Assembly (NCBI GenBank): GCA_045564035.1 | Contig: JBJLIA010000033.1 | Location: forward strand, 10,682-74,681 | Direction of reading: 5' to 3' | DNA: 64,000 nt | Origin: Gammaproteobacteria bacterium | Lineage (GTDB): Bacteria; Pseudomonadota; Gammaproteobacteria; Magnimaribacterales; D2472 | Shown here: piece by piece, positions 1-64,000 of the stretch | How positions within the stretch are numbered: the first letter of the stretch is position 1 | How the letters are laid out: the number at the start of each line of letters is the position of its first letter | Position numbers and translations under genes: made by a program | The notes under the pieces: generated by a model | The model's input: the letters and a program-made list of their open reading frames with translations, nothing else | Databases searched by the model: none | Told to the model about the DNA's origin: nothing

Positions 1-65
1 GATTTAGGGTTAGAAATAAGCTCAGAGCATCTAGACCAAGTTTCAAGACCTAATATATTTGTCAT
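1..65 (-). CDS. Partial ORF running off the left edge (first ~21 codons only), function unknown
   Basis: Minus-strand ATG at 65..63 is preceded by a GAGAGG Shine-Dalgarno-like motif and stays open to position 1. Too short to assign. Confidence 0.2.
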   Translation of the reverse strand, partial: MTNILGLETWSRCSELISNPK

Positions 66-146
66 TCCTCTCTGAGTAGATAGGTCTGATGAGTGCACTA
101 AAGTTGAACTTAAACCAATGCAGAAAAAAATTAGTTTATACATAAT

Positions 147-1814
147 TTAATAGATTATAGATGATTTTAATTTCACATCTGACATTTGCCATATCACTTT
201 GTGTTGAGTCAAAGCCTCATCAGATAATTTAATATTTCCAATGGCTTTATGAGCTTTATAAAGACCATAATAAGACCAACCGTTTCGTGGATAATTTTCT
301 AAATCTTTTTTGAAAACATTAATGGCTTCTTCAAAATCATTATTCAGTAATAAAGCATGGCCAAGTGATTGTCTGGAGGGATAATACCAAAATTCTGGCT
401 CTCTATAAGGTAGCGCATCTTGAACAGCTACAGCCATCTTAAAATGCATGATAGAAGTATCTAGATTCATCTTAGATAACTCAATTTGGCCCATAGCAAG
501 GTGATTTGCAATCTCTAATAATTTATCGGATGGTTGACCAGCTTTGATGATAACTTTAATTTCAGGGGTGTCTTTTAATGGTAATATTTGTTGTTGCTCA
601 GATTCAGCACTTTTTAAATCACCAGTTGATGCAAAAGCAACACTTCTTGCGTAATGGTATAAGCCTAAGGAAAATTTAAACTCTTCTATTGGTTTATTAT
701 AAGATAAAATTTCATCCCACTTTGCAAACCTAATGTATGAGAGCAATGGAATTGTGTGAAAAAATTCAAGAAATGGAAGTTGTTTAATCTGCTCAACTCG
801 AACATATTTAGATACTTTTAAAGCTGATTCTATTGATAGCTTGCTTCTTCCCTCCATCGTTGAAGCTGCCCAAAGAAAATGAACATTGTGAGGATAATAC
901 AATGCTGGATAAAAGCCTTGAGCATTACACTGAGCAATATAATCTTCATCAACTTTTGCTGCTTCAATATTAGCAAGAGAGGCATCATGATATCTTCCTA
1001 AACGCCAATAAATATGGGCTGGCATATGAACTAGATGACCTGCACCAGGAACCAACTTTGCCAATCTATCAGCTGGTTTTTCAGCTCTAGCAGGATCTGA
1101 GGATGCTTCTACTGCATGAATATATAAATGAATTGCAAGCGGATGATTAGGATCTGACTCTAGCACTGACTCCAAACTATTAATAACTTTTACAGTATTA
1201 GGTTTTGGGTCTCCATCTTCAGCCCAATAATTCCAAGGCATAGTATTCATCAATGCCTCTGCAAACAATGAGGCCGCATCGTTATCATTGGGATAAGTTC
1301 TGGATAGATTTTCCATAGCATTTGCATATGCCATATCTAATGGATCTCTATTGGATTGAGGATTTCCATCATATCTTGAAGACAATGCTGATATATATGC
1401 TTTCTCTTTTTGGGAAACATTATCAGATAAAGAAATAGCTTTATTGATAGCTTCAAACGCTGCAACCCTATTTTGCGGTGACATGATAACTTTACCATCA
1501 CTATTAACATTGATATTGGGACCTAAAGCTAGCGCCTCACCCCAATAGCACATTGCACAGCTGGGATCTAATTTTTGAGCTGCTTTAAAACTTCTAATTG
1601 ATTCGGCATGATTAAAGGCAAAAGCCATAATCATTCCTTGATCGAAATATTTCTGAACGCCATGAATATCAGATGATATAACATGCGAATGATTACCAAG
1701 ACCTTTAAGTAATGGAGCTCCAGCTTTACTTACAAGCTCACTATCTGGACTGTCGGTACACGAAGAAAATATAAATAAAGAAATAGTTATTATAAAAAAT
1801 TTAATTTTTAGCAT
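147..1814 (-). CDS. Exported TPR-repeat-like protein, probable lipoprotein, function unknown
   Basis: 555-aa ORF. N-terminal signal peptide ends in a lipobox-like FSSC. The rest is helical-repeat sequence with no catalytic motif recognised. Confidence 0.6.
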   Translation of the reverse strand: MLKIKFFIITISLFIFSSCTDSPDSELVSKAGAPLLKGLGNHSHVISSDIHGVQKYFDQGMIMAFAFNHAESIRSFKAAQKLDPSCAMCYWGEALALGPNINVNSDGKVIMSPQNRVAAFEAINKAISLSDNVSQKEKAYISALSSRYDGNPQSNRDPLDMAYANAMENLSRTYPNDNDAASLFAEALMNTMPWNYWAEDGDPKPNTVKVINSLESVLESDPNHPLAIHLYIHAVEASSDPARAEKPADRLAKLVPGAGHLVHMPAHIYWRLGRYHDASLANIEAAKVDEDYIAQCNAQGFYPALYYPHNVHFLWAASTMEGRSKLSIESALKVSKYVRVEQIKQLPFLEFFHTIPLLSYIRFAKWDEILSYNKPIEEFKFSLGLYHYARSVAFASTGDLKSAESEQQQILPLKDTPEIKVIIKAGQPSDKLLEIANHLAMGQIELSKMNLDTSIMHFKMAVAVQDALPYREPEFWYYPSRQSLGHALLLNNDFEEAINVFKKDLENYPRNGWSYYGLYKAHKAIGNIKLSDEALTQHKVIWQMSDVKLKSSIIY

Positions 1815-1948
1815 CAGTTAATCCTTCAAATAATTTAAAAAATAATTATCACATACAACATCACAAATAAGAATTATTCTCATTTGAAAATGATTAGTGT
1901 AATATTTATACATATCTTAATAAAGAGATATTATTTTTGGAGAAAAAT

Positions 1949-2350
1949 ATGGAACTTGAATTATGGAATATATTTCAAAGCTCAAGGGGAGCAAACGCAA
2001 CGATGATTCTTTCAGTGACTATCGGTATATGGATAGCTGCAAGATTTGCGAGTGTTGCTAGAGAAAATGATGCGCCAGTTTTAATGAAGGCAATTATTTC
2101 AATATTTGCTTTGTCTGGTTTTGCATTTGGCTGGATGGTTATAACTAGAGCAGTTAATAGCTGGGTTGTTCAAGCAACAGCTTTATCTGATCTAAGAGAA
2201 TCTGGTACAGAATTAAGCCCAATTGCAAGTCAATATGTTGAAATGTACGGAGGAGAATTCATGACAAATCCAGGCCCTATAGGAATGGCATATTTAATTT
2301 CAGGGTTGCTAATTGCACTTTTACCGCTGTGGCTAAAGGATAATAAATAA
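1949..2350 (+). CDS. Small integral membrane protein, function unknown
   Basis: ORF track starts at TTG 1937. ATG 1949 sits 6 nt after GGAG (1939..1942) and is preferred. Several hydrophobic segments; followed by an intrinsic terminator. Confidence 0.55.
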   Translation: MELELWNIFQSSRGANATMILSVTIGIWIAARFASVARENDAPVLMKAIISIFALSGFAFGWMVITRAVNSWVVQATALSDLRESGTELSPIASQYVEMYGGEFMTNPGPIGMAYLISGLLIALLPLWLKDNK

Positions 2351-2365
2351 TATAAATATTTATAT

Positions 2366-2393
2366 AAAAAGCCTGCTTTGAGCAGGCTTTTTT
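2366..2393. terminator. Bidirectional rho-independent terminator between convergent genes
   Basis: AAAAA-GCCTGC-tttga-GCAGGC-TTTTTT. Perfect 6-bp GC-rich stem (2371..2376 / 2382..2387) flanked by an A-tract and a T-tract. Confidence 0.85.
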
Positions 2394-3276
2394 ATGTTTT
2401 CAAATTCTTGATCAAGCTAGAGGTATCTAAATTTCCATCATCATCTTCGGAAAGTTTTTTATAGTTTCTAAGAACAGCTTTTGCAATATTAAGGTCAAGT
2501 GAAGCATTTCCGGATTCTTTTAATGCAATCTTTAAATCTTTGATCATCAAATCAACCGCAAAACCAAAGTCAAACTGACCTTGAACCATAGTTTTAAACC
2601 TATTATCCATTTGCCAAGATTGAGCAGCTCCTTTAGAAATAGCATCGAAAACCTTATTCATATTTAATTCCCTTTTCATACCAAGAGCGATGCCTTCTGA
2701 CAATCCTTGAAGAAGCCCTGCTATGCATAATTGATTAACCATTTTTGTTAATTGGCCATGACCACTAGGCCCAATCTTTATGATAGAACTTGAGTAAGAT
2801 CTCATTATTTTATTTATGATTGAAATTTTGTTATCAGGCCCACCGAACATTACAGACAGAGAGCCATTTTCTGCCCCAACCTGACCACCACTAATGGGAG
2901 CATCAAAGAAAGAAATATTATTCTCGATTAAATTCTGATTGGAATTAATTTTATCTATAAGCTCTAATGAAGTAGTTGAATGATCGATGATAAAAGAATT
3001 TTTTTTTAGGCATGAAAGTAGTTTTTTATTAACCAGCACATCAATAATAGAATTATCATCTTTAAGGCAGATAATTAATCCATGAAATTTAATATTAGGC
3101 GAATTATTGAATATAAATTTAGAACCATCATGCTTATTTAGCCATTTATCAGCTACCTCATCGGTTCTGTTGTAAACATAAAGATCAAAATCCTTATTCT
3201 TTGATAAATGCCCAGCCATAGAATATCCCATGGTTCCAAGTCCAACAAATAAGTATTTCTTTTTAGATTCTTGCAA
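2392..3276 (-). CDS. NAD(P)-dependent beta-hydroxyacid dehydrogenase (3-hydroxyisobutyrate / 6-phosphogluconate dehydrogenase-like family)
   Basis: N-terminal Rossmann motif GLGTMGYSMAGHL. Also DAPISGGQVGAENGSLSVMFGG and GHGQLTKMVNQ motifs typical of the family. Confidence 0.8.
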   Translation of the reverse strand: MQESKKKYLFVGLGTMGYSMAGHLSKNKDFDLYVYNRTDEVADKWLNKHDGSKFIFNNSPNIKFHGLIICLKDDNSIIDVLVNKKLLSCLKKNSFIIDHSTTSLELIDKINSNQNLIENNISFFDAPISGGQVGAENGSLSVMFGGPDNKISIINKIMRSYSSSIIKIGPSGHGQLTKMVNQLCIAGLLQGLSEGIALGMKRELNMNKVFDAISKGAAQSWQMDNRFKTMVQGQFDFGFAVDLMIKDLKIALKESGNASLDLNIAKAVLRNYKKLSEDDDGNLDTSSLIKNLKT

Positions 3277-3739
3277 GTTGTGTTTCAGCTGATGAAACGT
3301 CCATGGCTCCCGGCTCTTCTATATCTATAGACTGGACAATACCATTATCAATAATCATAGCAAATCTTTTACATCGATCACCCATCCCAAAAGCTGAGCC
3401 GTCCATGGTTAGCCCCAGCTCATTGGTTAGATTACAATTTCCATCAGCTATCATATCAATGCCATCAGCGTTTGATGCATCGAACCATGCCTTCATCACG
3501 AAAGGATCGTTAACAGAAACAAATGTAACAGAATAATCTTTGGCTTTAAATTTTTGTAGATTCTCAACATAGCCAGGTAAATGAGATAAATGGCATGTAG
3601 GAGTAAAAGCGCCGGGGACCCCTACCAAAATAATTTTTCTATCTGATAGATAGTCATCTGAGTTTGTATTTTGCATCTCTCCATTAACTAATACTCGTAA
3701 TTCTTGTAACTGAAAATTATCATTTTTTGAAATAGTCAT
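3263..3739 (-). CDS. Peroxiredoxin, Prx5-like subfamily
   Basis: VPGAFTPTC peroxidatic-cysteine motif; 158 aa; thioredoxin fold. Overlaps the downstream dehydrogenase gene by 14 nt. Confidence 0.85.
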   Translation of the reverse strand: MTISKNDNFQLQELRVLVNGEMQNTNSDDYLSDRKIILVGVPGAFTPTCHLSHLPGYVENLQKFKAKDYSVTFVSVNDPFVMKAWFDASNADGIDMIADGNCNLTNELGLTMDGSAFGMGDRCKRFAMIIDNGIVQSIDIEEPGAMDVSSAETQLARI

Positions 3740-3812
3740 ATACGTCTCCTTTTATCAATTTTAACCTATTTAAATTAATTTCATATATTTATAGTTGTTT
3801 TGTTGTTTTAGC

Positions 3813-3824
3813 ATGTTAAAACAT
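3813..3824. promoter_or_regulatory. Candidate operator: short inverted repeat ATGTT-AA-AACAT just upstream of the yerC-like/his operon
   Basis: 5-bp arms with a 2-nt spacer, 14 nt upstream of ATG 3838, in the only intergenic region that can hold the his promoter. Short and AT-rich, so it could be chance. Confidence 0.2.
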
Positions 3825-3837
3825 ATAGAATCTCAAC

Positions 3838-4095
3838 ATGAAATTATCAACTGTCCTAAAAAGTATAAATTCAACAAAAGATATAGATAATTTTTTAAAG
3901 GATTTATGCACGCCATCTGAAATCGAAGCGATGGAGGAGCGTTGGGAAGTAGCTAAGCTTTTATACAAAGGTGATTCTACATATAGAGATATAGCATCCA
4001 AGCTCAATACTTCGACAGCTACGGTGACACGTGTTGCTAGGTTTCTTTATAAAGAATCAAATCAGGGCTATTTAAAGGTTTTAAAAGAGGGTTAA
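3838..4095 (+). CDS. TrpR-like YerC/YecD family DNA-binding protein, first gene of the his operon
   Basis: 85 aa. Motifs CTPSEIEAMEERWEVAKLL and YRDIASKLNTSTATVTRVARFL (helix-turn-helix) are typical of YerC/YecD. The stop lies 2 nt before the hisG ATG. Confidence 0.8.
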   Translation: MKLSTVLKSINSTKDIDNFLKDLCTPSEIEAMEERWEVAKLLYKGDSTYRDIASKLNTSTATVTRVARFLYKESNQGYLKVLKEG

Positions 4096-4097
4096 AA

Positions 4098-4964
4098 ATG
4101 CAATCAAAAATAACTATAGCTATACAAAGAAAAGGCAGGCTCTTTGAAAGCAGTAAAAAATTATTAATTAAATCTGGAATTAATTTTTCTACTTCTGGTG
4201 AAAAACTATTAGCTCGTTCATCTAATATGGATATCGACATACTGTTAGTAAGGGATGACGACATTCCTTCACTTGTCTCCAAGGGAGTCGCCGATCTCGG
4301 AATCGTTGGGCAAAATGTTTTAGCAGAACAAGCAGCGACTAATAAGCAAATCACAGCGAGATCTATACTGAAATTAGGATTCTCAAATTGCAAACTTGCA
4401 TTTGCAAAACCCCTTAATTCAAAGTTGCGGTCGTTAAAAAATAAAACTATTGCTACTTCATATCCAGCTTTAGTAAAAAAATATTTAAGTAAAAATAATA
4501 TCAATGCAGATGTTATTAAAATTAATGGTTCTGTTGAATTAACTCCATATATAGGGATAGCAGATTGTATTTGTGATCTAGTTTCATCTGGCGCGACGCT
4601 TGATGCTAATAACTTGATTGAATTTAAAACACTTATGGAATCAGAGGCTGTACTGATATCAACCCTTGAGTCAAAAAAGATAGCTCAAGTTAATATCATA
4701 AATTTAATAAAAAGATTTGAGGGTGTTATCAATGCAGCAGAAAGTAAATATGTGATGCTAAATGCTCAAAGTAATGCAATTAATAAAATATGCAAATTGT
4801 TGCCTGGAGCTGATTCACCAACAATTATTCCACTGCAGAAAGACAATAAAGTAGCGATACATGCTCTATGCAAAGAACCTGTATTTTGGGAAACAATGGA
4901 AAAATTAAAATCAAATGGAGCATCCTCCATTTTGGTTTTGCCAGTTGAAAAAATATTAAATTAG
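4098..4964 (+). CDS. hisG: ATP phosphoribosyltransferase, long form
   Basis: 288 aa. Family-typical KGRL..S, DIPSLV..G.ADLGIVG and DLVSSGATL motifs plus the C-terminal regulatory domain. His operon context. Confidence 0.95.
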   Translation: MQSKITIAIQRKGRLFESSKKLLIKSGINFSTSGEKLLARSSNMDIDILLVRDDDIPSLVSKGVADLGIVGQNVLAEQAATNKQITARSILKLGFSNCKLAFAKPLNSKLRSLKNKTIATSYPALVKKYLSKNNINADVIKINGSVELTPYIGIADCICDLVSSGATLDANNLIEFKTLMESEAVLISTLESKKIAQVNIINLIKRFEGVINAAESKYVMLNAQSNAINKICKLLPGADSPTIIPLQKDNKVAIHALCKEPVFWETMEKLKSNGASSILVLPVEKILN

Positions 4965-6836
4965 ATGAAAATAATTAATCGATCTTCCTCAAATAAGCAA
5001 ATTCGATGGCTTGCAAGCCAGTCTGATAATAAGAGTCTTAACAAGACAGTTATGCGTATTAAAGATTTGGTTTTGAATGATGGCACCAAAGCCTTTGATA
5101 AAATTAATAAAGAGTTAAATCTGAGCTCTCCTCGGTCATATAAAGTAAAAATATCAGAAATTAAAAAGTCTGAACTTTTGATTACAGATAGTTTAAAGCA
5201 GTCAATTCTTAACTCAGCAGCTAACATAAAAATTATTTGTGAGAATGATAAGAAAGGCCTTTCAGGTTTGCCTGTTGAAACAACTAAAGGAATTAAAATA
5301 TGGAAAGAGTTTAGATCAATTGATTCGGTGGGTATCTACGTTCCAGGAGGAAGTGCTCCATTAATTTCGTCACTATTAATGCAGCTTATACCTGCAAAAG
5401 TAGCAGGGTGTAAAAATATTATTATTTGCACTCCCCCGAATAAAAAAGGTGACATTGCGCCAGAAATATTATGGATTGCAAAATTATATGACATAACAAG
5501 TATTTATAAAGTAGGCGGCGCACAAGCTATATTTGGAATGGCTTATGGAACAACTATCATCCCAAAAGTTAATAAGATATTTGGACCAGGAAATGCATAT
5601 GTAAACGAAGCTAAAAAAGTATGCTCAAATGATGTTGCTATTGATCTACCAGCAGGACCGAGCGAAGTCATGATAGTAACTGATAAAATTCAAAATGCTC
5701 CTATTGCTGCCGCTGACGCATTGTCACAATTAGAGCATGATCCAAATTCACGAGCATTTATTATTTCAAAGAATCTAACTATTCTAAATAAGGTCAGAAC
5801 GGAGATTCGAAAACAAATGAAAGATCTATCAAGGCAATCTGTCATTAAAAAAAGCATGCAAAACTTACTAATGATTAAAGCTAAATCTTTCAATGATTCA
5901 CTGACACTAATTAATGAATGTGCGCCAGAACATTTAATTTTATTAGATGAGGATTATTCTAAATATATTGGTGATATTAACAATGCCGGATCAATTTTTT
6001 GTGGCTCATTGAGTCCAGAATCATTTGGTGATTACTCATCTGGCTCAAATCATGTTCTGCCAACCAATGGACAGGCCAAAGTTCACTCAGGCTTAAGCGT
6101 TAGTGATTTTGGTAAACAAATTAGTGTTCAGACTGCTTCACCTCAGGGATTTAACAATCTAAAGGATACAGTAATCGAAATGGCAAAAGCAGAAACTTTG
6201 GATGCTCATGAGAAGGCTGTAAGAATTAGGGAGACCTTAGCAGCAAAAGAAGCAAGCTCAAGAAGCTTTACAGAAATTAGAAAAACTAATGAAACTAGTA
6301 TTTATATAAACTTAAATCTAGATGGCACAGGAAATTACAATATAAAAACTGGTCTCAATTACTTAGATCATCTTTTGGAACAATTCTCTAAGCATGGATG
6401 CATGGACTTAAACTTAACTTGTTTGGGTGATTTAGAAATAGATGAACATCACACTATTGAAGATATAGCAATTGCACTAGGCACTGCAATTAATAACGCA
6501 CTTGGAGATAGGGTTGGTATTTCAAGATATGCTTCAAGCGAAATATTGGTAATGGACGAAGTTAAAAGCAATATCAGCATAGATTTAAGCTCTAGACGAT
6601 TTCTTGATTTCAAATGTTCTGAATTAAGGGACTATGTTGGCGATTTTCCAACTGAGATGTTTGAACACTTTTTTGTATCTCTTATTAATTCTATCGCTAT
6701 GACATGTCATATCGAAACAACAGGGAAAAATTCTCATCATCTGCTTGAAGCTACATTCAAAACTTTTGCAAGATGTTTAAAATCAGCTGTGATTGTAGAA
6801 TCATCCAGGTCCTCGTCAACGAAAGGTTTGCTATGA
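4965..6836 (+). CDS. hisDB: Fusion protein: histidinol dehydrogenase (N-terminal ~424 aa) joined to imidazoleglycerol-phosphate dehydratase (C-terminal ~190 aa)
   Basis: HisD motifs: SQLEHDP, APEHL, GDYSSGSNHVLPT. After a short linker (AAKEASSRS, ~6237..6266) come IGPD motifs: RKTNETSIYINLNLDG, DEHHTIEDIAIALG, GKNSHHLLEATFKTFARCL. Single uninterrupted 623-aa ORF. Confidence 0.9.
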   Translation: MKIINRSSSNKQIRWLASQSDNKSLNKTVMRIKDLVLNDGTKAFDKINKELNLSSPRSYKVKISEIKKSELLITDSLKQSILNSAANIKIICENDKKGLSGLPVETTKGIKIWKEFRSIDSVGIYVPGGSAPLISSLLMQLIPAKVAGCKNIIICTPPNKKGDIAPEILWIAKLYDITSIYKVGGAQAIFGMAYGTTIIPKVNKIFGPGNAYVNEAKKVCSNDVAIDLPAGPSEVMIVTDKIQNAPIAAADALSQLEHDPNSRAFIISKNLTILNKVRTEIRKQMKDLSRQSVIKKSMQNLLMIKAKSFNDSLTLINECAPEHLILLDEDYSKYIGDINNAGSIFCGSLSPESFGDYSSGSNHVLPTNGQAKVHSGLSVSDFGKQISVQTASPQGFNNLKDTVIEMAKAETLDAHEKAVRIRETLAAKEASSRSFTEIRKTNETSIYINLNLDGTGNYNIKTGLNYLDHLLEQFSKHGCMDLNLTCLGDLEIDEHHTIEDIAIALGTAINNALGDRVGISRYASSEILVMDEVKSNISIDLSSRRFLDFKCSELRDYVGDFPTEMFEHFFVSLINSIAMTCHIETTGKNSHHLLEATFKTFARCLKSAVIVESSRSSSTKGLL

Positions 6837-7414
6837 CTGTAGCCATTATTGATTGTGGAGGAGCAAATCTTCGCTCAGTTCAAAAAGCAGTGGAGCTTCA
6901 AGACATGAAAGCCGTTATTACAAATGATAAAAATATTATATCCAATGCTTCATTTGTTATTCTGCCAGGTGTTGGCTCTGCAATGAGTGTCATGAATAAC
7001 CTTCAAGATAACAATCTAACGGAAACAATCAAAGAGCTAACAATGCCTGTTCTTGGAATTTGTATCGGAATGCATGTTCTCTTTGATTATTCTGCTGAGC
7101 ACAATACTGAATGTCTAGGCATCATTCCAGGAAATATTAAAAAATTTGATTCTAAGTTAGCTTTCAAGGTACCTCAAATGGGGTGGAATAAAGTAACATT
7201 TATTCAAGAGCAGTTTAAAAAACTTAATAATTACTATTATTTTGCTAATAGCTACTATTCACAAATTTTTGATCAAGCCCTAGCATCAGCTGAACATGGT
7301 GAATCCTTTGCAGCGGTTATTCAGAAAGATAATTTTCTTGGTTGTCAGTTTCATCCAGAAAAATCATCTTTTGCAGGAAAAAAATTTCTAGATCATTTCT
7401 TTAATTCGTCATGA
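6833..7414 (+). CDS. hisH: Imidazole glycerol phosphate synthase, glutamine amidotransferase subunit
   Basis: Start moved to ATG 6833, giving MTVAIIDCGGANLRSV. It forms an ATGA overlap with the hisDB stop. GICIGMH catalytic Cys and QFHPEKS motifs present. Confidence 0.9.
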   Translation: MTVAIIDCGGANLRSVQKAVELQDMKAVITNDKNIISNASFVILPGVGSAMSVMNNLQDNNLTETIKELTMPVLGICIGMHVLFDYSAEHNTECLGIIPGNIKKFDSKLAFKVPQMGWNKVTFIQEQFKKLNNYYYFANSYYSQIFDQALASAEHGESFAAVIQKDNFLGCQFHPEKSSFAGKKFLDHFFNSS

Positions 7415-8130
7415 GAATTCTTCCTGCTATCGATCTAAAAAATGGACACTGCGTTAGATTGTTGCAAGGTGATTTTAATCGGGTCACTAAATATAATTCA
7501 GATCCTTTAGCTCAGGCAAATTACTTTAAATCAAATCAGCTGAATCATTTGCATATCGTGGATCTTGACGGTGCAAAAACTGGAAATCAGCTCAATGTAA
7601 ATATAATTAAAACAATTTTAGAAATTTCAGATATTACATTACAGGTTGGTGGAGGCATTAGATCTATTCAAAAAGTTGAGTCCATGCTGAATATGGGGGT
7701 ATCAAGAGTTATTATTGGAACTGCCCTATTCCAAGAAAATTTTTTGCAAGATTTAAAGAAAAATTTTGATGCTGATCAAGTGGTATTAGCATTAGATTTT
7801 AAAATCAATAATTTTATACCTACAATTTATACACATGGCTGGCAGGATAATAGTCAAATTGATCTATATGATTTTTTAGGCGCCCAATCCTTTTTTTCAA
7901 ATATCCTAGCTACCGATATTTCCTTAGATGGATTAATGAAGGGTCCTAGTTTTAATACCTACAAAGAAATTTTAAAACTATTTCCATCATTAAACCTCAT
8001 AGCCTCAGGGGGCATTAAAAGCCTTCAAGATCTTGATGTGCTGAAAGCTATGAAAATCACAGAAACCGTTGTTGGAAAAGCTATATATGAAGAAAATATT
8101 TCCCTAAGAGATCTTAGCAATGATTACTAA
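7411..8130 (+). CDS. hisA: ProFAR isomerase
   Basis: ILPAIDLKNGHCVRL, HIVDLDGA and QVGGGIRS motifs. ATGA overlap with hisH. Confidence 0.95.
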   Translation: MRILPAIDLKNGHCVRLLQGDFNRVTKYNSDPLAQANYFKSNQLNHLHIVDLDGAKTGNQLNVNIIKTILEISDITLQVGGGIRSIQKVESMLNMGVSRVIIGTALFQENFLQDLKKNFDADQVVLALDFKINNFIPTIYTHGWQDNSQIDLYDFLGAQSFFSNILATDISLDGLMKGPSFNTYKEILKLFPSLNLIASGGIKSLQDLDVLKAMKITETVVGKAIYEENISLRDLSNDY

Positions 8131-8887
8131 GCGAGTTATCCCCTGTCTTGATGTAAAAGAAGGTAAAGTTGTCAAAGGAGTTCAATTCAAAAATCATCAA
8201 ATAGTTGGCTCAATAATTGATTTAGCAAAAAAGTATTCTGATGATGGAGCTGATGAATTGGTGTTTTATGATATCTCAGCAAGCACTGAGGGCTCTATTG
8301 TTGATAAAGCCTGGGTTTCAAAAATCGCTGATGTTATCAATATTCCCTTTTGTGTTGCTGGGGGGATCAAGTCAATAGAGGATGCAAGACAGATACTAAA
8401 CCTAGGAGCTGATAAAATTTCTATTAATACTCCAGCGTTAAATGATCCTCAATTAATTCAAATTCTTAGCAATGAATTTGGTTCACAGTGTGTTGTTATA
8501 GGTATGGATATTAAGTTTATCGATGGTCAATCCTTTTTATTTGCAAAAACTGGTAGTGAGAAAACAGCCTACTCTACTAACATAAATGCTAATGATTGGT
8601 TGATTAAGGTGCAAGAACTTGGAGCTGGTGAGGTTGTAATTAATGCCATGGGTCAAGATGGCGTCAAGAATGGATACGATATCGAATTACTCAAATCACT
8701 TGGATCTATATGTTCAATACCCATGATTGCATCAGGTGGTGCTGGAGAGCCTCAACATTTTGTTGATGTTTTTGAGAAGACAAATGTCGATGGCGCTCTT
8801 GCAGCGAGCATATTCCATAAAAATGAATATTCTATAGATCGGGTTAAATATGAGCTGAAATCTAATAATATAAATGTAAGGATATAA
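8120..8887 (+). CDS. hisF: Imidazole glycerol phosphate synthase, cyclase subunit
   Basis: RVIPCLDVKEGKVVKGV, CVAGGIKS and ASGGAG motifs. Confidence 0.95.
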   Translation: MITKRVIPCLDVKEGKVVKGVQFKNHQIVGSIIDLAKKYSDDGADELVFYDISASTEGSIVDKAWVSKIADVINIPFCVAGGIKSIEDARQILNLGADKISINTPALNDPQLIQILSNEFGSQCVVIGMDIKFIDGQSFLFAKTGSEKTAYSTNINANDWLIKVQELGAGEVVINAMGQDGVKNGYDIELLKSLGSICSIPMIASGGAGEPQHFVDVFEKTNVDGALAASIFHKNEYSIDRVKYELKSNNINVRI

Positions 8888-8888
8888 A

Positions 8889-9479
8889 ATGATGAATTTA
8901 GATTGGGAAAAAGTTAATGGGTTAATGCCCGCTATCATCCAAGATTATGAAACTTTGGAGGTTTTAATGTTGGGCTATATGAGCGAAGAAGCCTTAAAGA
9001 TTTCGCAATCATCAGGCTTTGCTACTTTTTATAGCAGAACAAGAAAAACATTATGGACCAAGGGTGAAACTTCTGGAAACAAGCTAACTATAAAAAATAT
9101 TATTCATGATTGTGATAAGGATACATTATTAATTCTTGCCAAAAATAGTGGCCCCACGTGTCATTTAAATAATAATTCATGTTTTATAGGTGCGCCCTCT
9201 TCCTCAAGTATTTTAGATGAATTAGAAGAAACCATAGATGCTAGATTTAAAGAAGCAAATATGTCCTCATATACTTTTCAGCTATATCGCGATGGAATAA
9301 AAGAAATTGCTAAAAAAATAACCGAGGAAGCGGGAGAAGTATCAATTTCAGCTGTTACAGACGACGGTAGAGTTATAGATGAATCTGCCGATTTGATGTA
9401 TCACCTTTTGGTAATGTTGAGAAAGTTAAATCTGAGTCACTCAGATGTTCTTCAAGAATTAAAAAATAGATTTAGATAA
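8889..9479 (+). CDS. hisIE: Bifunctional phosphoribosyl-AMP cyclohydrolase / phosphoribosyl-ATP pyrophosphatase
   Basis: N-terminal HisI motifs (GLMPAIIQD, SRTRKTLWTKGETSGN, DCDKDTLL) and C-terminal HisE motifs (EEAGEV, ESADLMYHLLVML). Confidence 0.95.
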   Translation: MMNLDWEKVNGLMPAIIQDYETLEVLMLGYMSEEALKISQSSGFATFYSRTRKTLWTKGETSGNKLTIKNIIHDCDKDTLLILAKNSGPTCHLNNNSCFIGAPSSSSILDELEETIDARFKEANMSSYTFQLYRDGIKEIAKKITEEAGEVSISAVTDDGRVIDESADLMYHLLVMLRKLNLSHSDVLQELKNRFR

Positions 9480-9480
9480 A

Positions 9481-11145
9481 TTACTTTTCAATAACATAAT
9501 TAGCAACTTGCTCTTTCATCTCTTTTCTAAGAATGAATAAGGCAAACAAATTGGGTATTGTTACCAAGGCTACAACCACATAAGCAATATTCCAAACAAC
9601 CGTTGTATCTATTATAGCTGCAGCAATAAAACAAGCTACATAGATGATTCGATACCATGGCACTGCATTTTCACCAAAGATATAGGCTGTAGATCTATCA
9701 CCATAGTATGACCAAGCTATGGCTGTAGAAAAAGCAAATAAGAGCAAGCCAATAGCAACAATATATTCACCATATTTACCAAGCACTCCGGAACCAAAAG
9801 CCTTAGATGTTAATTCAGCAGAATGAATTAACGATTTTCCTTTAACAGATACTGATGAATCTATTATCTCTCCATTAACGATTTCTAAGGGCCCATCGAA
9901 GAAACTATTATTCTTATGAAAAGTAACATCTTCAGCAATAGAGTTATTGTGGAAAATTGTGACATTGGATTGCTGAAGCTCACCATTTACAACAGATAAG
10001 TTTCCAGAAAAGTTTTTTACTGCCGTTGTATTACTAGTGAATTTTCTAGCATCAAGAATATATTTACCAAGCTCCTCAACATCATTTGAATTTGATTCAG
10101 TATATTCGCCAGCAAAAATTGCCATTGAAGATCTCTCAAAAGTATTTTCATACTTTTGAATCCATGCTCCACTAGATAAAATTACAAGCGCGGTGACACT
10201 ACAAACAACAATTGTATCTATGAAAGGTTCTAAGATGGATACCATACCCTGCTCTACTGAATGTTCAGTCTTTGCAGAAGCATGAGCAATTGGTGATGAG
10301 CCTTGACCCGCCTCATTGGAATATAGGCCTCTTGCAACACCAAGCTTTAAGCTCATTGCAAAGCTTGCACCTAAGAATCCGCCGGCAGCTGCAGAACCTG
10401 AAAAGACTTGAGAAAAGATAGAATGAAAAGAGGGAATTATGTTTTGATAGTTTTCAATAACAACAATAAGTGCTCCACCAAAATAGATCACAGCCATAAA
10501 TGGAACTAATTTACTGGCAATTTTGGCAATTCTCTTGATGCCACCAGAGATGATCATCCATAACATGATCCCTAGAATTAAACCTGTAGCAAGCTTAGGG
10601 ATACTAAAGGTTGAATCAAGGACACTTGCTATATTATTGATCTGAGGCATGTTTCCTGATCCAATGGCACATATCATCATTAAGGCGGCAAATAGAACTC
10701 CCGCCCATCTTTTATTAAAACTTTTCTCGATGTAATACATTGGGCCACCTGAGATTGAGCCATCAGACAATGTAGTTCTATATTTGTGAGCCATTGTGAC
10801 TTCAACAAACTTTGTAGTCATGCCAAAAATTGCAGTTATCCACATCCAAAAAATTGCAGCAGGACCTCCAATCCAGATTGCTAAGGCAACGCCACCAATG
10901 TTTCCTGTTCCAACAGCACCTGACATCGCTGTGGTAAGAGCCTCAAAAGGAGTGGTCTCTCCCTTTGCATCTTCTTTTTCGTATTTTCCAGTGACAATTC
11001 TCCAACCATGAGCAAAGAATCTAAACTGAGGAAAGCCTAAATAAGCTGTGAAAAATATACCTGTCCCAATAAGAAATGCTGGGAACCACCATGAACCGCT
11101 TAGATATCCATCTAAAAGTAACAAAAAATCATTAAAGGCAACCAT
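9481..11145 (-). CDS. Sodium:alanine (amino acid) symporter, AGCS family, with an enlarged extracytoplasmic loop
   Basis: Family motifs FEALTTAMSGAVGTGNIGGVA, GGPGA-like GGPAAIFWMW and LFAFSTAIAWSYYG. About 115 extra residues at aa 329..443. Confidence 0.85.
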   Translation of the reverse strand: MVAFNDFLLLLDGYLSGSWWFPAFLIGTGIFFTAYLGFPQFRFFAHGWRIVTGKYEKEDAKGETTPFEALTTAMSGAVGTGNIGGVALAIWIGGPAAIFWMWITAIFGMTTKFVEVTMAHKYRTTLSDGSISGGPMYYIEKSFNKRWAGVLFAALMMICAIGSGNMPQINNIASVLDSTFSIPKLATGLILGIMLWMIISGGIKRIAKIASKLVPFMAVIYFGGALIVVIENYQNIIPSFHSIFSQVFSGSAAAGGFLGASFAMSLKLGVARGLYSNEAGQGSSPIAHASAKTEHSVEQGMVSILEPFIDTIVVCSVTALVILSSGAWIQKYENTFERSSMAIFAGEYTESNSNDVEELGKYILDARKFTSNTTAVKNFSGNLSVVNGELQQSNVTIFHNNSIAEDVTFHKNNSFFDGPLEIVNGEIIDSSVSVKGKSLIHSAELTSKAFGSGVLGKYGEYIVAIGLLLFAFSTAIAWSYYGDRSTAYIFGENAVPWYRIIYVACFIAAAIIDTTVVWNIAYVVVALVTIPNLFALFILRKEMKEQVANYVIEK

Positions 11146-11154
11146 AATTAATCC

Positions 11155-11388
11155 TTATTTTTCAACCCATTCCATCAAGTCTGTGTAGCCACCTATTAAT
11201 TGATCATCAACAAAAATTTGAGGCATTGTTCTTGCATTAGGATTTCTTTGCAATAGCATTTCAAAAATTTCAGCAATCTCTACATTATGCTCAACGTAAG
11301 GAATGTCATTTTGTGCAAAGTAATACTTAGCCTTGTCACAAAAGACACAATTTGATTTAGAATATATTTCTACATTTTTTAACATCAT
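11155..11388 (-). CDS. Glutaredoxin-family small redox protein
   Basis: 77 aa. CVFC active-site motif after a beta-strand (IYSKSNCVFCDKAK). TMPQIFVDDQLIGGYTDL is typical of Grx. 9 nt upstream of the AGCS gene. Confidence 0.75.
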   Translation of the reverse strand: MMLKNVEIYSKSNCVFCDKAKYYFAQNDIPYVEHNVEIAEIFEMLLQRNPNARTMPQIFVDDQLIGGYTDLMEWVEK

Positions 11389-11403
11389 GGAATTATAAGC
11401 TAA

Positions 11404-12168
11404 ATGTCATTATTTAATTTAAAAAACAAATCATTTTTAATAACGGGCTCATCAAAAGGAATTGGCAAATCAATTGCATTCCATGCAGCCTCCCATGGGG
11501 CTAAAGTCATTATTTCGAGCAGAAAAATTGATACATGCAAAAAAACTGCAGATGAGATCAATGAGCAAGTGGGATCAGAGCTTGCTTTTCCTATAGCGGG
11601 AAATATTGCTCACGAATCAGAGCTTATAAGTCTTGTAGATGAAACCAATAAACTCCTAGGGAAGATTGATGTATTAATTTGTAATGCTGCAACAAATCCA
11701 TTTATGGGATCAATGGCAGATATTCCATCTGATGCTTTTGATAAGGTGATGAATAACAATATCAAAGCAAATCATATTTTGACCAATTTAGTCACCCCTC
11801 AAATGATTAAACGAAAAGATGGTGTGATAATTATCATTTCAAGTGTTGGTGGCACAAGAGGGAGTAATCTTATAGGCACATATAATTTGAGCAAAGCAGC
11901 AGATATCCAAATGGTAAAGAATATTGCAGTTGAATATGGTCATCATAATATTAGAGCAAATAGCATAGCCCCGGGTCTAATACGTACTGATTTTGCAAAG
12001 GGATTATGGGAAAACCCTGCTATTCATGATCATTACACAAGCACACATCCAATGAGAAGGATTGGTGAGCCTGATGAGGTTGCTGGTGCAGCAATAATGC
12101 TTGCTTCTGATGCAGGAAAATACATAAATGGTCAATCAATAGTTGTTGATGGTGGAGCAACTGCTTAG
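11404..12168 (+). CDS. Short-chain dehydrogenase/reductase (SDR)
   Basis: TGSSKGIGKS cofactor motif, NAA, YNLSKAA catalytic motif, PGLIRTDF. Confidence 0.85.
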   Translation: MSLFNLKNKSFLITGSSKGIGKSIAFHAASHGAKVIISSRKIDTCKKTADEINEQVGSELAFPIAGNIAHESELISLVDETNKLLGKIDVLICNAATNPFMGSMADIPSDAFDKVMNNNIKANHILTNLVTPQMIKRKDGVIIIISSVGGTRGSNLIGTYNLSKAADIQMVKNIAVEYGHHNIRANSIAPGLIRTDFAKGLWENPAIHDHYTSTHPMRRIGEPDEVAGAAIMLASDAGKYINGQSIVVDGGATA

Positions 12169-13157
12169 GTAAATAGGTTTTTAATTTTTTGAAAAAAATT
12201 ATTAAGACCAATTTGCTCATTCAAGGTAGGAACTTTATTTAGTTGGTATTTGTAATCAACTAGTTCTTCAATTAGATCTGATGTTTGCCTAGTATTCAGT
12301 TTAATATTATCCATAGTTGTAATGGATGGATGAGGTTTATAAAAATCTTGATTAATGCCTAAGCATGTTTTTAAAAAAAGAATAATTGAATTAATTTTTT
12401 CATCAAATGTAATATTTATATCTCTGTAAAACTTCATTAAGTCAGGCGTTGTTATTTGACCAAGACAATAGGAGTTAAGGTTTTCAGAAATTTCAATATA
12501 TTGACCCGCCATATCATTGTTAATTAATCTCTCAATTTCTAATGGAGTAGAGTCTGGAGCAAAATTTAATGTTGAAAAATCAATATAACCTTGATCTAAA
12601 ATCCACTGATCAAGATTATCTGAATTAGGATTATTTACTGAAATTAAACTTGAGCGACTATATATAGTTGGTAAAAAATACTTACGCTTATTTGAAACGA
12701 TAAATACATGCTTATTTTCAGGTAAATCCTCTAAAGTTTTAAGAAGTGCATTCTGCGCATTGATATTCATAAGGTGAGCCTCAAAAATTACAGCCACCCT
12801 TTTTTCAGATACTGAATTAGTCATAGCAATAAATTCATTTAAAGCTCTTACACCTTCAATTTTCTTAGATGTTAGGGCTTCTTTCTTAGCTTTTGAGTAT
12901 GTTTGTAAAGCACTAGAACATGAATCATATGAAAGATAACAAAAATCAGGATGAGAGCCAGCTATAAAATAGTTACAAGAATTACATATTCCACATGGAC
13001 CAGACTCGTCAGAACATAATAATCTTTGAGCAAAATAATTAGCAAGATCTTTCTTAGCCAAACCTGATTCTCCCTCAATAATTGATGAAGAGGGAAATAA
13101 AATATTTTGATGAGAGGTTACTGCATCATTTAACCAAGGAAATCGTTTAATGCTCAT
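12165..13157 (-). CDS. holB: DNA polymerase III delta-prime subunit
   Basis: CGICNSCNYFIAGSHPDF zinc-module motif and SRS motif (TIYSRS). Conserved position after tmk. Confidence 0.85.
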   Translation of the reverse strand: MSIKRFPWLNDAVTSHQNILFPSSSIIEGESGLAKKDLANYFAQRLLCSDESGPCGICNSCNYFIAGSHPDFCYLSYDSCSSALQTYSKAKKEALTSKKIEGVRALNEFIAMTNSVSEKRVAVIFEAHLMNINAQNALLKTLEDLPENKHVFIVSNKRKYFLPTIYSRSSLISVNNPNSDNLDQWILDQGYIDFSTLNFAPDSTPLEIERLINNDMAGQYIEISENLNSYCLGQITTPDLMKFYRDINITFDEKINSIILFLKTCLGINQDFYKPHPSITTMDNIKLNTRQTSDLIEELVDYKYQLNKVPTLNEQIGLNNFFQKIKNLFT

Positions 13158-13158
13158 A

Positions 13159-13752
13159 CTAAAATAAACGCTCTACTAAATTTTTAGTTTGCTGGCTTAA
13201 TAATTCAATAGGCTGCGATGCATCCAATATTTCTACTTCTTCCCTGACATCACATAACTGCTGATAACCTTTTCTAACATTTTCAAAAAAATTGACTCCA
13301 GAAGATTCAATTCTATCAATGACATCATTAGCTTTTCTTTCGAAGCCTGTCTTAACATCTAAATCATAAATTATAGTTAAGTCTGGAATCGGGCACTCAA
13401 TACCCTCGATTAAATTATCAATTAAATCAAGCGAAAGATTTCTTCCATAACCTTGATAAGCAATAGATGCATGATAGTATCTGTCACATAAAATAAAATC
13501 ATCTTGAGAATTAATTAAATGCTCTGCTATCATCTGAGATCGTGCTGCAAACATTAGCATTAATTCTGTATGAGCAGATATATTTGACTCCTTGGATAAA
13601 AGTAATTCTCTAATCTTTTCACCAAAATCAGTAGATCCAGGCTCTCTGAGAAGTTTCGTAGAAAAACCTTTTGCTTTAAGCCAGTCTAAAATTAAATTAA
13701 TTTGAGTAGATTTACCAACCCCTTCTATACCTTCAAATGTAATTAATTTCAT
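13159..13752 (-). CDS. tmk: Thymidylate kinase
   Basis: ITFEGIEGVGKSTQ P-loop and LCDRYYHASIAYQG motif. Confidence 0.95.
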   Translation of the reverse strand: MKLITFEGIEGVGKSTQINLILDWLKAKGFSTKLLREPGSTDFGEKIRELLLSKESNISAHTELMLMFAARSQMIAEHLINSQDDFILCDRYYHASIAYQGYGRNLSLDLIDNLIEGIECPIPDLTIIYDLDVKTGFERKANDVIDRIESSGVNFFENVRKGYQQLCDVREEVEILDASQPIELLSQQTKNLVERLF

Positions 13753-13755
13753 TGT

Positions 13756-14748
13756 CTAATTAAGCTGATACTTTTTTACAGCTTCAAGATGTTCTTTATA
13801 TGTTTTTGAAAATTTATGCGTTCCATCACCTTTAGCTACAAAGTATAAATAATCATTTTTCATACCCAATATTACTGCTTCCAAAGATGATTGGCTAATT
13901 GTTGATATTGGTGTTGGAGGCAATGCTGCAATCTGATAAGTATTATAGGGATTGTTCTTATCAAGTAGATTTGCTTTTGTAATATCGCCATTGAAATCAG
14001 GCATTAATCCATAAATAATTGTCGGATCTGCCTGTAACTTCATTCCAATAGACAGTCTATGCAAAAATACTCCAGCTATAGTTGATTTTTCTTCTTCAGT
14101 ACCAGCTTCTTTCTCTACTATTGATGCAAGAATAAGGGCGTCAGATAAATTTCTTAAAGGTAATTTTGAATTTCTCTCTTGCCATAAATCAATTGAAAAT
14201 TGAAAAAATTCACTCTGAGATTCTTGTAAAATTTTTGCTAATGAAGATGAGTCTTTGTAAAAATATGTATCTGGCTTCAATGTGCCCTCTATAAAGTTAT
14301 AACGATTATCTAGGCACTTAAAGTTATTACAGTCATTGTTTAGATTTGATTGTAAAAGAATTTTTTTAATCTCAAACAAATTTTTTCCAGCAGGAATTTT
14401 TAACTTAAAAATTATAACATCGCCTTGAGATACTGAGATTATGAAGTCTTTCCATGATTTATTTTTAATATAATAATGGCCAGCTTGAGCCATATTTATA
14501 TCATTAACTTTTAGATAAACCTTTAATAAAAATTTTTGTACAGGGTGCAATGCAAAATCTTCTAGAATGGAATTAAAGGATGCTCCCTCTATCACAGTGT
14601 AAAATTGGATATCGTTATTAACTCGAGAGTTAGAGAATGATTCTGATGATCCAATTATAATAATTACAGAGATAACAACCGAAAGTAAAAATAACGATAA
14701 TTTAGATTTTTTTGAAGACAAGTGTAGAGTTAGTTCCTCCAAATCCAA
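13756..14748 (-). CDS. mltG: Endolytic murein transglycosylase MltG (YceG-like)
   Basis: N-terminal TM segment, LASIVEKEAG catalytic region and YNTY motif. The track start is TTG 14748 (47-nt overlap with fabF); in-frame TTG at 14742 or 14721 are alternatives. Confidence 0.85.
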   Translation of the reverse strand: MDLEELTLHLSSKKSKLSLFLLSVVISVIIIIGSSESFSNSRVNNDIQFYTVIEGASFNSILEDFALHPVQKFLLKVYLKVNDINMAQAGHYYIKNKSWKDFIISVSQGDVIIFKLKIPAGKNLFEIKKILLQSNLNNDCNNFKCLDNRYNFIEGTLKPDTYFYKDSSSLAKILQESQSEFFQFSIDLWQERNSKLPLRNLSDALILASIVEKEAGTEEEKSTIAGVFLHRLSIGMKLQADPTIIYGLMPDFNGDITKANLLDKNNPYNTYQIAALPPTPISTISQSSLEAVILGMKNDYLYFVAKGDGTHKFSKTYKEHLEAVKKYQLN

Positions 14749-15934
14749 AGGAGTTATTCATAGCAATAGTGACATCTTTTTCGATTGATACTAAAGGGGT
14801 GTAATTTAAATCACAGAGGGGATCTGGATTATCAAGATTGATAGTTGGAGGTATAATCCCATTATTGATTGCCTTTATACAAAATATAGATTCAATTGCC
14901 CCAGCAGCTCCAAGCGTATGCCCTGTCATGGATTTTGTTGAGCTAATCTGTGGAACAGAATCACCAAACACACTTTTTAAAGCAACTGTTTCTGCGACAT
15001 CGCCAAGGGGTGTTGATGTCCCATGAGCATTAATATAATCCACATCTGAAATATTAATTTCAGCATCATCGATTGCATTGGACATTGCTAATGCAGCTCC
15101 TCTTCCGTCTTCAGGTGGCGCTGTCATATGATAAGCATCTGAACTGGTACCAAATCCTATAATTTCAGCATGAATAATTGCTCCTCGAGCTTTAGCATGA
15201 GAAAAATCCTCAAGGACTAGAGACCCTGCACCATCTGAAAGAACAAATCCATCTCTATCTCTATCCCAGGGTCTGCTAGCTGAATCAGGATCTGGATTCA
15301 AAGAAAGTGCTCTGGCTGATATGAATCCTGCAATTGAAAGAGGGGTTGAAGCCATTTCTGCGCCTCCTGCTATCATAACGTCTGCTTCACCACATGCTAT
15401 AGATCTTGCAGCCGTTCCAATACAATGATTGCCAGTTGAGCAGGCAGTTACCACAGAGGTATTTGGACCCATAAAGCCGTGTTTGATAGACAAAAGTCCA
15501 GAGATCATATTAACAATAGAACCAGGAACAAAAAATGGAGAAACTTTTCTATATCCTCTATCTTCTAGCAGTGCTTTGTTTTTCTCAATCGTATCAATTC
15601 CACCAATGCCAGCCCCAAAATTAACACCAACTTTTTTTAAATCTACATCTGATTCTAGAATTCCAGAATTTTCAATAGATTGATTTGCAGCAATTAATCC
15701 ATACTGAATAAATGGATCGATCCGTCTGACTTCTTTCGAGTCAAGAAACTCATCTGTATTAAAATTTTTTAAACGACCGCCGACATTCACTGGATTATTT
15801 TTTAATCCTATATCAACGGTTGTAATACCTGATTTACCTTCTATACATGAGGACCATGAATCATCAACGGTATTACCTATTGGAGATAAGATACCTAAAC
15901 CAGTAACTACAACTCTTCTGTGTAGTTGCTTCAT
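14702..15934 (-). CDS. fabF: 3-oxoacyl-ACP synthase II
   Basis: RRVVVTGLG start, ACSTG active-site Cys, HGTSTPLGD and GHTLGAAG motifs. Confidence 0.95.
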   Translation of the reverse strand: MKQLHRRVVVTGLGILSPIGNTVDDSWSSCIEGKSGITTVDIGLKNNPVNVGGRLKNFNTDEFLDSKEVRRIDPFIQYGLIAANQSIENSGILESDVDLKKVGVNFGAGIGGIDTIEKNKALLEDRGYRKVSPFFVPGSIVNMISGLLSIKHGFMGPNTSVVTACSTGNHCIGTAARSIACGEADVMIAGGAEMASTPLSIAGFISARALSLNPDPDSASRPWDRDRDGFVLSDGAGSLVLEDFSHAKARGAIIHAEIIGFGTSSDAYHMTAPPEDGRGAALAMSNAIDDAEINISDVDYINAHGTSTPLGDVAETVALKSVFGDSVPQISSTKSMTGHTLGAAGAIESIFCIKAINNGIIPPTINLDNPDPLCDLNYTPLVSIEKDVTIAMNNSFGFGGTNSTLVFKKI

Positions 15935-15944
15935 TTAAGAAATT

Positions 15945-16175
15945 TTAGCTGTTTGAGTTTATATAATTTACAGCTTCTTGGACGGTTGAGATCTTCTCAG
16001 CTTCTTCGTCAGCGATTTCAAGCTCAAACTCTTCCTCAAGAGCCATTACTAGTTCTACTGTATCAAGTGAATCAGCACCAAGGTCATCAACAAATGAAGA
16101 GTCATTTTTCACTTCATCATCGCCAACACCTAGTTGCTCACAAACAATTTTTCTTACTCTTTCTTCGATACTCAC
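15945..16175 (-). CDS. acpP: Acyl carrier protein
   Basis: 76 aa with the [19 protein letters not shown] phosphopantetheine-attachment motif. Confidence 0.97.
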
Positions 16176-16236
16176 AAGGCATCCTCCGTTTAAAAAAATA
16201 TATTCTACAACATTTCTAGCAAAAACAATAAAATCA

Positions 16237-16959
16237 TCAACTCATATAAAGGCCACCATCAACAGAGATTGTTTGACCGGTAATATAATTACTCTTTGCA
16301 GAGGCTAAAAATAGGGCTAAATCAGCTATATGTTGGGGATTACCCATTTTATTAGCTGGAATTTGATTTAAAATATTCTCTAACTCATTCTCTTTAAAAT
16401 GATTGGTCATATCAGTTTCAATGAATCCAGGCGCAATACAATTTACTGTTATGTTTCTTGTTGCTACCTCTTTTGCTAGCGCTCTTGTAAAACCTCCAAG
16501 GCCTGCTTTGCTAGCTGAATAATTGACCTGGCCGGGATTACCCATTAATCCGGCAACGCTAGAAATATTTATAATTTTGCCAGATCGATTTTTAATCATA
16601 GATTTAATAAATAATTTAGTTATATTGAAAACACTAGTGAGATTTGAATTTATAACATCATCCCAATCTTCGTCTTTCATTCTTAGAAAGAGTTGATCTT
16701 TAGTTATGCCAGCATTATTAATTAGCACATTCGGGACTATGCTTTGTTTTTTTAAGTCTTCTAGACAGGATGAAACTTGATCTCTATTTGTGACATCTAA
16801 TGCAAGGTGTAAGCATTTTTCAGATCCTAGAGCTTCATGGAGCTTAAACTCAGATCTAGAAGTTCCAATTACAAAATAACCGTCATTTGAAAAACATTTA
16901 GCTATCTCCAAACCAATGCCCCTGGAAACTCCCGTAATAAAAACTATTTTTTTATCCAT
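16237..16959 (-). CDS. fabG: 3-oxoacyl-ACP reductase
   Basis: SDR motifs ([19 protein letters not shown]) and position between fabD and acpP. Confidence 0.95.
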
Positions 16960-17890
16960 AATTATTTATCTTCTCATAAAATGATAGATCGGAAGAAGAA
17001 AAGTAGTTTTCAAGCTTATTTGCTTTAAACAAGCCTGATAAAACTTTTCCAGGACCACATTCAATTATTGGCAAGTTTAATTTTGAAATAAAATTACATG
17101 TCTCTACCCATCTTACAGGTGAATATAATTGTGAGACCAAGAGAGATGGAATCTCTTGTGCTGATGATACAGAATCAACAGATACATTATGAATAATTTT
17201 GGTATCTGGAATCTTGAATTCTAGTGCATTGAGGGTTTGTTGAAATTCAGTTGCTGCATCTGCCATAAGCATACTATGCGCCGCGATGCTGACATTAAGT
17301 TTGATTGATCTTTTTGCACCTTTGGCAGAACACAGCTCTTGCGCTCTCTCCACTGCATCTTCGTGGCCTGAAATGACAGTTTGATTTGGAGAATTTAAAT
17401 TTGCACATTGAACATGAGAATTATTATCATGAGATGCTATAGCGCATATCTCTGTAATAATATCTTGATCTAAACCCATAATTGCAGACATCGAGCCATT
17501 TGGAGCTAACTCCATCAATTCGCCTCTTTTTCTAACTAATTTTAAAGCGTCAATAATGTTTATTGAATTACCAGCAACCAAAGCCGAATATTCACCTAAT
17601 GAATGTCCAGCTAAATATGTTGGATTGATGTTAATAGAATTAACTAATTTATTAAAATGAAGATATGAACAAAGAACTAAAAGGGGTTGAGTTATAGAAG
17701 TTTTATTAATTAATTCTTCAGGCCCCTCCTCAATTAATTTAAAAGCATCATATGATATTAATTCACTGCAGCATTCAAGTGCATTTGAATACTCACTAGA
17801 TAATGCTATGTCTGAGATGCCACCGCTACTAAGCATAGAGTGGTGTTGGGAGCCCTGACCGGGAAAGGCTAAAAAAGCAGGCAAAGACAT
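16952..17890 (-). CDS. fabD: Malonyl-CoA:ACP transacylase
   Basis: FPGQGSQ and GHSLGEYSAL active-site motifs. Confidence 0.95.
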   Translation of the reverse strand: MSLPAFLAFPGQGSQHHSMLSSGGISDIALSSEYSNALECCSELISYDAFKLIEEGPEELINKTSITQPLLVLCSYLHFNKLVNSININPTYLAGHSLGEYSALVAGNSINIIDALKLVRKRGELMELAPNGSMSAIMGLDQDIITEICAIASHDNNSHVQCANLNSPNQTVISGHEDAVERAQELCSAKGAKRSIKLNVSIAAHSMLMADAATEFQQTLNALEFKIPDTKIIHNVSVDSVSSAQEIPSLLVSQLYSPVRWVETCNFISKLNLPIIECGPGKVLSGLFKANKLENYFSSSDLSFYEKINNYG

Positions 17891-17892
17891 GG

Positions 17893-18105
17893 TTAGTCTT
17901 GAGCTTCGTTTTCCTCTAATTCTTTGATTGGCTTTCTTAGATCTTTAATTAAGCGACCCTTGTAGAAACCATCTGCAGTCATTTGATGGCGAAGATGCCT
18001 CTCTCCAGAAACAGGATCAGTGGATAATGTAAGATCAGATAGATGATCATGAGATCGAATCATTCCACGTTTTGATCTAGTTTTTTTACTTTTTTGTACT
18101 GCCAT
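17893..18105 (-). CDS. rpmF: 50S ribosomal protein L32 (with ~13-aa acidic C-terminal extension)
   Basis: [20 protein letters not shown] start and [18 protein letters not shown]. 70 aa, whereas I recall about 57 aa for E. coli. Confidence 0.95.
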
Positions 18106-18140
18106 AATATTTTAAAAAAAATGCATCCTATCAGATTAAA

Positions 18141-19082
18141 TTAAGATTTAATAGTTAAATTATCCAGCTCTGATAGCAGTATATCAAATTCATTATTTTT
18201 TGGAGCATCAAAGCTAACAGTTTTGTTATTCAAATCTTTGAATGAGATTGTTGATGCATGAAGTGCAAGCCTGCTTATCGATGATTCGCGCGCAATATAC
18301 TTATTTAAACTAAATAATCCATATTTTTTATCATTTACTATTGGATGATTGATATTTGCGCTATGAACTCTTATCTGATGCATTCTTCCAGTTCTTATAA
18401 TTATTTCAGCATGGGTAAATGAATTATATTTATTCAGAATTTTAAATTTCGAAACTGCTTTTTTGCCATCTATTGATTCTTGAACCTTGTGATGATGCTC
18501 TTTTGTGGAGATATCAATGTTTGATTCTATCTCAATATCTTTTTTCATAACTCCTATCAAAATAGCTTCATATTTTTTTGTAACCTGATTAGCCTTTAGT
18601 TCTTCATGGAAATGTCTTAAAAAAATTTTATTTTTCGATATTAAAAGGCAGCCTGAGGTAGATTTGTCTATACGATGACAGAGGTCAACTTCTAATGATG
18701 GAAATGAAGCTCTAGCTATGTCAATAACACCAAATTGATTGTTTGTTCCTGAATGAACACTCAACTCAGGATCTTTATTTACAACTATAAAATTATCATT
18801 TTGATACATAATTGATGCCATGAATGCTTGAATTCTAGAGGGTGGAATCTTTAAAACAGGTTCCTTGTTTTTAAAATCTATTAAATATGGTGGAATTCTT
18901 ATCTCGTCATCAAGCTGTAATTTATAAGTAGGCTTTATTCGACCAGAGTTAACCCTAACCTCGCCTTTGCGAATCATGCTGTAAATTTTAGACTTAGGAA
19001 GAGATTTATAAATATTAAATAAATAGTTATCAATCCGTCTGCCTGTATGATCTTTATCTATTTTTAGGTTTTTACCACTCAT
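18141..19082 (-). CDS. rluC: 23S rRNA pseudouridine synthase, RluC-like (RluA family)
   Basis: N-terminal S4 domain, HRIDKSTSGCLL catalytic Asp motif and HQIRVH motif. Divergent from rne, as in E. coli. Confidence 0.85.
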   Translation of the reverse strand: MSGKNLKIDKDHTGRRIDNYLFNIYKSLPKSKIYSMIRKGEVRVNSGRIKPTYKLQLDDEIRIPPYLIDFKNKEPVLKIPPSRIQAFMASIMYQNDNFIVVNKDPELSVHSGTNNQFGVIDIARASFPSLEVDLCHRIDKSTSGCLLISKNKIFLRHFHEELKANQVTKKYEAILIGVMKKDIEIESNIDISTKEHHHKVQESIDGKKAVSKFKILNKYNSFTHAEIIIRTGRMHQIRVHSANINHPIVNDKKYGLFSLNKYIARESSISRLALHASTISFKDLNNKTVSFDAPKNNEFDILLSELDNLTIKS

Positions 19083-19353
19083 TAAGGTAGAATACTCGAA
19101 ATTGTTAGTTTATAGATACAAAACTACAAGTATAAAAAGCTTAAGGCAAAAGCCCTGAGCACTAATTTAAAAATGCTGCAAAGCGGCATAAATAAGAGAA
19201 AGTTAAGAAAGCACAAAAGTGCTTAAAGAATAAAACAAGTTTTAAAAACTCCAGATAATATAAATGGAGTAAGTTAAAAGAGCTCCAAGCGATAAGACTC
19301 TGATAACTCGCAAAGCACTAGTGCTATTCACTTTCTCTGTATTGGAGAAAAAA
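19083..19353 (+). promoter_or_regulatory. Long structured 5' leader/promoter region of rne (probable autoregulatory UTR)
   Basis: At 271 nt it is the largest non-coding gap in the window. Several hairpins are visible by eye: GCTTAAGGC-aaaa-GCCCTGAGC, TGCTGC-aaa-GCGGCA, AAGCAC-aaaa-GTGCTT, GGAG..CTCC. E. coli rne has a long hairpin-rich autoregulatory leader. Confidence 0.45.
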
Positions 19354-21441
19354 ATGAAAAGGATTTTAATTAATTGCTCATATTCTGATGAGCTACGTGT
19401 TGCATTAGTCGACGGAGCCAAGCTATTTGATTTAGATAATGAATTTAATGCGCAATCACTTCTAAAAGGAAGTATATTCAAAGCCACTGTTTCAAGAGTA
19501 GAAACAAGCTTAGATGCAGCATTTATTAATTTTGGTAGTGAAAGACATGGTTTCTTGCCTCTCAAAGAACTATCAAATGAATATTTTACTAAAGATGCAG
19601 ATGGTAAAAGAAAATGCATTCTCAAAGAAGGAGATGAAATCCTTATTCAAGTGCTTAAGGAAGAACGGGGAACTAAAGGTGCAGCCCTTTCGAATCAGAT
19701 ATCACTTGCAGGAAGATTTATAGTTTTAATTCCAAATTCTGAAAAATCAGGTGGTGTGTCAAGAAGAATATCAGGCGATGAAAGAGATGAAATTAAAAAT
19801 GCATTGAATGCATTGCAAATACCCGAGGGTATGAGTGTCATTGTGCGAACAGCTGGGCTAGGTAGATCTACTGAAGAATTAAAATGGGATTTAGATTATT
19901 TAATGAATCTCTGGAATCAAATCAAATCAACTGTCTCCGATGCGCCAAGTCCCAGCCTAATCTATAAAGATGATAAATTAATTTTAAGAGTTTTTAGGGA
20001 TTACTTTAGGGATGATATTGAAGAAATACTCATTGATGATGAAGCTATGCACGCAGAAGCACTAGATTTTGCTAAATCAGTAATACCAGATCATGCTGAT
20101 AAAGTTATTTATTACAACGAAGATATTTCTCTATTCAACAGATATCAAATAGAAAGCCAAATTGAATTAGCTTTTCAGAGAGAAATATCGTTGCCTTCTG
20201 GGGGATCAATTGTAATAGACCCTACCGAAGCAATGGTATCCATAGATGTAAATTCTGCACGATCCACAAAAGGTAAAGATATTGAATCAACAGCTTTTGC
20301 TACCAATATGGAGGCTGCCAAAGAAGTTGCTCGTCAGCTTAGACTGAGAGACCTGGGTGGCTTAATAGTGATTGACTTTATTGATATGCAAGATGAGAAG
20401 CATCAACAAAAAGTTGAAAATACTTTCAGATCAGCTGTTCAGTCTGATAGAGCCAGAATCCAGATTGCTGGAATTTCTAGATTTGGATTATTAGAATTAT
20501 CAAGGCAAAGATTGAGACCCTCTTTAGAAGAGACCTACGACATTCAACATGTTCAAGTTCGGGGTACTCGCTCTTTAGGGCAATCTATTTTAAGAATAAT
20601 TGGTGAGGATGCTGCAAAAGAAAATACTGGTGAAATTCATGTTTATGTTCCAGCTGATGTTTCTAGTTATCTATTAAACGAAAAAAGAAGGGATATTATT
20701 GCTATAGAGAATAACTATAAAGTGAATATTCTTATTATTGCTGATCCATATAAATCCAGGCCTTATTACAAGGTTGCAAGAGTAAAAGCAGTTGCTGGAA
20801 GAAAACCATTTTCATATGATATGACTCCAAATAGTCCAGAGCCATCTATGGACTGGCGAGATGTGAACTCAAATAAAAAATCTTTAAAACCATTAGTTCA
20901 AGTATCCGTTCCTCCTAGGATGCCAAAGAAAAAAAATAAAAATAGATTCTTTGCATTTATAAAATCTATTCTCACACTTTCTATCTTCTTAGGAATCTTT
21001 AAATCTAAAAAGAAAGTCAATACAAGAAACAAAAAAGGACGAAATTATAAAAAAGGGCAAACAAGATCCCATCAAAGAAATAGGAATGGAAAGAATCAAA
21101 ACAACAGATCTGCAAGACCTAACAATAAAACTAAAAATACCAAACCAAAAGCAGCTCAGCCTAAGAAAACCTCAAAGCCAGTTGTAATACCTCCTAAGAA
21201 ACCTGCACAGATAGATAACAAATCTGCTTCATCAAATAATGATAAAAAAATAATTGAAGAAAAAGATGGAAATAAATCAAATACAGAATCTTCATCATCA
21301 AAACCAGCTCCTAAGCCAGTACCGACGCCTGCTCCTAAGCCAGCGCCGACGCCTGTACCTGAGCCGGAACTAGCTCCTAAAGCTAATCCAGCTCCAAAAC
21401 CTACGAGAGCTTTAAATGATCCTCGATATAAAAACGAATAA
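19354..21441 (+). CDS. rne: Ribonuclease E (compact form, 695 aa)
   Basis: Start moved to ATG 19354 (GGAG at 19344..19347), giving MKRILINCSYSDELRVALVD. S1, DNase I-like and Zn-link catalytic half. Then a hydrophobic/amphipathic FFAFIKSILTLSIFLGIFKS segment, a Lys/Arg-rich region and a Pro-Ala-Lys repeat tail. Confidence 0.9.
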   Translation: MKRILINCSYSDELRVALVDGAKLFDLDNEFNAQSLLKGSIFKATVSRVETSLDAAFINFGSERHGFLPLKELSNEYFTKDADGKRKCILKEGDEILIQVLKEERGTKGAALSNQISLAGRFIVLIPNSEKSGGVSRRISGDERDEIKNALNALQIPEGMSVIVRTAGLGRSTEELKWDLDYLMNLWNQIKSTVSDAPSPSLIYKDDKLILRVFRDYFRDDIEEILIDDEAMHAEALDFAKSVIPDHADKVIYYNEDISLFNRYQIESQIELAFQREISLPSGGSIVIDPTEAMVSIDVNSARSTKGKDIESTAFATNMEAAKEVARQLRLRDLGGLIVIDFIDMQDEKHQQKVENTFRSAVQSDRARIQIAGISRFGLLELSRQRLRPSLEETYDIQHVQVRGTRSLGQSILRIIGEDAAKENTGEIHVYVPADVSSYLLNEKRRDIIAIENNYKVNILIIADPYKSRPYYKVARVKAVAGRKPFSYDMTPNSPEPSMDWRDVNSNKKSLKPLVQVSVPPRMPKKKNKNRFFAFIKSILTLSIFLGIFKSKKKVNTRNKKGRNYKKGQTRSHQRNRNGKNQNNRSARPNNKTKNTKPKAAQPKKTSKPVVIPPKKPAQIDNKSASSNNDKKIIEEKDGNKSNTESSSSKPAPKPVPTPAPKPAPTPVPEPELAPKANPAPKPTRALNDPRYKNE
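21307..21354 (+). repeat. Tandem 24-nt direct repeat (2 copies, 2 mismatches) inside the rne 3' region
   Basis: GCTCCTAAGCCAGTACCGACGCCT / GCTCCTAAGCCAGCGCCGACGCCT, encoding APKPVPTP/APKPAPTP. Locally much more GC-rich than the surroundings. Confidence 0.85.
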
Positions 21442-22231
21442 GTTGTCCGGATATTGATGCATCAGGTGGGATGATAGGCAGCTCTTTAATGTTAAACCAT
21501 CTTGCATCTTCTAGCTCATCATCATTCAAGATAATTTCGCCTGCTTTGTATTTGCAAAAGTAACCGAGCATTAATTGAGCTGGAAATGGCCAAGATTGAG
21601 ATGAGTAATATTTAATTTCTGATACTTCTACATTCACCTCCTCTTTCACTTCTCTTATTAAGGCTTCTTCAGCATTTTCACCAGCTTCAATAAACCCGGC
21701 AAGAGTACTATACATATTTTCTGGAAAGAATTTGCTTCTTCCGAGTAAGATTCTATCTTCATCATGAATCAAAGTAATGATACAGGGAGATATCGAAGGA
21801 TATGTTGGAGCTTTATTACAATCGCATTCAAAGGCACCCTCTTTTATATTAAATGAATTACGATTTCCACAGATGCTACAGAAATTATTACTAGCCACCC
21901 ATAATTTTAGTATTGATGCTCTCGATACTAATAAAAAGCTTGAATGATCAAGAAAACCTAGAATATTTCTTAAATCAACAAAATTAATTGATTTTTGATC
22001 CATAAATATGCCTAAAATATTTTCATCTTCGTCAATATTTACAGTATATATATAGCAATTATCGACGAGAGCTATTGCTAAAAATGGCCCCTTTTGATTA
22101 ATTAAATTTAAATCTTTTCTCTTAAATTTATAAGTATTTTCAGCTTGATCGTATAAAATCTTGTTATCGCAAAATATAATTAACTCAGAGTCTTCTTTTA
22201 TTGTTTCATGGAGTTCTCTTATTAATTTCAT
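21401..22231 (-). CDS. nudC: NAD+ diphosphatase / NADH pyrophosphatase (Nudix)
   Basis: Zinc-ribbon [11 protein letters not shown] plus Nudix box [23 protein letters not shown] and the SQSWPFP motif typical of NudC. Confidence 0.85.
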
Positions 22232-22249
22232 AAGGATCAGGATTTAAAT

Positions 22250-23761
22250 ATGATAAATAACTTATACAAAATGTTTCTAGGTGATTCGCCTGACTGGTAC
22301 AAAAATACCATCATAGCGTTTTTAATCATTAATCCCATGACTTTATTAATTTTAAACACAATGGGTCTCAGTGGTAACTTTATTGTTGGTTGGATGATTT
22401 TATTAGAATTTATATTTACCCTTGCTCTTGCGCTCAAATGCTATCCCCTTCAACCGGGCGGTTTAATTGCAATCCAAGCATTATTTCTTGGACTAACCAA
22501 TTCTTACTCTCTACTCCATGAAATTGAGCATAATCTAGAGGTTATTTTGTTGCTAGTATTTATGGTTGCAGGTATTTATTTTATGAAAAATTTAATGCTT
22601 ACAATTTTTACAAAGTTACTTCTTACCATTGAATCAAAAGTTAAATTGTCTTTGATGTTTTGCTTTGTATCGGCTTTCCTATCTGCTTTCCTTGATGCAC
22701 TAACGGTGACTGCTGTTTTAATTGCTGTTGCCGTAGGTTTTTACAGAATTTTTCATTTAGCAAATTCAGGATTAGCATTCTCAACATCAGATCACGATTA
22801 TCAAAATGACAGTACTTTATCTGAAGCTGGTACTGAGGATCTAGAAAATTTTAAAGCCTTTCTTAGAGATTTGATTATGCATGGGGTTGTTGGAACAGCC
22901 TTAGGGGGTGTTTGCACAATTGTTGGCGAGCCTCAAAATCTTCTTATTGCAAATGTTGCAGGCTGGGAATTTATTGAATTCATGATAAAAATGGCGCCTA
23001 TAACAGTCCCGGTCTTTATCGCTGGAATGATTACCTGCTTTGCAATTGAGAAATTGCATCTTTGCGGTTTTGGCAATCAATTACCTCTTAGAGTTAAAGA
23101 TATGTTCCATGAATATAATACTTATGAGATATCTCAAAGAACTGATAAGAATAAATTAGAGCTTTATATTGAAATATTGGTGGGTATATTTTTAATGATA
23201 GCACTGGCTCTACACTTAGCAGCGGTTGGAATTATTGGCTTGGGCGTCATCATTCTTTTAACATCTCTTAAAGGTATTACCCATGAGCATGACCTTGGTG
23301 ATGCATTTAAAGAAGCTCTTCCCTTTACAGCATTGTTGGTAGTATTTTTTGGAGTGGTAAGCGTGATTGCTGATCAACAATTATTCACCCCAATCATTAC
23401 TTATGTGCTTGCCCAGGAACCTAGCAATCAAGCTCCGATTTTCTTTGTGGCCAATGGGGTTTTATCTGCAATTAGTGACAATGTATTTGTTGCAACTATT
23501 TACATCAATGAAATTAAAGATGCTTTAGATATGAATATTATTTCTAGAGATCAGTTTGACAAGCTTGCTATTGCGATTAATACTGGTACAAATATTCCTA
23601 GTATAGCCACGCCTAATGGTCAGGCAGCCTTTTTATTTCTCCTAACATCATCTTTAGCTCCTCTTATCAATCTTTCCTATATGAGAATGGTTGTTATGGC
23701 TTTGCCTTATACTATTGTGTTGAGCATTGTGGGATTTATATCAGTGGTAACTTTTTTATAA
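22250..23761 (+). CDS. nhaB: Na+/H+ antiporter NhaB
   Basis: [22 protein letters not shown]-terminus closely resembles E. coli NhaB. 503 aa and polytopic. Confidence 0.9.
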
Positions 23762-23765
23762 TTAC

Positions 23766-24728
23766 ATGCCATTAAGTCATAAGTTCTGCATTGCGCCCAT
23801 GATGCAATGCACGGATATACATGATCGTTTTTTATTTCGTCTTATAACAAAAAAAGCTTTTTTATATACAGAAATGGTTACTACTGGAGCAATAATTCAT
23901 GGCCGATGTCTTGAGCAATTAAACTTTAATAGTGACATTGAACATCCAGTTGCGGTTCAGCTAGGGGGTTCAGATCCAGCTGATCTTGCGGAATGCTCTA
24001 AAATATGTGCTTCTCTTGGATATGATGAGATTAATTTAAATATTGGATGTCCGTCTGAAAGAGTACAAAAAGGTTCTTTTGGAGCCAGTTTAATGCAGGA
24101 CCCAGAGTTAGTAAAAGATTGCATAGAAGCAATGCAAGAGGCTACATCAACACCAATTACAATAAAATGTAGGATAGGTGTTAATGATAGAGACGATAAA
24201 GATTTCTTGAATGAGTTTGTATCTCAAATCCAAAATCCAAATCTTAAAACAATCATAGTTCATGCAAGGGTAGCTATTTTAAAAGGTCTTACACCCAGAC
24301 AAAATAGACAAATCCCCCCGCTAAAATATGAAAATGTTTATCAACTCAAAAAAGAATTTCCTGATTTAGAAGTTGTGATCAATGGTGGAATTAATGATCT
24401 TGATGAATCATTGAAACATTTAGAAAAAGTGGACGGGGTGATGCTCGGCAGAAGTCCATACGATAATCCAATGATTGTAAGTAATGTTGATTCAATTATT
24501 TTTAATGAAACTGATCTTGGAAAAGATAGAAAATTAATATTAAGAGAATATTTACAATATTGCTTAATTCAAAATGATCTAGGTTATCCCTTTTCTAGAA
24601 CTCTAAAACATATCTTTGGTTTAAATCGTGGATTACAAAATGCCAAAGCTTACAGATCATTGATTCTAGAGACTATGCAAAAGAGTAATTTAGAGATGAC
24701 TAAAGAAGATTTAATAGCGTTGGTATAA
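23766..24728 (+). CDS. dusA: tRNA-dihydrouridine synthase A
   Basis: FCIAPMMQCTD, NLNIGCPS catalytic Cys and HARVAILKGLTPRQNRQIPPL motifs characteristic of DusA. Confidence 0.9.
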   Translation: MPLSHKFCIAPMMQCTDIHDRFLFRLITKKAFLYTEMVTTGAIIHGRCLEQLNFNSDIEHPVAVQLGGSDPADLAECSKICASLGYDEINLNIGCPSERVQKGSFGASLMQDPELVKDCIEAMQEATSTPITIKCRIGVNDRDDKDFLNEFVSQIQNPNLKTIIVHARVAILKGLTPRQNRQIPPLKYENVYQLKKEFPDLEVVINGGINDLDESLKHLEKVDGVMLGRSPYDNPMIVSNVDSIIFNETDLGKDRKLILREYLQYCLIQNDLGYPFSRTLKHIFGLNRGLQNAKAYRSLILETMQKSNLEMTKEDLIALV

Positions 24729-24731
24729 GCC

Positions 24732-25436
24732 TTAATCTAATAAGAAATCATCCATATCATCAACAAAATCGTCTGGTTGATCCTCTCCGTTGCTAGATTC
24801 AAATTCCTGATACTGCATATACGAGTCTCTAATAAATGAGTACCTGTCGCCAATAATTAAAGTTTCAACCTCTAGATATCTTGCTCGGGTCTCCAAAGCA
24901 TCAAGAGCTGTGATTCCAAGCCTTGCATCAGTTTCCTCGATCGCAAATGTTCCACTTAAAACTGAGCTCACGCTTCTACCGGCCAAGCCACGTGGAGTAG
25001 AGGGCCCATAAATAGGAATCATTAGGAAGGGACCAGAACTAACTCCCCATACACCTAATGTTTGACCAAAATCTTCATCATGTCTTTCGAGACCAAAACT
25101 TGATCCAACATCTATAAGGCCGCCAAAGCCTATAGTGCTATTAATTAAAAATCGAGAAAAATCATTTGCAGCAAGAAGAGGCTTGCCTTGCAATAATTGA
25201 TTGGCGGTATTATCAAGCTCATTTAAATTTCTAAAGAAATTTGACATAGCTATTTCAAAAAAATCAGGAGCAATGGATGTATATATTTCAGCAGTTGGTT
25301 TAGCAAAATTATCATCAAGAAATTCATTGAAAGCCCAAATTTTTCTGTTGTAATCTTCAAAAGGATCTTCAGCACCGTAAGATTGAAAGCTTATAAGAAT
25401 TGATAAATAAATTAAAATGTATTTATTGGATTTCAT
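24732..25436 (-). CDS. mlaA: MlaA/VacJ family outer-membrane lipid-asymmetry protein (signal peptide without lipobox Cys)
   Basis: DPFEDYNRKIWAFNEFLDD and FGQTLGVWG motifs of the VacJ family. The signal peptide ends QSYG-AEDP with no cysteine. Confidence 0.8.
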   Translation of the reverse strand: MKSNKYILIYLSILISFQSYGAEDPFEDYNRKIWAFNEFLDDNFAKPTAEIYTSIAPDFFEIAMSNFFRNLNELDNTANQLLQGKPLLAANDFSRFLINSTIGFGGLIDVGSSFGLERHDEDFGQTLGVWGVSSGPFLMIPIYGPSTPRGLAGRSVSSVLSGTFAIEETDARLGITALDALETRARYLEVETLIIGDRYSFIRDSYMQYQEFESSNGEDQPDDFVDDMDDFLLD

Positions 25437-26152
25437 AATGTTGCTTTGAGAATTTTATTATAAACGGACTCAAAATAAGATGATAATTTTTTTGGATTAA
25501 ACTCAGCTAACTCTTTTGTTCTGGGAATAGAGCCTAAAACTTTTAAACCAATCTTACTTTCAAGATCAATTGGATCAAACTCAAAGATTTGCTTATCAGA
25601 GTCTGGATGAATCGAGTAAGACATATTATCAATAACTCCAATCATCGGTATCTTAAGCTTATCAAACATTGCCTTTGATTTAATTGTATCTTGAACAGCT
25701 AATTTACTTTGAGATGTAACCAAAAGCACATTATTTGGTTTAATCTCCGATGCTACTGTTAAATATGCGTCGCCAGTGCCTGGGGGCATATCAATGAATA
25801 AATAATCTAAATCGCCCCACTGCGTTAAATCTTTAAGCTGCTTGATTGCACCACTAAGCATAGGCCCTCTCCACATTGCAGCCTTATCTTTATCGAGAAT
25901 AAATCCCATACTATTTAAGAAAATATTATTTACTTCGATGGGTATGAATGATTTGTGGCCATCAATAGTCTTTACCTCTGGCTTGGAGTTGAAGACATCA
26001 AAAAGAATATGTTGGTTAGGTCCATATATATCTGCATCAAGAATTCCAACTTTAAAGTCTTGTGAAAAATAAGAGGCCAAATTGGCACAAATAGTTGATT
26101 TTCCAACTCCGCCTTTTGCAGAAGCTACAGCAATTATTTGTTTGATGCCCAT
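25433..26152 (-). CDS. Mrp/ApbC/NBP35-family P-loop ATPase, short form lacking the CXXC cluster-ligand motif
   Basis: Deviant Walker A ASAKGGVGKST and DMPPGTGD. Divergent from metG, as mrp is in E. coli. Only one Cys in the whole protein; the region equivalent to NMS..C..C reads NMSYSIHPDSDKQ. Confidence 0.8.
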   Translation of the reverse strand: MGIKQIIAVASAKGGVGKSTICANLASYFSQDFKVGILDADIYGPNQHILFDVFNSKPEVKTIDGHKSFIPIEVNNIFLNSMGFILDKDKAAMWRGPMLSGAIKQLKDLTQWGDLDYLFIDMPPGTGDAYLTVASEIKPNNVLLVTSQSKLAVQDTIKSKAMFDKLKIPMIGVIDNMSYSIHPDSDKQIFEFDPIDLESKIGLKVLGSIPRTKELAEFNPKKLSSYFESVYNKILKATL

Positions 26153-26207
26153 TGATATAATGTTTTGACTTATAATACTTGATTAGTAGTTAAATTGGGT
26201 CTCTCAA

Positions 26208-28175
26208 ATTAATAAATCAAGAAAAATAATCGTAACCAATGCCCTTCCATATGCAAATGGCGATATCCATGTTGGACATATTTTAGAGCACATTCAGACA
26301 GATATTTGGTCGCGTTTTATGAGGCTGACTAATTATGAAGTTTTAACATTTTGTGCTGATGATGCTCATGGTGCTCCAATAATGATGAAAGCAGATGAAC
26401 TGGGCATCGAGCCAACTGCATTCATAGATGAGATAAATAAAAGTCATCAAATATCATTGGCTAAATTTGGCATTGAGTATACTAATTATTACTCAACTCA
26501 CTCTAATGAAAATGAAGCCTTGGTTTCAGAAATCTATCTTGATGCAAAATCATCAGGATATATTTATAAAAAAGAAATAGAACAATGTTTTGATGAAGAA
26601 AAACAAATGTTCCTTGCGGATAGATATGTTATTGGAGATTGCCCTAAATGTTTTGCAAAGAATCAGTATGGAGATGGATGTGAGGAATGCGGTGCAACCT
26701 ACTCTGCTACAGATTTAATCAATCCAAAATCATCTTTATCTAACACTTCACCAATTACAAAAATTTCTGAACATATATTTTTTGATCTAGAAAAAGCAAA
26801 AGAAAGTCTTGTAAATTTTCTTAAAAAATCGTCAATACAAAAACCAATAGTTGGAAAGCTATCAGAGTGGCTTGATGGTGATTTAAAAAGCTGGGATATA
26901 TCAAGGGATGCGCCATACTTTGGATTTAAAGTTCCTGGTGAAACGGATAAATATTTTTATGTTTGGGTTGATGCTCCAATTGGATATATGGCATCAGCTT
27001 CAAATTGGGCTAAAAACAATAATCAATCACTTGAAAATTTATGGGGCAAAAATTCAAAATACGAAATACATCATTTTATTGGCAAAGATATTACATATTT
27101 TCATGGATTGTTCTGGCCAGCTCTATTGATGGAATCAAAATATAAACTTCCCGATAGTATACATGTGCATGGTTTTGTAACTGTTAATGGTGAAAAGATG
27201 TCTAAGTCAAAGGGCACATTTATTACAGCTGACCAATTTGCAGATGTATGTGATCCAGAGTTATTAAGATACTATTTTGCAAGTAAATTAAACTCTAAAA
27301 TTGAAGACCTAGATCTTAATCTTGAAGACTTAGCTCAAAAGATAAACTCAGATTTAGTTGGAAAGTTTTCAAATATCTTCAGCCGCTCTGCACCATTTAT
27401 ATCAAAAAATAAAAACTACTTAAGCAAAGAAATTCATCAGGAGCATTTATCACATTGCAATAAAAATATTGAAAAGATATTACAGCATTATGAAGATAAA
27501 GAATTCTCTAAAGCAGTCAAATTAATTATGGAGATTGCTGACGATACAAATAAATTTATTAATGAGCATGCTCCTTGGAAGCTTGATCAAGCTGAGGCCG
27601 TTATCGTTGCTACAACTGCAATTAATGTTTTTAAAAACCTATGCATCTTGCTTTCGCCAGTAACACCAGAGCTTTGTAAGCAAATGTTATTGATGTTAAA
27701 TATTGATAAGTGCAGCATTGATGTCCTGGGAACTCAATTAATTGATAATGAGATAAATGAATTTAAACCTATTCTATCAAGGCTTAACCAATTAAATATT
27801 CAAGATTTTTATAAAAAGGAAGAAAATATGCACGAAGAAGATAACAATACCATTCAAATAGATGACTTTATGAAAGTTGATCTAAGGGTTGCCAGAGTTG
27901 AAGATGCATCTCATGTTGAAGGTGCTGATAAATTGCTCGCTATAAAGCTAGACTTAGGAGACTTAGGCATAAAAAATGTATTTGCTGGAATTAAATCTGC
28001 ATACGAGCCTGCTCAACTAAAGGGAAAATTAGTCGTAATGGTTTATAACCTTGCTCCTAGAAAGATGAAATTTGGAATTTCTGAAGGTATGATCTTGGCT
28101 GCAAGCGATTCAGAAGGTGGGATCTTTGTATTGTCTCCTGATTCAGGGGCACAACCAGGACAAAAAATTAAATGA
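26208..28175 (+). CDS. metG: Methionyl-tRNA synthetase with C-terminal tRNA-binding (Trbp111/EMAPII-like) domain; start codon non-canonical (ATT 26208 proposed)
   Basis: The in-frame sequence upstream of the first ATG (26319) encodes [27 protein letters not shown], including the class I HIGH motif (HVGH). KMSKS is present. The Zn knuckle CPKC..CEEC is present. Confidence 0.9.
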
Positions 28176-29215
28176 AAATTGAAACAGATATACTAGTTAT
28201 CGGTGCTGGTCCAGTTGGGCTATTTACTGTATTTGAAGCAGGTTTATTAGGTCTTAAATGCGTCTTAATTGATAACTTAGACAAAGTTGGCGGGCAATGC
28301 TCAGAACTCTATCCGGAAAAACCAATTTATGATATTCCTGGTGTTCCATCTCAAACTGCTCAAGAGCATGTTGATGCATTAATGGAGCAGATTAAACCAT
28401 TTGAATATGATCTTCATCTTTCACAAAGAGTTGAATCAATTGAAATTCACTCGATATCAGATGAAATAACCACTTGGATTGTCAAAACTAATGATGGCGT
28501 TGAATGCAGAACTAAGAATATCTTTATTGCAGCAGGCGCTGGGTCATTTGAGCCTAGAAGACCGCCCAACATAGAAGATCCTGATAAATTTTTAGGCAAT
28601 GGCGTTAGTTATGCCGTTAAATCAAAAGATCTTTATAAGGACAAGAACTTATTTATTTTTGGTGGCGGTGACTCTGCTCTTGATTGGGCCGTGGAACTAG
28701 CAAAAACATCAAAATCATTAAACTTAATTCATCGTAGAGATCAATTTAGAGGCGCTCAACACACGGAAGCGCAAATGAGAGATTTAGTTAAAAGTGGAGA
28801 CATTAATTTGCTTACTCCCTTTCAAATTGAAGCAATTGAGGGAGATAAATCGGTTACAGGTGTAACATTAAAAAACTTTGATACCAAGGAATCTATTTCT
28901 CATGAAGCTGATGAACTTTTATTTTTATTTGGGCTAAATAAGAAGCTAGGTCCTATTCTTGAATGGGAGCTAGAATTAACCTCTAAAAAAATTGCTGTAA
29001 ATACAGAAGATTTTCAAACTAATAGAGATGGAATTTTTGCAGTTGGGGACATAAATGACTACCCAGGAAAACTAGATTTAATACTATGTGGTTTTCATGA
29101 AACAACGCTGGCGGTTCAGAAGGCTTTTCAAAGGATTTTTCCTGGAGAAAGAGTTCCTTTTGGTTATACAACCTCCAATACAAAACTTCAAAGGAAATTG
29201 GGAGTTACAGAATAG
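28172..29215 (+). CDS. Ferredoxin-NADP+ reductase, thioredoxin-reductase-like type
   Basis: [16 protein letters not shown] motif, [14 protein letters not shown] motif and no CxxC redox-active disulfide. ATGA overlap with the metG stop. Confidence 0.8.
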
Positions 29216-29220
29216 CCTAG

Positions 29221-29892
29221 ATGAGCAATCTAATTGAGCTTATCAACGCCGAACTACCTCAATTTCAGTGTGGTCGTTGCGAGACGCCTGGATGTAGACC
29301 ATATGCAGAAGAGATTGCAAAAGGCTCTCCTCACAACAGATGTGTTCCAGGTGGTCAAGAAACCTCAGATAAAATTTCTAAACTATTAGATACAGATACC
29401 TTATTGTTAGACGAAGAATATGGCCCAGAACTGAAATCTCAAGTAGCAAATATTATTGAACAAGACTGTATTGGATGTACTAAATGCATTGATGCGTGTC
29501 CTGTTGGTGCAATAACTGGTGCAGCTAATCTCATGCATAACGTGATTAATGATTTGTGCACTGGTTGCGAGTTATGCATTGATCCATGTCCCGTCGATTG
29601 CATAGAATTGATAGATATAGATGAAGATCAATCAATATCAGCTAGGCAGATTTCTGAATATTTCTTTGATCTTAAGGTTGAATTACATCAACGTAAAAAT
29701 AAAAAAACAAAGATGAATAAGAGTGTTTCAGAGAACTTAGTGATTGCAAAATCAATAAATCAAAAATTATTCAATAGAAACATCAACAAAAAAGAGTCAA
29801 TTAGAAATTTGCAAATAGAAATGCTTGATGCTCAAAAGAATGAAAAATCTATCTCCGCTTCAGACATAGAGACGTTAAAAAAACAATTATAG
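29221..29892 (+). CDS. RnfB-like soluble iron-sulfur ferredoxin (no membrane anchor) with Lys-rich C-terminal tail
   Basis: N-terminal LPQFQCGRCETPGCRPYAEEIA..NRCVPGG cluster domain plus two 4Fe-4S motifs: CIGCTKCIDACP and CTGCELCIDPCP. Confidence 0.75.
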   Translation: MSNLIELINAELPQFQCGRCETPGCRPYAEEIAKGSPHNRCVPGGQETSDKISKLLDTDTLLLDEEYGPELKSQVANIIEQDCIGCTKCIDACPVGAITGAANLMHNVINDLCTGCELCIDPCPVDCIELIDIDEDQSISARQISEYFFDLKVELHQRKNKKTKMNKSVSENLVIAKSINQKLFNRNINKKESIRNLQIEMLDAQKNEKSISASDIETLKKQL

Positions 29893-29912
29893 TTGACCAT
29901 TAAAGGGCTAAA

Positions 29913-30506
29913 ATGTTGAAGGAAAGGTTTAGAAAATTTTTACCGGTCGTTGTTGATCTTGAGACAGGTGGTTTTAATTCAACAAGCAATGCTATTTTAG
30001 AAATCGCTATTCAGCTTATAGATGAAGAAGATTCAAAGCTAGTTTTGGGTGCGTCACATAGATTTCATATAAAACCTTTTGAGGGACTTATTGTTGATAA
30101 AGATGCCCTAGAATTCCTTAAATTAGATTTAAATCATCCATTAAGACTAGCCGTTGAAGAAAAATTTGCACTCAATGAAATATTTACAATTATCAATAAG
30201 CAAAGAAATAAATATGAGTGCTCGAGAGCAATTCTGGTGGGTCATAATGCATTTTTTGATCACAGCTTTCTTCTTGAAGCATGCACAAGAAATAAAATCA
30301 AAAAATCTCCATTTCATCCATTCTCATTAATTGATACTGTTAGTTTAGGAGTTCTAGCAACCAAGCAAACAGTATTAGCAAGGGTATGTAAAGAATTAGA
30401 TATTTCTTATGATAACGAAGAGGCTCATAGCGCAGCATACGATGCAATGGTAACTGCTCAAGTATTTTGCAAAATTATTAATGATTTTGATTTAATTAAA
30501 AATTAG
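29913..30506 (+). CDS. rnt: Ribonuclease T
   Basis: RFRKFLPVVVDLETGGFN DEDD exonuclease motif I, VGHNAFFDHSFL, and AHSAAYDA motif III. Confidence 0.9.
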   Translation: MLKERFRKFLPVVVDLETGGFNSTSNAILEIAIQLIDEEDSKLVLGASHRFHIKPFEGLIVDKDALEFLKLDLNHPLRLAVEEKFALNEIFTIINKQRNKYECSRAILVGHNAFFDHSFLLEACTRNKIKKSPFHPFSLIDTVSLGVLATKQTVLARVCKELDISYDNEEAHSAAYDAMVTAQVFCKIINDFDLIKN

Positions 30507-30511
30507 GATTT

Positions 30512-31237
30512 TTAAATACTAACTGAATCACCAACATCCCTACAAATAAAAGGCATTAGATCAATTTGTGTGTAATATTCTTTAATACCTAATAAGTAGC
30601 TTATTAATCCTTTAGTTCGTTTAGGGGCAATGCCCGTTGGTATGAAATATCTAGCATTCAATCTTGATTGTGTTAATTGAGCTTGCTTAAGATTCATTGA
30701 GACTTGAACCAATCCAAATACTCTAACCTGATCAACGGTAATAATGCATGCATCAACATCTTTAATATCTAATTTAGTATTAAACATATGGGGCTCGTGA
30801 AAAACTTTTGCCCTTCCATCAGTCAATGAATATGAGAATGTAGTTGTATTGTAGGGCTTGCCTGCTTCGTAAACATTTAACACGAAAGAATTTAGCTCAT
30901 AAGATTTATTCTGATTAACAGCATATACATTTTTAAATCCAAGTTTTAATAATGCTTTAGATGCCTCGTGAGTTGTATATATTGGAATGCTTTTTGAAAA
31001 CATATTCAATGATTCAGCATCAAGATGATCCGAAAAATGAGCGGTAATAATTATATGACTTACTTTGTCTATTAAATTATTTGATAATAAATAAGCTTTC
31101 TTAGTGGACTCTCGATTTAGCAACCAGCTAAATTTTGGAAACACTTGTTTTTTTGTTAACCATGGATCTACAACTACCAAATCACTTTCATTTGAGTATA
31201 CCCAAGATTGATAATCATCTCCTCTAATAATTTGCAT
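30512..31237 (-). CDS. Metallo-beta-lactamase-fold-like protein with degenerate metal motif, function unknown
   Basis: IIITAHFSDHLD stands in for the HxHxDH motif. Overall length and pattern resemble MBL-fold hydrolases. Weak assignment. Confidence 0.4.
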   Translation of the reverse strand: MQIIRGDDYQSWVYSNESDLVVVDPWLTKKQVFPKFSWLLNRESTKKAYLLSNNLIDKVSHIIITAHFSDHLDAESLNMFSKSIPIYTTHEASKALLKLGFKNVYAVNQNKSYELNSFVLNVYEAGKPYNTTTFSYSLTDGRAKVFHEPHMFNTKLDIKDVDACIITVDQVRVFGLVQVSMNLKQAQLTQSRLNARYFIPTGIAPKRTKGLISYLLGIKEYYTQIDLMPFICRDVGDSVSI

Positions 31238-31274
31238 GTATATATAATTTCATAAATGAGAATAAATACCATAG

Positions 31275-31293
31275 TGATAATGATTATCATTAA
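31275..31293. promoter_or_regulatory. Fur box (ferric uptake regulator operator)
   Basis: TGATAAT-G-ATTATCA is a perfect 7-1-7 inverted repeat at 31275..31289. GATAATGATTATCATTAAA compared with my recalled consensus GATAATGATAATCATTATC. Lies in the divergent intergenic region. Confidence 0.7.
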
Positions 31294-31374
31294 AAAAATG
31301 CCTTAAATCAGTACTTTACATATTATATAAAACAGAATATAGTAAAATCGTTTTCTTAATAAAATGGAGTAATT

Positions 31375-31815
31375 ATGGAAATGAAAGAGATAAATTCAAA
31401 CGAGGTATGTGACATATTAAATGAGATAATGGAATATGAACTTGCAGGCGTTGTAAGGTACACACATTCTTCATTAATGGTTACGGGGCCATATAGAATT
31501 CCCATTGTCACATTTTTAAAAGAGCAAGCTGCCGAGTCAATGTTGCATGCCCAGCAAGCTGGAGAATTACTCGTTGGTTTAGATGGACATCCAAGCCTAA
31601 AAGTTGCGAAGATAGAAGAAACACATAGGCATTCAATTAAAGATATTTTAGAGGAAGGCCTCGAGCATGAACTTCACGCGCTAAGTCTGTACAAAAAATT
31701 ATTAGTCAGTGTTGTGGATGCGTCTGTTTACTTAGAAGAGTATGCTAGAAGTATGATCGGCGAAGAAGAGCAGCACTCTCTTGAATTGAAAGCTATGTTA
31801 AAAGACTTTGGGTAA
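31375..31815 (+). CDS. Ferritin-like di-iron protein (Dps / bacterioferritin-related)
   Basis: 146 aa four-helix-bundle pattern. ELAGVVRYTHSSLMVTGP resembles Dps helix A. Also E..H ligand motifs (LEHELHAL, EEEQHSLE). The subfamily is uncertain. Confidence 0.6.
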   Translation: MEMKEINSNEVCDILNEIMEYELAGVVRYTHSSLMVTGPYRIPIVTFLKEQAAESMLHAQQAGELLVGLDGHPSLKVAKIEETHRHSIKDILEEGLEHELHALSLYKKLLVSVVDASVYLEEYARSMIGEEEQHSLELKAMLKDFG

Positions 31816-31818
31816 CTT

Positions 31819-32133
31819 TTAGGTCGTAGCTTCTTTAATAACATCTTGCAGTTCTCCAGCTTCGTGCATCTCAGAAACTATGTCACAACCACCTATTAAT
31901 TCCCCGCTAACAAAAACTTGAGGAAAAGTTGGCCAGTCTGAAATACTAGGCAAGCTCTCTCTAACATCTTGATTCTCTAGAATATCAACATAAGAAAATT
32001 CAGCACCACAATCAATTAGTGCCTGAACTGTTCGTGCTGAAAATCCACATTTTGGCTCATAAGGAGATCCCTTCATGTAGATTAATATATTATTTTCTTT
32101 AATTTGTTGTTTAATTTTTTCTTCGATAGACAT
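31819..32133 (-). CDS. grxD: Monothiol glutaredoxin Grx4
   Basis: CGFS active site (PKCGFSARTVQAL) and WPTFPQVFVSGELIGGCD. Confidence 0.95.
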   Translation of the reverse strand: MSIEEKIKQQIKENNILIYMKGSPYEPKCGFSARTVQALIDCGAEFSYVDILENQDVRESLPSISDWPTFPQVFVSGELIGGCDIVSEMHEAGELQDVIKEATT

Positions 32134-32888
32134 TAATTTTTCCTTACAGCTGAAATGTATTTCATTATGGTATCCTCGAAACCAAATTTCAATGCATCTG
32201 TGATGATTGCATGCCCAATCGAGACCTCATCCACACTTCCACATTCGATTAAGTGCGGGAGATTATCTAAATTTAGATCATGACCAACATTAATTCCAAG
32301 ATTGGATTGATTTCCCTTCTGTATGCATTCAGAAATTTGATTTTTGCATAATTGAAAATTTACAAGGTCGCTATCTTCTAAGAAATGCGCAAACGGGCCT
32401 GTATAAATTTCAATTCTATCAAAGCCCATTTTTGCAGCATATTCAACAGACCTAGTAGTCGCATCAATAAATAAGCTTGTTCTTGTTTTTAAATATTGAA
32501 ATAAACCAATAAAGTCTTTTAATTCATCATTCAGATGGCCAGGTTGCCAACCATGATCAGAGGTAATTTGTTGAAGATCATCTGGAACTAAGGTTACTTG
32601 ATCAGGACTGGTAAGAGTGCATAATTCTTTGAAGCCAACAAATTCACCATTAGCCATTGCGAATGGATTGCCCTCTAAATTAAATTCAATATTATTAGCT
32701 TTACAAATTTTAGAGAGATTAATAGCATCCTCAGAGGTCGCATGACGATGATCTGGCCTTGGATGGAGAGTCAGCCCATCAACTCCTAAATCAATACATT
32801 GTTTTGCATAGTCAAGAAGAGAGGGGGTATTACCACCTCTAGAATTCCTAATTAAGGCAATTTTATTTAAATTGATACTAAGTTTCAT
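32133..32888 (-). CDS. pdxJ: Pyridoxine 5'-phosphate synthase
   Basis: LSINLNKIALIRNSRGG, GLTLHPRPDHRH, EGNP and VSIGHAIITDA motifs. Confidence 0.95.
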   Translation of the reverse strand: MKLSINLNKIALIRNSRGGNTPSLLDYAKQCIDLGVDGLTLHPRPDHRHATSEDAINLSKICKANNIEFNLEGNPFAMANGEFVGFKELCTLTSPDQVTLVPDDLQQITSDHGWQPGHLNDELKDFIGLFQYLKTRTSLFIDATTRSVEYAAKMGFDRIEIYTGPFAHFLEDSDLVNFQLCKNQISECIQKGNQSNLGINVGHDLNLDNLPHLIECGSVDEVSIGHAIITDALKFGFEDTIMKYISAVRKN

Positions 32889-32902
32889 AAAAGAATAAAG
32901 GA

Positions 32903-33331
32903 TTAACCTCTATCTTTAAAATCATCTACATTGATGTCAATAGAATTAACATCTTTTGGCTGTGTAATAGTAGAGTCGTCCCAGAAAGCTCTGCCGCTGA
33001 TAATCTTGCCTCTCTCATTAATAATGAAGTGATCAACGATTGAAATATCCATTCCAGAATTATCTGCAATATTTCTAACTTGCATAACAGCTTTTAATAT
33101 TCCTTCATTAGCACAAATTATAGTCTCTACATTTGTAGGTATGATTTCCATGCCATTGCTATGTCCAAAATCCCAAAAAGCACATATTGCTTCTATGCCA
33201 TTACAAGGGTCTGCGCCAACAGGATCTTCAAATACAGCGTGATCATCCCAAAGACTTTGAAATAATTCTTTGTCATTATTTTTATATGCTAGGACATAAT
33301 TATCTAGCGCTGATTGAACTATTTCTTTCAT
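32903..33331 (-). CDS. NTF2-superfamily protein, ketosteroid-isomerase-like
   Basis: 142 aa with an LWDDHAVFEDPVG pattern typical of SnoaL/KSI-like proteins. Confidence 0.6.
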   Translation of the reverse strand: MKEIVQSALDNYVLAYKNNDKELFQSLWDDHAVFEDPVGADPCNGIEAICAFWDFGHSNGMEIIPTNVETIICANEGILKAVMQVRNIADNSGMDISIVDHFIINERGKIISGRAFWDDSTITQPKDVNSIDINVDDFKDRG

Positions 33332-33339
33332 ATTTATTC

Positions 33340-33825
33340 CTATTTTTGAATGCCCTTCTCTTTAAGGAGAATCTTAGTGAATTTTTCTTCAGGATTAATT
33401 GGGGAAACTTGCTCCCATATCCGATCGTATTCAGAATGTTGAATTAACCAGTGATCATTAATTTTTATATACTTATCTTCATATAGAGCGGTGCCTTGGG
33501 TGACACTTCCTAAATCAAAATTATAGAAAATATCCTGTAGATACCATTTACCGACAGCTTTAATTTCTGAAAGAATTTCAATCTCTGGATGATGCGCAGT
33601 ATGCATGGCAGCTGTTTGATTATGAAATGCATGTTTTAAACTTTCTTTGATAGTATCTCTCCCTTCAGATTCCCACCTGTAGGTACCACCTCGATAATCA
33701 ATTGTTATATCCAATGAAAAAACGTTGTCTAGCAAATCAAAATCAGCCATATCAATTGCCCTAAAATACCTGTGCTTTAGATTTTTGATCTCTTCGATAT
33801 CAATTAATTTTTGTAAGTTATCCAT
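33340..33825 (-). CDS. NTF2-superfamily protein, SnoaL_4-like
   Basis: IEEIKNLKHRYFRAIDMADFDLLDNVF is a typical SnoaL_4 N-terminus. 161 aa. Confidence 0.6.
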   Translation of the reverse strand: MDNLQKLIDIEEIKNLKHRYFRAIDMADFDLLDNVFSLDITIDYRGGTYRWESEGRDTIKESLKHAFHNQTAAMHTAHHPEIEILSEIKAVGKWYLQDIFYNFDLGSVTQGTALYEDKYIKINDHWLIQHSEYDRIWEQVSPINPEEKFTKILLKEKGIQK

Positions 33826-33832
33826 GCTAGCG

Positions 33833-34585
33833 TTATCTCAGATATGCTTGGCCTCCATCAAGCATGATGGTAGATCCTGTAATGTAATTCATGCCATCAG
33901 ACAAAATATGACAAACTGCCTCTCCAATATCATCTTTGCAGTCACCTACTCTTCCCAATGGTATAGTTTTGAGGAACTCATTAGCCTCAACAGGATGCTC
34001 ATTCATCCACCAATTCATCCCAGCCGACTTAGCAAGCGGCATTATACAATTTACTAAAATATTATCATGGCCCCATTCAACTGCAGCGGCTCTAGATAAC
34101 GAACGAATTGACTCTTTTACTGCTGCGTAGGCTCCATACGTATTTGAATCAGGTCTTAATGCGGAAGAGCTAGCGAGATTAATTATTTTGCCACCACCTA
34201 TTAAATGCGGATGACAAGCTTTCATAAATCGAAATGTTGCAAGGGGCCCTGAATCCCAGCCGTTCACAAAGGACTCGTCTGTAACATCAAGAATATTTCC
34301 TAAGGGTACTTCCTGTGCATTATTAATTAGAATATTCAATGAATTAAACCTTGAAAGTGTTCCTTGAACAGAGCTATGAATTGATTCAATATTTTTAACA
34401 TCACACTCAATTGCTATAGCTGATCCACCGTCTTTATTTATATCATTAGCAACAGCTTCTACTTTAGAAAAAGTTCTGCCGACCAAGCAAACATTTGCTC
34501 CATATGATGCAAGCGCTCTAGCAATTCCCTCACCAACACCCTGTCCAGAACCTGTGATTAAAGCTGTTCTATTTGAAAAGTCCAT
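33833..34585 (-). CDS. Short-chain dehydrogenase/reductase (SDR)
   Basis: TGSGQGVGEGIA, NNAQ and YAAVKES catalytic motifs. Confidence 0.85.
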   Translation of the reverse strand: MDFSNRTALITGSGQGVGEGIARALASYGANVCLVGRTFSKVEAVANDINKDGGSAIAIECDVKNIESIHSSVQGTLSRFNSLNILINNAQEVPLGNILDVTDESFVNGWDSGPLATFRFMKACHPHLIGGGKIINLASSSALRPDSNTYGAYAAVKESIRSLSRAAAVEWGHDNILVNCIMPLAKSAGMNWWMNEHPVEANEFLKTIPLGRVGDCKDDIGEAVCHILSDGMNYITGSTIMLDGGQAYLR

Positions 34586-34588
34586 TTT

Positions 34589-36298
34589 TTAAAAATTTGA
34601 TCTGGTAATATCTTTAGCAGCCAAGTAACCAAAAGTCATAGCTGGCCCAAGTGTTGAGCCTGGTCCAGGATAAGTTGGCAGTAGGGCTGTAGAACAGTTA
34701 CCGCATGCATAAAGTCCAGGTATAGCTTTGCCTTCTTTGGTTAAAACTCTAGCATTTGTATCTATTACTAGGCCTCCTGCTGTGCCCATTTCACCTGGAT
34801 AAAGAACCATGCAATAAAAGGGTCCTTGTTCAAGTGGAGCGAGGCACGGATTTGGAGTCACAGATGGATCACCATAATATCTGTCATAAACGCTATCTCC
34901 GCGATGAAGGTCAAGGTCTTTTCCTGATGCAGCATATTCGTTAACTTTTGCCTGAGTGGCCAAAAGACCATCAATATTAATACCTACAACTTCAGCCAGC
35001 TCTTCTAATGTTTCTCCCTTTGATAAAAAGGATGGAGTCCACCACTCTTTGGGAACTGCTGAGTCGGGTTGCATAGAGGCCTGCAGAAGAGGTCCGCATG
35101 GTCGATTTTTTCTAAATGTACTATCAAAAATCATATAACATGGTGCACAAGGATTGCCTTCAGCATATTTATCAAACATATCATTTACAAAGCTGACATA
35201 ATTTTGTGATTCATTTGAAAACCTTTCGCCATTTTTATTAACAGTGAAATTTCCAGGCATTGACTTATCTACCATTGATAACCAGCCTTTATCCTGACCT
35301 GGTACTTTCATAACTGTAGACCACCAACCTGTGTCCATTTGGTGTGTGTCAGCTCCCAATCTTAAAGCCGCCTTTAAGGCATCACCTGTGTTATGAGTAT
35401 TGGCAGCGCTCCATTCTATATTTGTTGGTTTCGGTAAATATTGATCTCTTAAGTTTTGATCTTTTTCAAATCCACCGGATGCAAGAATTACACCTTTATT
35501 AGCTTTAATATTTATTTCAATATTTTTTTGAGTAGCTTTAATACCTATAACTGAGCCATTGTCATCTATAAGATCGGTCATGGAAGTCTCTGACCACAAA
35601 TCTACATTCCTATCTTTCAAGGATAAAATCAACCTTGCCACGCCAGCATTCCCCATGGTCAGCCTTCTATCTTTCCATCCCCACTTAAGTCTCATCGGTA
35701 TGTCTAATATATATTTAGTAAATAATTTGGCGAACTGAGTTTTCCATCCTGGAAGTGCTCCTAGCAGTAACTGACCTTCTACCTGAGTAAAATTCATATT
35801 AATAGGTCCCATTGTAAAAGCTGTTTGGGGATGTTGCTCTCTTAATCTCCCGAGATCATCTCCAAGAATAGTTCCATTGATTGGTTCTGGTTCCATAGAT
35901 CTATTGCCTGCCTTTCCTCCAGGATTATCAGGGAAATAATCAGGATAATGAGCTAAATTTCTATATTTAACTTGTGAATTTTCATGCAGATAGTCCACCA
36001 TTTTTGGACCTTCTGAAAGATAGGTTTCTATGAGCTCATCCTTGATCTTTCCTGGGGGCGAGACGCTGTTGATATAGTTTCTTGCATCTTGATCTGAATC
36101 ATCTACATTTTTAGCTTTGGCATACCTATTATTAGGAATCCATACACCCCCACCAGAGGTTGCTGATGTACCTCCAAATTGAGTACTTTTTTCTATAACC
36201 AAAGTTTTTGCGCCACCATCATGACTGCAAAGAGCTGATGTTAAGGCACCATTACCAGAACCAATAACAACTACGTCAAATTCATAATCCCATTTCAT
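34589..36298 (-). CDS. FAD-dependent dehydrogenase, 3-ketosteroid-delta-1-dehydrogenase / fumarate-reductase-flavoprotein-like
   Basis: FDVVVIGSGNGALTSA dinucleotide motif, ASGGFE, and C-terminal GLYACGNC..GPG typical of the KstD-like family. 569 aa. Confidence 0.75.
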   Translation of the reverse strand: MKWDYEFDVVVIGSGNGALTSALCSHDGGAKTLVIEKSTQFGGTSATSGGGVWIPNNRYAKAKNVDDSDQDARNYINSVSPPGKIKDELIETYLSEGPKMVDYLHENSQVKYRNLAHYPDYFPDNPGGKAGNRSMEPEPINGTILGDDLGRLREQHPQTAFTMGPINMNFTQVEGQLLLGALPGWKTQFAKLFTKYILDIPMRLKWGWKDRRLTMGNAGVARLILSLKDRNVDLWSETSMTDLIDDNGSVIGIKATQKNIEINIKANKGVILASGGFEKDQNLRDQYLPKPTNIEWSAANTHNTGDALKAALRLGADTHQMDTGWWSTVMKVPGQDKGWLSMVDKSMPGNFTVNKNGERFSNESQNYVSFVNDMFDKYAEGNPCAPCYMIFDSTFRKNRPCGPLLQASMQPDSAVPKEWWTPSFLSKGETLEELAEVVGINIDGLLATQAKVNEYAASGKDLDLHRGDSVYDRYYGDPSVTPNPCLAPLEQGPFYCMVLYPGEMGTAGGLVIDTNARVLTKEGKAIPGLYACGNCSTALLPTYPGPGSTLGPAMTFGYLAAKDITRSNF

Positions 36299-36470
36299 AA
36301 TATTTATTAATTTTTTGTTAAATTGTAACTAATTCACTATAACTCAAAGGGTATTTTTTTAAAAAATTTTCATTGATTTTTTTTATTATTAATAAAAATA
36401 TTAGTAATTGATATCCCAATTTATTTTCATTAATGTCTATAATCTAATTTTATATAAATTAGGCGATTAA

Positions 36471-37601
36471 ATGAAAACTGATATTTGTCAAAAACTTGGT
36501 ATTGAGTATCCTATTTTTGCTTTTACTCATTGCAGAGATGTTGTTGTTGCGGTTAGTAAAGCTGGAGGAATTGGCGTTCTTGGAGCTGTAGGTTACTCTC
36601 CAGAACAACTTAAAGAAGAGCTTGATTGGATCGACGAACATATTGGAGATTATCCATATGGTGTAGATACAGTTATTCCTCAGAAATATGAAGGAATGGA
36701 TGAAAAAGATCCTGAGCAGTTGCTAGAATCACTGCAAAAAATGATACCCGATGGACACAAAGAATTTGTTGAAGGTCTATTAAGTGATAATGGCGTGCCA
36801 GAAGCTCCAGAGACTAATGGTCCCAAAGGTGGTTTGCTTGGATGGACAGAGGCAACAGCAGAGCCCCAAATTGATGAGGCCTTAAAGCACCCAAATGTGA
36901 AATTAATTGCTAATGCCTTAGGCACTCCTCCTGCTGATATGATCAAGAAAATCCAAGACAAAGGTGTGCTGATAGGTGCATTGTGTGGAAAGATCAAACA
37001 AGCAATGGCGCACAAAGACGCTGGATTGGATTTCATCATTGCCCAAGGTGGTGAAGGGGGAGGTCATACCGGTGAGATAGGAAGTATTGTGTTATGGCCT
37101 CAAATTGTAGATGCCGTTGATGGCTTGCCTGTTCTTGCTGCAGGTGGAGTTGGGAATGGAAGGCAAATGGCTGCAGCGATGTCTAGTGGCGCTCAAGGTG
37201 TGTGGTGTGGTTCATTGTGGCTGGCTGTTGAAGAAGCTGCGGCGCAACCAGCTGAAAAAGATTCTTATTTAAATGCAACTAGCGAAGATACAATTAGAAG
37301 CAAGGCGTGGACAGGTAAACCTGCACGAATGTTAAAAAACAAATGGACAGAAGCATGGGAAAATCCTGATAATCCAGATCCTCTTCCTATGCCGCTTCAG
37401 GGCATGATTACCTTTGACGCTATGAGAAGAACGTCGATATATGCAGGATCAGGAAATACACAAGATGTTTCATTTAATGCTGCTGGTCAGGTCATTGGTC
37501 AAGTCAAGCAGATTGAATCAGTAAAAGATGTGATCTATAGAATAATTAATGAATATCTTGATTCGGTTGAAAGACTGAACTCCTTACTTCCAGAAGAATA
37601 G
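36471..37601 (+). CDS. Nitronate monooxygenase-family FMN oxidoreductase
   Basis: IFAFTHCRD, AQGGEGGGHTG and AAGGVGNGRQMAAA motifs of the NMO/2-nitropropane dioxygenase family. Confidence 0.8.
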   Translation: MKTDICQKLGIEYPIFAFTHCRDVVVAVSKAGGIGVLGAVGYSPEQLKEELDWIDEHIGDYPYGVDTVIPQKYEGMDEKDPEQLLESLQKMIPDGHKEFVEGLLSDNGVPEAPETNGPKGGLLGWTEATAEPQIDEALKHPNVKLIANALGTPPADMIKKIQDKGVLIGALCGKIKQAMAHKDAGLDFIIAQGGEGGGHTGEIGSIVLWPQIVDAVDGLPVLAAGGVGNGRQMAAAMSSGAQGVWCGSLWLAVEEAAAQPAEKDSYLNATSEDTIRSKAWTGKPARMLKNKWTEAWENPDNPDPLPMPLQGMITFDAMRRTSIYAGSGNTQDVSFNAAGQVIGQVKQIESVKDVIYRIINEYLDSVERLNSLLPEE

Positions 37602-37610
37602 CTCTTCCCA

Positions 37611-37793
37611 ATGTTAGAAGGTCTATTTTATGAGTTAGAAGATTTTCTATGGGGCCTTGGAATCATTTCATTTGCAATAGTTGGATTATTAATACTACCT
37701 AAGCATTTTTCCAATAGACTAGGACAGCACCCTTTGCTATTGGCAATTATGTTTTTTTCAATTCTATTTGTAGTGATACAAATTTTTCAATAA
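37611..37793 (+). CDS. Small two-TM membrane protein, hypothetical
   Basis: 60-aa ORF 9 nt after the NMO gene with two hydrophobic segments. No homology recognised. Confidence 0.3.
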   Translation: MLEGLFYELEDFLWGLGIISFAIVGLLILPKHFSNRLGQHPLLLAIMFFSILFVVIQIFQ

Positions 37794-37796
37794 AAA

Positions 37797-39098
37797 TTAA
37801 TTAATTTCCTTGAAATCAGATGAATAATCCTGAACCAGGTAAACAAATGCCTTGAGTCCATTTGAAAGAGCTGAATCATCAACATAAAAAAATGGTGAAT
37901 GGTTTGATGGGCTTTCATCAACGCCGGGTGCGTTAACACCAAGGAAGAAAAATAAGCCTGGAACTTGTTGAGCATAAAATGAAAAATCTTCAGCTCCAGT
38001 CCTTGGCACTCTTGCTTCAAAAAAATCTCCTTCAGTAGCTTCTATCAATGAAGATGAGTACTTTGTAGTGAGGCCTTCATCATTAAAGGTTACAGGATAA
38101 CCTCCATAAACCTTGAACTCAGCCACAGCGGTAGCATGATGAGCGGCTGCAACATTTTCAGCAATAAGTTTGATTTCTTCTCTTATTTGATCTGCAAAAG
38201 AATCTTTAAATGTTCTAATAGTACCTTCTAACATCGCTGAAGCCGGTATGATATTATTTCTTGTTCCAGCTTTCATAATTCCAACTGTAACTACTGCTTG
38301 ACTCTCTAAAAGATTCAATCTTCTACTTACGATTGTTTGCAAGGTTGAGGCGATATCAGATGCTGCAATGATTGGATCAACTCCACTCCAAGGTCGCGAA
38401 CCATGAGTTTGTTCACCTTGCACAGTTATTCTGAAAGCTTCCGCTGACGCCATAATTGGTCCAGGTTTTGTCCAGATTTGGCCATTTTTAAAATTTGATA
38501 CATGCATTCCAAAAATAGCATCTGGTTTTTCGGCCTCAAAAAGACCTTGTTTTAGCATTAATTCAGCTCCGCCCTCTTCACCTTCAGGAGCGCCCTCTTC
38601 GGCCGGTTGAAATATTAATAAAATATCTCCGTTTAGCTTATCGGTATTTCTAGAAAGAAAACTAGCCACTCCAAGCAACACTGCTATGTGTGAATCATGA
38701 CCGCACGCATGCATTACTCCAACTGCATTGCCTTGATATGTTGTTTTAACTTTCGAAGAAAATGGAAGATTAAGCATTTCAGTAACAGGCAATCCATCAA
38801 TGTCTGCTCTTAGTGCAATTAATGGACCTGGATTTTGACCTCGAATAAATGCGGTTACACCAGTAATGCCATATTCTGTGTTGGGCACCAAGCCCATTTC
38901 AGTCAATGCTTCCGCTATTGATTCTTGTGTTTTATATTCTCTGTTTGAAAGCTCTGGATACTGATGAAAATGGTGCCTCCAGTCTGTCACTTTTGTCATG
39001 AGTCCTTGCAGCTCTTGATCCAATTGATTTTTTAGGTCTTGTGCTAATAAAGGCTCTATCAATAGCATAAAAACACTTAATATAAATAACCTTCTCAT
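37797..39098 (-). CDS. Secreted M20D-family amidohydrolase (aminoacylase / hippurate hydrolase-like)
   Basis: Signal peptide MRRLFILSVFMLLIEPLLAQ, MHACGHDSH metal motif and FQPAEEG. Last gene of the F420 operon, 3 nt after the DUF1295 gene. Confidence 0.85.
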   Translation of the reverse strand: MRRLFILSVFMLLIEPLLAQDLKNQLDQELQGLMTKVTDWRHHFHQYPELSNREYKTQESIAEALTEMGLVPNTEYGITGVTAFIRGQNPGPLIALRADIDGLPVTEMLNLPFSSKVKTTYQGNAVGVMHACGHDSHIAVLLGVASFLSRNTDKLNGDILLIFQPAEEGAPEGEEGGAELMLKQGLFEAEKPDAIFGMHVSNFKNGQIWTKPGPIMASAEAFRITVQGEQTHGSRPWSGVDPIIAASDIASTLQTIVSRRLNLLESQAVVTVGIMKAGTRNNIIPASAMLEGTIRTFKDSFADQIREEIKLIAENVAAAHHATAVAEFKVYGGYPVTFNDEGLTTKYSSSLIEATEGDFFEARVPRTGAEDFSFYAQQVPGLFFFLGVNAPGVDESPSNHSPFFYVDDSALSNGLKAFVYLVQDYSSDFKEIN

Positions 39099-39101
39099 TA
39101 T

Positions 39102-39980
39102 CTAACCTTTTTTAAAAACATTTATAAAAATTGCAGGAGTTGAATCCATGTATTCTTTAAAATCTGGGCGTCTTTCCAATGATCGTTTGTCCATCATTGA
39201 AACAGATGCAATGGCTATTAAAAAATACATGATAAGAGTTCCTATAAGGAGCCACAAAAATGAAAGATTGGAGGCTAGGGCAAAAATAAATAGACTAAAC
39301 CAAAATAAGATCTCTCCGAAGTAGTTAGGATGGCGGGAGTAGTACCATAATCCTGATTTCATAGTTTGAGGCTCACGAAGATTTTTTCTAAAGTTATACA
39401 TTTGTTGATCTGAAATGATTTGAATCACAACAGCTAAGACTGCTATGACGGCAGCTAGAAAATCTAAACTATTTAATTCAGAGCCTGGATAAGCAAGGGT
39501 ATAAATCATTGGTAGTAATGCCATATAAACACAAAGGGTTGGAATCAGATGTATCGAGCCAAAATCAACAATGAAATATTGAAATTTATTATTTGTTTTA
39601 CCTTTCATCATGATGTATCGCCAATCCTCGTGAGAGAAACCATCCCACGACCTCATCCAGTTATAAGTTAATCTAATTGCCCAAAACAATAAACATGCAT
39701 GCATCAACAATGCTCTTTGACTATTTCCAACAGCCGATATATCAGACCAACATAAGACTGTAAGAACTACAGGAATAACAGACCAAAAGGCGTCATACCA
39801 ACTTGAATTATTAAAACAAGTACTAAGAAAATAAATAAAGATTGTTGCCTCAACATGACATATTAAAACTTTTAAAATTAATGATGATTCTGGGAATAAG
39901 TTCCACGTAAGATTCATCGAGTAAATACAGGCTATGTAGCCAATAAAAATTACTGCAAGGTGAGCTAGTTTGTTGTTCAT
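39102..39980 (-). CDS. DUF1295 / steroid 5-alpha-reductase-like polytopic membrane protein
   Basis: YSRHPNYFGEILFW C-terminal motif and multiple TM segments. The start ATG overlaps the fbiC stop (ATGA at 39977..39980). Confidence 0.75.
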   Translation of the reverse strand: MNNKLAHLAVIFIGYIACIYSMNLTWNLFPESSLILKVLICHVEATIFIYFLSTCFNNSSWYDAFWSVIPVVLTVLCWSDISAVGNSQRALLMHACLLFWAIRLTYNWMRSWDGFSHEDWRYIMMKGKTNNKFQYFIVDFGSIHLIPTLCVYMALLPMIYTLAYPGSELNSLDFLAAVIAVLAVVIQIISDQQMYNFRKNLREPQTMKSGLWYYSRHPNYFGEILFWFSLFIFALASNLSFLWLLIGTLIMYFLIAIASVSMMDKRSLERRPDFKEYMDSTPAIFINVFKKG

Positions 39981-42391
39981 ACGGTAGTGGTTATTTTTTT
40001 AGGTTGGTGATACTCATTAATAATTGGAATCAATGGAATAGATTGTAAATTTATTAAGTCTTGAATATCGTTAGTCAAAGAATGATAAAGAGTATTCCTT
40101 TGTTTTAAATTTAAGCCTAACTCGTCAATGATGGTTAAAACATCATCAAGATTAAGCTCCTGTCCAAACGAAGCTCCTGCAGATCTTGTTATGGATTCAT
40201 TCATCAAAACACCCCCAATGTCATTGATTCCTGAAGACAAAAGGTACTTTAACCCTGGTAATCCCATCTTAACCCATGAACCTTGGATATTATTAATACT
40301 TCCATTGTAAAGAATCCTCGCAACTGAATGTACTAAAATTGTTTCTTTAAAAGTGGGTCCAGGTCTTGATTTTCCTCTCCTAAATATAGGTGCTTCCTCT
40401 GCAACGAATGGTAAAGGGACGAATTCAGTTAATCCATTTGTACTATTTTGAATTTCTAAGAGCCTAATTAAATGATGAGCAACATGAGACATATTCTCAA
40501 CGTGTCCAAACATCATAGTAGATGTTGTAGGCAATCCTACTGAGTGAGCAGCTTTAATGATCTCCACCCATTCATTAGAATTAAGCTTATCAGGGCAGAT
40601 AATTGCTCGAATGTCATCATGCAAAATCTCAGCTGCTGTTCCAGGAAGTGAGTTGAGACCTACATTTTTAAGCTCAATTAGAAAGTCCTTGACAGAAATA
40701 TTTAAAGTCTTTCTACCATGATCAATTTCAAGAGGAGAAAAAGCATGGATATGAATAGAGTCAGACACTGATCGAATGGCTCTCACAATATCAAGATATG
40801 TCTCCCCGGAAAATTTAGGATGAATGCCGCCTTGCAAGCAGACCTCAGTCGCGCCTCTATCAATCGCTTCTTTTGTTCTTCGAATTATTTCTTCCTCAGA
40901 AATATTATATGGCATACCTCTCAAGTCATCATGGCCTTTGCCTTTAGAAAAGGCGCAAAAATTACATTTAAAAGAGCATATATTGGTGTAGTTAATATTC
41001 CGATTCACTACAAAACTAATTTCTGATCCATGGATTTGAGATTTAATCTCATCAGCATATTTAACAATATACTGAAACTCATTCTCAGATGTCTCTAATA
41101 GTGACTGAACATTCATAGCAGAAGGGTTTGTCTCTACATCTTTAATTAGTGAACGTATATTTGAGCTAAGTATCGCCTCTGGATAAGATGGAGTTGTATT
41201 ACTAACTCCAGATTTCCATTGATCAGATCGTATAAGTGATTGCGAATCAGTTATTTGCAATAACTTAGATGCTATTTCCTGTGTAGAGAAAGTCTCAAGA
41301 TCGGCAAAGTATTTTGGGTACAACGTTGCTCTAGGCTTTAAGAGCTGATTAGTCTTTAAAACAATTTGGTTCAACTTTTCTATTTCAGGCCAAGGCGCCT
41401 CTGGATTGACATAATCCTTAGTTACCGGAGATATGCCTCCAAAATCATTGATTCCGGAAAGGGTTAATTGACTAATATATTCTGAATTTAAGTTGGGTGG
41501 TACTTGCAAGCTAATATCACCAGGCAAAATCAATCTAGCCATAGCAATTGTCCACATTAACTCATCAAAAGAAGGCTCTACTGCATTTGTCATTAATGTA
41601 TTAGGTTTCGCCTTAAAATTTTGAACTATAACTTCTTGAACATGATTATATTTCTTATGTAGCTCTGAAATTTTATGCAATGACTCCAACCGTTCTAGCC
41701 TTGTTTCGCCAATTCCAATTAATATTCCAGTTGTAAAAGGAACACTTTGTTTTCCAGCTTCTTCTAAGGTCTGCATTCTAAATAATGGGTCTTTATCAGG
41801 AGATCCATAATGAGGCTGCCCTTTTTCAGTAAGGCGGGATGACAAAGATTCAACCATGAGCCCCATTGAGCCGCTTAAAGGTTTTAATTTTTTAATTTCA
41901 TTGGGAGTTAAACAACCAGGATTAAGATGGGGAATAAGAGATGTTTCTTTTAAAACTGCCGCTGCACAAGCACCAAGATAGTCATTTGTAGTCTTAAAGC
42001 CATTCTCCTCCAGCCATTCTCTTGCAGCTTTGTACCTCAATTCAGGCTTATCACCAAGAGTAAATAAAGCCTCAAAGCAACCATGAGCCTCTCCCTCTTT
42101 TGCAATTGCAATAACTTGTGCAATTGATAAATAAGGAGATTCAACCTTTTTAGGTGTTTGAGCAAAAGTACAATAATGACAAACATCTCGACACAAAAAC
42201 GTTAATGGTATGAATACCTTTGGCGAATAAGTGAGTAAATTTTTAAAATAGGCTTTTTTCTTTTCAAAAGATGATTGAATAAGAGCATCAGATAAACAGA
42301 TATCGGCCAGGGAACTTAATTCAAAATAATCTATAGATCCTGTAGCAATTAATTGCTTCAAAGATAGATTTGATTGTTCTTGAATTTTCAA
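39977..42391 (-). CDS. fbiC: FO (7,8-didemethyl-8-hydroxy-5-deazariboflavin) synthase, fused CofG+CofH
   Basis: 804 aa with two radical-SAM cluster motifs, CRDVCHYCTF in the N-half and CSFKCNFCAF in the C-half. Adjacent to cofC/D/E. Confidence 0.95.
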   Translation of the reverse strand: MKIQEQSNLSLKQLIATGSIDYFELSSLADICLSDALIQSSFEKKKAYFKNLLTYSPKVFIPLTFLCRDVCHYCTFAQTPKKVESPYLSIAQVIAIAKEGEAHGCFEALFTLGDKPELRYKAAREWLEENGFKTTNDYLGACAAAVLKETSLIPHLNPGCLTPNEIKKLKPLSGSMGLMVESLSSRLTEKGQPHYGSPDKDPLFRMQTLEEAGKQSVPFTTGILIGIGETRLERLESLHKISELHKKYNHVQEVIVQNFKAKPNTLMTNAVEPSFDELMWTIAMARLILPGDISLQVPPNLNSEYISQLTLSGINDFGGISPVTKDYVNPEAPWPEIEKLNQIVLKTNQLLKPRATLYPKYFADLETFSTQEIASKLLQITDSQSLIRSDQWKSGVSNTTPSYPEAILSSNIRSLIKDVETNPSAMNVQSLLETSENEFQYIVKYADEIKSQIHGSEISFVVNRNINYTNICSFKCNFCAFSKGKGHDDLRGMPYNISEEEIIRRTKEAIDRGATEVCLQGGIHPKFSGETYLDIVRAIRSVSDSIHIHAFSPLEIDHGRKTLNISVKDFLIELKNVGLNSLPGTAAEILHDDIRAIICPDKLNSNEWVEIIKAAHSVGLPTTSTMMFGHVENMSHVAHHLIRLLEIQNSTNGLTEFVPLPFVAEEAPIFRRGKSRPGPTFKETILVHSVARILYNGSINNIQGSWVKMGLPGLKYLLSSGINDIGGVLMNESITRSAGASFGQELNLDDVLTIIDELGLNLKQRNTLYHSLTNDIQDLINLQSIPLIPIINEYHQPKKITTTV

Positions 42392-42395
42392 CGAG

Positions 42396-42971
42396 CTAAC
42401 TATTAATGTATTTAATTAGTTTGAAGTAATCTTTCTCGGAGTCAAGGTCATCTTGAAGGCTTTCTATATCTAAGTCTTGATAGTTAATATCATTATTTTT
42501 AAATTCTTGCTGAAAAAGATTATAGCTCTCTAGACCAAATTTAAGTTGAAAATTCATAGATGCGCTAAACATCAAACAGTTAGTTCCTTGCTTTTGGAGA
42601 TCAGAAACTATAGTTACTTTTGAACTGCTATAGCTATGAGCAAGGATTTGTAAATCAGATTCATTAATTCGGGGAAGATCGGCATGCATTATTAAGACAA
42701 TGTCGTGATTAGCATTCGAATAGATGGCTTTATCTAAACTTTCATTTAATGATAGTTCTGTAAAATAAGACTTAGAATTTTCTAAATGTAAATTACAATC
42801 ATTTGTAACCACCGTGATTGAGTTGCATATTTTAGATTTAGATAAAATATCTATTGTATTTTTTGCCATTGAGGCCGCAAGAGCCTCTCTTTCTGCAAGG
42901 TTAATTATATTAGACAATCTTTTTTTTGAAGTTGAAAACTTTTTAATTGGTATAAATGCTGAGACATTCAT
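42396..42971 (-). CDS. cofC: F420 side-chain precursor guanylyltransferase CofC/FbiD
   Basis: AFIPIKKFSTSKKRLS N-terminus, MHADLPRI, GTNCLMF and DDLDSEKDY motifs match the CofC pattern. Operon context. Confidence 0.8.
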   Translation of the reverse strand: MNVSAFIPIKKFSTSKKRLSNIINLAEREALAASMAKNTIDILSKSKICNSITVVTNDCNLHLENSKSYFTELSLNESLDKAIYSNANHDIVLIMHADLPRINESDLQILAHSYSSSKVTIVSDLQKQGTNCLMFSASMNFQLKFGLESYNLFQQEFKNNDINYQDLDIESLQDDLDSEKDYFKLIKYINS

Positions 42972-43901
42972 TTATTTTGATTCAAGGACTTGAATGATTT
43001 CATGGGCAAGCGCATTTTTAGACTTAGTATTATTCATAATCAAATTAGTCATATGAACCTCAAATCCCAAGTTATTTAATTTAGCAGACTCGTTTAAATC
43101 AGACGTATCTATAAAAATTCTATTAGAGTAATTTTGATAAAATGTACCTATTGTTACAACACTAATCTCATGTCCCAACTCTAGCATCATTTTTGCTGTT
43201 GGCCCTTTTAAAGATTTAGCATTCACAATAGGACTGATAACGGTTACCTTTTCTGAAAAATCTTGAAGATGCTCACTCAGAGTGGTTAGCTGAAGCATTG
43301 GATTGATACTTACATATGGATTCGAAGGACATACAATAATCTCATCGTATCTTGATAATTCTATATCCTGATTAAATTTGGCCTTATCAAGCCCCTTAAA
43401 CACAAAGTCAGTTACTGGAGGTTCACACTTTAGTTTCACGAAATATTCTTGAAATGAAAGTAATCTATTTTTTGTTTGGATATACGTTTCAACTGGTTGA
43501 TTGCTCATCGGAAAAATATTTTTATGCAACTTAAATGATGTACACAAATTATGTGTGGCCTCAGTAAGAGAAAGCCCAGAATTTACTAAGTGTGTTCTCT
43601 GGATGTGAGTGGCCAAATCTTTATCTCCAAGCTGAAACCAAGTTTCTCCGCTCATATCACCCAATGCTGTTAGCATATTCCATGATTCGTCTTTTCTACC
43701 CCAGCCCTTTGATACATCGGACTCATCAGCAAGTGTATACATTACTGTATCTAGATCAGGACAAATTTTTAAATTTAGATGATTAAAATCGTCTCCGGTA
43801 TTAACGGCAATAGTTAGATTCTTTGGATCGATTGAATTTCTAAATCCTAGAGCGAGTTTGGCGCCTCCTACTCCTCCGCACAGCAAGAGATAGTTTTTCA
43901 T
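42972..43901 (-). CDS. cofD: 2-phospho-L-lactate (or analogue) transferase CofD/FbiA
   Basis: LLCGGVGGAKLALG N-terminus, PDLDTVMYTLA and GDKDLATH motifs. Confidence 0.9.
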   Translation of the reverse strand: MKNYLLLCGGVGGAKLALGFRNSIDPKNLTIAVNTGDDFNHLNLKICPDLDTVMYTLADESDVSKGWGRKDESWNMLTALGDMSGETWFQLGDKDLATHIQRTHLVNSGLSLTEATHNLCTSFKLHKNIFPMSNQPVETYIQTKNRLLSFQEYFVKLKCEPPVTDFVFKGLDKAKFNQDIELSRYDEIIVCPSNPYVSINPMLQLTTLSEHLQDFSEKVTVISPIVNAKSLKGPTAKMMLELGHEISVVTIGTFYQNYSNRIFIDTSDLNESAKLNNLGFEVHMTNLIMNNTKSKNALAHEIIQVLESK

Positions 43902-44626
43902 CTAAACAAATCCTCTTCTTCACCTCGAATTAACGATTGAGAATCACTAAGATTATTTTGTTTAAATTTATATCCTTTAATTATTACAACTGGTTTTTTT
44001 TGAGCTGCCTGACCCATCAACAAAGATGCAGCTGCAGCTAACTCATCAGCGATACCAATCTGAGTAACTTTTAATTCGTTTCCATAAAGATCTTTTTGAC
44101 CTCGCTCATCTAAAATGCTTTCAATATTATGGCTGCCTATAGTAAAACCAACAATGCCATTTCTAAATGGTCTGCCCATGGTATCGGTAATTATTACAGA
44201 TACATTCTTTTTAAAAAATTGAGACAGAGATTGAGAAATTTCTTTTGCAGATTCATCAGGATCTTCTGGCAATAACAATACAATGTCTTGCTCTTGATCA
44301 ATATTAGACCTATCAATCCCTGCATTTGCATGAATAAATCCTAGCTTATGTTCTACGATCAATACACCCATTCTGTAACGAACAACTTTCTTTGACTCAT
44401 TAAGAATAGCTTGGATAAATTTTGGATCTTTATCAATCTGCTTTGATAAGGTTTTAGCTTCCTCTGAGGGGCTGAGCGATGAAATATCTAGATACCTATT
44501 TTCTGATTTAGAGACAATCTTTTGAGCAATGGCAATGACATCCCCATCATCGACTAATATTGATTCAGATGCGATAGCATTAATAATTTCATCAGACAAA
44601 TCTTGACCGGGCTGAATAAGAGGCAT
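43898..44626 (-). CDS. cofE: F420-0:gamma-glutamyl ligase CofE (stand-alone, no FbiB C-terminal domain)
   Basis: PLIQPGQDL, AIAQKIVSKSE, HANAGIDRSN and ITDTMGRPFRNG motifs. 242 aa. Confidence 0.9.
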   Translation of the reverse strand: MPLIQPGQDLSDEIINAIASESILVDDGDVIAIAQKIVSKSENRYLDISSLSPSEEAKTLSKQIDKDPKFIQAILNESKKVVRYRMGVLIVEHKLGFIHANAGIDRSNIDQEQDIVLLLPEDPDESAKEISQSLSQFFKKNVSVIITDTMGRPFRNGIVGFTIGSHNIESILDERGQKDLYGNELKVTQIGIADELAAAASLLMGQAAQKKPVVIIKGYKFKQNNLSDSQSLIRGEEEDLFR

Positions 44627-44672
44627 TGTCTCTAACGCAATGAGTTTAATTGAACTGATAATATTTCTCTTT

Positions 44673-45305
44673 TTAGTGACCAGTGATCTTAATGCCTGAA
44701 TGGGCCAATGAGTGCTTTTTATTAATGGCGATAAGTATTGAAGTTAAGGCTTCAGCTGCAACTGAATTGCATAAAGGTCCAGCATGCCATCCTGTCAGAC
44801 CAGCATCGGCTGCTAATTTAATTACGATATTTCTTGCATCAATTAAATCACCAGCAACCAAGACATCACAATCTATGTCGGCATCAGTTTGAAGTAATTC
44901 AGCTGAAATATTTTGAAAAGCAGATATCACAGTAGTATTTTCACCTAAAATTGATTGAGCATTTAATGCAGCAGAGCCAATTTCAGGCAGTTGCACTCTC
45001 ATAACTTTTGGAGGCATCAATGGCACAGTTGCATCAATCATTATCTTATTATGCAAAGCATCATCAATACTTGAGAGCGTTGATTCTTGATGGGCAAATG
45101 GCACTGTTAAACAAGCAAGTTCGCAGGCTTTAGCTGCATCAAGATTTAACATCCCCGCTGAACTATCCATACCTAATTGGACTGCAATCTCATGAGCCTT
45201 ATCTAGATCACGACTGCCTATAAGGACATCATGTCCAGCTTTAATCCATCTTGAGGCCAACCCTTTCCCCAAAGAACCTGTTCCTCCTAGAATAGCTATT
45301 TTCAT
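44673..45305 (-). CDS. fno: NADPH-dependent F420 reductase (Fno/NpdG)
   Basis: MKIAILGGTGSLGKGLASRW..GSRD Rossmann start typical of NpdG. 210 aa. First gene of the F420 operon. Confidence 0.85.
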   Translation of the reverse strand: MKIAILGGTGSLGKGLASRWIKAGHDVLIGSRDLDKAHEIAVQLGMDSSAGMLNLDAAKACELACLTVPFAHQESTLSSIDDALHNKIMIDATVPLMPPKVMRVQLPEIGSAALNAQSILGENTTVISAFQNISAELLQTDADIDCDVLVAGDLIDARNIVIKLAADAGLTGWHAGPLCNSVAAEALTSILIAINKKHSLAHSGIKITGH

Positions 45306-45448
45306 TCAATATCTCCTTATTAATATTTAACAAATATTATACAAATTAACCAACCAATCAATGGGTTTATACAAGAATAAATTTGTCAATATAAATTAGA
45401 CTTACATACTCTATAATTAAATAGATTAAATCGGCAAAAATTCTAAAA

Positions 45449-46219
45449 ATGTTAAATTTAAAAAGTAAATCAATAGTGGTGACCGGAGGTACAAAAGGTA
45501 TAGGCATTGAGATTGCTAAATCTTTTTTAAAGCAAAATGCTAAGGTATTTGTTCTTGCAAGACAAAAACCTAAAAGAATTATTCAGGCGAAAGGTAATAA
45601 AGCAATGTTTATTCAATGTGATATAAGAGATATAGAATCTCTAGATAACTGTGTAAAAGAAATTAAAGCTCAATCAAATTCAATTGATGTTTTAATAAAT
45701 AACGCTGGTGGAGCTCCAATGGTTAATGCTCTAACGGCATCAAATAAATTCCACGAAGCTATCATTGATCTTAATTTATCTGCCCCTCTTAATGTAAGTC
45801 AAAGATTTGCCAAAATTATGATGAAACAAAAGACAGTTTCAAATATCATTAATATATCTAGCGTAACAGCAACAAGACCAACGCAAGGAAGTGCTGCTTA
45901 TGGTGCAGCTAAGGGAGGCCTGGTAAATCTAACTAAAACCTTGGCAGTTGAATGGGCTCCGAAAATTAAGGTTAATTCTATAATTGTAGGTTACATAGAA
46001 ACAGAAAATTCGATACTTCATTACGGAAGCAAAAAAGAAATTAATAAAATTGCTAAAACAATACCAATGAAGAGAATGGGAAAACCAGAGGATATTGCAA
46101 ATGCTTGCTTATTCTTTTCTTCTCAAATGGCAGATTGGATTACAGGCTCAGCTCTAGAAGTTCATGGCGGTGGAGAAAAACCAGTTTATTTAGATGTAGC
46201 TAAGCCTAAACGAAATTAG
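45449..46219 (+). CDS. Short-chain dehydrogenase/reductase (SDR)
   Basis: TGGTKGIG, NNAGG and YGAAKGG motifs. Confidence 0.85.
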   Translation: MLNLKSKSIVVTGGTKGIGIEIAKSFLKQNAKVFVLARQKPKRIIQAKGNKAMFIQCDIRDIESLDNCVKEIKAQSNSIDVLINNAGGAPMVNALTASNKFHEAIIDLNLSAPLNVSQRFAKIMMKQKTVSNIINISSVTATRPTQGSAAYGAAKGGLVNLTKTLAVEWAPKIKVNSIIVGYIETENSILHYGSKKEINKIAKTIPMKRMGKPEDIANACLFFSSQMADWITGSALEVHGGGEKPVYLDVAKPKRN

Positions 46220-47742
46220 CCAAATAGCTTTCTTACCAATCTATTTCCCCAGAATATTTTTAACGCGCCTTTAAGTTGCTCGAATGATTTATCAGTATAG
46301 GGATAGGCTGATGCAGATTTTTTGCCGATGATAATTGGCATTGGATGAGCATATGCTAATAAGCCCTCCTTTCCATTTACTACGCCGAGACCACTTTCTT
46401 TTACGCCGCCAAATGGTACTTCATTGACTCCATAACTCATTGCCATATCGTTGACAGAACATGCGCCCGTCTCAATTGATTTGGCTAATCTTTGCCCTTT
46501 AACCAAATCTTTAGTCCAAACATTTCCATTTAAACCATAATGAGACTGGTTAGCGAGCATTAATGCCTCATCTTCAGACTGAACTTTCATAATAGAGATA
46601 ATTGGTCCAAAGGTTTCATCTTTCATGATCTTCATTTCATGAGTAACCTCAACTAGAACAGTGGGTTCAAAATATAGACCTTCAAAATTAGGGTTTCTTT
46701 TTCCACCAACTAATACCTTAGCCCCTTTTGCAACAGCATCATTGACATGATCTTCAATGATGTTGATTTGTTTATCCCAAAAAGTAGGTCCTACATCGCC
46801 TTTGCAGTCATTTGATTGGATTAGTGACTGGGTTATAGATACAACTTCCTCAACAAACTGATCATAGACCTCATCCATAACATAAATTCTTTCAGTACCG
46901 CAGCAATATTGACCTGCATTCATGCATGAACCAACAACTGCCCCACTTGCCGCATCCTTAATATCAGCATCAGAGCATACAATCATTGCATCTTTACCAC
47001 CTAGCTCAAGGCTATAGGGAATAAGCATTTCTCCACATTTAGCTGCAATCTTCTTTCCAGTAGTAACACTGCCTGTGAAAGATACTTTATCTGGGGCACA
47101 ATCAATTAACTCAGCACCTGTCTGACCATCTCCAATGACTGTCTGAACTAAATGTTGCGGAGCCTCCGCTAATGCAAAAATCTCCTGAACCAATGCTCCG
47201 GACATAGGTGTAACCTCAGATGGTTTTACCACCACACTGTTTCCACAAAGAACTGCCTGTATAACTGGATTGATGGAAAGTATGAAGGGTCCATTCCAGG
47301 GAGTAATAACAGCCACAACACCTCTTGGCTTGTATGTGATGATAGTCTTTTTAAGAAATTGCATAGGGCCGTGCATCTTGATTTTTTTATCTGCTAACCA
47401 CTTTTGAGCTCTTTTGGCATAAAACACTAAAGAATCTACAGCTGAAAATACCTCCATAGCCATAGCTTCTTGCTCTGGTTTGCCAGTTTCTCTCATAACA
47501 ACATCCATGATTCTGTCTTGCTGCTGAATTACAACATCGGCCACCCTATGCATTAATTCAACCCTTTCTTTTAATGTTGTCTTCTTCCATTCACTTTGTG
47601 CAACTTTAGCTTGCGTCATGATTGTTGAAATCTCTTCAGTTGATGTGCATTCATAAGTATCGATATGCGAAAGATTAACTGGGCTTTTTAAGGTTAATAG
47701 TTTTTTGCCGCCCTCAGAATGAGAAATAGAAAAAATAGCCAT
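46216..47742 (-). CDS. NAD(P)-dependent aldehyde dehydrogenase
   Basis: ELGGKDA, NAGQYCCGTERIYV (catalytic Cys) and FTGSVTTGK motifs. Confidence 0.9.
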   Translation of the reverse strand: MAIFSISHSEGGKKLLTLKSPVNLSHIDTYECTSTEEISTIMTQAKVAQSEWKKTTLKERVELMHRVADVVIQQQDRIMDVVMRETGKPEQEAMAMEVFSAVDSLVFYAKRAQKWLADKKIKMHGPMQFLKKTIITYKPRGVVAVITPWNGPFILSINPVIQAVLCGNSVVVKPSEVTPMSGALVQEIFALAEAPQHLVQTVIGDGQTGAELIDCAPDKVSFTGSVTTGKKIAAKCGEMLIPYSLELGGKDAMIVCSDADIKDAASGAVVGSCMNAGQYCCGTERIYVMDEVYDQFVEEVVSITQSLIQSNDCKGDVGPTFWDKQINIIEDHVNDAVAKGAKVLVGGKRNPNFEGLYFEPTVLVEVTHEMKIMKDETFGPIISIMKVQSEDEALMLANQSHYGLNGNVWTKDLVKGQRLAKSIETGACSVNDMAMSYGVNEVPFGGVKESGLGVVNGKEGLLAYAHPMPIIIGKKSASAYPYTDKSFEQLKGALKIFWGNRLVRKLFG

Positions 47743-47744
47743 TT

Positions 47745-48815
47745 TTATAACTCCTTAAGTTTTGATTCAAGCATGGGTGTTACATGATTATTGATATGAG
47801 CATTCATTCCCATTGGCATAATTTCATAATGCTCTAGTTTTCTTACAACCTTGACCATAATAACGGTAAATTTGTATAGAGCTAAAATATAGTAGTAATC
47901 AAAATCATCTGCACTAAATCCAGTAAGAGCTTCCCATTTAGCAATGGTTGCTACTGGTCCAGGAAAACCACTTAATCTTTCAACATGAACTCCTTTTGAG
48001 TTGCAATCATCAATAGCTATGCCCCAAGCAAGATCCATACAAGGATCTCCAAGCGAAGCCATTTCCCAATCTAAAACAGCTGAAACTTGCCCATCAGGAT
48101 CATACATAATATTTGCACACCTACAATCTCCCCAAAGAATTGAAGATTGAGTGGGCTTAGGCTTGTTGACCTTGAGCCATTCCCTCGCTTGATCAGCAAC
48201 TGGATGTGCCTCACCTTCCATAGCCCAATCGTGAAAATTAAAATAATAATTTAACTCTTGATCAAGATAATCTTCTGAAAGCTTTGGTCTATTAAGAAAT
48301 TCAAAATCTCCATTTGATATATCTACTTGGTGAACTTTAGCCATTTGCTCAACCCAACCCCACCAAATTCTTTCTCTTACATCTTCAGAGGAATCGGCTA
48401 CCCATCCCTCTTGATGAAATGGAGGATTGTCAGAGGGAGCATCGCCACTAGCCATTTCCATAACATAAAACGATGTCCCAAATACCTCATCGCTAGGTTC
48501 GTACCACAGTACATTAGGCACTTTGATATCATGATCAGCTAATTTCTGCATAATCAAAAATTGCTTATGAATGTCATAGTCTGGAAATACAAAAAATCCT
48601 TCAGGATAGAATCGCAGAACCATTCCAGTATTAATTTTTGCGCCATCTAATTCATATGAAACATTGAAACTTAATGTTTCATTTGAGAAACCTGTATTCT
48701 CAGGGCCTCCTAATAATTTGACATCTAGGTCAGTGGCTCCATCTAATTGCGCATCAAGCCAGGCAGTAAAAATTACTCTAGTTTGATCTAAATCTCGTTC
48801 TTGTGGCTTCGGCAT
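47745..48815 (-). CDS. Phosphotransferase-family kinase (APH / choline-kinase-like fold)
   Basis: WGDCRCANIMYD catalytic loop and VLDWEMASLGDP motif. 2 nt upstream of the ALDH gene. Confidence 0.8.
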   Translation of the reverse strand: MPKPQERDLDQTRVIFTAWLDAQLDGATDLDVKLLGGPENTGFSNETLSFNVSYELDGAKINTGMVLRFYPEGFFVFPDYDIHKQFLIMQKLADHDIKVPNVLWYEPSDEVFGTSFYVMEMASGDAPSDNPPFHQEGWVADSSEDVRERIWWGWVEQMAKVHQVDISNGDFEFLNRPKLSEDYLDQELNYYFNFHDWAMEGEAHPVADQAREWLKVNKPKPTQSSILWGDCRCANIMYDPDGQVSAVLDWEMASLGDPCMDLAWGIAIDDCNSKGVHVERLSGFPGPVATIAKWEALTGFSADDFDYYYILALYKFTVIMVKVVRKLEHYEIMPMGMNAHINNHVTPMLESKLKEL

Positions 48816-48882
48816 TGTATTGTTCTATTGATTGATTAAACATCAACCTTAATATAAATTTAAGCAATTAAAAAGAAAAACT

Positions 48883-49965
48883 ATGGCTGATTTATTTAAA
48901 GAAAAATGGGATGCATTTTGCGAAAACCTTAAAGACGTTGGGTCAATTATTGAATCAGAATCTGCGCTAAATGAAACAGACCAAGCTGAAGGATACAGAT
49001 ACTTGCTTCGTTTAATGCGTTTATCATTAGAAATGAATTTAGAGCATTCCAATCCATCTACGCCATCTTTTTATAATCTTTCCCATGAAACTGCAAAAAT
49101 AGGTGCTGATAATCCAGATAATATTTATTTAAATGCAAACATAGATGGAAGACAATCTTACGAAATCTACGGAAATGTTGGTGAATCAAACTATTTAAGC
49201 TTTGGTTTAAAAGAAAATAGATATAGCAAAGATGGCACTATGATTTCTTTGGGTGAAATTGATATGCGAGATATGACGGTGGATGCCTCAGGAGATTTTA
49301 TTTTATATCTTGGTAATCAAGGTGAATCTAAAAATTTTTTACCACTTCCTAAAAATGCCAACATGCTAATTGTTCGTCAAACCTATGAAAATAGAATCTC
49401 TCAAACTCATGCAAAAATTAATATTAAAACTACAAGTTCACAAGCTACGCCTGAACTTTTAACCCCCACTAAACTTGAAACACAACTTAATCAATCTCTT
49501 GCTTTCGTTAGCGGAACTGCATCAACTTTTGTTAAGTGGGTGCACGAATTTAAAAATAATCATAGGAATCAATTGCCAATGGGCGATCAAGCTTTTTTTC
49601 AAGCAGCCGGTGGGGATCCTAAGATTTGTTACCTTCATGGTTATTATGACTTTTGCAAGGATGAATATTTGGAAATCACAACCAATGTTCCTGATTGTGA
49701 GTATTGGAATTTTCAGTTAGAAAATTATTGGATGGAATCTCTGGATTATCGTCATTACCCCATTCATATAAATAAATCATCGGCTATTCTTAATAGCGAT
49801 AACACTCTAACCATCAATGTTAGTCACCATCACATTAATATGGAAAATAACCTTATAACTGAGGGTCGTAACAATGGAGCTATGCTTCTTCGGTGGATTG
49901 GAGCAAGTACATATCCAATCCCAACAGTAGAAATAAAAAAACTTGATGCCTTGGAGGTTAACTAA
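48883..49965 (+). CDS. Conserved hypothetical protein, DUF1214-like
   Basis: DQAEGYRYLLRLMRLSLE and GADNPDNIYLNANIDG patterns recalled from DUF1214 proteins. Assignment from memory only. Confidence 0.4.
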   Translation: MADLFKEKWDAFCENLKDVGSIIESESALNETDQAEGYRYLLRLMRLSLEMNLEHSNPSTPSFYNLSHETAKIGADNPDNIYLNANIDGRQSYEIYGNVGESNYLSFGLKENRYSKDGTMISLGEIDMRDMTVDASGDFILYLGNQGESKNFLPLPKNANMLIVRQTYENRISQTHAKINIKTTSSQATPELLTPTKLETQLNQSLAFVSGTASTFVKWVHEFKNNHRNQLPMGDQAFFQAAGGDPKICYLHGYYDFCKDEYLEITTNVPDCEYWNFQLENYWMESLDYRHYPIHINKSSAILNSDNTLTINVSHHHINMENNLITEGRNNGAMLLRWIGASTYPIPTVEIKKLDALEVN

Positions 49966-51104
49966 TGCTAGATTCTTCAGCAATAAAAAGTGAGGCTAAA
50001 AAGCAAACTAATTTAGAAAATTTTGGTAATCCATTATTTTTGAAAGGATTTGAAAGTCTGGTTCAATCAATCAATCATGAGGCAGACTTAAATAATATTG
50101 GCTTAGAAGCACAAAAACATAGGTTAACCGGTGTATTGGCTAATTTACTTCTGATTGAGGAAGCTTGCATCAAACATCCAGAGATACTCAATGAAGAAAT
50201 TAATTCTCCTGTTGTAATTGTCGGTCTTCCAAGAACAGGAAGCACTATGACCCACAGGCTTCTTGCCTCTGATCCAAGGCATACTGCAATGCTTTGGTGG
50301 GAAGGAAGATATCCAGCCATGCTAAATGATGAAATTCGAGGCAATCCACAAGAACGCATGGAAATGGGAAAAGCTGAAGTTGAAGCAGTAATGCAAGCCT
50401 CACCTGAGGCGCTAACTATTCACCCTTGGGATTACAAGGGTGCAGATGAAGAAATATTACTTTTAGAACATACATTTTTTAGCACAGTTCCAGAATCCTT
50501 TATGCGGCTCCCCTCTTATTCTCAATGGGTCGAATCGCAGGATCATATTCATGCATATGCTCAGCTAAAAAAAATGCTTCAATATCTTCAATGGCAGAGT
50601 CCCGGAAGAGAAGAAAAAAGATGGGTTTTAAAATCGCCTCATCATCTTGGCTTCATTGATAAACTATTAGAAATTTTTCCAGATTCAAAAATTATACAAA
50701 CTCATAGAGACCCATTGAAAACAGTTCCATCATTTTGCTCAATGTGTGCGAATTTATTTGAGCCTCTCACAAACACATATGATAAAAATGAGATTGGCTA
50801 TCATTGGGCTCATAAGTTAGCCAAAGTATTAAATCATTGCATGAAAGTGAGCAATGAAAATAAAGATAATTTCCTCAATCTTGAATTTAATAAAATGATT
50901 AAAGATCCTATTTTGGAAATGAAGGAGATTTATAATTTCATTGGTGAAGATTTTACTGATCAAACAGAAAATGCAATGAATGCCTGGAATGAAGAAAATC
51001 AACATGAGATGGGCGCCCATCAATATTCACTTGAAGAATTTGGATTGGAGAGTTCATTCATTGATAATTACTTTCATGAATATACGAATCAATATATAAA
51101 ATAG
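49965..51104 (+). CDS. Sulfotransferase-family protein
   Basis: GLPRTGSTMTHRLL (5'-PSB loop) and THRDPLKTVPS (3'-PB) motifs. The start overlaps the stop of the upstream gene by 1 nt. Confidence 0.75.
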   Translation: MLDSSAIKSEAKKQTNLENFGNPLFLKGFESLVQSINHEADLNNIGLEAQKHRLTGVLANLLLIEEACIKHPEILNEEINSPVVIVGLPRTGSTMTHRLLASDPRHTAMLWWEGRYPAMLNDEIRGNPQERMEMGKAEVEAVMQASPEALTIHPWDYKGADEEILLLEHTFFSTVPESFMRLPSYSQWVESQDHIHAYAQLKKMLQYLQWQSPGREEKRWVLKSPHHLGFIDKLLEIFPDSKIIQTHRDPLKTVPSFCSMCANLFEPLTNTYDKNEIGYHWAHKLAKVLNHCMKVSNENKDNFLNLEFNKMIKDPILEMKEIYNFIGEDFTDQTENAMNAWNEENQHEMGAHQYSLEEFGLESSFIDNYFHEYTNQYIK

Positions 51105-51112
51105 GAACTAAA

Positions 51113-51889
51113 ATGTTATTAAAAGATAAGGTGGTAATTGTTTCCGGTATTGGACCAGGTTTAGGTCAAGAGCTTGCTTATGGTGCTGCTAGAGAAGGTG
51201 CAAAAATTGCAATAGCCGCAAGATCTACTGACCTGCTTAACAAACTTAAAAATGAAATTGGTAAAAAATCAGATGTAATCGCAATTCCGTGTGATATAAC
51301 CAACCCTGAAGACTGCAAAAATTTAGTTGAAGAAACGGTAAAGAAATATGGGAAGCTTGATGGGTTAATTAATAGCGCCTATCGTGCTGGTGATTTTAAG
51401 GAAGTTAAAGATTCTGATTTTTCTGATTGGCAGGAAACTATGAACACAAACTTTTTTGGAACTATGAATCTCACAATGGCTGCAGTTAAGGAGATGACTC
51501 CAAATCAACAAGGTGCAATCGTAATGATCAACAGCCTTATAACTAAAAAGCCACTCCCGACGCAAGGCGGATATGCAGCATCAAAAGGTGCTCTTGCAAC
51601 TGCAACTAAAATTCTTGCAAAAGAACTTGGGCCAAGTGGAATTAGGGTTAATTCAGTCTATATGGGATGGATGTGGGGTCCACCTGTTGAAATGTATGTA
51701 AATTTTACTGCTGACTCTATGGGTGTTGAACCAAAAGATATTATTGGGGGAGTTACTAAAGACATTCCATTGGGAATTATTCCTGATGATGCAGATTGTG
51801 CAAATGCTGCATTATTTCTAATCTCAGATCTCGCAAAAGTTATTACTGGGGCTAACTTAGATGTAAATGGTGGAGAATTTATGACATAG
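51113..51889 (+). CDS. Short-chain dehydrogenase/reductase (SDR)
   Basis: SGIGPGLG and YAASKGA catalytic motifs, with a DVNGG C-terminus. Confidence 0.85.
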   Translation: MLLKDKVVIVSGIGPGLGQELAYGAAREGAKIAIAARSTDLLNKLKNEIGKKSDVIAIPCDITNPEDCKNLVEETVKKYGKLDGLINSAYRAGDFKEVKDSDFSDWQETMNTNFFGTMNLTMAAVKEMTPNQQGAIVMINSLITKKPLPTQGGYAASKGALATATKILAKELGPSGIRVNSVYMGWMWGPPVEMYVNFTADSMGVEPKDIIGGVTKDIPLGIIPDDADCANAALFLISDLAKVITGANLDVNGGEFMT

Positions 51890-51989
51890 ATGAGTATCAA
51901 ATGATATTTATTCGTCAAGCTAAAAAAAAGTATTTCTTGTTTTTTTAAGAAATAAGAATTTACATGCAATTATTGTTTAAAATCCAAAT

Positions 51990-52862
51990 ATGGCAATTAA
52001 TAAAGATATTCATACTGTTGATCTGATGCTTGGTATCCCTGAGCAAGAAGATAGATCTGATTGGTATACATTCATGGAACCTCTTCTTCGTGATGAGGAA
52101 TCTAAATCTATGTTTAAGATGCCTGCTCAATATATGTTTAAAGATATCCCGGAAACTGGGTCGCATGATGACTTTATACAATTCACTATTGAGCAAATGG
52201 ATAAATTTCATATTAATCAAGCAATGATAGGATTTCATGAGAAGTCCGAAGTAAAAGTTGAGGCTGCAAAAAATCATACGGATAGATTTATTTTTGATTT
52301 ACCAGTGAATCCTAATATAGAAAATGAAGCCGAAAACATAAAAAGACATTACGAGACATATGGCATTAAAGCTGTGAGTGCTTTCCCCTCCGGGTTGTAC
52401 CCTCAAGTTGCAATCAATGATCCAAAATGGCATTCGATATATGAGATGTGTGTTGAGTTAGACATACCTTTTTTCTGTTGTGTTGGAGTGCCTGGACCCA
52501 GAATTCCCATGGCTCCTCAAAAAGTTGAACTAGTCGATGAAGTTTGTTGGTATTTTCCTGAGTTAAAGTTCGTTATGCGGCACGGAGCAGAGCCTTGGAC
52601 AGCTCTGGCTTGCAAACTAATGCTCAAGTATCCTAATTTATATTATTCAACGAGTGCATTTTCACCAAAACATTATCCTAAGGACATTATTAATTTTGCT
52701 AATACACGTGGGAAAAATAAAATAATGTACGCAGGATATTTCCCCATGGGTTTATCTTTGGATAAAATTTTTGGCGAGATGGATGATGTGCCTCTAAAAG
52801 ATGATGTATGGCCATTATTTTTAGGAGAGAATGCTAAAAGAGTGCTCAAGTTAGGGATATAA
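51990..52862 (+). CDS. Amidohydrolase_2 (ACMSD/LigI-like) metal-dependent hydrolase/decarboxylase
   Basis: 290 aa with a TIM-barrel hydrolase pattern: VDLML start region, FVMRHGAEPW, and a YF tail with ENAKRVL. Confidence 0.65.
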   Translation: MAINKDIHTVDLMLGIPEQEDRSDWYTFMEPLLRDEESKSMFKMPAQYMFKDIPETGSHDDFIQFTIEQMDKFHINQAMIGFHEKSEVKVEAAKNHTDRFIFDLPVNPNIENEAENIKRHYETYGIKAVSAFPSGLYPQVAINDPKWHSIYEMCVELDIPFFCCVGVPGPRIPMAPQKVELVDEVCWYFPELKFVMRHGAEPWTALACKLMLKYPNLYYSTSAFSPKHYPKDIINFANTRGKNKIMYAGYFPMGLSLDKIFGEMDDVPLKDDVWPLFLGENAKRVLKLGI

Positions 52863-52893
52863 TTAAAACCACAAAAAAAAATTACCACAGACT

Positions 52894-53859
52894 ATGACTG
52901 AAAAAATAAGATATTCAATGTTGCAAATTCCATTTGGCTGGTACGTTGTTGACTATTCAAATGAACTCAAGCCCGGAGAGGTCAAAGCGGTGCGGTATTT
53001 TGCGCAAGATCAAGTGCTATTTAGAACTGAGTCAGGCGAAGTAAGTATGTTGGATGCTTATTGCCCTCATTTGGGCGCTCATCTAGGTCACGGTGGGATC
53101 ATAAATGGTGAATGCATTGAATGTCCTTTCCATGCCTGGAGATGGAAAACAGATGGAAAGATTGGTGAAATACCTTACGCTAAAAATATTCCTCCAAAAG
53201 CCAAAGAAACTAAAATATTTACTTACCCTACAGTAGAAAGAAATAATCTTATCTATGCTTGGTATCACCCTAACGGAGAAGAGCCTCACTATGAAGTTGA
53301 AACCTATCCAGAAATTAATGATCCTGAGTGGGGAGATGAATTTGAAAAATTTGAATATCGCATAAAATGTCATATTCAGGATATGGCAGAGAATGCTGTT
53401 GATGCTGCCCATTTCATGTATGTGCATGGAGTTGCCTCATATCCAGAATTTGAGGTCACTTACAAAGACCAAAAAAGATTTTTTTACCAAAAAGCAGACA
53501 TGGTTACCCCTAGGGGCACTGTAAAAGGCAAAATATCAGGAGCCTCTAATGGACCTGGAGATAACTTTACGAAGTTTGAAGGTATATGTGACACCCTATT
53601 ATTAGGCTCAACTACTCCAACTGAAAATGAAGAAGTCATAACAAGATTTTCTTTTCTGCAGAAAAAAGTTAATGGGGAAGTTCCAACTGGCGGTGTCGGT
53701 GCCGCTATTATTGCGGATATAAATAAGCAAGTTAGAGAAGACATTCCAGTGTGGGAAAATAAACAATATGCTTCTAAACCAGTTCTTTGCGATTCAGATG
53801 GTCCAATTGCTAAATTTAGAAAGCATTTTGCAACCTTCTATACTGATCAAAAGCAGTAG
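52894..53859 (+). CDS. Rieske [2Fe-2S] non-heme-iron oxygenase, KshA-like
   Basis: Rieske motif CPHLGAHLGHGG..(16)..CPFHAWRW and mononuclear iron motif NAVDAAHFMYVH. Confidence 0.85.
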   Translation: MTEKIRYSMLQIPFGWYVVDYSNELKPGEVKAVRYFAQDQVLFRTESGEVSMLDAYCPHLGAHLGHGGIINGECIECPFHAWRWKTDGKIGEIPYAKNIPPKAKETKIFTYPTVERNNLIYAWYHPNGEEPHYEVETYPEINDPEWGDEFEKFEYRIKCHIQDMAENAVDAAHFMYVHGVASYPEFEVTYKDQKRFFYQKADMVTPRGTVKGKISGASNGPGDNFTKFEGICDTLLLGSTTPTENEEVITRFSFLQKKVNGEVPTGGVGAAIIADINKQVREDIPVWENKQYASKPVLCDSDGPIAKFRKHFATFYTDQKQ

Positions 53860-53917
53860 ATGCCTTACTAAGCCATCAAACTAAGAGAGTAATTATTTTA
53901 TCCAGCCTATTTTGATA

Positions 53918-54412
53918 TTAGCTTTTTAGGATAAACAAGATATTTTCCTCTAATAAAGTCACTGGACTCATGCCAACTTGTTCAAAGTTGAGCTTTGGTG
54001 ATTCTTCAATCCTTCCAATTTCTTCCTTGTATCTATAGAAAATAATGGTTGGGGTTTTTTTTATCTTTAAAATTACACCTCTGTTCTCAGGTTCATTCTT
54101 TTGATAATTTAAACCTATCAATGAAATCAACTCAGGTTTTATGTTGATGTCTTCAAGAAGTCTTAATAATTTTGGTATTTCCCTTTGACTATCATGACAC
54201 CAGGTTCCAAATAGAACTTTAAGGCTTATGCCATCAAGATCTAACTTTTCATCTGAGCTAAGAGGCTCAGCATCAAGATAATTTTGATGAAATTTTCTGT
54301 GAGTTGAAAAAAGTTCATCTTTTGAAATATCACCAACTAACATTAAATTAGTTGACCCAAGAATTGGGAAACTTATAAATAGAGCTAAGCAAAGGTTTGT
54401 AACTTTATTCAA
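53918..54412 (-). CDS. Exported thioredoxin-fold protein with monothiol WCHDS motif
   Basis: Signal peptide. FGTWCHDSQREIPKL sits at the position of the WCxxC motif. 164 aa. Confidence 0.5.
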   Translation of the reverse strand: MNKVTNLCLALFISFPILGSTNLMLVGDISKDELFSTHRKFHQNYLDAEPLSSDEKLDLDGISLKVLFGTWCHDSQREIPKLLRLLEDINIKPELISLIGLNYQKNEPENRGVILKIKKTPTIIFYRYKEEIGRIEESPKLNFEQVGMSPVTLLEENILFILKS

Positions 54413-54424
54413 AATTATTAAACC

Positions 54425-54595
54425 CTAGGAATCTATAGGCTCAAAATCAAACTTACTTACGCCACATTCTGGGCAAACCCAATCATCAGGAATGTCCTCC
54501 CATTTGGTTCCAGCAGGTATGCCGTCTTCAGGGTCGCCTAGTTCCTCATCATAGATATATCCACATATTACGCATTCATATTTCTTATACTGCAT
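54425..54595 (-). CDS. Rubredoxin (56 aa; below the ORF-track size cut-off)
   Basis: My translation of the minus strand is [56 protein letters not shown]. It has both CxxCG knuckles. The ATG lies inside the last codons of the upstream transporter gene. Confidence 0.9.
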
Positions 54596-55934
54596 TTTTA
54601 TTTAATTTTGATTTAATTTCCTCATGATCTTCTCTGCCCAATGAATGTGTAAAGAGTAGATATGAAGCTATAGAATAACTAATGATAGGTACAAATGTAT
54701 AAATATAATAAATTGCCATTTTTGAAGACTCTGTATTTGCTGTTCCAATAGAGATATCAAATCCCCAATAAAGCTCTAAGACTAGGTAAGGAAGGACTGC
54801 TGCAAGAGCAAACCCTACTTTCGTAAGAGTCGTTAGAAATGAAAAAACAGTGCCAGAAATATTTTCTCCAACTTCAACTGCTAACTTATCAGAAACATCT
54901 GCGGTCATTGCATTTATCAGTGGGAGTGGACCAGAAAAAGAAAGTCCGTATAAGACTATGAATGATCCTACTGCAATTAATTTATAAGTTGTCTCTAGGT
55001 CTTTAATAAACCAATAGCCAATAAAACCTGATGTTAAGACTATTATGGCGTAAATGCAGGATACTCCAGCAGCAAAATGCTTAGAAGTCTTTAAGCTTAG
55101 GTGCCTCCATATCCCCAAACCAAACACACTCACAATATAATAAATTAACATCAGCCTTGATGAGTATTCAGGAAGCTCAATCACAACTTCCATCCAGATT
55201 AAATACAGAGCTCCATTTAAACTCATGCAAAAAGCTATTAAGACTGCAGCAATTACAATTCTTATTAACATTTTATTTGAAAATAATTTCTTAAAATTCT
55301 TGAATGGATTCTTTGATCTATCTCTAGAGATTGACTCCATAGAGTCAGGGGTCTGAATAATAGCGTTAAGAGTTATTATTGGAATGCAAAACAGAACAAA
55401 GATACCAATAGCATTAACCTTTGCCTGTAACGAAGGATCATTTATCTCAACTGCTGCTGGAATTGCGATAACTGAAAACATTCCTAGAAGCGCCATTAAT
55501 TCTCTTAATGTTAATAGTTTAGTTCTGTCATCATAATCAGGAGCTAGAAACGTTGCCCAAGATAGTTGTGTGATGCTGCTCAAAGTAAAAGCTGAATAAA
55601 GCAAAAACAATCCCACAAAAAAATAAATTGAGGATGGGGATGAGGTGGTGGGTAAAAAAATTAAGAAAGTGGCTAGCATAAATATAGGAGCAGAAAGAAA
55701 AATCCAATGCTTATGTTTACCCCATCTAGAAGGAAATTTATCAATTAAAAGACCCATTATTGGATCGGTTAAAATATCAGTAAATCTTCCAAGAAAAAAA
55801 ATAATACCGACCAAAGATAGCCCTAGACCTAAATCATCTGCGTAAAACGGCAAAATAAATATAAAAATTGGCATTCCGGCTGCAGAAGTCGGAAGATTTA
55901 ATGCGGTATATGAAAGCCGCTGAAATAATTTCAT
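54585..55934 (-). CDS. GPH/MFS_2-family cation symporter
   Basis: [29 protein letters not shown] is the signature loop of MelB/GPH-type transporters. About 12 TM segments. Confidence 0.8.
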
Positions 55935-55947
55935 ATTGCTGGAGCGC

Positions 55948-56349
55948 TTAAGATTTAAAAACGTCTCTCATTGAAATAATACCAACAAGATGCTCTCCAG
56001 AGAACACCGGTAAATGTCGAATTTGATTTTCGAGCATAAGTTGTTTCGCTTCAGAGTTAGAGGTATCTGGACAAGTAAAAATTAATTTCTTTGTCATAAC
56101 ATCTTTAACAGTTTTGGATGCAAATGTTTTAGATCCACCAGACAATGCGTAAACAAAATCTCGTTCAGTTAAAATACCAACAACAGATGATTTGCATAGA
56201 TGATTCTCAGAGCCACATTTAGATATCATCAAAGCACCGATTTTATTTTTATTCATCAAAACAGCAGCTTCAAATAAATCTGAATCCTCGGGAATAGTAA
56301 AAATGTCCCAATATTTTTGTTCATTCAGATGGTCTTTCACTTTTTTCAT
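55948..56349 (-). CDS. CBS-domain pair protein
   Basis: 133 aa with two CBS repeats (GILTERD.., HLPV..LVGIISMRDV). Confidence 0.8.
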   Translation of the reverse strand: MKKVKDHLNEQKYWDIFTIPEDSDLFEAAVLMNKNKIGALMISKCGSENHLCKSSVVGILTERDFVYALSGGSKTFASKTVKDVMTKKLIFTCPDTSNSEAKQLMLENQIRHLPVFSGEHLVGIISMRDVFKS

Positions 56350-56479
56350 GATTCTTGAGCAGACAGCCTTAGCTTAAAAGTATTTATGTAAAAGATATTA
56401 ACACCCAATCTAATTTCTTGGTATCATATGCATAATTATTACGTATAATTTTTACGTATTTTTTTAACATTTTAAACAT

Positions 56480-56863
56480 TTGATCAATATGAAATCATTA
56501 AATTGCCTGATAGTTTTTCTTTTTGCATTTTTATTTGCCCTACCAGCTTTTGCTGGTGATAGGGGTTACGTTGGAGAAGAAGGGACTGAAATTGAAGTAA
56601 ATAGAGTGTCTAGCCCTTCTCCTGAATATCCAAGACGAGCTATACGACTTGGAGTCGAAGGATCGGTTCGATTAGAGTTTGATGTAGACACCGATGGCTC
56701 AGTGCTTGATCCATATGTAGTGGAAAGTAGTCCTGCAGGTGTTTTTGACAGAGCTGCAATAAAAGCAGTCAGAAAGTTCTTATATGAACCTCCAACTTAC
56801 AATGGTACTTCAGTGAAGGTAAACAACGTCCAAATCGATCTTACCTTTAAGCTAGCTAATTAA
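56480..56863 (+). CDS. Secreted TonB C-terminal-domain-only protein
   Basis: Signal peptide ..LPAFA-GD followed directly by TonB_C motifs YPRRAIRLGVEGSVRLEFDVDTDGSV and FDRAAIKAVRKFLYEP. No TM anchor or Pro-rich spacer. Confidence 0.75.
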   Translation: MINMKSLNCLIVFLFAFLFALPAFAGDRGYVGEEGTEIEVNRVSSPSPEYPRRAIRLGVEGSVRLEFDVDTDGSVLDPYVVESSPAGVFDRAAIKAVRKFLYEPPTYNGTSVKVNNVQIDLTFKLAN

Positions 56864-56892
56864 GTTCTGCTTCGTATAAATACAGGTAAATA

Positions 56893-59871
56893 ATGCCTAT
56901 AAGACTCCAGTTACTATTATTTGGGGTCATTGGTAACATTCTTGTTGCTGCAATCTTTATATTTTCATTTGGTTATAGAGAAAATATTCAAGAAGACTCC
57001 TCTAATGAATCACTTTTAACGCTCTATGAATCTGCCTGGTATCAAACATACAATAAATCGTTTGATGTTATGTCAAAGTGGCTACCAGTAACTGGTGAAA
57101 ATTCATCATTCTGGGACCCAGATTCAGAAATTTTTCCTGATGAGGTTAATTCAAGTAACATTTTTACCAACCCATTACTTGATACTATTAGTGCAAACAG
57201 AATTGGTGATGCTCAATACTTAATCGAGCTGTTTTTTGAAGAAGAGCTCGATTACGGAAACTTAAGTTACGTAATGGCATATTTTCCATCAGGTGAGAGA
57301 ATCTACTGTGGAAGTGCCTTAGATCTATTGGGAGTTGATCCCTGCTCACCTTCAGCAAGACCTGAGTTCTTTAGCTATCTTGATGCCTATTTAAAAGAAG
57401 CATCAATACGACCAAGACAGTCAATTGTAAAAATTAGAGATAGAGATGAAGAGCAAGCAGCCACGCTGAATCAGGCTCTTTCATTTCCTGTAAAAGTAGA
57501 AGGTGAAACATTAGCAATTGTTAGCTTAGGCGTTGATATACGAAAAGGCCTTGAAGTTTTTGAAGACGAGTTTGAGGTAAGAACTGCAATAAATACTCAA
57601 TCTGGTTTAATTTCTTTAAATGATTATTATCAACAATTTGGCGATACAGAAGATAATTTATTTGATTTAGAAAACTTTAATAAATTAACAGATAAGGCTG
57701 CTTCTTTTAAAAAGGCAAATGGCTCAAGATATTCACAAAAAGATACCGAGCTTGGGACTTCAGTTACTCTGCTGCAACTAAGCTCCTCTCTTTCTGCGGA
57801 CGAGGCCCAACTATATGTTTTTAAAGATGAGAGAGAGAATATTCTTCGGGCAGCCAATGTTTTAAATCTCACTTATGTCGCAGCAATATCTTTTGTTATT
57901 TTTATAATCTCTTTAATCGCATTTATCACGACTCGTACATTTGGGGGCATCACAAAAGCCATTGAGGTGCTAGAAGGACTAACAAAAGGTGATCACACTC
58001 AAGAAATGCCCGTTAGAAAAGGTATCCTTGCCTCAGAGAGTGATGAGGTTGGCCAACTATCTACTGCCTTAAAATCATATAAATCGCATCTTGTTGAAAT
58101 GGAATCCATACGTGGCGAGCAAGCCAAGAGAAGACATGAGAGAGACGAGGTAATTATTGAAAAGATGTTGGCATTAGCTGATCAATTAGATGGCAGCGCA
58201 AGAACACTTATCCTGAATGATATTAAAAAAATGAAAGATCTTGCTGATAACTCTGATAGAAACTCAAGTGAGGAAGCTTCAGTAGAACTCATGTTGGTAG
58301 CTTTCTCCAGAATGTCAGATGAAGTGAACGGTTTAATTGATGCTAGAACTGGTGAAATGGAAAGTGCCCGAGATGAAGCAAGGGATGCAAGTGATCAAAA
58401 AACTAAGTTCTTTGCAAACATGAGTCATGAGCTTAGAACTCCTCTCAATGCAATCCTGGGATATGGAGAAATGCTTTATGAGGATTGTGAGGACCTTGGT
58501 TATGATGATCTATTACCAGATTTAAAGAAAATTACCTCCTCTGGATCGCATCTATTATCACTAATCAATAATATTTTAGATTTATCTAAAATTGAAGCCG
58601 GAAAAATGGAATTATTTATCACTAGTTTTGAAATTGAGAACATGATTCAAACTATAAAAGATGTTTCAGAACCATTGGCAGCTAAGAATGATAATGGTTT
58701 TGTTATCAACCTCGATGGTGCTATGGGCTCAATGTCACAAGATGAAACAAAACTAAGACAATGTCTTACTAATTTTTTAAGTAATGGATTTAAATTTACA
58801 AAAAATGGAACTGTTACTCTTGATGTTAAATCACGACTAAATGGTGATATTGAATTTATTGATTTTGCTGTAATTGATACCGGTGCAGGAATGAGTGCTG
58901 AAGGAGTTGCAAAAGTTTTCGAAGAATATACTCAAGCTGAACGATCAACATCTGCAAATTATGGTGGCACTGGATTGGGATTACCTATTTCTAAAAAGTT
59001 TGCAGAAATGATGGGTGGTGATGTTGTTGTAACAAGCGAAGAAGGAGTAGGCTCTGTATTTACTCTTTCAGTGCCTCGAGAATGCCCTGAATACAATGAA
59101 GATGAAGTTGACAGCAATGTTATTAATTTAGATGCTGATGATAATCTTGTGGTGCTTGTTGACGATGATGTTGCGATGCATGATCTAATTAAAAGAACAA
59201 TTTCTAAACTGAATTTAACACTTATTGGCGCGACGAATAGTGAAAAAGGCATGGAGTTAATTAGAGAAGTTAAACCTAAATTGATTCTGCTAGATGTCTT
59301 AATGCCTGGAAGAGATGGATGGTCATTGCTTAAAGAATGCAAGACCGACACAGAGCTTAAAGACATTCCAGTTATTATGATCAGTCAATTAAATCAATCC
59401 AATCTTGCAGCCTCTCTCGGTGCCAATGATTATTTAACAAAACCCATCGACAGAACTCATTTTGTAAATACAATTCAGAGACTTCTTGGAACAGGAGGGA
59501 AAGATCAAAAAGTTCTTGTCATTGATGATGATAAAGATGTACGGGAGTTACTCTCAAGACTCCTCAAAGATGCCGGCTATAGACCTATTGATGCCAGAGA
59601 TGGAAAAGAAGGTTTGGAGCGAACAAAAGATGAGCCTGCTTTGATTATTTTAGATCTTGAAATGCCCCGCATGGATGGTTTTGAATTTCTTGATAATTAT
59701 ATAAAGGATGTTTCTGAAGAAAAAAGAGCGCCTGTACTAGTTTTTTCTGGAAAAGACTTAACGGACGTGCAAGAAGACCTTTTAAAAGAACGAGTGGTGG
59801 GTTTAGTTAAAAAAGATGATGTATCCATGGATAATCTTTCCAAGATGATACAAGGAATAGTTCAAAAATAA
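56893..59871 (+). CDS. Hybrid sensor histidine kinase: TM - ~300-aa periplasmic domain - TM - HAMP - coiled coil - HisKA - HATPase - REC - REC
   Basis: H-box FFANMSHELRTPLNAILGY and G2 box GGTGLGLPISKKF. Two receiver domains (LVDDDV..LLDVLMPGRDG and VIDDDKD..ILDLEMPRMDG). No HPt domain seen. Confidence 0.9.
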   Translation: MPIRLQLLLFGVIGNILVAAIFIFSFGYRENIQEDSSNESLLTLYESAWYQTYNKSFDVMSKWLPVTGENSSFWDPDSEIFPDEVNSSNIFTNPLLDTISANRIGDAQYLIELFFEEELDYGNLSYVMAYFPSGERIYCGSALDLLGVDPCSPSARPEFFSYLDAYLKEASIRPRQSIVKIRDRDEEQAATLNQALSFPVKVEGETLAIVSLGVDIRKGLEVFEDEFEVRTAINTQSGLISLNDYYQQFGDTEDNLFDLENFNKLTDKAASFKKANGSRYSQKDTELGTSVTLLQLSSSLSADEAQLYVFKDERENILRAANVLNLTYVAAISFVIFIISLIAFITTRTFGGITKAIEVLEGLTKGDHTQEMPVRKGILASESDEVGQLSTALKSYKSHLVEMESIRGEQAKRRHERDEVIIEKMLALADQLDGSARTLILNDIKKMKDLADNSDRNSSEEASVELMLVAFSRMSDEVNGLIDARTGEMESARDEARDASDQKTKFFANMSHELRTPLNAILGYGEMLYEDCEDLGYDDLLPDLKKITSSGSHLLSLINNILDLSKIEAGKMELFITSFEIENMIQTIKDVSEPLAAKNDNGFVINLDGAMGSMSQDETKLRQCLTNFLSNGFKFTKNGTVTLDVKSRLNGDIEFIDFAVIDTGAGMSAEGVAKVFEEYTQAERSTSANYGGTGLGLPISKKFAEMMGGDVVVTSEEGVGSVFTLSVPRECPEYNEDEVDSNVINLDADDNLVVLVDDDVAMHDLIKRTISKLNLTLIGATNSEKGMELIREVKPKLILLDVLMPGRDGWSLLKECKTDTELKDIPVIMISQLNQSNLAASLGANDYLTKPIDRTHFVNTIQRLLGTGGKDQKVLVIDDDKDVRELLSRLLKDAGYRPIDARDGKEGLERTKDEPALIILDLEMPRMDGFEFLDNYIKDVSEEKRAPVLVFSGKDLTDVQEDLLKERVVGLVKKDDVSMDNLSKMIQGIVQK

Positions 59872-59874
59872 CTA

Positions 59875-60237
59875 CTAATTAAGCAAGGCTTCTATTTTTT
59901 CAAGCAATCGTTTGAAATCAACTGGCTTTGTATCAAAATCATCAGCCCCACATTCTAATGCTTTCTGTTTATCAGACTCTAACGCATGAGCAGTAAGTGC
60001 AATAATAGGTATAGAGCTTATTGAGTCATCAGCTTTTGCCTGAATTGTTGCTTCCCAGCCATCCAAGACTGGAAGACCCATATCCATCAAAACCAAATCA
60101 GGAGATTCACTTCGCATCATGTCTAAGCCTGCTTGGCCATCGAATGCCATAATAATTTCATAGCCTCTGCGTGAGAGCCTTCGAGATAGCATGTCTCGAT
60201 TCATTTCATTGTCCTCAACATAAAGTAATTTTGCCAT
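59875..60237 (-). CDS. Single-domain CheY/DivK-like response regulator
   Basis: 120 aa with LLYVEDNEMNRDML, DLVLMDMGLPVLDG and the TAHA..K conserved Lys region. Confidence 0.9.
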   Translation of the reverse strand: MAKLLYVEDNEMNRDMLSRRLSRRGYEIIMAFDGQAGLDMMRSESPDLVLMDMGLPVLDGWEATIQAKADDSISSIPIIALTAHALESDKQKALECGADDFDTKPVDFKRLLEKIEALLN

Positions 60238-60241
60238 TGTA

Positions 60242-61726
60242 TTAGTCTCCTGCTAACTCAGTATCAATTAATTTAAATCTATTTCTACCATCTTTTTTAG
60301 CTTCATAAAGTCTCTCATCAGCTTTGTTGGTTAAGTCAGCCGAAGTTTCAGTTTCTGTTGAAAATGCTACGCCGCCACTTGAGCTTACCTTAATATCTGT
60401 GCCGTCAAAATTAACAATATTGCTATTAATTTTCTTGATTAGCTTTTTACAAAATTCCTTTGCCTGATCAGGGTCAAGATAGAGAATCGCTAAAAATTCT
60501 TCTCCCCCTATTCTACCAACTATGTTGGGTGAAGAAATCTCTGCTTGTAACAATTGTGCAAATGATATCAAAACTGCATCCCCTCCCGCATGACCATAGT
60601 TATCATTCACTTGTTTAAAAAAATCGATGTCAAACATTATGGTCGCAAATTGACGATCTTTTGATTGCTTAGAATTATCCATGGCCTCATCTAAAGCTTC
60701 AAAAATTACACGGCGATTATAAATGCCTGTAAGCTGATCTGTGGTCGCCTGAATATGCAATTTATTTACCAGTTCTTTTTCACGCTCACGCCAAAACTTT
60801 CTTTCTAAAGCAGCCACAACTTTAGCAAGTAAAATAGTGCCATTAATAGGTTTGGGAAGATAATCTTGAGCGCCTAGTTGAATGCATTTGGAAATACTAT
60901 CAACATCGTTAAATGCTGAAACCATGATCACCGGCAAGGATTCTGCATTATGCTCTTTTCTAAAAGTTTTTAATAATTCCAGGCCATTAATATCTGGCAA
61001 TATCACATCTAACAAAATTAAATCAGGGGTTTTTTTAAAAACTTCCGTTATTGCAGTATTTCCATCATAGGCTGTTCTGCAGGTTAGCCCCTGCATGGAT
61101 AAACGCCTTTGAAGAACCTCACAATTTGTTACATTATCGTCAACAATAAGAATATCTGATTCTTTGATGTCATCGCCAAGGGTAATAGAATACTCTATAT
61201 CACCCAGAGATTTGAATAACGCTTCTGCGGATTCAAGTTGATTGGATGAATTATTATTTTTAGGATCAATTGCTTCACCGCGAATATAATCAACAAAGTT
61301 TTCTATTGCTTTTTCAGTATCTCTTGCAAGATTTATAATTTGTTGAAAATCTTCTAAAGTGCCTTTTCCAATATCATCTTCATAATCTTCCATTAAAATT
61401 TCACTATAACCAATGATTGCGTTTAAGGGAGTTCTTAAATTATGACGGAGTTCTGAATATTCTTCTGGTGATTTCTTGGCTGAGTCTGCATTCACGCCAG
61501 TATTTTGCACAAAAGCAACCTCGTACTGATCAATTAATTTAGAACAAGATGATTTAATTTGCTCAATTTCATCGTCGGATTGAAGATCTGCCTCATCAAG
61601 AACTTTTTCAACCATATCTACATAATCAAATATGGCATTGGCGGGTGTAATAAAATCTTGTTTGATTTGGGTGAGAATAATCTCCTCTGCTCCTTTGGAT
61701 GTTTTTTTTGGAATAAGCTTATCCAT
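60242..61726 (-). CDS. Diguanylate cyclase with N-terminal DHp(HisKA)-like helices (no ATPase domain) - REC - GGDEF
   Basis: H-box-like ELRHNLRTPLNAIIGYSEIL preceded by a degenerate copy IKQDFITPANAIFDYVDMV. REC (ILIVDDN..ILLDVILPDINGLE). GGDEF domain with GGEEF. No RxxD I-site 5 residues upstream. Confidence 0.85.
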   Translation of the reverse strand: MDKLIPKKTSKGAEEIILTQIKQDFITPANAIFDYVDMVEKVLDEADLQSDDEIEQIKSSCSKLIDQYEVAFVQNTGVNADSAKKSPEEYSELRHNLRTPLNAIIGYSEILMEDYEDDIGKGTLEDFQQIINLARDTEKAIENFVDYIRGEAIDPKNNNSSNQLESAEALFKSLGDIEYSITLGDDIKESDILIVDDNVTNCEVLQRRLSMQGLTCRTAYDGNTAITEVFKKTPDLILLDVILPDINGLELLKTFRKEHNAESLPVIMVSAFNDVDSISKCIQLGAQDYLPKPINGTILLAKVVAALERKFWREREKELVNKLHIQATTDQLTGIYNRRVIFEALDEAMDNSKQSKDRQFATIMFDIDFFKQVNDNYGHAGGDAVLISFAQLLQAEISSPNIVGRIGGEEFLAILYLDPDQAKEFCKKLIKKINSNIVNFDGTDIKVSSSGGVAFSTETETSADLTNKADERLYEAKKDGRNRFKLIDTELAGD

Positions 61727-61728
61727 AA

Positions 61729-62823
61729 TTAAGTTTCCTTAGTTTTAAATGAATCCAAAAAATCAGGTCGATGCATTAAATAACCTTGACCAATTTTACA
61801 ACCTAGATCTAGCATCATTTTTTTATCATCTTCAGTCTCTATACCCTCACCTATCATTTCTAATTCAAGATCTTCACAAACTTCTGAAACAAAGCTTATA
61901 AGCCTTGCAGTGGATGGGTCGGAAACATTAAAAGTGAAATGTTTATCCAATTTAACAACATCAATAGGCAGGTCTCTGACGTATTTTAACGATGCATAAC
62001 CAGCACCAAAGTCATCCAAGGCAATTTTAATTCCTTTGTGTTTCAAAAGACGTAAAGATTGGGAGGCAATGTTAATATCTTGTAACTCTGCAGTTTCTGT
62101 AACTTCAAGACCGAGTTGATTGGGGGCAAGCTTATGTTTTTCTATAAAGTCTGTAAATATTGAGCAAAACTCTGGATGCATTATCGTATGCGCCGAAACA
62201 TTCAAGTAAAGTGTTGCGTTCTTAAATCCTATTTTTTCTTTTATGGCAAAGAATTTTTCTAACTGAACTAATGACTCTAAAACAACCAAAGAAAATAAAC
62301 TCTCTCCCTCTATTTGAGGAATTATTTGATCATTTGCTAAATAACCACCCTTGCCATCTTGGAGCCTGAGAAGAGCTTCAATCCCAGTAACTTCATTTGT
62401 TTCAAGGTTTACTTGTTTCTGATAAGCCAATTCAATGCGTTTGTACTCTATACAATCAATAGTTTTCCTCAAAGCATCAAGACCTGACCTGGAAGAGCAT
62501 AATAATTCAATTAACATAATACCCTTAGATACATCAACAGGAATCATGTGAACTCTCGTTCGCATGAAAAAATTAATTTCTCTTAAAGAAATCTCTATAG
62601 GAGTATCATAATAAAGAGCAATAGAATCTAAATCACCAAAATTACTAGTAACTTTTTCATCAATTTTGATAACAGAGAGCTCATCCAATGAGTTCAAATT
62701 GAAGATATAATTTGCAGCAATATTTGCCCATGCAATGGAACCATCAAGTTCATAAATAATGTAGGGACTGGGGTGATGTTGCAAAGACTTTGTTAAGTAA
62801 TTAAGCTCTTGATCAGTATCCAT
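61729..62823 (-). CDS. c-di-GMP phosphodiesterase: N-terminal PAS-like region + EAL domain
   Basis: EAL catalytic set visible: GIEALLR, NVS, EVTE, DDFGAGYAS, KLDK, EGIE, GQGY. Confidence 0.85.
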   Translation of the reverse strand: MDTDQELNYLTKSLQHHPSPYIIYELDGSIAWANIAANYIFNLNSLDELSVIKIDEKVTSNFGDLDSIALYYDTPIEISLREINFFMRTRVHMIPVDVSKGIMLIELLCSSRSGLDALRKTIDCIEYKRIELAYQKQVNLETNEVTGIEALLRLQDGKGGYLANDQIIPQIEGESLFSLVVLESLVQLEKFFAIKEKIGFKNATLYLNVSAHTIMHPEFCSIFTDFIEKHKLAPNQLGLEVTETAELQDINIASQSLRLLKHKGIKIALDDFGAGYASLKYVRDLPIDVVKLDKHFTFNVSDPSTARLISFVSEVCEDLELEMIGEGIETEDDKKMMLDLGCKIGQGYLMHRPDFLDSFKTKET

Positions 62824-62828
62824 CTTTG

Positions 62829-63296
62829 TTAGCCGTATAATTTACTTTGTTTAATTTGTTCATCGACAAGCTCGACAAAATCTTCTGCAAATGTAATTTT
62901 TATAAATTCCCATATTTCAAGATGCTTTGGCTCCTTAAAGAGTGTTTTGAATGATACTAGCATTGCGTTCCATTCCTCCTCATCCAACATCCCAATTTTA
63001 AATTGATAAAATTGATTTTCACGAGCTCTTAGCATCACACTAAAATATGTTAAGTATACTGCGTTTTCTTCTTTGGTTAGTTCTTCGTTATTTCTCAGTT
63101 TTATCTTCGTATCTACAAGAATGGGTTTCATCCCCGCAAGGGCAACTTTCTGATGAGAATCAGCAATATTTTGTCTTGCATTCGCTCGCGCAACTCTGTT
63201 TTGCTCTCTCAATTCAGTCACCAAAAAATAGACTGTAACAAGCACTGTAAATGGTCCAACAGTTTGGAGAATTAATATGATTGTTTCAAAATTCAC
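62829..63296 (-). CDS. N-terminally anchored membrane protein, function unknown; first gene of the c-di-GMP operon
   Basis: 155 aa with a single N-terminal TM segment (IILILQTVGPFTVLVTVYFLV), then a helical soluble part. 5 nt upstream of the EAL gene. Confidence 0.5.
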   Translation of the reverse strand: MNFETIILILQTVGPFTVLVTVYFLVTELREQNRVARANARQNIADSHQKVALAGMKPILVDTKIKLRNNEELTKEENAVYLTYFSVMLRARENQFYQFKIGMLDEEEWNAMLVSFKTLFKEPKHLEIWEFIKITFAEDFVELVDEQIKQSKLYG

Positions 63297-63388
63297 TTAA
63301 TAACTATATGTGTTTTTTATAGCTTAATATAAGGTTTTTTTACAAGTCGGTAAAGAAACTTGAGGGATATAAAAAAATATTTCTAACG

Positions 63389-63394
63389 TATAAT
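63389..63394 (+). promoter_or_regulatory. Candidate -10 box (TATAAT) for tRNA-Arg
   Basis: Perfect TATAAT ending 8 nt before the mature tRNA 5' end, with an A/T-rich upstream tract. No well-spaced -35 found. Confidence 0.35.
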
Positions 63395-63402
63395 GATCAC
63401 CT

Positions 63403-63479
63403 GCGCCCGTAGCTCAGCTGGATAGAGTACTTGGCTACGAACCAAGGGGTCGGGAGTTCGAATCTCTCCGGGCGCGCCA
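63403..63479 (+). tRNA. tRNA-Arg (anticodon ACG), CCA encoded
   Basis: Cloverleaf folded by eye: acceptor GCGCCCG/CGGGCGC, D-arm GCTCAGCTGGATAGAGT, anticodon stem CTTGG/CCAAG with loop CTACGAA, T-arm GGGAG-TTCGAAT-CTCTC, discriminator G, CCA. Close to my recollection of E. coli tRNA-Arg(ACG). Confidence 0.95.
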
Positions 63480-63483
63480 GTAT

Positions 63484-64000
63484 TTATTTAGGACTATAAA
63501 ACTTCAATGTTGAATCTTTGATTGATAGCAATCTAACCAAAAAAATATCTTTTATATAATTTTGATAATTGCGCCATGGGGATCTCATGCCTTGCTTAGG
63601 CATTCTATTTAAAGCTCTTTGAACATACCCAGAACTAAAATCAATGTATGCGTCATCAACCATTGCATTTGGGTCTTCTTCAGGAATACAAGCAGCAACT
63701 CCTTGCTTGTCCATTTGATTTAAAAGTCTGCATACATACTCACAAGTAAGATCTGCTCTCAAAGTCCATGAAGCATTTACATAACCAAAAGAAAAAGCAA
63801 GATTCGGCACTCCACTTAACATCATTCCCTTATATGAAAGTTTGTTATGAGGCTCTACTGTTACTTGATCAATTGAAACGTTAATATCATTTAAAGCATT
63901 TAATTCTATTCCGGTTGCAGAGATAATAATATCCGCATCAATGATCTTGCCTGATTTAACCAAGATCCCCTCCTCGGTAAATCTATCTATATGATCGGTC
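63484..64000 (-). CDS. Flavin-dependent Baeyer-Villiger-type monooxygenase (EthA-like), C-terminal part; gene continues beyond the window
   Basis: The frame is open to position 64000 (..TDHIDRFTEEGILVKSGKII..). ADIIISATG, YKGMMLSGVPNLAFSFGYVNASWTLRADL and YVCRLLNQM match the EthA/FMO C-terminal region. Confidence 0.8.
   Translation of the reverse strand, partial: TDHIDRFTEEGILVKSGKIIDADIIISATGIELNALNDINVSIDQVTVEPHNKLSYKGMMLSGVPNLAFSFGYVNASWTLRADLTCEYVCRLLNQMDKQGVAACIPEEDPNAMVDDAYIDFSSGYVQRALNRMPKQGMRSPWRNYQNYIKDIFLVRLLSIKDSTLKFYSPK

Follow-up and report, generated by a model that had tools for sequence, protein, structure and literature searches.

Clade-wide fusion of the histidine biosynthesis genes hisD and hisB(IGPD) in a HisR-type operon of SAR86

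The 64-kb stretch of DNA analysed here (hereafter the window) comes from the marine clade SAR86, and carries near one end a compact histidine operon in which all genes lie on the forward strand. The first is a hisR-like gene of the TrpR/YerC family (3838..4095, 85 aa), recognised by Trp_repressor (E=6e-22) and by the YerC/YecD model TIGR02531 (53.5 bits against a cut-off of 42.2). It is followed by hisG (4098..4964), encoding a long-form ATP phosphoribosyltransferase of 288 aa with the Pfam HisG and HisG_C domains and matches to TIGR00070 and TIGR03455. The TAG stop of hisG (4962-4964) abuts the ATG of a hisD::hisB(IGPD) fusion gene (4965..6836), in which histidinol dehydrogenase (HisD) and imidazoleglycerol-phosphate dehydratase (IGPD) share one reading frame. 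Downstream lie hisH, the glutamine amidotransferase subunit (6833..7414, Pfam GATase), hisA (7411..8130, His_biosynth, E=1e-64), hisF (8120..8887, His_biosynth, E=5e-71), and hisIE, a bifunctional PRA-CH/PRA-PH gene (8889..9479, with both Pfam domains); the order of the last three is conserved. The true start of hisH is the ATG at 6833, which overlaps the TGA of the fusion gene (ATGA), and SAR86 homologues start equivalently. Open reading frames and Pfam matches thus agree with the gene order of the original prediction, from the yerC-like gene to hisIE.

The operon appears to be under histidine-responsive control. YerC is the histidine repressor HisR, usually encoded by the first gene of his operons in those Proteobacteria that possess it (PMC9413887), and in each SAR86 locus reaching far enough upstream, hisG directly follows the hisR-like gene. 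A 20-bp palindrome, TGTTTTA-N6-TAAAACA (3804..3823), 15 bp upstream of the hisR ATG, is a candidate HisR operator. Eighteen SAR86 loci have its TTTA-N6-TAAA core at a fixed -31/-32, whereas the background rate is one per ~5 kb, and deeper SAR86 subclades (L020, L023, L031, L038) carry TGTATTA-N6-TAATACA at the equivalent place. The SAR86 palindrome matches the proteobacterial HisR motif, TGTAnTArnnnnyTnTTACA (PMC9413887). A consensus scan also returned a sigma-70-like promoter candidate on the forward strand, TTAACC-17-TATATT (3761..3789). Promoter-like sites are no commoner in this region than in shuffled sequence, which makes the candidate weak by itself; it is plausible because it lies directly upstream of the operator palindrome.

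The fusion gene itself is a single ORF of 623 aa with an ATG start, as originally predicted, and the motifs first read in it (SQLEHDP, APEHL, GDYSSGSNHVLPT, DEHHTIEDIAIALG and GKNSHHLLEATFKTFARCL) are all present in its translation. Profile coverage shows that both domains are full-length. The HisD module (residues 1-430, 4965..6254) contains Histidinol_dh (PF00815) at residues 18-422, with E=1e-136 and a score of 456.6 bits (cut-off 27) over profile positions 4-410 of 411. The NCBIfam hisD model TIGR00069 scores 437.8 bits against a cut-off of 243.8, a full-length match that places the protein in the HisD family. The IGPD module (residues ~432-623, 6258..6833) contains IGPD (PF00475) at residues 462-605, with E=9e-51 and 172.2 bits over the entire profile (1-144 of 144). 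Full-length NCBIfam IGPD/HisB models align to residues 432-623, NF002114 scoring just above its cut-off (189.3 against 189) and NF002111 just below (228 against 231), and PDB sequences are matched as IGPD at E~1e-48. The full-length match likewise assigns the protein to the IGPD family.

Residues expected of active enzymes are retained in both halves. All 11 aligned HisD functional positions are the same as in E. coli and invariant in 40 of 40 SAR86 proteins; in window numbering these are Y125, Q187, N210, S233, Q255, H258, E322, H323, D356, E410 and H415. In E. coli numbering, we take Q259, H262, D360 and H419 to be the Zn ligands, E326 and H327 the catalytic Glu-His pair, and Y130, Q188, N211, S237 and E414 the contacts with NAD and substrate. 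Both [DN]xHHxxE Mn-binding motifs are also in the window protein, as DEHHTIE (493) and NSHHLLE (589). In the SAR86 alignment, conservation is high across both halves, at 0.7-0.9 per 20-aa block.

An AlphaFold2 model of the whole protein, built from a 134-sequence alignment that included alphaproteobacterial fusion proteins, reached a mean pLDDT of 89.1 and a pTM of 0.79. A shallower input of 24 SAR86 sequences (79-93% identity) gave a mean pLDDT of 44 and was discarded. In Foldseek comparisons, the modelled HisD half superposes on 6an0, 1kae, 1k75 and 5vlc with target-normalised TM-scores of 0.86-0.88, and the IGPD half on 8qax, 2f1d, 6fwh and 4mu0 with TM-scores of 0.93-0.96 and rmsd of 1.0-1.5 A. 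The model therefore has both a HisD fold and an IGPD fold.

HisD carries out the final two oxidations of histidine synthesis (steps 9/10) and IGPD carries out step 6, so the two activities are not consecutive. No channelling logic thus demands that both domains be active, and one module could be a non-catalytic passenger, either IGPD kept for oligomerisation or HisD kept as a regulatory remnant, with a stand-alone copy doing the chemistry. We regard this as highly improbable, given invariant NAD, Zn, substrate and catalytic positions in HisD, two intact metal motifs in IGPD, strong conservation in both halves, and two confidently predicted folds that superpose on active enzymes. Further, in Maricaulis maris, which has the same fusion, the fused gene is the sole HisB and the sole HisD given (PMC9413887). 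The ORF is thus best read as encoding one bifunctional polypeptide, with a predicted N-terminal histidinol dehydrogenase and a predicted C-terminal imidazoleglycerol-phosphate dehydratase.

The two modules meet at residues ~423-433 (TLAAKEASSRS; 6231..6263, forward strand). A linker of ~10 aa (AAKEASSRS) had been proposed here; the junction is indeed at this place, but the linker is shorter, since in the AlphaFold2 model the C-terminal helix of HisD runs from 413 to 430, coil occupies 431-433, and the first IGPD strand spans 434-440. The junction would thus comprise the last part of that helix and ~3 residues of coil. Within SAR86 its length varies by no more than 2 aa and its sequence is poorly conserved, with a mean column conservation of 0.55 over residues 421-440, compared with ~0.7-0.85 in most flanking blocks.

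An alternative reading is that IGPD is also, or mainly, translated on its own from an internal start, leaving the fusion nominal. Annotators sometimes infer such a start, and NCBI calls a 210-aa 'HisB' inside the homologous gene of Rhodocaloribacter. In SAR86 this is improbable. The window sequence has no in-frame stop at the junction, and a full-length product must be made because the ORF has no stop codon between its modules. Across SAR86, no Met is conserved near the junction, in the ~30 residues that precede the IGPD module, and the model passes through the junction as a continuous helix-coil-strand at a pLDDT of ~83.

One window alone cannot exclude that a missing base or stop codon, arising in sequencing or assembly, has merged separate hisD and hisB genes. 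A frameshift at this very junction does occur in a related 1.9-kb contig (L084), which shows that errors or pseudogenes arise. The protein of that contig, P0127, was considered as an unfused sister to SAR86 (99/100 bootstraps) and rejected: its IGPD N-terminus lies in another frame without a start codon and its Zn-ligand helix is deleted, so that it represents the same junction in a frameshifted or decayed state and no ancestor. Against an artefact, a single ORF of 610-653 aa is kept, in unchanged gene order, in all 40 complete SAR86 loci that were fetched. These come from single-cell genomes, metagenome-assembled genomes (MAGs) and one closed chromosome (CP097973.1), and their proteins share 53-92% identity. 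More than 120 protein clusters from five sources (ENA, JGI, NCBI, TARA and Logan) share the length of 623 aa and carry both Pfam domains, and a separate IGPD would have no start codon. The artefact reading is vanishingly improbable and effectively refuted. The fusion is genuine and clade-wide in SAR86.

The operon lacks hisC and the HAD phosphatase, as had been claimed. No credible HisC, HAD-type HisN or IMPase-type phosphatase was found with nine queries in the 64-kb window, even at E<=1, nor at that threshold around the fusion in 42 SAR86 loci, out to ~10 kb or, on short contigs, to a smaller distance. Deeper SAR86 subclades have a gap of ~1.3 kb 3' of hisIE, which was considered as a site for hisC and rejected: it holds a lipoprotein gene on the reverse strand. 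This lipoprotein looks GH16-like by its sequence motifs. Histidine genes are not mentioned in the supplements of the SAR86 isolate paper or in the SAR86 paper texts examined, and a part of SAR86 is reported to be without any his genes (Dupont et al. 2012). In M. maris MCS10, HisB and HisD are both peg.1654, while HisC (peg.2439) and HisJ2 (peg.2569) are encoded elsewhere in the genome (PMC9413887). By analogy, SAR86 HisC and histidinol-phosphate phosphatase are presumably also encoded elsewhere in the genome, and we assume that the pathway is complete.

The original prediction was aware of no described hisD-IGPD fusion. The fusion (D::B) occurs in other bacteria and is already catalogued: Additional file 3 of Ashniev et al. 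2022 gives the operon of M. maris MCS10 as "hisR-hisG(DB)FAH(IE)" (PMC9413887). A search for the architecture recovers D::B in cultured Maricaulis and Hyphobacterium, in genomes of Terricaulis and Rhodocaloribacter, and in MAGs of Hyphomonadaceae and Bacillota, so that it is, in part, both common and known. The proteins of Maricaulis, Hyphobacterium, Terricaulis and Hyphomonadaceae resemble that of SAR86 in combining Histidinol_dh with IGPD, at 625-635 aa. Their operon, hisR-hisG-hisD::B-hisH-A-F-IE without hisC, is identical, and SAR86 falls within the same (DB) class. They differ from SAR86 in sequence (~37-41% identity to the SAR86 protein), in a junction ~6 residues longer, and in base composition (~60% GC in a sampled Maricaulis-type locus compared with 33% in the window).

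Several other histidine fusions bear comparison. HisNB of E. coli, other gamma-proteobacteria and Bacteroidota likewise has a C-terminal IGPD, 42-51% identical to that of SAR86, behind another his enzyme. What precedes IGPD there is a HAD phosphatase (step 8); in SAR86 it is HisD, and no HAD domain is present. The bifunctional model NF003937 is the best NCBIfam match to the SAR86 IGPD, by 8.6 bits, yet it aligns over its IGPD half only (positions 157-355) at 236.6 against a cut-off of 443, so that the protein is not a HisNB. Fungal HIS4 (HisI-HisE-HisD) and the heptafunctional His protein of Acanthamoeba also fuse HisD to enzymes of non-adjacent steps (PMC1963479, PMC6029752). These eukaryotic proteins have HisD at the C-terminus, with HisIE (plus others) as its partner, and leave IGPD as a separate protein. 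SAR86 has HisD at the N-terminus and hisIE as a gene of its own, and neither PRA-CH nor PRA-PH is matched in the fusion ORF.

A further set comprises HisD::HisC (D::C, ~800 aa), HisD::HisC::IGPD (D::C::B, ~1000 aa) and HisC::IGPD (C::B), which draw on the three neighbouring D-C-B genes in unchanged order and occur in his operons of the same kind (L082, L092); '(CB)' is recorded for Asticcacaulis and Brevundimonas (PMC9413887). They keep the aminotransferase module, while SAR86 has no trace of HisC, and none of them is close to the SAR86 protein in trees. IGPD takes the C-terminal place in each of the IGPD fusions observed (N::B, D::B, C::B, D::C::B and D::C::HAD::B). A Glycocaulis protein, X::B, carries a 210-aa N-terminal half, X, ahead of IGPD. 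This half was considered as a possible decayed HisC or HisN; Pfam and NCBIfam gave no match, and BLAST showed no resemblance to HisC modules, that of the closest D::C::B relative included.

Neighbour-joining trees of the two domains, made from simple distances and with deep nodes unresolved, recover the SAR86 fusion as monophyletic in 200/200 bootstraps for HisD and 195/200 for IGPD. The identical Maricaulis-type operon could suggest that D::B arose a single time and was transferred among SAR86, Maricaulales/Hyphomonadaceae, Rhodothermota and others, and his operons are well documented to move as a whole (PMC1963479). The trees speak against this: an exclusive clade of SAR86 and alphaproteobacterial D::B appears in 0/200 bootstraps, and one of all D::B proteins in 0/100, with no sign of common descent for the class. 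Each D::B lineage has unfused or D::C proteins as its nearest neighbours. The alphaproteobacterial D::B proteins group robustly (187/200, 142/200) with unfused HisD of Glycocaulis/Oceanicaulis and with an X::B and a D::C::B protein, and are 60% identical to the unfused HisD of sister genera but only ~41% to SAR86. Junction lengths also differ among lineages. A single origin followed by transfer is therefore very improbable, and the trees point to independent origins of D::B in SAR86 and in the other lineages.

The arrangement from which the SAR86 fusion arose is best reconstructed as an ancestral D-C-(N)B block. The nearest unfused HisD to SAR86 (P0202, 129/200 bootstraps) lies within hisR-hisG-hisD-hisC. 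All 38 outgroup loci contain hisG, hisD, hisC and (hisN::)hisB, and their gene order is G-D-C-(N)B-H-A-F-IE with few exceptions; every HisR-led gammaproteobacterial operon in Ashniev et al. 2022 is given as hisR-hisGDC(JB)FAH(IE) (PMC9413887). Deletion of hisC together with the phosphatase half of hisB from such an ancestor had been proposed. The precursor is the best-supported part of that proposal; a single deletion is plausible but unproven, one of several routes. No intermediate arrangement appears among the SAR86 and related loci recovered. Alphaproteobacteria have intermediates of several forms: D|(C::B), D|B, D|(X::B) and D::C::B. The mean distance of SAR86 IGPD is 0.88 to NB-type proteins and 0.97 to monofunctional ones, in trees whose deep nodes are unresolved, a weak indication that IGPD in the ancestor of SAR86 was joined to the phosphatase that has since been lost. 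Streamlining had been offered as the driver and is not needed, because an alphaproteobacterial locus of 60% GC, part of a 416-kb contig, has D::B as well.

We consider it likely that the SAR86 gene encodes a bifunctional enzyme, that it stems from one fusion within an operon of the hisR-G-D-C-(N)B type, and that it was subsequently maintained by purifying selection. An enteric/Legionella-type hisR-G-D-C-(N)B-H-A-F-IE operon would have given rise to the fusion a single time, within the SAR86 lineage. Loss of hisC (and of the phosphatase module, if fused) from between hisD and IGPD, together with loss of the hisD stop, would have joined the natural C-terminal helix of HisD almost directly to the natural N-terminal strand of IGPD. 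Purifying selection would then have acted on both domains. Judging from gene spacing and the candidate operator, translation of the polypeptide would be coupled to that of its neighbours in a compact operon under HisR repression, hisR-hisG-hisD::B-hisH-hisA-hisF-hisIE.

Substrate channelling is an unlikely benefit because the two reactions are non-consecutive. Fixed 1:1 co-expression and co-assembly are likelier ones. IGPD is a 24-mer with 432 symmetry, its N-terminal sheet outside and its C-terminal sheet inside, and its assembly is Mn-dependent, with active sites between subunits (PMC10978614). HisD shows domain swapping, according to the title of PDB 1k75. As HisD must dimerise and IGPD must form a 24-subunit cage, HisD dimers would be expected on the outside of that cage. 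Since each module needs its native oligomer and a mere ~3 coil residues connect them, we speculate, with considerable doubt, that what has been repeatedly selected is an octahedral IGPD cage of ~1.6 MDa with 12 HisD dimers on its two-fold axes. Such a 'histidine particle' would have a fixed stoichiometry, and could dock HisC and the phosphatase. If so, the fusions of at least five independent lineages would reflect an assembly or kinetic advantage, not the neutral loss of a stop codon. In any case, the rigid joining of a dimeric enzyme to one that forms a 24-mer cage poses a concrete and testable structural question.

The histidine pathway is a textbook model for the role of gene fusion in pathway evolution. 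Standard lists of its fusions (hisNB, hisIE, hisHF and HIS4) omit D::B, D::C, C::B and D::C::B (PMC1963479 among the sources). D::B is clade-wide in SAR86, but that the same fusion exists in Maricaulis maris was known from a 2022 supplementary table. The finding is a modest one and does not overturn current understanding. It may bear on how SAR86 genomes are read. Public annotation names these fusion proteins simply "histidinol dehydrogenase", and automated reconstructions may consequently score IGPD (hisB) as missing and assign a false histidine auxotrophy. More broadly, the data reveal a hotspot in the D-C-B block, where gene fusion recurs and D::B has arisen convergently in several phyla.

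In the window, positions 4965-6836 (+) hold a single 623-aa ORF in which Pfam and NCBIfam matches agree on a complete histidinol dehydrogenase (HisD) joined to a complete imidazoleglycerol-phosphate dehydratase (IGPD), as the original prediction had read it. Pfam places Histidinol_dh at residues 18-422 (E=1e-136) and IGPD at residues 462-605 (E=9e-51), the NCBIfam hisD model TIGR00069 scores 437.8 bits, and full-length NCBIfam IGPD models align residues 432-623. The same model sets bear out the proposed operon order, with a TrpR/YerC-family gene (hisR, 3838-4095) and long-form hisG upstream of the fusion gene (hisD::B), and hisH, hisA, hisF and hisIE downstream. The TAG of hisG directly abuts the ATG of the fusion gene, whose TGA overlaps the ATG of hisH (ATGA), and the his genes are packed for translational coupling.

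The operon also lacks hisC and a phosphatase gene, as proposed: tblastn of the 64-kb window gave no credible match with HisC and HisN of E. coli and of Bacteroidota, with three HisC modules taken from fusion proteins, or with a HAD module and an IMPase-type candidate. Neither gene occurs in the flanks retrieved (to a maximum of about 10 kb) for any SAR86 locus, and both are expected elsewhere in the genome, by analogy with Maricaulis maris. Dupont et al. 2012 report his genes to be missing from part of the SAR86 population, which makes the operon an accessory trait of the clade.

In the junction alignment, 8-12 residues of poor conservation separate the conserved C-terminal segment of HisD (LDAH..AV.IR; it includes the His that aligns with E. 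coli H419) from a normal IGPD N-terminus (SR.....R.TNET.I). Within SAR86 the variable stretch differs by at most two residues in length, and the alignment has no conserved internal Met at the junction. A structure prediction built on a 134-sequence alignment (mean pLDDT 89.1, pTM 0.79) shows a helix over residues 413-430, then three residues of coil, then the first IGPD strand (434-440); pLDDT is about 83 over this join. In the model the two modules are thus linked by a short, fairly rigid connection and not by a floppy linker. By Foldseek, solved HisD structures match residues ~1-430 (TM 0.86-0.88) and IGPDs match the rest (TM 0.93-0.96, rmsd 1.0-1.5 Å); no matched solved chain covers both halves. 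All 11 HisD NAD, Zn, substrate and catalytic positions (E. coli numbering) are invariant in 40/40 SAR86 proteins, and both IGPD [DN]xHHxxE motifs are found in the window protein. With these positions invariant and motifs intact, both modules look catalytically competent and under purifying selection.

The fusion extends across SAR86. Scanning GTDB species representatives yielded 42 loci from SAR86-cluster genomes, namely single-cell genomes, MAGs, SAR86E, a SAR86B MAG and the closed chromosome CP097973.1, in which residues 1-623 were matched at 53-92% identity. The gene is one unbroken ORF of 610-653 aa in all 40 loci that hold it whole, and the order hisR-hisG-hisD::B-hisH-hisA-hisF-hisIE recurs in every locus. 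Further, both Pfam domains are found in more than 120 protein clusters of 623 aa, drawn from five data sources. The breadth of these genomes and clusters rules out an assembly artefact. The only near-SAR86 'unfused' candidate, on a 1.9-kb contig (L084:592-1910; JGI 3300001830), proved to be a frameshifted copy of the D::B junction. Its SAR86-like hisD (49% identity) is cut short and lacks the LDAH Zn-ligand helix, and an IGPD N-terminus (NRQTNETSIY...) follows immediately in another frame without a start codon; the copy is either a D::B pseudogene or the product of a sequencing frameshift combined with a deletion. Deeper SAR86 subclades carry an extra ~436-442-aa lipoprotein gene between hisIE and a downstream transporter-like gene (L023:14515-15825 (-); L038:14422-15750 (-); equivalent gap in L021-L041). 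By eye, its motifs WGNNE.QYYT and DGE.D.MEA are GH16-like; the gene is not present at the corresponding window site (9479/9481).

The original prediction was aware of no described fusion of this type. It is absent from the searchable histidine-fusion literature (which covers hisNB, hisIE, hisHF, HIS4 and the Acanthamoeba heptafunctional protein) and unmentioned in SAR86 papers, but Additional file 3 of Ashniev et al. 2022 (PMC9413887) lists "Maricaulis maris MCS10 hisR-hisG(DB)FAH(IE)", so the type was recorded though not discussed. Sheet B there gives HisB and HisD as one gene (peg.1654), with HisC (peg.2439) and the HisJ2 phosphatase (peg.2569) elsewhere. The table also gives hisGD(CB) for Asticcacaulis and Brevundimonas, and hisGDB for Oceanicaulis, Woodsholea and Maricaulis JL2009. 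In sheet A the headings 'Gammaproteobacteria' and 'Alphaproteobacteria' appear swapped, with Asticcacaulis and Maricaulis under the former and Legionella and Xanthomonas under the latter; sheet B is correct.

Nor is the architecture confined to SAR86 in databases. A 50%-identity representative library, with domains classified by BLAST and Pfam, gave among its best 150 matches 10 HisD::IGPD, 28 HisD::HisC, 2 HisD::HisC::(HAD)::IGPD, 7 HIS4-like HisIE::HisD and 2 HisG::HisD representatives. Named D::B carriers include Rhodocaloribacter sp. and a Bacillota MAG, to which a further homologue search adds Maricaulis sp. W15, Maricaulis sp. CAU 1757, Hyphobacterium sp. HN65, Terricaulis and Hyphomonadaceae MAGs. 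Maricaulis-type loci have about 60% GC and an operon identical to that of SAR86 (hisR-hisG-hisD::B-hisH-A-F-IE). The Rhodocaloribacter cluster (L083:8001-12238, GCA_054014555.1) reads hisG-hisD::B-hisH-hisF-hisIE; hisA seems absent because a single His_biosynth (HisA/HisF-type) gene lies between hisH and hisIE. HisD::HisC proteins of ~800 aa are common (P0137, P0141 and 26 others), and triple D::C::B fusions of ~1000 aa occur in otherwise ordinary his operons (P0121/L082, P0349/L092, P0381). A 1401-aa HisD::HisC::HAD::IGPD protein (P0147/L087) lies among eukaryote-like genes (RRM, USP9X-like). The D::C, D::C::B and D::C::HAD::B forms are missing from the his-fusion reviews consulted. In Glycocaulis sp. 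(L088:9316-10524 (+), GCA_050485565.1), a 402-aa gene after unfused hisD joins a normal IGPD to a ~210-aa N-terminal region without Pfam or NCBIfam match or BLAST similarity to HisC, HisN or IMPase. This region could be a decayed HisC module (compare the '(CB)' entries) or a phosphatase of unknown type; alternatively, the gene call may be over-extended, the genome being GC-rich.

Bootstrapped neighbour-joining trees were built for each domain, which is a simple method. SAR86 was monophyletic in 200/200 replicates for HisD and 195/200 for IGPD, an exclusive clade of SAR86 and alphaproteobacterial D::B proteins appeared in 0/200, and all D::B proteins together were monophyletic in 0/100. Alphaproteobacterial D::B proteins formed a robust clade (187/200 and 142/200) with unfused Glycocaulis/Oceanicaulis HisD, the Glycocaulis 402-aa protein and the D::C::B protein P0349. 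For the Rhodothermota, Bacillota-like, P0244 and P0123 fusions, the neighbours in the trees are unfused or D::C relatives that differ from case to case. At least five independent D::B origins are the best reading of these neighbour-joining trees, whose deep nodes are not resolved. In SAR86 the fusion is clade-wide and evolved independently, and it belongs to a type already in databases and one supplementary table.

The original prediction derived the fusion from a D-C-NB ancestor, and this starting state is supported. The nearest unfused HisD (P0202; 129/200 bootstraps) comes from a contig of 38% GC whose genes run hisR-hisG-hisD-hisC; there, hisD overlaps hisC by 8 nt. All 38 outgroup loci contain hisG, hisD, hisC and (hisN::)hisB, in nearly all as G-D-C-(N)B-H-A-F-IE. 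HisR-led gammaproteobacterial operons are D-C-(phosphatase::IGPD), and hisGDC(JB) is listed for all HisR-bearing Legionellales, Thiotrichales and Xanthomonadales (PMC9413887). By gene order, the SAR86 operon corresponds to the D-C-(N)B arrangement minus exactly hisC; hisN was probably also lost, and the affinity of SAR86 IGPD to HisNB-type IGPDs is weak. One deletion, as first proposed, may have removed hisC and hisN; loss may instead have been stepwise and followed by loss of the hisD stop codon, or a D::C::B stage may have preceded an in-frame excision. Genome streamlining, the suggested driver, is not required because the alphaproteobacterial fusions exist. Overall, the original observation is confirmed and its interpretation holds in part.

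A conserved 20-bp palindrome (3804-3823) lies 15 bp upstream of the HisR-like repressor gene. It reads TGTTTTA-N6-TAAAACA in the window subclades (L001-L019, -31/-32 of hisR; fixed position in 18 loci) and TGTATTA-N6-TAATACA in deeper subclades (L020:8840-8859, L023:8846-8865, L031:8766-8785, L038:8759-8778). As it agrees with the published proteobacterial HisR motif, the operon appears to be regulated by a TrpR-family repressor through this candidate operator. Within this tightly coupled operon, headed by the repressor gene, one polypeptide carries both catalytic modules intact. HisR would repress this operon in response to histidine, and HisD and IGPD activities would be made 1:1 and their modules would co-assemble. 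IGPD forms a 24-mer of 432 symmetry, the N-terminal sheet lying outside and the C-terminal sheet inside (PMC10978614), which would explain the C-terminal place of IGPD in all the fusions met in this analysis. HisD is a domain-swapped dimer (title of PDB 1k75), and with the N-terminal sheet outside it is predicted to be displayed on the surface of the IGPD cage. Direct channelling between the two is unlikely, since steps 6 and 9/10 are not consecutive.

The Maricaulis, Hyphobacterium, Terricaulis and Hyphomonadaceae D::B proteins are all annotated "histidinol dehydrogenase", as are P0004, P0013, P0016, P0047, P0285-P0308 and P0273/P0274, for which this is the only public name. One Rhodocaloribacter assembly has a separate 210-aa 'HisB' called within the sequence cluster of the fusion. 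Because of such names, pathway-completeness tools may miss IGPD in D::B genomes. The practical consequence of the fusion lies in annotation and auxotrophy calls, and it also poses a testable structural question.

Follow-up and report, generated by a model that had tools for sequence, protein, structure and literature searches.

Genes for F420 biosynthesis lie within a conserved supercluster of steroid-type oxidoreductase genes in SAR86 gammaproteobacteria

The presence of F420 genes beside steroid-type genes in an abundant ocean bacterium raises the question of whether the two are linked by function or only by position, and this arrangement may hint at the role of F420 in such bacteria. The window, that is, the whole 64-kb stretch of DNA analysed here, comes from a SAR86 (Magnimaribacterales) gammaproteobacterium and not from an actinobacterium. 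Gene calls were checked by Pfam, NCBIfam and PDB searches, and the oxidoreductase supercluster around the F420 operon was confirmed to be real: oxidoreductases account for approximately 14 of the 22 genes in this region, versus 3-4 of approximately 40 elsewhere in the window. The domains named in a preliminary description of this DNA were all found in their places, except in a truncated gene at the right edge (63484-64000) that had been called an EthA-like BVMO; this gene gave no Pfam or NCBIfam match, and its sole matches, about 50% identical, carry the name 'NAD(P)/FAD-dependent oxidoreductase'. It is thereby only a generic FAD/NAD(P) oxidoreductase fragment, which agrees with a BVMO without establishing one. 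The same description had reported no transcription factor, CoA ligase, thiolase or TonB-dependent receptor, and our searches likewise found no HTH regulator, CoA ligase, thiolase or TonB receptor in 32.9-54.6 kb. Two genes that it had left unnamed encode a secreted M20 amidohydrolase and a DUF1214-like protein. The features of the region are as follows.

32903-33331, minus strand: SnoaL_2/NTF2-fold protein, candidate ketosteroid-isomerase-like (Pfam SnoaL_2, 30.8 bits)
33340-33825, minus strand: SnoaL_4 protein, BaiE/7α-hydroxysteroid-dehydratase-like (Pfam SnoaL_4, 85.8 bits)
33833-34585, minus strand: SDR oxidoreductase, candidate hydroxysteroid dehydrogenase (Pfam adh_short)
34589-36298, minus strand: KstD/AcmB-family 3-ketosteroid Δ1-dehydrogenase-like flavoprotein (FAD_binding_2; PDB 7p18)
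36471-37601, plus strand: NMO-family FMN enzyme, FabK/enoyl-reductase-like (Pfam NMO, 163 bits)
37797-39098, minus strand: secreted M20 amidohydrolase, aminoacylase/hippurate-hydrolase type (Pfam Peptidase_M20)
39102-39980, minus strand: DUF1295 membrane protein, steroid-5α-reductase/ICMT superfamily (Pfam DUF1295, 148 bits)
39977-42391, minus strand: FbiC (fused CofG-CofH), FO synthase (NCBIfam CofG and CofH domain equivalogs, above cut-offs)
42396-44626, minus strand: cofC, cofD and cofE (Pfam CofC, CofD and F420_ligase)
44673-45305, minus strand: Fno/npdG, NADPH-dependent F420 reductase (NCBIfam npdG, 184.5 bits; cut-off, 149.8)
45449-46219, plus strand: SDR oxidoreductase (NCBIfam PRK07856, above cut-off)
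46216-47742, minus strand: aldehyde dehydrogenase, ALDH (Pfam Aldedh)
47745-48815, minus strand: APH-like kinase (Pfam APH)
48883-49965, plus strand: DUF1214-like protein (PDB 6ans, 281 bits)
49965-51104, plus strand: Stf-type sulfotransferase (Sulfotransfer_3; PDB 2zq5 and 2z6v, 138 bits)
51113-51889, plus strand: SDR, third gene of the DUF1214-like/sulfotransferase/SDR run
51990-52862, plus strand: ACMSD/LigW-superfamily hydrolase or decarboxylase (Pfam Amidohydro_2, 75.9 bits)
52894-53859, plus strand: KshA-like Rieske non-haem-iron oxygenase, 321-aa short form (Pfam Rieske and KshA_C)
54425-54595, minus strand: rubredoxin (Pfam Rubredoxin, 85.7 bits)

The steroid-type reading proposed earlier was borne out by the closest characterised homologues and by intact catalytic residues. 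The KstD-like protein aligned over its full length with AcmB (PDB 7p18; 469 bits), kept the PDY Tyr, the NxxxY Tyr and the YPGPG Tyr/Gly, and is 91-95% identical among SAR86 species; it scored 530 on the NCBIfam KstD model, below the cut-off of 788, and 313-363 bits on KstD-family models for 4-oxocyclohexanecarboxylate desaturases. The SDR encoded next to it has 55-56% identical orthologs after KstD at three SAR86 loci (L079, L109 and L111); on the NCBIfam 7α-HSDH model it scored 113, short of the cut-off of 350. The SnoaL_4 protein matched BaiE (PDB 4l8o; 84 bits), and its YFRxxD and MHxxH motifs line up with the catalytic Tyr, Asp and His of BaiE. The last gene of this operon, SnoaL_2, lies 14 nt upstream of pdxJ and has an ortholog retained after SnoaL_4 in L109; a search for a close characterised homologue of its product found none. 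The NMO gene is divergent from the KstD operon; its product, at 90-97% identity, is better conserved than any other protein of the region, and the gene is missing from the corresponding place in L109 and L111, which are sister lineages. The M20 amidohydrolase, restricted to the window-type clade, carries an N-terminal hydrophobic leader, as read from the sequence, and scored above the cut-off on NCBIfam TIGR01891 (320 bits).

On the right side, the ligands of the Rieske oxygenase (CxH..CxxH, H-x4-H and Asp) align with those of KshA, at a similarity of 112-152 bits (152 bits to PDB KshA5), and about 45 KshA C-terminal residues are missing. The neighbouring Amidohydro_2 gene, which still adjoins the Rieske gene in L022, has the uncharacterised BB4693 as the sole PDB relative of its product. 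The PDB matches of the sulfotransferase are the mycobacterial Stf1 and Stf9, and the APH-like kinase, which forms a two-gene operon with ALDH, is nearest to Mtb Rv3168 (3ats, 147 bits); this pair is conserved in the window-type clade and was not seen near the L111 locus. The SDR divergent from fno has a 54% identical ortholog at the same divergent position in L111. On Novosphingobium pNL2, a KstD-family gene is clustered with the same accessory families as in the window, including DUF1214-like, sulfotransferase and SDR genes. No NCBIfam equivalog cut-off was reached by any steroid-type gene of the region, and no KshB-type reductase, HsaA/C/D, side-chain gene, CoA ligase or thiolase was found in the window.

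The F420 operon, in which the CofG domain, the CofH domain and npdG exceeded the equivalog cut-offs, begins with fno and ends with fbiC, with contiguous or overlapping cofC, cofD and cofE genes between them; CofE is single-domain, without the FbiB nitroreductase domain. Because cofC, cofD, cofE and fno are all present, F420 is made and not FO alone. A 4-nt overlap joins the fbiC stop to the start of the DUF1295 gene, which follows fbiC immediately in all SAR86 lineages seen; an AF2 model of the DUF1295 product (pLDDT 90) gave PDB fold matches only to ICMT and SRD5A2. Fno is the only recognisable member of an F420-dependent family in the window, and searches of the window and of 27 close loci turned up no LLM homologue. 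In diverged SAR86 lineages, an F420-dependent LLM oxidoreductase is encoded inside the operon; it scored 164.8 on TIGR03619, an F420-dependent family with a cut-off of 166.9, and its L111 ortholog is named TIGR03619-type F420-dependent by NCBI. The window lineage has lost this gene.

The region is native to its host: its codon usage matches that of housekeeping genes (log-likelihood per codon, p=0.57), its GC3 is 0.267 versus 0.245 for housekeeping genes, and its order is shared by at least 27 SAR86 species. The preliminary description had suggested acquisition from Actinobacteria, and the top PDB matches of the sulfotransferase, APH and KshA-like proteins are indeed mycobacterial or rhodococcal, while F420 with a fused FbiC is classically actinobacterial. 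However, a recent lateral transfer of an actinobacterial island is highly improbable, given this native composition and the vertical descent of the locus within the SAR86 order, with its chromosomal site next to pdxJ unchanged. The operon has the composition and gene set of those of other Proteobacteria, FbiC shares 47-52% identity with alpha- and betaproteobacterial FbiCs versus 35-45% with actinobacterial ones, and the KstD-like protein is nearest to betaproteobacterial AcmB (469 bits, versus 271 bits to Rhodococcus KstD1). The 'actinobacterial look' owes partly to the abundance of M. tuberculosis structures in the PDB, which is skewed to targets from this species. The earlier interpretation is supported in part: for the steroid-type genes and their lasting linkage to F420, and not for a recent actinobacterial origin.

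Is this linkage more than incidental? The order from rnt to the third SDR gene, plus the Rieske gene in L022, is kept in the at least 27 SAR86 species loci, in which FbiC is 57-89% identical; since the housekeeping neighbours pdxJ, grxD, bfr and rnt are equally syntenic across the 27 loci, this synteny is only weakly indicative of function. The oxidoreductase genes and the F420 operon might be independent core genes never separated in a streamlined, highly syntenic genome, with F420 (or just FO) serving elsewhere, for example as a photolyase antenna pigment, in general redox or in detoxification. We regard this explanation as doubtful rather than implausible. It is consistent with the packing of pdxJ and grxD in the same strand run (gaps of 14 nt and -1 nt), with L019, in which the KstD block is not adjacent to the F420 block, with an unrelated five-gene insert tolerated in L111 and with the lack of an F420-dependent client in the window. 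However, the adjacency survives in diverged lineages in which FbiC is only about 50-54% identical and the locus is internally rearranged: fno-cofE-cofD-cofC-fbiC-DUF1295 stays beside KshA-like, KstD-like, SDR and SnoaL genes, and the Rieske gene lies directly between DUF1295 and KstD. The order is cofC-esterase-LLM-fbiC-DUF1295-Rieske-KstD-ADH-SDR-SnoaL_4-SnoaL_2...pdxJ in L079, L109 and L110, and SDR-fno-cofE-cofD-cofC-LLM-fbiC-DUF1295-[5-gene insert]-Rieske-KstD in L111. These are the same ancestral locus, also adjacent to pdxJ, and show retention, not independent assembly; the link is evolutionarily persistent and no quirk of a single genome. The 4-nt fbiC/DUF1295 overlap and the full gene set for F420 also argue against an incidental neighbourhood.

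Two further instances were counted as independent. On a megaplasmid of the marine alphaproteobacterium Croceicoccus marinus, an fbiC-npdG-cofE-cofD-cofC-LLM(TIGR03619) operon lies approximately 3 kb from an NTF2-NTF2-KstD-family (36% identical)-SDR set, so that another bacterial class pairs the two, and on the metagenome contig L120 an LLM gene adjoins genes for a FAD_binding_2 protein and a Rieske oxygenase. On the side of the incidental explanation, the F420 operons of Leisingera, Paraburkholderia and Aromatoleum (n=3) sit in unrelated contexts.

Taking together what the genes are, their conserved catalytic residues, the native composition of the region and its long-standing linkage, all described above, we propose that this chromosomal locus is ancient and has been passed down vertically in the SAR86 order, with a complete proteobacterial-type F420 operon embedded in genes for transforming steroid-like A/B rings, an explanation whose chances we judge to be evenly balanced. 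From these data we infer a substrate class (steroid-like alicyclics, for example phytoplankton sterols or bile-acid-like molecules), an order of steps and a possible use of F420 by the module. The SDRs would convert ring hydroxyls to ketones, the SnoaL_2 protein would shift a double bond and the AcmB/KstD-like flavoprotein would introduce the Δ1 double bond; the BaiE-like SnoaL_4 protein may then remove the 7-hydroxyl to give a Δ4,6-dienone, and the short KshA-like Rieske oxygenase would hydroxylate the ring system, with electrons possibly carried by the rubredoxin, to judge from its proximity. The DUF1214-like/Stf sulfotransferase/SDR trio, the APH and ALDH pair and the amidohydrolase would be accessory. 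F420, charged from NADPH by Fno, would as F420H2 power a reduction within this pathway; the TIGR03619-type LLM oxidoreductase inside the operon would be the obvious client in the sister lineages, and in the window lineage the foremost candidate is the DUF1295 membrane protein, whose gene is translationally coupled to fbiC. Against this explanation, each flanking enzyme has its own cofactor (FAD, FMN, NAD(P) or Fe-S), and we know of no F420-dependent step in steroid catabolism.

The steroid names may instead merely reflect which family members were studied, and the locus may be a functional catabolic island for other alicyclic or hydrophobic compounds, such as cyclohexane-carboxylate-type rings, terpenoids, carotenoid/chlorophyll breakdown products or carboxyl-rich alicyclic molecules. 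The missed steroid equivalog cut-offs, the desaturase scores, the short Rieske form with its distant KshA likeness and the genes absent from the window all fit such substrates; in addition, a KEGG-based survey scored these genes as neither kstD nor kshA in most SAR86 genera, and the sphingomonad loci that contain these families have yet to be characterised. Nevertheless, we consider it distinctly unlikely, as four independent families with intact catalytic residues point to the steroid nucleus, their closest solved relatives being the AcmB/KstD Δ1-dehydrogenase (a strong, full-length likeness), the KshA 9α-hydroxylase, the BaiE 7α-dehydratase and Mtb Stf1. Furthermore, SAR86 genomes including SAR86E, which carries the locus (L023), scored at least 6 of 8 key steroid-nucleus enzymes.

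Steroid catabolism in SAR86 is not new, having been predicted independently by Bergstrand et al. 2016 (PMC4810484) and Freel et al. 2024 (PMC11582366). We found no description of the F420-steroid gene linkage in the searchable literature, and it appears to be undescribed. Compared with the 9,10-seco steroid degradation genes of Proteobacteria and Actinobacteria (KstD/TesH, KshAB and HsaA-D; PMC4810484), the window shares a KstD-family flavoprotein with all catalytic residues, a KshA_C-type Rieske protein with its metal ligands, and SDR and NTF2-fold partners. Unlike those systems, it has no KshB reductase, HsaAB, HsaC, HsaD, CoA ligase, thiolase or regulator at the locus, its genes score below equivalog cut-offs, its Rieske protein is of the short form and its steroid-type genes surround an operon for F420 biosynthesis, an arrangement described for no other steroid cluster. 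The operon itself has the gene set of other proteobacterial F420 operons (fbiC, npdG/fno, cofE, cofD, cofC and often LLM; Ney et al. 2017 via PMC8498797), and in both FbiC is fused, CofE has a single domain and F420 is reduced by no enzyme other than Fno. It differs in its host, a streamlined marine gammaproteobacterium, in being chromosomal and vertical across at least 27 species loci, in ending with fbiC coupled to DUF1295, in its LLM loss and in being embedded among steroid-type genes.

With the bile-acid Δ4,6 route (Clostridium scindens BaiE and Hsh2-type 7α-hydroxysteroid dehydratases of bile-salt-degrading Proteobacteria), the window has the SnoaL_4 fold in common; the predicted enzyme, which shares an operon with the KstD-family gene and an SDR, shows about 40% identity over 150 residues, with the catalytic Tyr/Asp/His aligned. 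Unlike that route, the window has no bai genes or CoA-ligase partner, and its host is a marine, aerobic oligotroph. Near kshA, the cholesterol gene set of M. tuberculosis includes the F420-dependent oxidoreductase Rv3520c, Stf1 Rv3529c, SDR Rv3530c, Rv3531c and NMO Rv3553 (PMC6429209, PMC8882603). Like Rv3529c-Rv3530c-Rv3531c next to kshA, the Stf-type sulfotransferase gene of the window (138 bits) lies beside an SDR and a hypothetical gene, near a KshA-type oxygenase, and the Mtb region likewise lists an F420-dependent LLM and an NMO. The DUF1214-like and SDR genes may be orthologous to Rv3531c and Rv3530c. The NMO, sulfotransferase and DUF1214-like accessory genes occur as in the Mtb cholesterol region and on sphingomonad plasmids, and accessory-gene homologues accompany KstD-family genes in both.

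Profile searches recovered every gene family that the preliminary description had named in 32.9-54.6 kb. The ORFs of this region are closely packed and form three blocks in a window of ~35% G+C.

Gene families of the 32.9-54.6-kb region, by block
Left block: SnoaL_2, SnoaL_4, SDR, KstD-family FAD_binding_2 (34589-36298), NMO, DUF1295 (39102-39980)
F420 block: fused FbiC, CofC, CofD, CofE, Fno
Right block: second SDR, ALDH, APH, Sulfotransfer_3, third SDR (51113-51889), Amidohydro_2, Rieske + KshA_C, rubredoxin (54425-54595)

Two additional genes had not been named before: a secreted M20 amidohydrolase (37797-39098), and a 360-aa protein that strongly matched the uncharacterized structure 6ans and whose homologues are annotated DUF1214, with no Pfam match above threshold. 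The gene at the right edge of the window, previously read as an EthA-like BVMO, is truncated and gave generic NAD(P)/FAD oxidoreductase matches and nothing more specific. The F420 genes passed the curated NCBIfam cut-offs; no steroid-type gene did. When 32-52 kb was scanned for promoters and terminators, sites were rarer than in shuffled sequence and the scans were hence uninformative, and no significant RNA structure was detected in the KstD/NMO intergenic region. Between the Rieske gene and the rubredoxin lies a 164-aa protein (53918-54412, minus strand) with an N-terminal hydrophobic leader, one WCxxS-like motif and no Pfam match. Outside the region, the translations read as ordinary housekeeping genes of gammaproteobacterial type (his operon, fabD/G/F, holB, tmk, rne, metG, pdxJ and grxD); a 623-aa ORF at 4965-6836 (plus strand) reads, from translation only, as a HisD-HisB fusion (histidinol dehydrogenase and imidazoleglycerol-phosphate dehydratase). 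Just to the right of the region, a signalling cluster (56480-62823) encodes a TonB C-terminal-domain protein, a 992-aa hybrid histidine kinase with a receiver, a single-domain response regulator, a HisKA-REC-GGDEF protein and an EAL protein.

The F420 operon encodes both FO synthase domains (TIGR03550, 476.6 against a cut-off of 213; TIGR03551, 499.3 against 374), CofC, CofD and the F420 ligase, all exceeding their Pfam cut-offs, together with a route for F420 reduction (npdG, TIGR01915, 184.5 against 149.8). Neither the window nor any of the 27 close SAR86 loci contains an F420H2-using oxidoreductase of the LLM (luciferase-like) or FDOR/PPOX families. In the window, fbiC and the DUF1295 gene overlap by 4 bases, and DUF1295 follows fbiC in every SAR86 lineage compared, a coupling that appears to be new. 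The DUF1295 protein matched Pfam DUF1295 with 148 bits and, weakly, Steroid_dh (24.9) and ICMT (21.8). Its AF2 model (pLDDT 90) resembled ICMT 5vg9 and SRD5A2 7bw1 about equally (TM 0.36-0.45), so that an NADPH-dependent reductase and a SAM methyltransferase are not separable by fold search. The best non-self representatives of FbiC include long forms of 950-1016 aa. One of these is named as an FO synthase from Chromera velia, an alveolate, and was the only one of 20 clusters looked up to carry an organism name; the match hints that FO synthases of the SAR86 type and those of algae may be related.

In a search of all solved structures, the KstD-like protein gave a full-length match of 469 bits to AcmB (7p18), which in Sterolibacterium is the cholest-4-en-3-one Δ1-dehydrogenase, and a far lower one of 271 bits to Rhodococcus KstD1. 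The PDY, NxxxY and YPGPG positions were conserved in the AcmB alignment, with the active-site tyrosines and glycine in place; the active site of this family has a catalytic tyrosine base, two further tyrosines and a glycine backbone (Tyr119, Tyr318, Tyr487 and Gly491 in KstD1, with equivalents in AcmB). The Rieske protein (Pfam Rieske, 74.6 bits; KshA_C, 97.5 bits) was nearest to KshA5, KshA1 and M. tuberculosis KshA, with 112-152 bits among all solved structures. KshA is characterized by a Rieske CxH..CxxH cluster, a 2-His-1-Asp iron site and a KshA_C catalytic domain, and the cluster and iron ligands were matched in the window's protein, in which CPHLGAH..CPFH, DAAHFMYVH and EDIPVW align. 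It is a short form of 321 aa, and the alignments end ~45 residues before the C terminus of KshA, which at full length has ~385-395 aa. A KshB-type reductase was not found in the window, which encodes only the rubredoxin and a TrxR-type FNR (28172-29215). Among all solved structures, the SnoaL_4 protein was nearest to BaiE (84 bits to 4l8o), a bile-acid 7α-dehydratase of the BaiE/Hsh2 kind; in the alignment, YFRAID pairs with YFRCLD of BaiE and MHTAHH with MHMGH, matching the catalytic Tyr, Asp and His. The Stf-type PAPS sulfotransferase (Pfam Sulfotransfer_3, 140 bits), in which the 5'-PSB loop reads GLPRTGST, matched the mycobacterial Stf1/Stf9 structures 2zq5 and 2z6v at full length, with 136-138 bits over residues 9-375, and the best solved match of the APH protein was Rv3168.

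The KstD-like protein scored below the NCBIfam equivalog cut-offs (PRK07843, 529.7 against 788; PRK12844, 517 against 789). Because equivalog thresholds were missed, the steroid assignment, which is drawn from sequence comparison, is one of similarity and not of membership. Cyclohexanecarboxylate-desaturase models of the KstD family also scored well on this protein, and the substrates might be alicyclic compounds other than steroids, a reading that we regard as quite improbable; the nearest structures of four unrelated folds act on steroids, which indicates a steroid nucleus. Of the other enzymes of the 9,10-seco pathway for the steroid nucleus, none (HsaAB, the extradiol dioxygenase HsaC or the hydrolase HsaD) is encoded in the 64-kb window. 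An assignment of the NMO as an IpdC (Rv3553-type) ortholog was unsupported, since it is only 27% identical to the NMO of the sphingomonad cluster.

A comparison of codon usage and composition, as suggested in the preliminary description, gave no sign of a foreign region at 32.9-54.6 kb: in codon-usage likelihood the 22 genes of the region were indistinguishable from 40 other window genes (p=0.57), and GC3 differed by two percentage points (0.267 in the region, 0.245 elsewhere). In a scan of one genome per species, 27 genomes encoded an FbiC with 57-89% identity to that of the window. Almost all of them carry the label SAR86, and SAR86E and one complete SAR86 chromosome are among them; the next match, at 46%, was on a Spongiibacteraceae contig (L028), where a GntR-type gene and no DUF1295 gene lies downstream. 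The locus was present and syntenic in 27/27 SAR86 loci retrieved. When all window proteins were compared, the order from rnt to the third SDR was kept almost everywhere, even in the most divergent genome, and the Rieske gene was likewise kept wherever the SAR86 locus extends far enough. No integrase, transposase or tRNA occurs in the window's ORF list. The native codon usage, the conserved synteny and the lack of mobility genes therefore indicate that the region is native and vertically inherited.

FbiC of the window is 47-52% identical to alpha- and betaproteobacterial FbiC, compared with 41-45% for Rhodococcus, Nonomuraea and Paenarthrobacter and 35% for Streptomyces. A search of 1.8 billion representatives returned nothing >53% identical outside its own cluster, and the gene content of the F420 operon is of the proteobacterial type. 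As judged from these comparisons, the FbiC identities, the operon content and the AcmB result do not point to Actinobacteria as a specific or recent source. Composition, phyletic pattern and relative similarities spoke against the proposed acquisition from Actinobacteria in any recent sense, and an actinobacterial island was rejected on these grounds. The constellation of families nevertheless has an actinobacterial counterpart, given that a published listing of the M. tuberculosis cholesterol gene set includes, near kshA, the F420-dependent oxidoreductase Rv3520c, Rv3529c (Stf1), a hypothetical protein, an NMO and another oxidoreductase (PMC6429209, PMC8882603).

Within the close SAR86 loci, the oxidoreductases are better conserved than the cofactor genes (KstD-like 91-95%, NMO 93-97% and ALDH 91-96%, versus 76-89% for FbiC). 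The housekeeping neighbours pdxJ, grxD, a ferritin-like gene and rnt are equally syntenic, so gene order within close SAR86 genomes says little about function alone. Inert synteny, in which the F420 and steroid-type genes would simply be neighbours, is in our estimate somewhat unlikely; the decisive evidence on the linkage is that of the more distant relatives described below. In one close locus (L019, SAR86 MAG FRAM18_bin297, 14600-22391), a different island after the M20 gene replaces the NMO and KstD block; it contains two GST-like genes, a fumarylacetoacetate-hydrolase-family gene, a gene for an 822-aa TonB-dependent receptor, and extradiol-dioxygenase-like and nitroreductase-like genes.

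In sister SAR86 lineages, the linkage persisted in a rearranged form. Contigs L079, L109 and L110, also of 35% G+C, carry a KstD-like protein 66% identical to that of the window in the order cofC, esterase, LLM (opposite strand), fbiC, DUF1295, Rieske (opposite strand), KstD, Zn-ADH, SDR, SnoaL_4, SnoaL_2, TonB receptor, two genes and pdxJ. In the SAR86 MAG L111, the order is SDR, fno, cofE, cofD, cofC, LLM, fbiC, DUF1295, an unrelated insert of five genes, Rieske, KstD, a β-lactamase-fold gene, ADH and SDR. FbiC of these lineages is 50-54% identical to that of the window. The shared chromosomal anchor pdxJ points to one ancestral locus that was rearranged internally without dispersal, and the KshA-like and KstD-like genes directly adjoin fbiC-DUF1295 in the sister lineages. 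The LLM of their operon (L079, L110 and L111) scored 164.8 against a TIGR03619 cut-off of 166.9, and NCBI names the L111 ortholog as a TIGR03619-type F420-dependent family member. This LLM has been lost from the clade of the window, where M20 and NMO have been gained in the interval from DUF1295 to KstD and the Rieske gene lies on the operon's opposite side. The locus is therefore real and ancient in SAR86, a complete F420 operon having stayed together with ring-modifying genes of steroid type. The observation in the preliminary description is confirmed and its interpretation supported in part; the locus is not an actinobacterial import. A metagenome scan with the sister-lineage KstD P0120 returned one close relative and soil KstD homologues without the accessory genes. 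On L110 (2842-5258), FbiC was called as two genes, of 351 aa (no Pfam match) and 446 aa (CofH type), so that CofG and CofH are either truly split there or interrupted by a frameshift. In L111 (1-2720), a 505-aa TPR-plus-sulfotransferase protein and an SDR precede the F420 operon and stand where the window has APH, ALDH, DUF1214 and Stf, a similar position with a different sulfotransferase architecture.

We also compared the locus with replicons outside SAR86. On the Croceicoccus marinus megaplasmid, fbiC-npdG-cofE-cofD-cofC-LLM (TIGR03619) lies ~3 kb from NTF2-NTF2-FAD oxidoreductase-SDR, the FAD oxidoreductase being 36% identical to the window's KstD-like protein, and the nearby genes include additional LLMs and encode a CoA ligase, a hydrolase, a Rieske protein and a protein of extradiol-dioxygenase type. 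On a metagenome contig (L120), a TIGR03619-like LLM adjoins an FAD_binding_2 protein and a Rieske oxygenase. The F420 operons on plasmids of Leisingera, Paraburkholderia and Aromatoleum have unrelated surroundings, and a Pseudomonadales LLM homologue (L119) lies in a housekeeping context. The pairing of an F420 operon with the KstD family is therefore recurrent but not general. In the plasmid collection, the accessory families also occur together where F420 genes are lacking: on Novosphingobium aromaticivorans pNL2, 30 kb of sequence carries homologues of six window proteins, along with TonB receptors, MFS transporters and further NTF2 proteins.

Identity of pNL2 proteins to their window homologues
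DUF1214-like: 40%
Sulfotransferase: 34%
KstD-like: 38%
SnoaL_4: 45%
Two SDRs: 40-42%

The DUF1214 gene of Sphingobium herbicidovorans pMSHV lies at the edge of a block of β-oxidation, NMO and CoA-transferase genes. On the megaplasmid of the tomato-root Sphingobium sp. TomMM7A (L115, 13938-30238), fbiC has no nearby cofC, cofD or cofE and lies directly upstream of a block of acyl-CoA dehydrogenase, thiolase, MaoC, SDR and PaaY genes; the same acyl-CoA dehydrogenase-PaaY block flanks the DUF1214 gene of pMSHV (L113, 16567-31044). These two megaplasmids hold six copies of KshA-like short Rieske genes.

We consider it an even prospect that the SAR86 locus is a catabolic module for steroid-like rings, with F420H2 supplying a reductive step. 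Use of F420 by the module is something that we infer, because Fno is the only recognizable F420-dependent enzyme in the window's lineage. In a more specific form, which we put forward as a long shot, F420 may be a core trait spent on the reductive step of sterol or alicyclic ring transformation, with the LLM or DUF1295 as its client. The TIGR03619-type LLM of the operon would perform this step in some SAR86 lineages, and in the lineage of the window it would fall to the DUF1295 membrane protein, a member of the steroid-5α-reductase superfamily translationally coupled to fbiC. If true, F420 would have a physiological role in Gammaproteobacteria for the first time, steroid catabolism would gain its first F420-dependent step, and the SRD5A/ICMT superfamily would possibly gain a new cofactor specificity.

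The steroid aspect is already known, and the F420 linkage appears to be new. Bergstrand et al. (2016; PMC4810484) rated each of the three SAR86 draft genomes as a steroid degrader on a genome-wide basis; one of them, SAR86E, carries this locus (L023). Freel et al. (2024; PMC11582366) reported steroid side-chain β-oxidation as widespread in SAR86 and ring-degradation genes in a few genera only; kstD and kshA are counted for no more than three genus columns of their KEGG table, and the KstD-like and KshA-like genes described here were thus evidently unscored. F420 is unmentioned in these two studies and in Dupont et al. (2012), and full-text literature searches on SAR86 with F420 or deazaflavin yielded nothing relevant. 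A 2021 review of F420 (PMC8498797) treats the reason why Proteobacteria make F420 as an open question and mentions neither steroids nor Gammaproteobacteria. Several percent of the bacteria in the surface ocean are SAR86, for which membrane lipids and sterols are now proposed as food (PMC11582366). KEGG-threshold surveys missed the KstD-like and KshA-like genes, which occur in at least 27 SAR86 species representatives, and the conserved physical link between the F420 operon and steroid-type enzymes provides a concrete hypothesis for the role of F420 in Proteobacteria and for sterol feeding by SAR86, one that is testable because a cultured SAR86 isolate (Magnimaribacter mokuoloeensis HIMB1674) exists. 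Clustered at 90% identity, the KstD-like protein groups with 1315 member sequences, and >110 further clusters are listed at ≥77% identity, nearly all from marine metagenomes, so that the gene is very abundant in ocean data.

What the first reader, a model, noticed from the sequence alone, without database searches (positions are those of the whole stretch)
59875..63296. c-di-GMP operon whose cyclase carries a kinase-less DHp (HisKA) module: possible built-in Spo0B/ChpT-like phosphotransfer step for the HPt-less hybrid kinase next door
Seen in sequence:
- Four minus-strand genes have 5-, 2- and 4-nt gaps: TM protein, PAS-like-EAL (all catalytic EAL motifs present), DHp-REC-GGDEF (GGEEF, no RxxD I-site), and a single-domain CheY/DivK-like regulator.
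- The cyclase N-terminus has an intact H-box (ELRHNLRTPLNAIIGYSEIL) but no HATPase domain.
- That H-box is preceded by a degenerate second copy in which His is replaced by Gln (IKQDFITPANAIFDYVDMV).
- The convergent 992-aa hybrid kinase (56893..59871) has HisKA-HATPase-REC-REC but no HPt domain.

Established knowledge: His-Asp-His-Asp relays need a histidine phosphotransferase. Spo0B and ChpT are DHp-derived phosphotransferases lacking kinase activity.

Inference:
- The ATPase-less DHp of the cyclase could accept phosphate from a receiver of the hybrid kinase and pass it to its own REC or to the CheY-like protein.
- This would couple an unknown periplasmic signal to c-di-GMP synthesis, opposed by the co-encoded EAL enzyme.
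- Such a dedicated circuit stands out in a genome otherwise devoid of regulators in this window.
Basis: partly seen in the sequence, partly recalled or inferred. Interest (0 to 1): 0.6.

Follow-up and report, generated by a model that had tools for sequence, protein, structure and literature searches.

The report
Kinase-less tandem DHp relay cyclase
A c-di-GMP cyclase of the marine bacterium SAR86 starts with two back-to-back copies of the histidine-carrying helical module of sensor kinases, without the ATP-binding part; this module recurs across bacteria beside the same HPt-less hybrid kinase and small receiver protein, so it probably supplies the missing histidine step of a phosphorelay.

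Summary
In detail: all genes, gaps, motifs and domains are as described, and the window comes from SAR86.

- **Structure.** Residues 11-149 of the cyclase are two tandem DHp hairpins, not one. The first has a Q-box (Gln23 at the His position) and the second an H-box (His95). AlphaFold2 packs them into one single-chain four-helix bundle. This is a pseudo-dimer with one histidine, so it resembles an HPt domain in shape and Spo0B/ChpT in origin.
- **Distribution.** The module is not peculiar to SAR86. An exhaustive profile search finds it in front of REC-GGDEF, REC-adenylate cyclase, REC-PP2C and REC-kinase proteins.
- **His retention.** In 113 tandem pairs, 111 keep at least one His and 56 keep exactly one.
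- **Gene neighbourhood.** In 12 of 13 independent neighbourhoods the gene sits next to one highly conserved single-domain receiver (58-74% identical). In 9 of 13 it sits next to one family of hybrid kinases. All six of those read in full have two receivers and no HPt.

Best reading (about 0.55): HHK to receiver(s) to His95 to Asp240 of the cyclase, which makes c-di-GMP, opposed by the EAL enzyme. No phosphotransfer was shown. A tethered phosphatase role remains the main rival.

I found no paper describing this module. I rate it a new variant of a known kind.

The parts
62829..63296 (-). TM155: 155-aa protein with one N-terminal membrane helix; first gene of the minus-strand operon; no known family
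   Evidence: ORF. No Pfam hit at E<=1. Hydrophobic window at residues 3-25. Detected in most of the 80 loci, absent from some. A 41%-identical homologue lies in the same neighbourhood in an unrelated contig (L096:8036-8497).
61729..62823 (-). EAL phosphodiesterase (364 aa): EAL domain at residues 125-353 with all catalytic motifs; N-terminal 124 residues unassigned
   Evidence: Pfam EAL 170.8 bits. Motifs EAL149, DDFG270 and others read from the sequence. An EAL gene also neighbours the GGDEF-type relatives in L095 and L096.
60242..61726 (-). Diguanylate cyclase (494 aa): tandem kinase-less DHp bundle, flexible tether, REC, stalk helix, GGDEF (GGEEF 407-411)
   Evidence: Pfam HisKA + Response_reg + GGDEF, no HATPase_c. 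AlphaFold2 full length pLDDT 81.8. Best solved match is DgcR 6zxb, E 2e-22, then WspR and PleD.
61499..61696 (-). DHp hairpin 1 (residues 11-76): 'Q-box' QIKQ(D/E)F..PA.AI, with Gln23 (nt 61658-61660) at the position of the phospho-His
   Evidence: Helices 11-45 and 51-76 with pLDDT >90. hhalign against hairpin 2 gives local P 2.2e-4 with Gln23 aligned to His95. The profile hits ChpT (E 0.23) and HK853 (E about 1) in the same register. In distant relatives the Q-box is plainly HisKA-like, e.g. NLRQELLAPVTAIVGYGEMLHEE.
61280..61468 (-). DHp hairpin 2 (residues 87-149): H-box LRHNLRTPLNAIIGYSEIL, with His95 (nt 61442-61444) and Thr99
   Evidence: Pfam HisKA 33.1 bits. PDB phmmer hits HK853/EnvZ DHp. 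His95 is invariant in 77 full-length sequences (the window plus 76 orthologues). 36% identical to the DHp of the neighbouring hybrid kinase, E 1e-8.
60818..61153 (-). Receiver domain of the cyclase (residues 192-303): Asp196/197, Asp240 (nt 61007-61009), Ser270, Lys292
   Evidence: Pfam Response_reg 95.7 bits. Residues located. It is the most conserved part of the protein across SAR86 (mean column conservation 0.87).
60278..60748 (-). GGDEF catalytic domain (residues 327-483), GGEEF, no RxxD I-site
   Evidence: Pfam GGDEF 134.3 bits. NCBIfam DgcR 178 bits over residues 190-483.
59875..60237 (-). Single-domain DivK/CheY-like receiver (120 aa): Asp52 (nt 60082-60084), Thr82, Lys104; last gene of the operon
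   Evidence: Pfam Response_reg only. 61-72% identical to the single-domain receivers found beside tandem-DHp genes in unrelated contigs.
56893..59871 (+). Hybrid histidine kinase (992 aa): two TM helices (about 3-27 and 320-345) around a roughly 290-aa periplasmic domain, HisKA 502-570 (His512), HATPase_c 617-729, REC1 753-861 (Asp801), REC2 872-985 (Asp921); no HPt
   Evidence: Pfam (no Hpt at E<=1). Residues and hydrophobic windows. Same dual-REC HPt-less architecture and H-box in the kinases beside five unrelated relatives; 45% identical to the L096 kinase over the core.
56480..56863 (+). Secreted TonB_C-only protein (127 aa, signal peptide), 29 nt upstream of the hybrid kinase; possible periplasmic co-sensor (SAR86-specific addition)
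   Evidence: Pfam TonB_C 74.7 bits. Detected next to the kinase in nearly every one of the 80 loci whose contig reaches that far. Promoter-like site at 56398-56427 (not above chance).

Best explanation
This is a c-di-GMP signalling cassette wired as a multi-step phosphorelay. The His-phosphotransfer step is built into the cyclase.

**Shown.**
- A minus-strand operon encodes TM155, an intact EAL phosphodiesterase, a DgcR-like REC-stalk-GGDEF cyclase with an N-terminal kinase-less DHp module, and a single-domain receiver.
- It converges on a TonB_C + hybrid-kinase operon. That kinase has two receivers and no HPt.

**Predicted.** Residues 11-149 of the cyclase are two tandem DHp hairpins: a Q-box with Gln23 and an H-box with His95. 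They fold into one single-chain four-helix bundle that copies a DHp dimer but carries a single histidine. A roughly 40-residue flexible linker tethers it to the receiver.

**Inferred.**
1. The membrane kinase autophosphorylates on His512 in response to a periplasmic cue.
2. It passes the phosphoryl group to a receiver Asp: its own Asp801 or Asp921, and/or Asp52 of the diffusible CheY-like protein.
3. His95 of the cyclase takes the phosphoryl group from that receiver.
4. His95 hands it to Asp240 of the cyclase's own receiver.
5. Asp240 phosphorylation rearranges the REC/stalk dimer as in DgcR/WspR and switches on c-di-GMP synthesis.
6. The co-encoded EAL enzyme opposes this.

Because every step is reversible, the same bundle can also drain Asp240~P back to the CheY-like protein when the kinase is off. 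Whether the shuttle is the kinase's own receiver (CckA-ChpT logic) or the CheY-like protein (Spo0F-Spo0B or SdrG-PhyT logic) is left open.
For: **Architecture.**
- Genes and domains are confirmed. There is no HATPase_c or Hpt in the cyclase or the kinase at E<=1.
- Only about 40 residues lie between helix 4 and the receiver, so no hidden CA domain fits.

**Tandem DHp.**
- AlphaFold2 of residues 1-191 gives four helices with pLDDT >90 and pTM 0.70.
- Foldseek matches only single-chain up-down four-helix bundles.
- The Q-box aligns to the H-box with Gln on His (hhalign P 2.2e-4), and to the His of ChpT and HK853.
- In relatives the two boxes sit a median of 72 residues apart (range 62-80). Multi-unit proteins repeat the pair, not the single hairpin.

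**Selection on the His.**
- His95 and Gln23 are invariant in 77 full-length sequences (the window plus 76 orthologues). The H-box hairpin (0.83) and receiver (0.87) are more conserved than the GGDEF domain (0.67).
- Of 113 tandem pairs: 55 H-H, 28 H-x, 21 Q-H, 7 x-H and only 2 without His.

**Partnership.**
- The module precedes REC-GGDEF, REC-class III cyclase, REC-PP2C and REC-GAF-kinase proteins, always without a neighbouring HATPase.
- In 12 of 13 neighbourhoods a 120-124-aa receiver lies adjacent. These receivers are 58-74% identical to each other and 61-72% identical to the SAR86 protein.
- In 9 of 13 neighbourhoods a hybrid kinase is adjacent. All six read in full are HisKA-HATPase-REC-REC with the same H-box and no Hpt at E<=1.
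- Two GGDEF-type relatives, 39-42% identical to the window cyclase, repeat the SAR86 layout: EAL, cyclase, CheY, convergent kinase.

**Shared recognition surfaces.**
- The cyclase DHp is 36% identical to the kinase DHp. It has the same residues at H+7, +8, +11 and +12 (sequences).
- Helix 1 of the CheY-like receiver (NEMNRDMLSRRL) resembles that of the cyclase receiver (NVTNCEVLQRRL) more than those of the kinase receivers.

**Output.** Residues 190-483 are DgcR-like (NCBIfam 178 bits; 6zxb E 2e-22), with stalk helix 296-328.

**Precedent.** DHp-type phosphotransferases fed by a receiver are established: ChpT (PMC9981736) and PhyT with the single-domain receiver SdrG (PMC5898713).
Against: - No phosphotransfer was measured. 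Everything about function rests on association and conservation.
- The bundle is an AlphaFold2 monomer prediction from a shallow, closely related alignment. Coordinates and PAE were not available to me. A monomer run cannot exclude a domain-swapped dimer.
- The full-length model gives no confident docking of the bundle on the receiver (pTM 0.45).
- Hairpin 1's similarity to DHp is weak in SAR86 itself (E 0.1-1).
- The retained Thr99 (H+4) is the HisKA phosphatase residue (summarised in 10.64898/2026.02.27.708494). It fits a phosphatase role equally well.
- Whether SAR86 encodes an HPt elsewhere was not tested.
- The 13 neighbourhoods are a convenience sample. Several lie on short contigs, and four show no kinase.
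- Tethered receivers on the kinase could be mere sinks, with direct His512-to-Asp240 transfer.
Confidence: 0.55

Rival explanations
1. Tethered phosphatase or sink. The kinase phosphorylates Asp240 of the cyclase (and the CheY-like protein) directly. The kinase-less DHp bundle acts in cis as the phosphatase half of a bifunctional HisKA kinase, shortening the life of Asp240~P so that c-di-GMP synthesis tracks the signal closely.
For: - The H-box keeps the HisKA phosphatase residue Thr at H+4 (HNLRT). The acidic H+1 residue needed for autokinase chemistry is Asn in more than 90% of the sampled SAR86 fragments (rule summarised in 10.64898/2026.02.27.708494).
- Galperin et al. raise exactly this possibility for HATPase-less HisKA proteins (PMC5847659).
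- PhyT was first taken for a phosphatase (PMC5898713).
- The flexible 40-residue tether would give a high local concentration.
Against: - Phosphatase activity of DHp domains does not strictly need the His. Yet 111 of 113 pairs keep at least one His, and the loss pattern is 'one may go, not both'.
- It does not explain why the cassette pairs with HPt-less dual-receiver kinases and a highly conserved free receiver.
- Most relatives keep Asp/Glu at H+1.
- The two roles are not exclusive.
Confidence: 0.2
2. Same phosphotransfer function, but with the first reader's architecture. The H-box hairpin homodimerises like Spo0B/ChpT. The Q-box hairpin is a separate accessory coiled coil or forms a domain-swapped eight-helix assembly, which also provides the dimer that the GGDEF domains need.
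For: - Every DHp domain I know of with a solved structure is a dimer (my own knowledge); DgcR-like cyclases work as dimers (PMC8041772, abstract).
- AlphaFold2 was run on a monomer only, so intermolecular packing could not appear.
Against: - pTM 0.70 with four helices above pLDDT 90 in one chain.
- A 10-residue link between helices 2 and 3 and the alternating down-up-down-up order fit an intramolecular bundle.
- The constant 62-80-residue spacing, the repetition of pairs as units, and the relaxed selection on one His of each pair are what a pseudo-dimer predicts.
Confidence: 0.15
3. Split kinase. The CA domain of the neighbouring hybrid kinase phosphorylates His95 of the cyclase directly from ATP, as CheA P4 phosphorylates P1 or CheA4 phosphorylates CheA3. 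No receiver intermediate is involved.
For: - The cyclase DHp is a close paralogue of the kinase DHp (36% identity, same H-box family).
- Most relatives keep an acidic H+1 residue.
Against: - In SAR86, H+1 is Asn, which disfavours ATP-dependent phosphorylation.
- It leaves the kinase's two receivers and the conserved free receiver without a role.
- I know of no precedent for a HisKA CA domain acting on a foreign single-chain bundle (my own knowledge).
Confidence: 0.07
4. Inert scaffold. The helical bundle is a docking or localisation domain, for example binding the kinase or the CheY-like protein. His95 is conserved for structural reasons and is never phosphorylated.
For: - Degenerate DHp-like domains serve as interaction modules elsewhere (DivL; PMC12471899).
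- No chemistry was demonstrated here.
Against: - The full H-box (H..RTPLNAI.GY.E) is conserved at the level of active kinases.
- His is kept in 98% of pairs, while the equivalent position in the partner hairpin drifts freely to Q, Y, F, R, A or L.
Confidence: 0.08

Closest known systems
ChpT of the CckA-ChpT-CtrA/CpdR relay, and Spo0B of the Bacillus sporulation relay (DHp-derived histidine phosphotransferases)
   Same: - A HisKA/DHp-type helical hairpin with an H-box His but no kinase activity.
- It is placed between a receiver Asp and a terminal receiver Asp.
- The partner hybrid kinase lacks an HPt.
- Hairpin 1 even gives its best, though weak, PDB hit to the ChpT H-box in register.
   Different: - ChpT and Spo0B are free-standing homodimers that keep a degenerate CA-like alpha/beta domain.
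- Here there is no CA remnant. The bundle is predicted to be made by two tandem hairpins of one chain with a single His. It is fused to the terminal response regulator.
- No Pfam match to the Spo0B or ChpT families.
Pak-SdrG-PhyT-PhyR relay of Sphingomonas (PMC5898713)
   Same: - A single-domain receiver encoded with the system shuttles phosphate from kinases to a kinase-like DHp phosphotransferase, which passes it to the receiver of the output protein.
- The phosphotransferase also behaves as a negative regulator.
- This matches the constant pairing of the tandem DHp module with one conserved free receiver.
   Different: - PhyT is a membrane-bound protein with a conserved His that was formerly taken for a phosphatase (PMC5898713); its domain make-up was not read here. 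It is separate from PhyR, and its output is an anti-anti-sigma factor.
- Here the module belongs to the HisKA family, is soluble, is fused to its target, and drives nucleotide cyclases.
HPt domains (Pfam Hpt, e.g. ArcB C-terminus, Ypd1, ShpA)
   Same: - Predicted to be a monomeric up-down four-helix bundle with one solvent-exposed phospho-accepting His.
- It serves HPt-less hybrid kinases.
   Different: - No sequence relationship: no Hpt hit at E<=1.
- The His sits in a HisKA H-box on the third helix of a duplicated hairpin.
- It would be an independent, DHp-derived route to the same solution.
DgcR / WspR / PleD (receiver-regulated diguanylate cyclases)
   Same: - Residues 190-494: REC with Asp/Ser/Lys, a long alpha5-stalk helix and GGEEF.
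- Best solved match is DgcR 6zxb (E 2e-22, 31% identity), then WspR and PleD.
   Different: - Those enzymes are phosphorylated directly by a kinase or HPt and have no N-terminal DHp.
- This one lacks the RxxD I-site.
'Non-enzymatic HK-like proteins' / incomplete histidine kinases lacking HATPase_c (Galperin et al. 2018, PMC5847659; P2CS 'iHK' class, 10.64898/2026.02.27.708494)
   Same: HisKA without HATPase_c. The literature already speculates that such proteins accept or transfer phosphate, or act as phosphatases.
   Different: Those are census categories without a defined architecture, partners or mechanism. The tandem Q/H pair, the fusion to REC-output and the three-gene cassette are not described in any paper I could find.

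Membership tests
DHp-type histidine phosphotransferase (Spo0B/ChpT/PhyT class) | DHp helical hairpin carrying a conserved H-box histidine | tested here: met
   Pfam HisKA 33.1 bits over residues 93-147. His95 invariant in 77 full-length sequences, the window plus 76 orthologues.
DHp-type histidine phosphotransferase (Spo0B/ChpT/PhyT class) | No functional ATP-binding domain | tested here: met
   No HATPase_c at E<=1. Only about 40 residues lie between helix 4 and the receiver.
DHp-type histidine phosphotransferase (Spo0B/ChpT/PhyT class) | Homodimeric four-helix bundle plus a degenerate CA-like alpha/beta domain | tested here: not met
   No CA remnant. The bundle is predicted to form within one chain from two tandem hairpins. 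Oligomeric state was not measured.
DHp-type histidine phosphotransferase (Spo0B/ChpT/PhyT class) | Sequence membership in the Spo0B or ChpT families | tested here: not met
   No Pfam hit to either family. Only weak PDB hits of hairpin 1 to ChpT 4fmt (E 0.095-0.23).
DHp-type histidine phosphotransferase (Spo0B/ChpT/PhyT class) | Reversible phosphotransfer receiver-Asp to His to receiver-Asp | not testable with these tools
   Needs in vitro phosphotransfer. Only genomic association supports it.
HPt domain (Pfam Hpt) | Match to the Hpt profile with the HxxKG-type motif | tested here: not met
   No Hpt hit at E<=1 in the cyclase, the kinase or the five neighbouring kinases of relatives.
HPt domain (Pfam Hpt) | Monomeric four-helix bundle with an exposed His | tested here: inconclusive
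Canonical HisKA histidine kinase (for the cyclase) | HATPase_c catalytic domain after the DHp | tested here: not met
   Absent.
Receiver-regulated diguanylate cyclase (DgcR/WspR/PleD) | Receiver with phospho-acceptor Asp, Ser/Thr and Lys | tested here: met
   Asp240, Ser270 and Lys292.
Receiver-regulated diguanylate cyclase (DgcR/WspR/PleD) | GG(D/E)EF active site and helical stalk between REC and GGDEF | tested here: met
   GGEEF 407-411. Helix 296-328. DgcR 6zxb E 2e-22. NCBIfam DgcR 178 bits, below the 500-bit equivalog cut-off, so it is a relative, not an orthologue.
Hybrid histidine kinase without HPt (for the 992-aa protein) | HisKA + HATPase_c + receiver(s), no Hpt | tested here: met
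   His512, Asp801 and Asp921 present.
EAL c-di-GMP phosphodiesterase | EAL domain with the catalytic residue set | tested here: met
   Pfam 170.8 bits. EAL, N, E, DDFG, K, E and Q motifs read in the sequence. Activity was not tested.

The most novel reading that the evidence does not exclude
The tandem kinase-less DHp pair would be an independently evolved, single-chain equivalent of the HPt domain, made by duplicating the DHp hairpin of a hybrid-kinase family and discarding the CA domain.

It would define a widespread, uncharacterised phosphorelay cassette with three parts:
- a dual-receiver hybrid kinase;
- a DivK-like shuttle receiver;
- a DHp2-REC-output protein.

This cassette feeds c-di-GMP, cAMP/cGMP, PP2C and secondary-kinase outputs in many phyla.

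It would explain how a class of 'orphan' HPt-less hybrid kinases reaches its targets. In genome-streamlined SAR86 it would be a core, perhaps the principal, two-component circuit.
Probability: 0.45. Interest if true: 0.78.

Novelty: new variant of a known kind. Interest (0 to 1): 0.68.

Why it matters
**Missing phosphotransferases.** Hybrid kinases that lack an HPt domain need a histidine phosphotransferase from elsewhere (PMC12471899), and which one serves a given hybrid kinase is often unknown. If the tandem DHp bundle is that phosphotransferase, a whole class of proteins now labelled 'response regulator', 'adenylate cyclase' or 'histidine kinase' gains a defined role. These include hundreds of 50%-identity clusters among the best hits alone.

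**Fold evolution.** A DHp dimer collapsing into one chain and then needing only one His would be a neat case of convergent evolution toward HPt.

**SAR86 biology.** SAR86 is a marine lineage known here only from single-cell and metagenome-assembled genomes. The cassette is detected in all 80 best-matching species genomes, as far as their contigs reach. This circuit, from an unknown periplasmic cue to c-di-GMP, is therefore likely one of its few ways of sensing the outside world.

**Testability.** The prediction can be tested directly with four purified proteins.

Tried and rejected
**Hidden HATPase or HPt in either protein.** None at E<=1.

**Structural identification of the bundle as HPt or DHp.**
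- Foldseek/PDB gave only generic four-helix bundles.

**Reading a DHp-receiver docking pose from the full-length model.** pTM 0.45 and a disordered tether give no information.

**Reaching relatives outside SAR86.**
- The word-indexed protein search with the full-length cyclase returned only >=93% identical SAR86 copies.
- The genome scan kept loci nearly all labelled SAR86.
- The exhaustive profile search was what reached other lineages.

**Literature.** Nine searches for tandem or kinase-less DHp, HisKA-REC-GGDEF, SAR86 two-component systems and HPt-less relays found no description of this module.

**FATGUY motif.** I considered that REC2 of the kinase carries the FATGUY motif of shuttle receivers (PMC9981736). 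Only Ser-Gly matches (VFSGKD), so I dropped this.

**Simple dimerisation handle for the cyclase.** Rejected as the main role, because the REC-stalk part already resembles the constitutive DgcR dimer, and because His is retained in 98% of pairs.

**Not attempted.**
- Annotation of the other ~55 genes of the window, to test 'devoid of regulators'.
- An HPt census of whole SAR86 genomes.

Full report
**1. What is in the window**

One search confirms four tightly packed minus-strand genes:
- TM155, 62829-63296
- an EAL protein, 61729-62823
- a 494-aa cyclase, 60242-61726
- a 120-aa receiver, 59875-60237

The gaps between them are 5, 2 and 4 nt. A 992-aa gene on the plus strand (56893-59871) converges on them, and the two stop codons lie 3 nt apart. 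A 127-aa gene (56480-56863) lies 29 nt upstream of the 992-aa gene.

Pfam assigns the domains as follows:

| Protein | Domains |
|---|---|
| Cyclase | HisKA 93-147 (33.1 bits, above the 26.9 cut-off), Response_reg 192-303, GGDEF 327-483 |
| EAL protein | EAL 125-353 |
| 120-aa protein | Response_reg only |
| 992-aa protein | HisKA, HATPase_c and two Response_reg domains |
| 127-aa protein | TonB_C |

- No HATPase_c or Hpt appears in the cyclase at E<=1, and no Hpt appears in the kinase.
- The N-terminal 124 residues of the EAL protein match nothing, so 'PAS-like' stays unconfirmed.
- The kinase has two hydrophobic segments (about 3-27 and 320-345) around a periplasmic domain of roughly 290 residues.

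**2. Organism and conservation**

- Homologues carry SAR86 names.
- A scan of one genome per GTDB species returned 80 loci, nearly all labelled SAR86.
- These loci show the order TM155-EAL-cyclase-CheY, convergent with HHK-TonB_C, as far as each contig extends, at 44-99% protein identity.
- The receiver is the most conserved gene (77-97%).
- In 77 full-length sequences (the window plus 76 orthologues), His95 and Gln23 are invariant.
- The H-box hairpin (mean column conservation 0.83) and the receiver (0.87) are better conserved than the GGDEF domain (0.67).

**3. The N-terminus is a tandem DHp**

- AlphaFold2 on residues 1-191 gives four long helices (11-45, 51-76, 87-114, 121-149). Most have pLDDT >90, and pTM is 0.70 even though about 50 residues are disordered.
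- Foldseek against the PDB returns only single-chain up-down four-helix bundles, none significant. The model is therefore a compact bundle, but the search cannot name it.
- A profile-profile comparison of the two hairpins aligns QIKQDFITPANAIFDYVDMV on SELRHNLRTPLNAIIGYSEIL, with Gln23 on His95 (local P 2.2e-4).
- A profile of hairpin 1 gives its best PDB hits to the H-box of ChpT (E 0.23) and HK853 (E about 1), again with Gln at the His position.
- On its own this is weak. The relatives settle it (section 4).
- The helix order is down-up-down-up, with a 10-residue link between helices 2 and 3. This reproduces the geometry of a DHp homodimer within one chain.
- The full-length model (pLDDT 81.8, pTM 0.45) keeps the bundle. 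It shows a disordered tether (152-180) and a receiver whose last helix runs on as a stalk (296-328) into the GGDEF domain.
- The best solved matches are DgcR (6zxb, E 2e-22), WspR and PleD. NCBIfam agrees (DgcR 178 bits).

**4. The module is widespread**

An exhaustive profile search with the N-terminal module hits ordinary kinases through the H-box. Among the best 150, many proteins match both hairpins at their N-terminus. Sequences and Pfam show one architecture:
- one to four [box-hairpin + box-hairpin] pairs;
- then a receiver;
- then an output: GGDEF, class III nucleotide cyclase, PP2C/SpoIIE, GAF-kinase, a full kinase core, and others.

There is never an HATPase next to the N-terminal DHp. 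In these proteins the first box is unmistakably HisKA-like, for example NLRQELLAPVTAIVGYGEMLHEE.

I located every box with an iterated local HMM and read the residue at the His column. There are 113 pairs, with spacing of median 72 residues (range 62-80):

| Pair type | Count |
|---|---|
| H-H | 55 |
| H-x | 28 |
| Q-H | 21 |
| x-H | 7 |
| No His | 2 |

So 98% keep at least one His, and half keep exactly one. This is what is expected if each pair forms one bundle in which a single phospho-acceptor suffices. It is hard to reconcile with a purely structural role. In multi-unit proteins such as P0226, the repeat unit is the pair, and longer linkers separate the pairs.

**5. Constant partners**

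I looked up the neighbourhoods of twelve relatives. With SAR86 this makes 13 contexts.

*The free receiver.*
- A 120-124-aa single-domain receiver is adjacent in 12 of the 13 contexts.
- These receivers are 58-74% identical to each other and 61-72% identical to the SAR86 protein.
- The DHp modules they accompany diverge far more: GGDEF-type relatives are 39-42% identical overall, and boxes differ widely.

*The hybrid kinase.*
- A hybrid kinase is adjacent in 9 of the 13 contexts. Most of the other contexts lie on short contigs.
- All six that could be read in full are HisKA-HATPase-REC-REC.
- They share the H-box FLANMSHELRTPLNA(I/V)IGYSE(M/L)L; the SAR86 kinase reads FFANMSHELRTPLNAILGYGEML.
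- None has Hpt at E<=1.

*GGDEF-type relatives.* Two of them (L095, from an assembly labelled Rhizobiales TMED83, and L096) repeat the SAR86 layout of EAL, cyclase, CheY and convergent kinase.
- L096 also has a TM155 homologue (41% identity).
- L095 has a weak PilZ gene beside the EAL gene.

*Shared recognition surfaces.*
- The cyclase DHp is 36% identical to the DHp of its neighbouring kinase (E 1e-8).
- It shares that kinase's residues at H+7, +8, +11 and +12.
- Helix 1 of the free receiver and of the cyclase receiver are alike (NEMNRDMLSRRL and NVTNCEVLQRRL).
- This is as expected if both receivers dock on the same DHp surfaces.

**6. Mechanism**

*Shown:* gene order, domains, motifs, conservation and co-occurrence.

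*Predicted:* the single-chain bundle and the DgcR-like output.

*Inferred:* His512 to a receiver Asp (Asp801/Asp921 of the kinase and/or Asp52 of the free receiver), then to His95, then to Asp240, then c-di-GMP synthesis, opposed by the EAL enzyme.

The precedents are CckA-ChpT-CtrA (PMC9981736), Spo0F-Spo0B-Spo0A, and especially Pak-SdrG-PhyT-PhyR. In the last, a free receiver feeds a kinase-like phosphotransferase that had first been taken for a phosphatase (PMC5898713).

The main rival is a tethered phosphatase.
- Thr99 at H+4 is the HisKA phosphatase residue.
- The Asn at H+1 in SAR86 removes the residue needed for autokinase chemistry (rule summarised in 10.64898/2026.02.27.708494).
- Galperin et al. 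raise both possibilities for HATPase-less HisKA proteins (PMC5847659).

The two roles are compatible. The His-retention pattern and the HPt-less partners make me favour transfer.

**7. Known or new**

- The C-terminal two-thirds of the cyclase is an ordinary receiver-regulated cyclase.
- The kinase is an ordinary hybrid kinase.
- Kinase-less HisKA proteins are a recognised census category.

What I could not find in nine literature searches or in a 2025 review (PMC12471899) is any of the following:
- the tandem Q/H (or H/x) DHp pair;
- its fusion to REC-output proteins;
- the three-gene cassette.

It fails two defining features of the Spo0B/ChpT class (homodimer, CA remnant) and the sequence test for HPt. 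I therefore file it as working like those, but as a new variant, not a member.

**8. Limits**

- No biochemistry was done.
- The AlphaFold2 alignment is shallow, and no coordinates or PAE were available.
- No multimer prediction was possible.
- The neighbourhood sample is small and partly on short contigs.
- Taxonomic labels of metagenomic bins are unreliable. Loci labelled SAR92 or Rhodobiaceae are syntenic with SAR86.
- The HPt content of whole SAR86 genomes and the regulator content of the rest of the window were not examined.

Noticed in passing
window 56480-56863 (+): A 127-aa secreted protein consisting only of a signal peptide and a TonB_C domain lies 29 nt upstream of the hybrid kinase. 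It keeps that position in nearly every one of the 80 loci whose contig reaches that far. Relatives outside SAR86 have other genes there, for example a periplasmic binding protein in L083. It may couple the kinase's periplasmic domain to the state of TonB-dependent transporters.
   Followed up: partly
window 59871-59875; L096:3912-3915: The convergent kinase and CheY genes end 3 nt apart, with no terminator-like site between them. In L096 the same two genes overlap by 4 nt. Transcripts from the two operons must run into each other.
   Followed up: partly
window 61187-61231 (cyclase residues 166-180): The tether between the bundle and the receiver holds a short motif AE(A/S)LFKSLG..(E/D)Y. Glu168, Leu170, Phe171 and Leu174 are invariant even in relatives only 39-42% identical overall. 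It is predicted as a helix with low confidence. Its role is unexplained; it may be a docking or autoinhibitory element.
   Followed up: no
window 62829-63296 (-); L096:8036-8497: TM155 has one membrane helix and matches no Pfam family. It has a 41%-identical homologue two genes beyond the kinase in an unrelated contig, so it may belong to the cassette.
   Followed up: partly
L095:7833-8150: In the TMED83-labelled relative, a 105-aa protein with a weak PilZ match lies next to the EAL gene. It is a candidate c-di-GMP receptor for the cassette. No PilZ was seen in the SAR86 operon.
   Followed up: no
window 59506-59847 (kinase REC2) and the REC2 of L083, L089, L091, L092 and L096 kinases: In the second receiver of all these kinases, the conserved beta5 Lys is followed by Gly, Ser, Lys or Asp (QKG, EKS, VKK, TKD) instead of the usual Pro. 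The beta4 motif is (S/T)AKD or FSG(K/L)(D/E). This is an atypical receiver class of unknown meaning.
   Followed up: partly
P0226, P0228, P0229 (L086-L088, L094): Some adenylate cyclases carry two to four consecutive DHp pairs before the receiver. Each pair usually has one His. This amounts to several HPt-like stations in one protein.
   Followed up: partly
L092:10916-17073: One contig holds a whole cluster: hybrid kinase, CheY-like receiver, REC-cyclase and HisKA-REC-SpoIIE. Next to it lies a tandem-DHp-REC-GAF-PAS-cyclase gene. This suggests that several outputs share one kinase and one shuttle.
   Followed up: no
window 55948-56349 (-): A 133-aa CBS-pair protein is a conserved neighbour of the TonB_C gene in most of the 80 loci. 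No link to the cassette was examined.
   Followed up: no
P0023, P0031, P0045, P0047, P0079 and others: Many metagenomic protein fragments end in ...LSLIHI(SEPTRR). This looks like translated sequencing-adapter sequence at contig ends, so it is an artefact to trim before building alignments.
   Followed up: no
L022, L057 (labelled SAR92); L043 (labelled Rhodobiaceae): These loci are fully syntenic with SAR86 loci and 61-87% identical to them. The bin labels are probably wrong.
   Followed up: no
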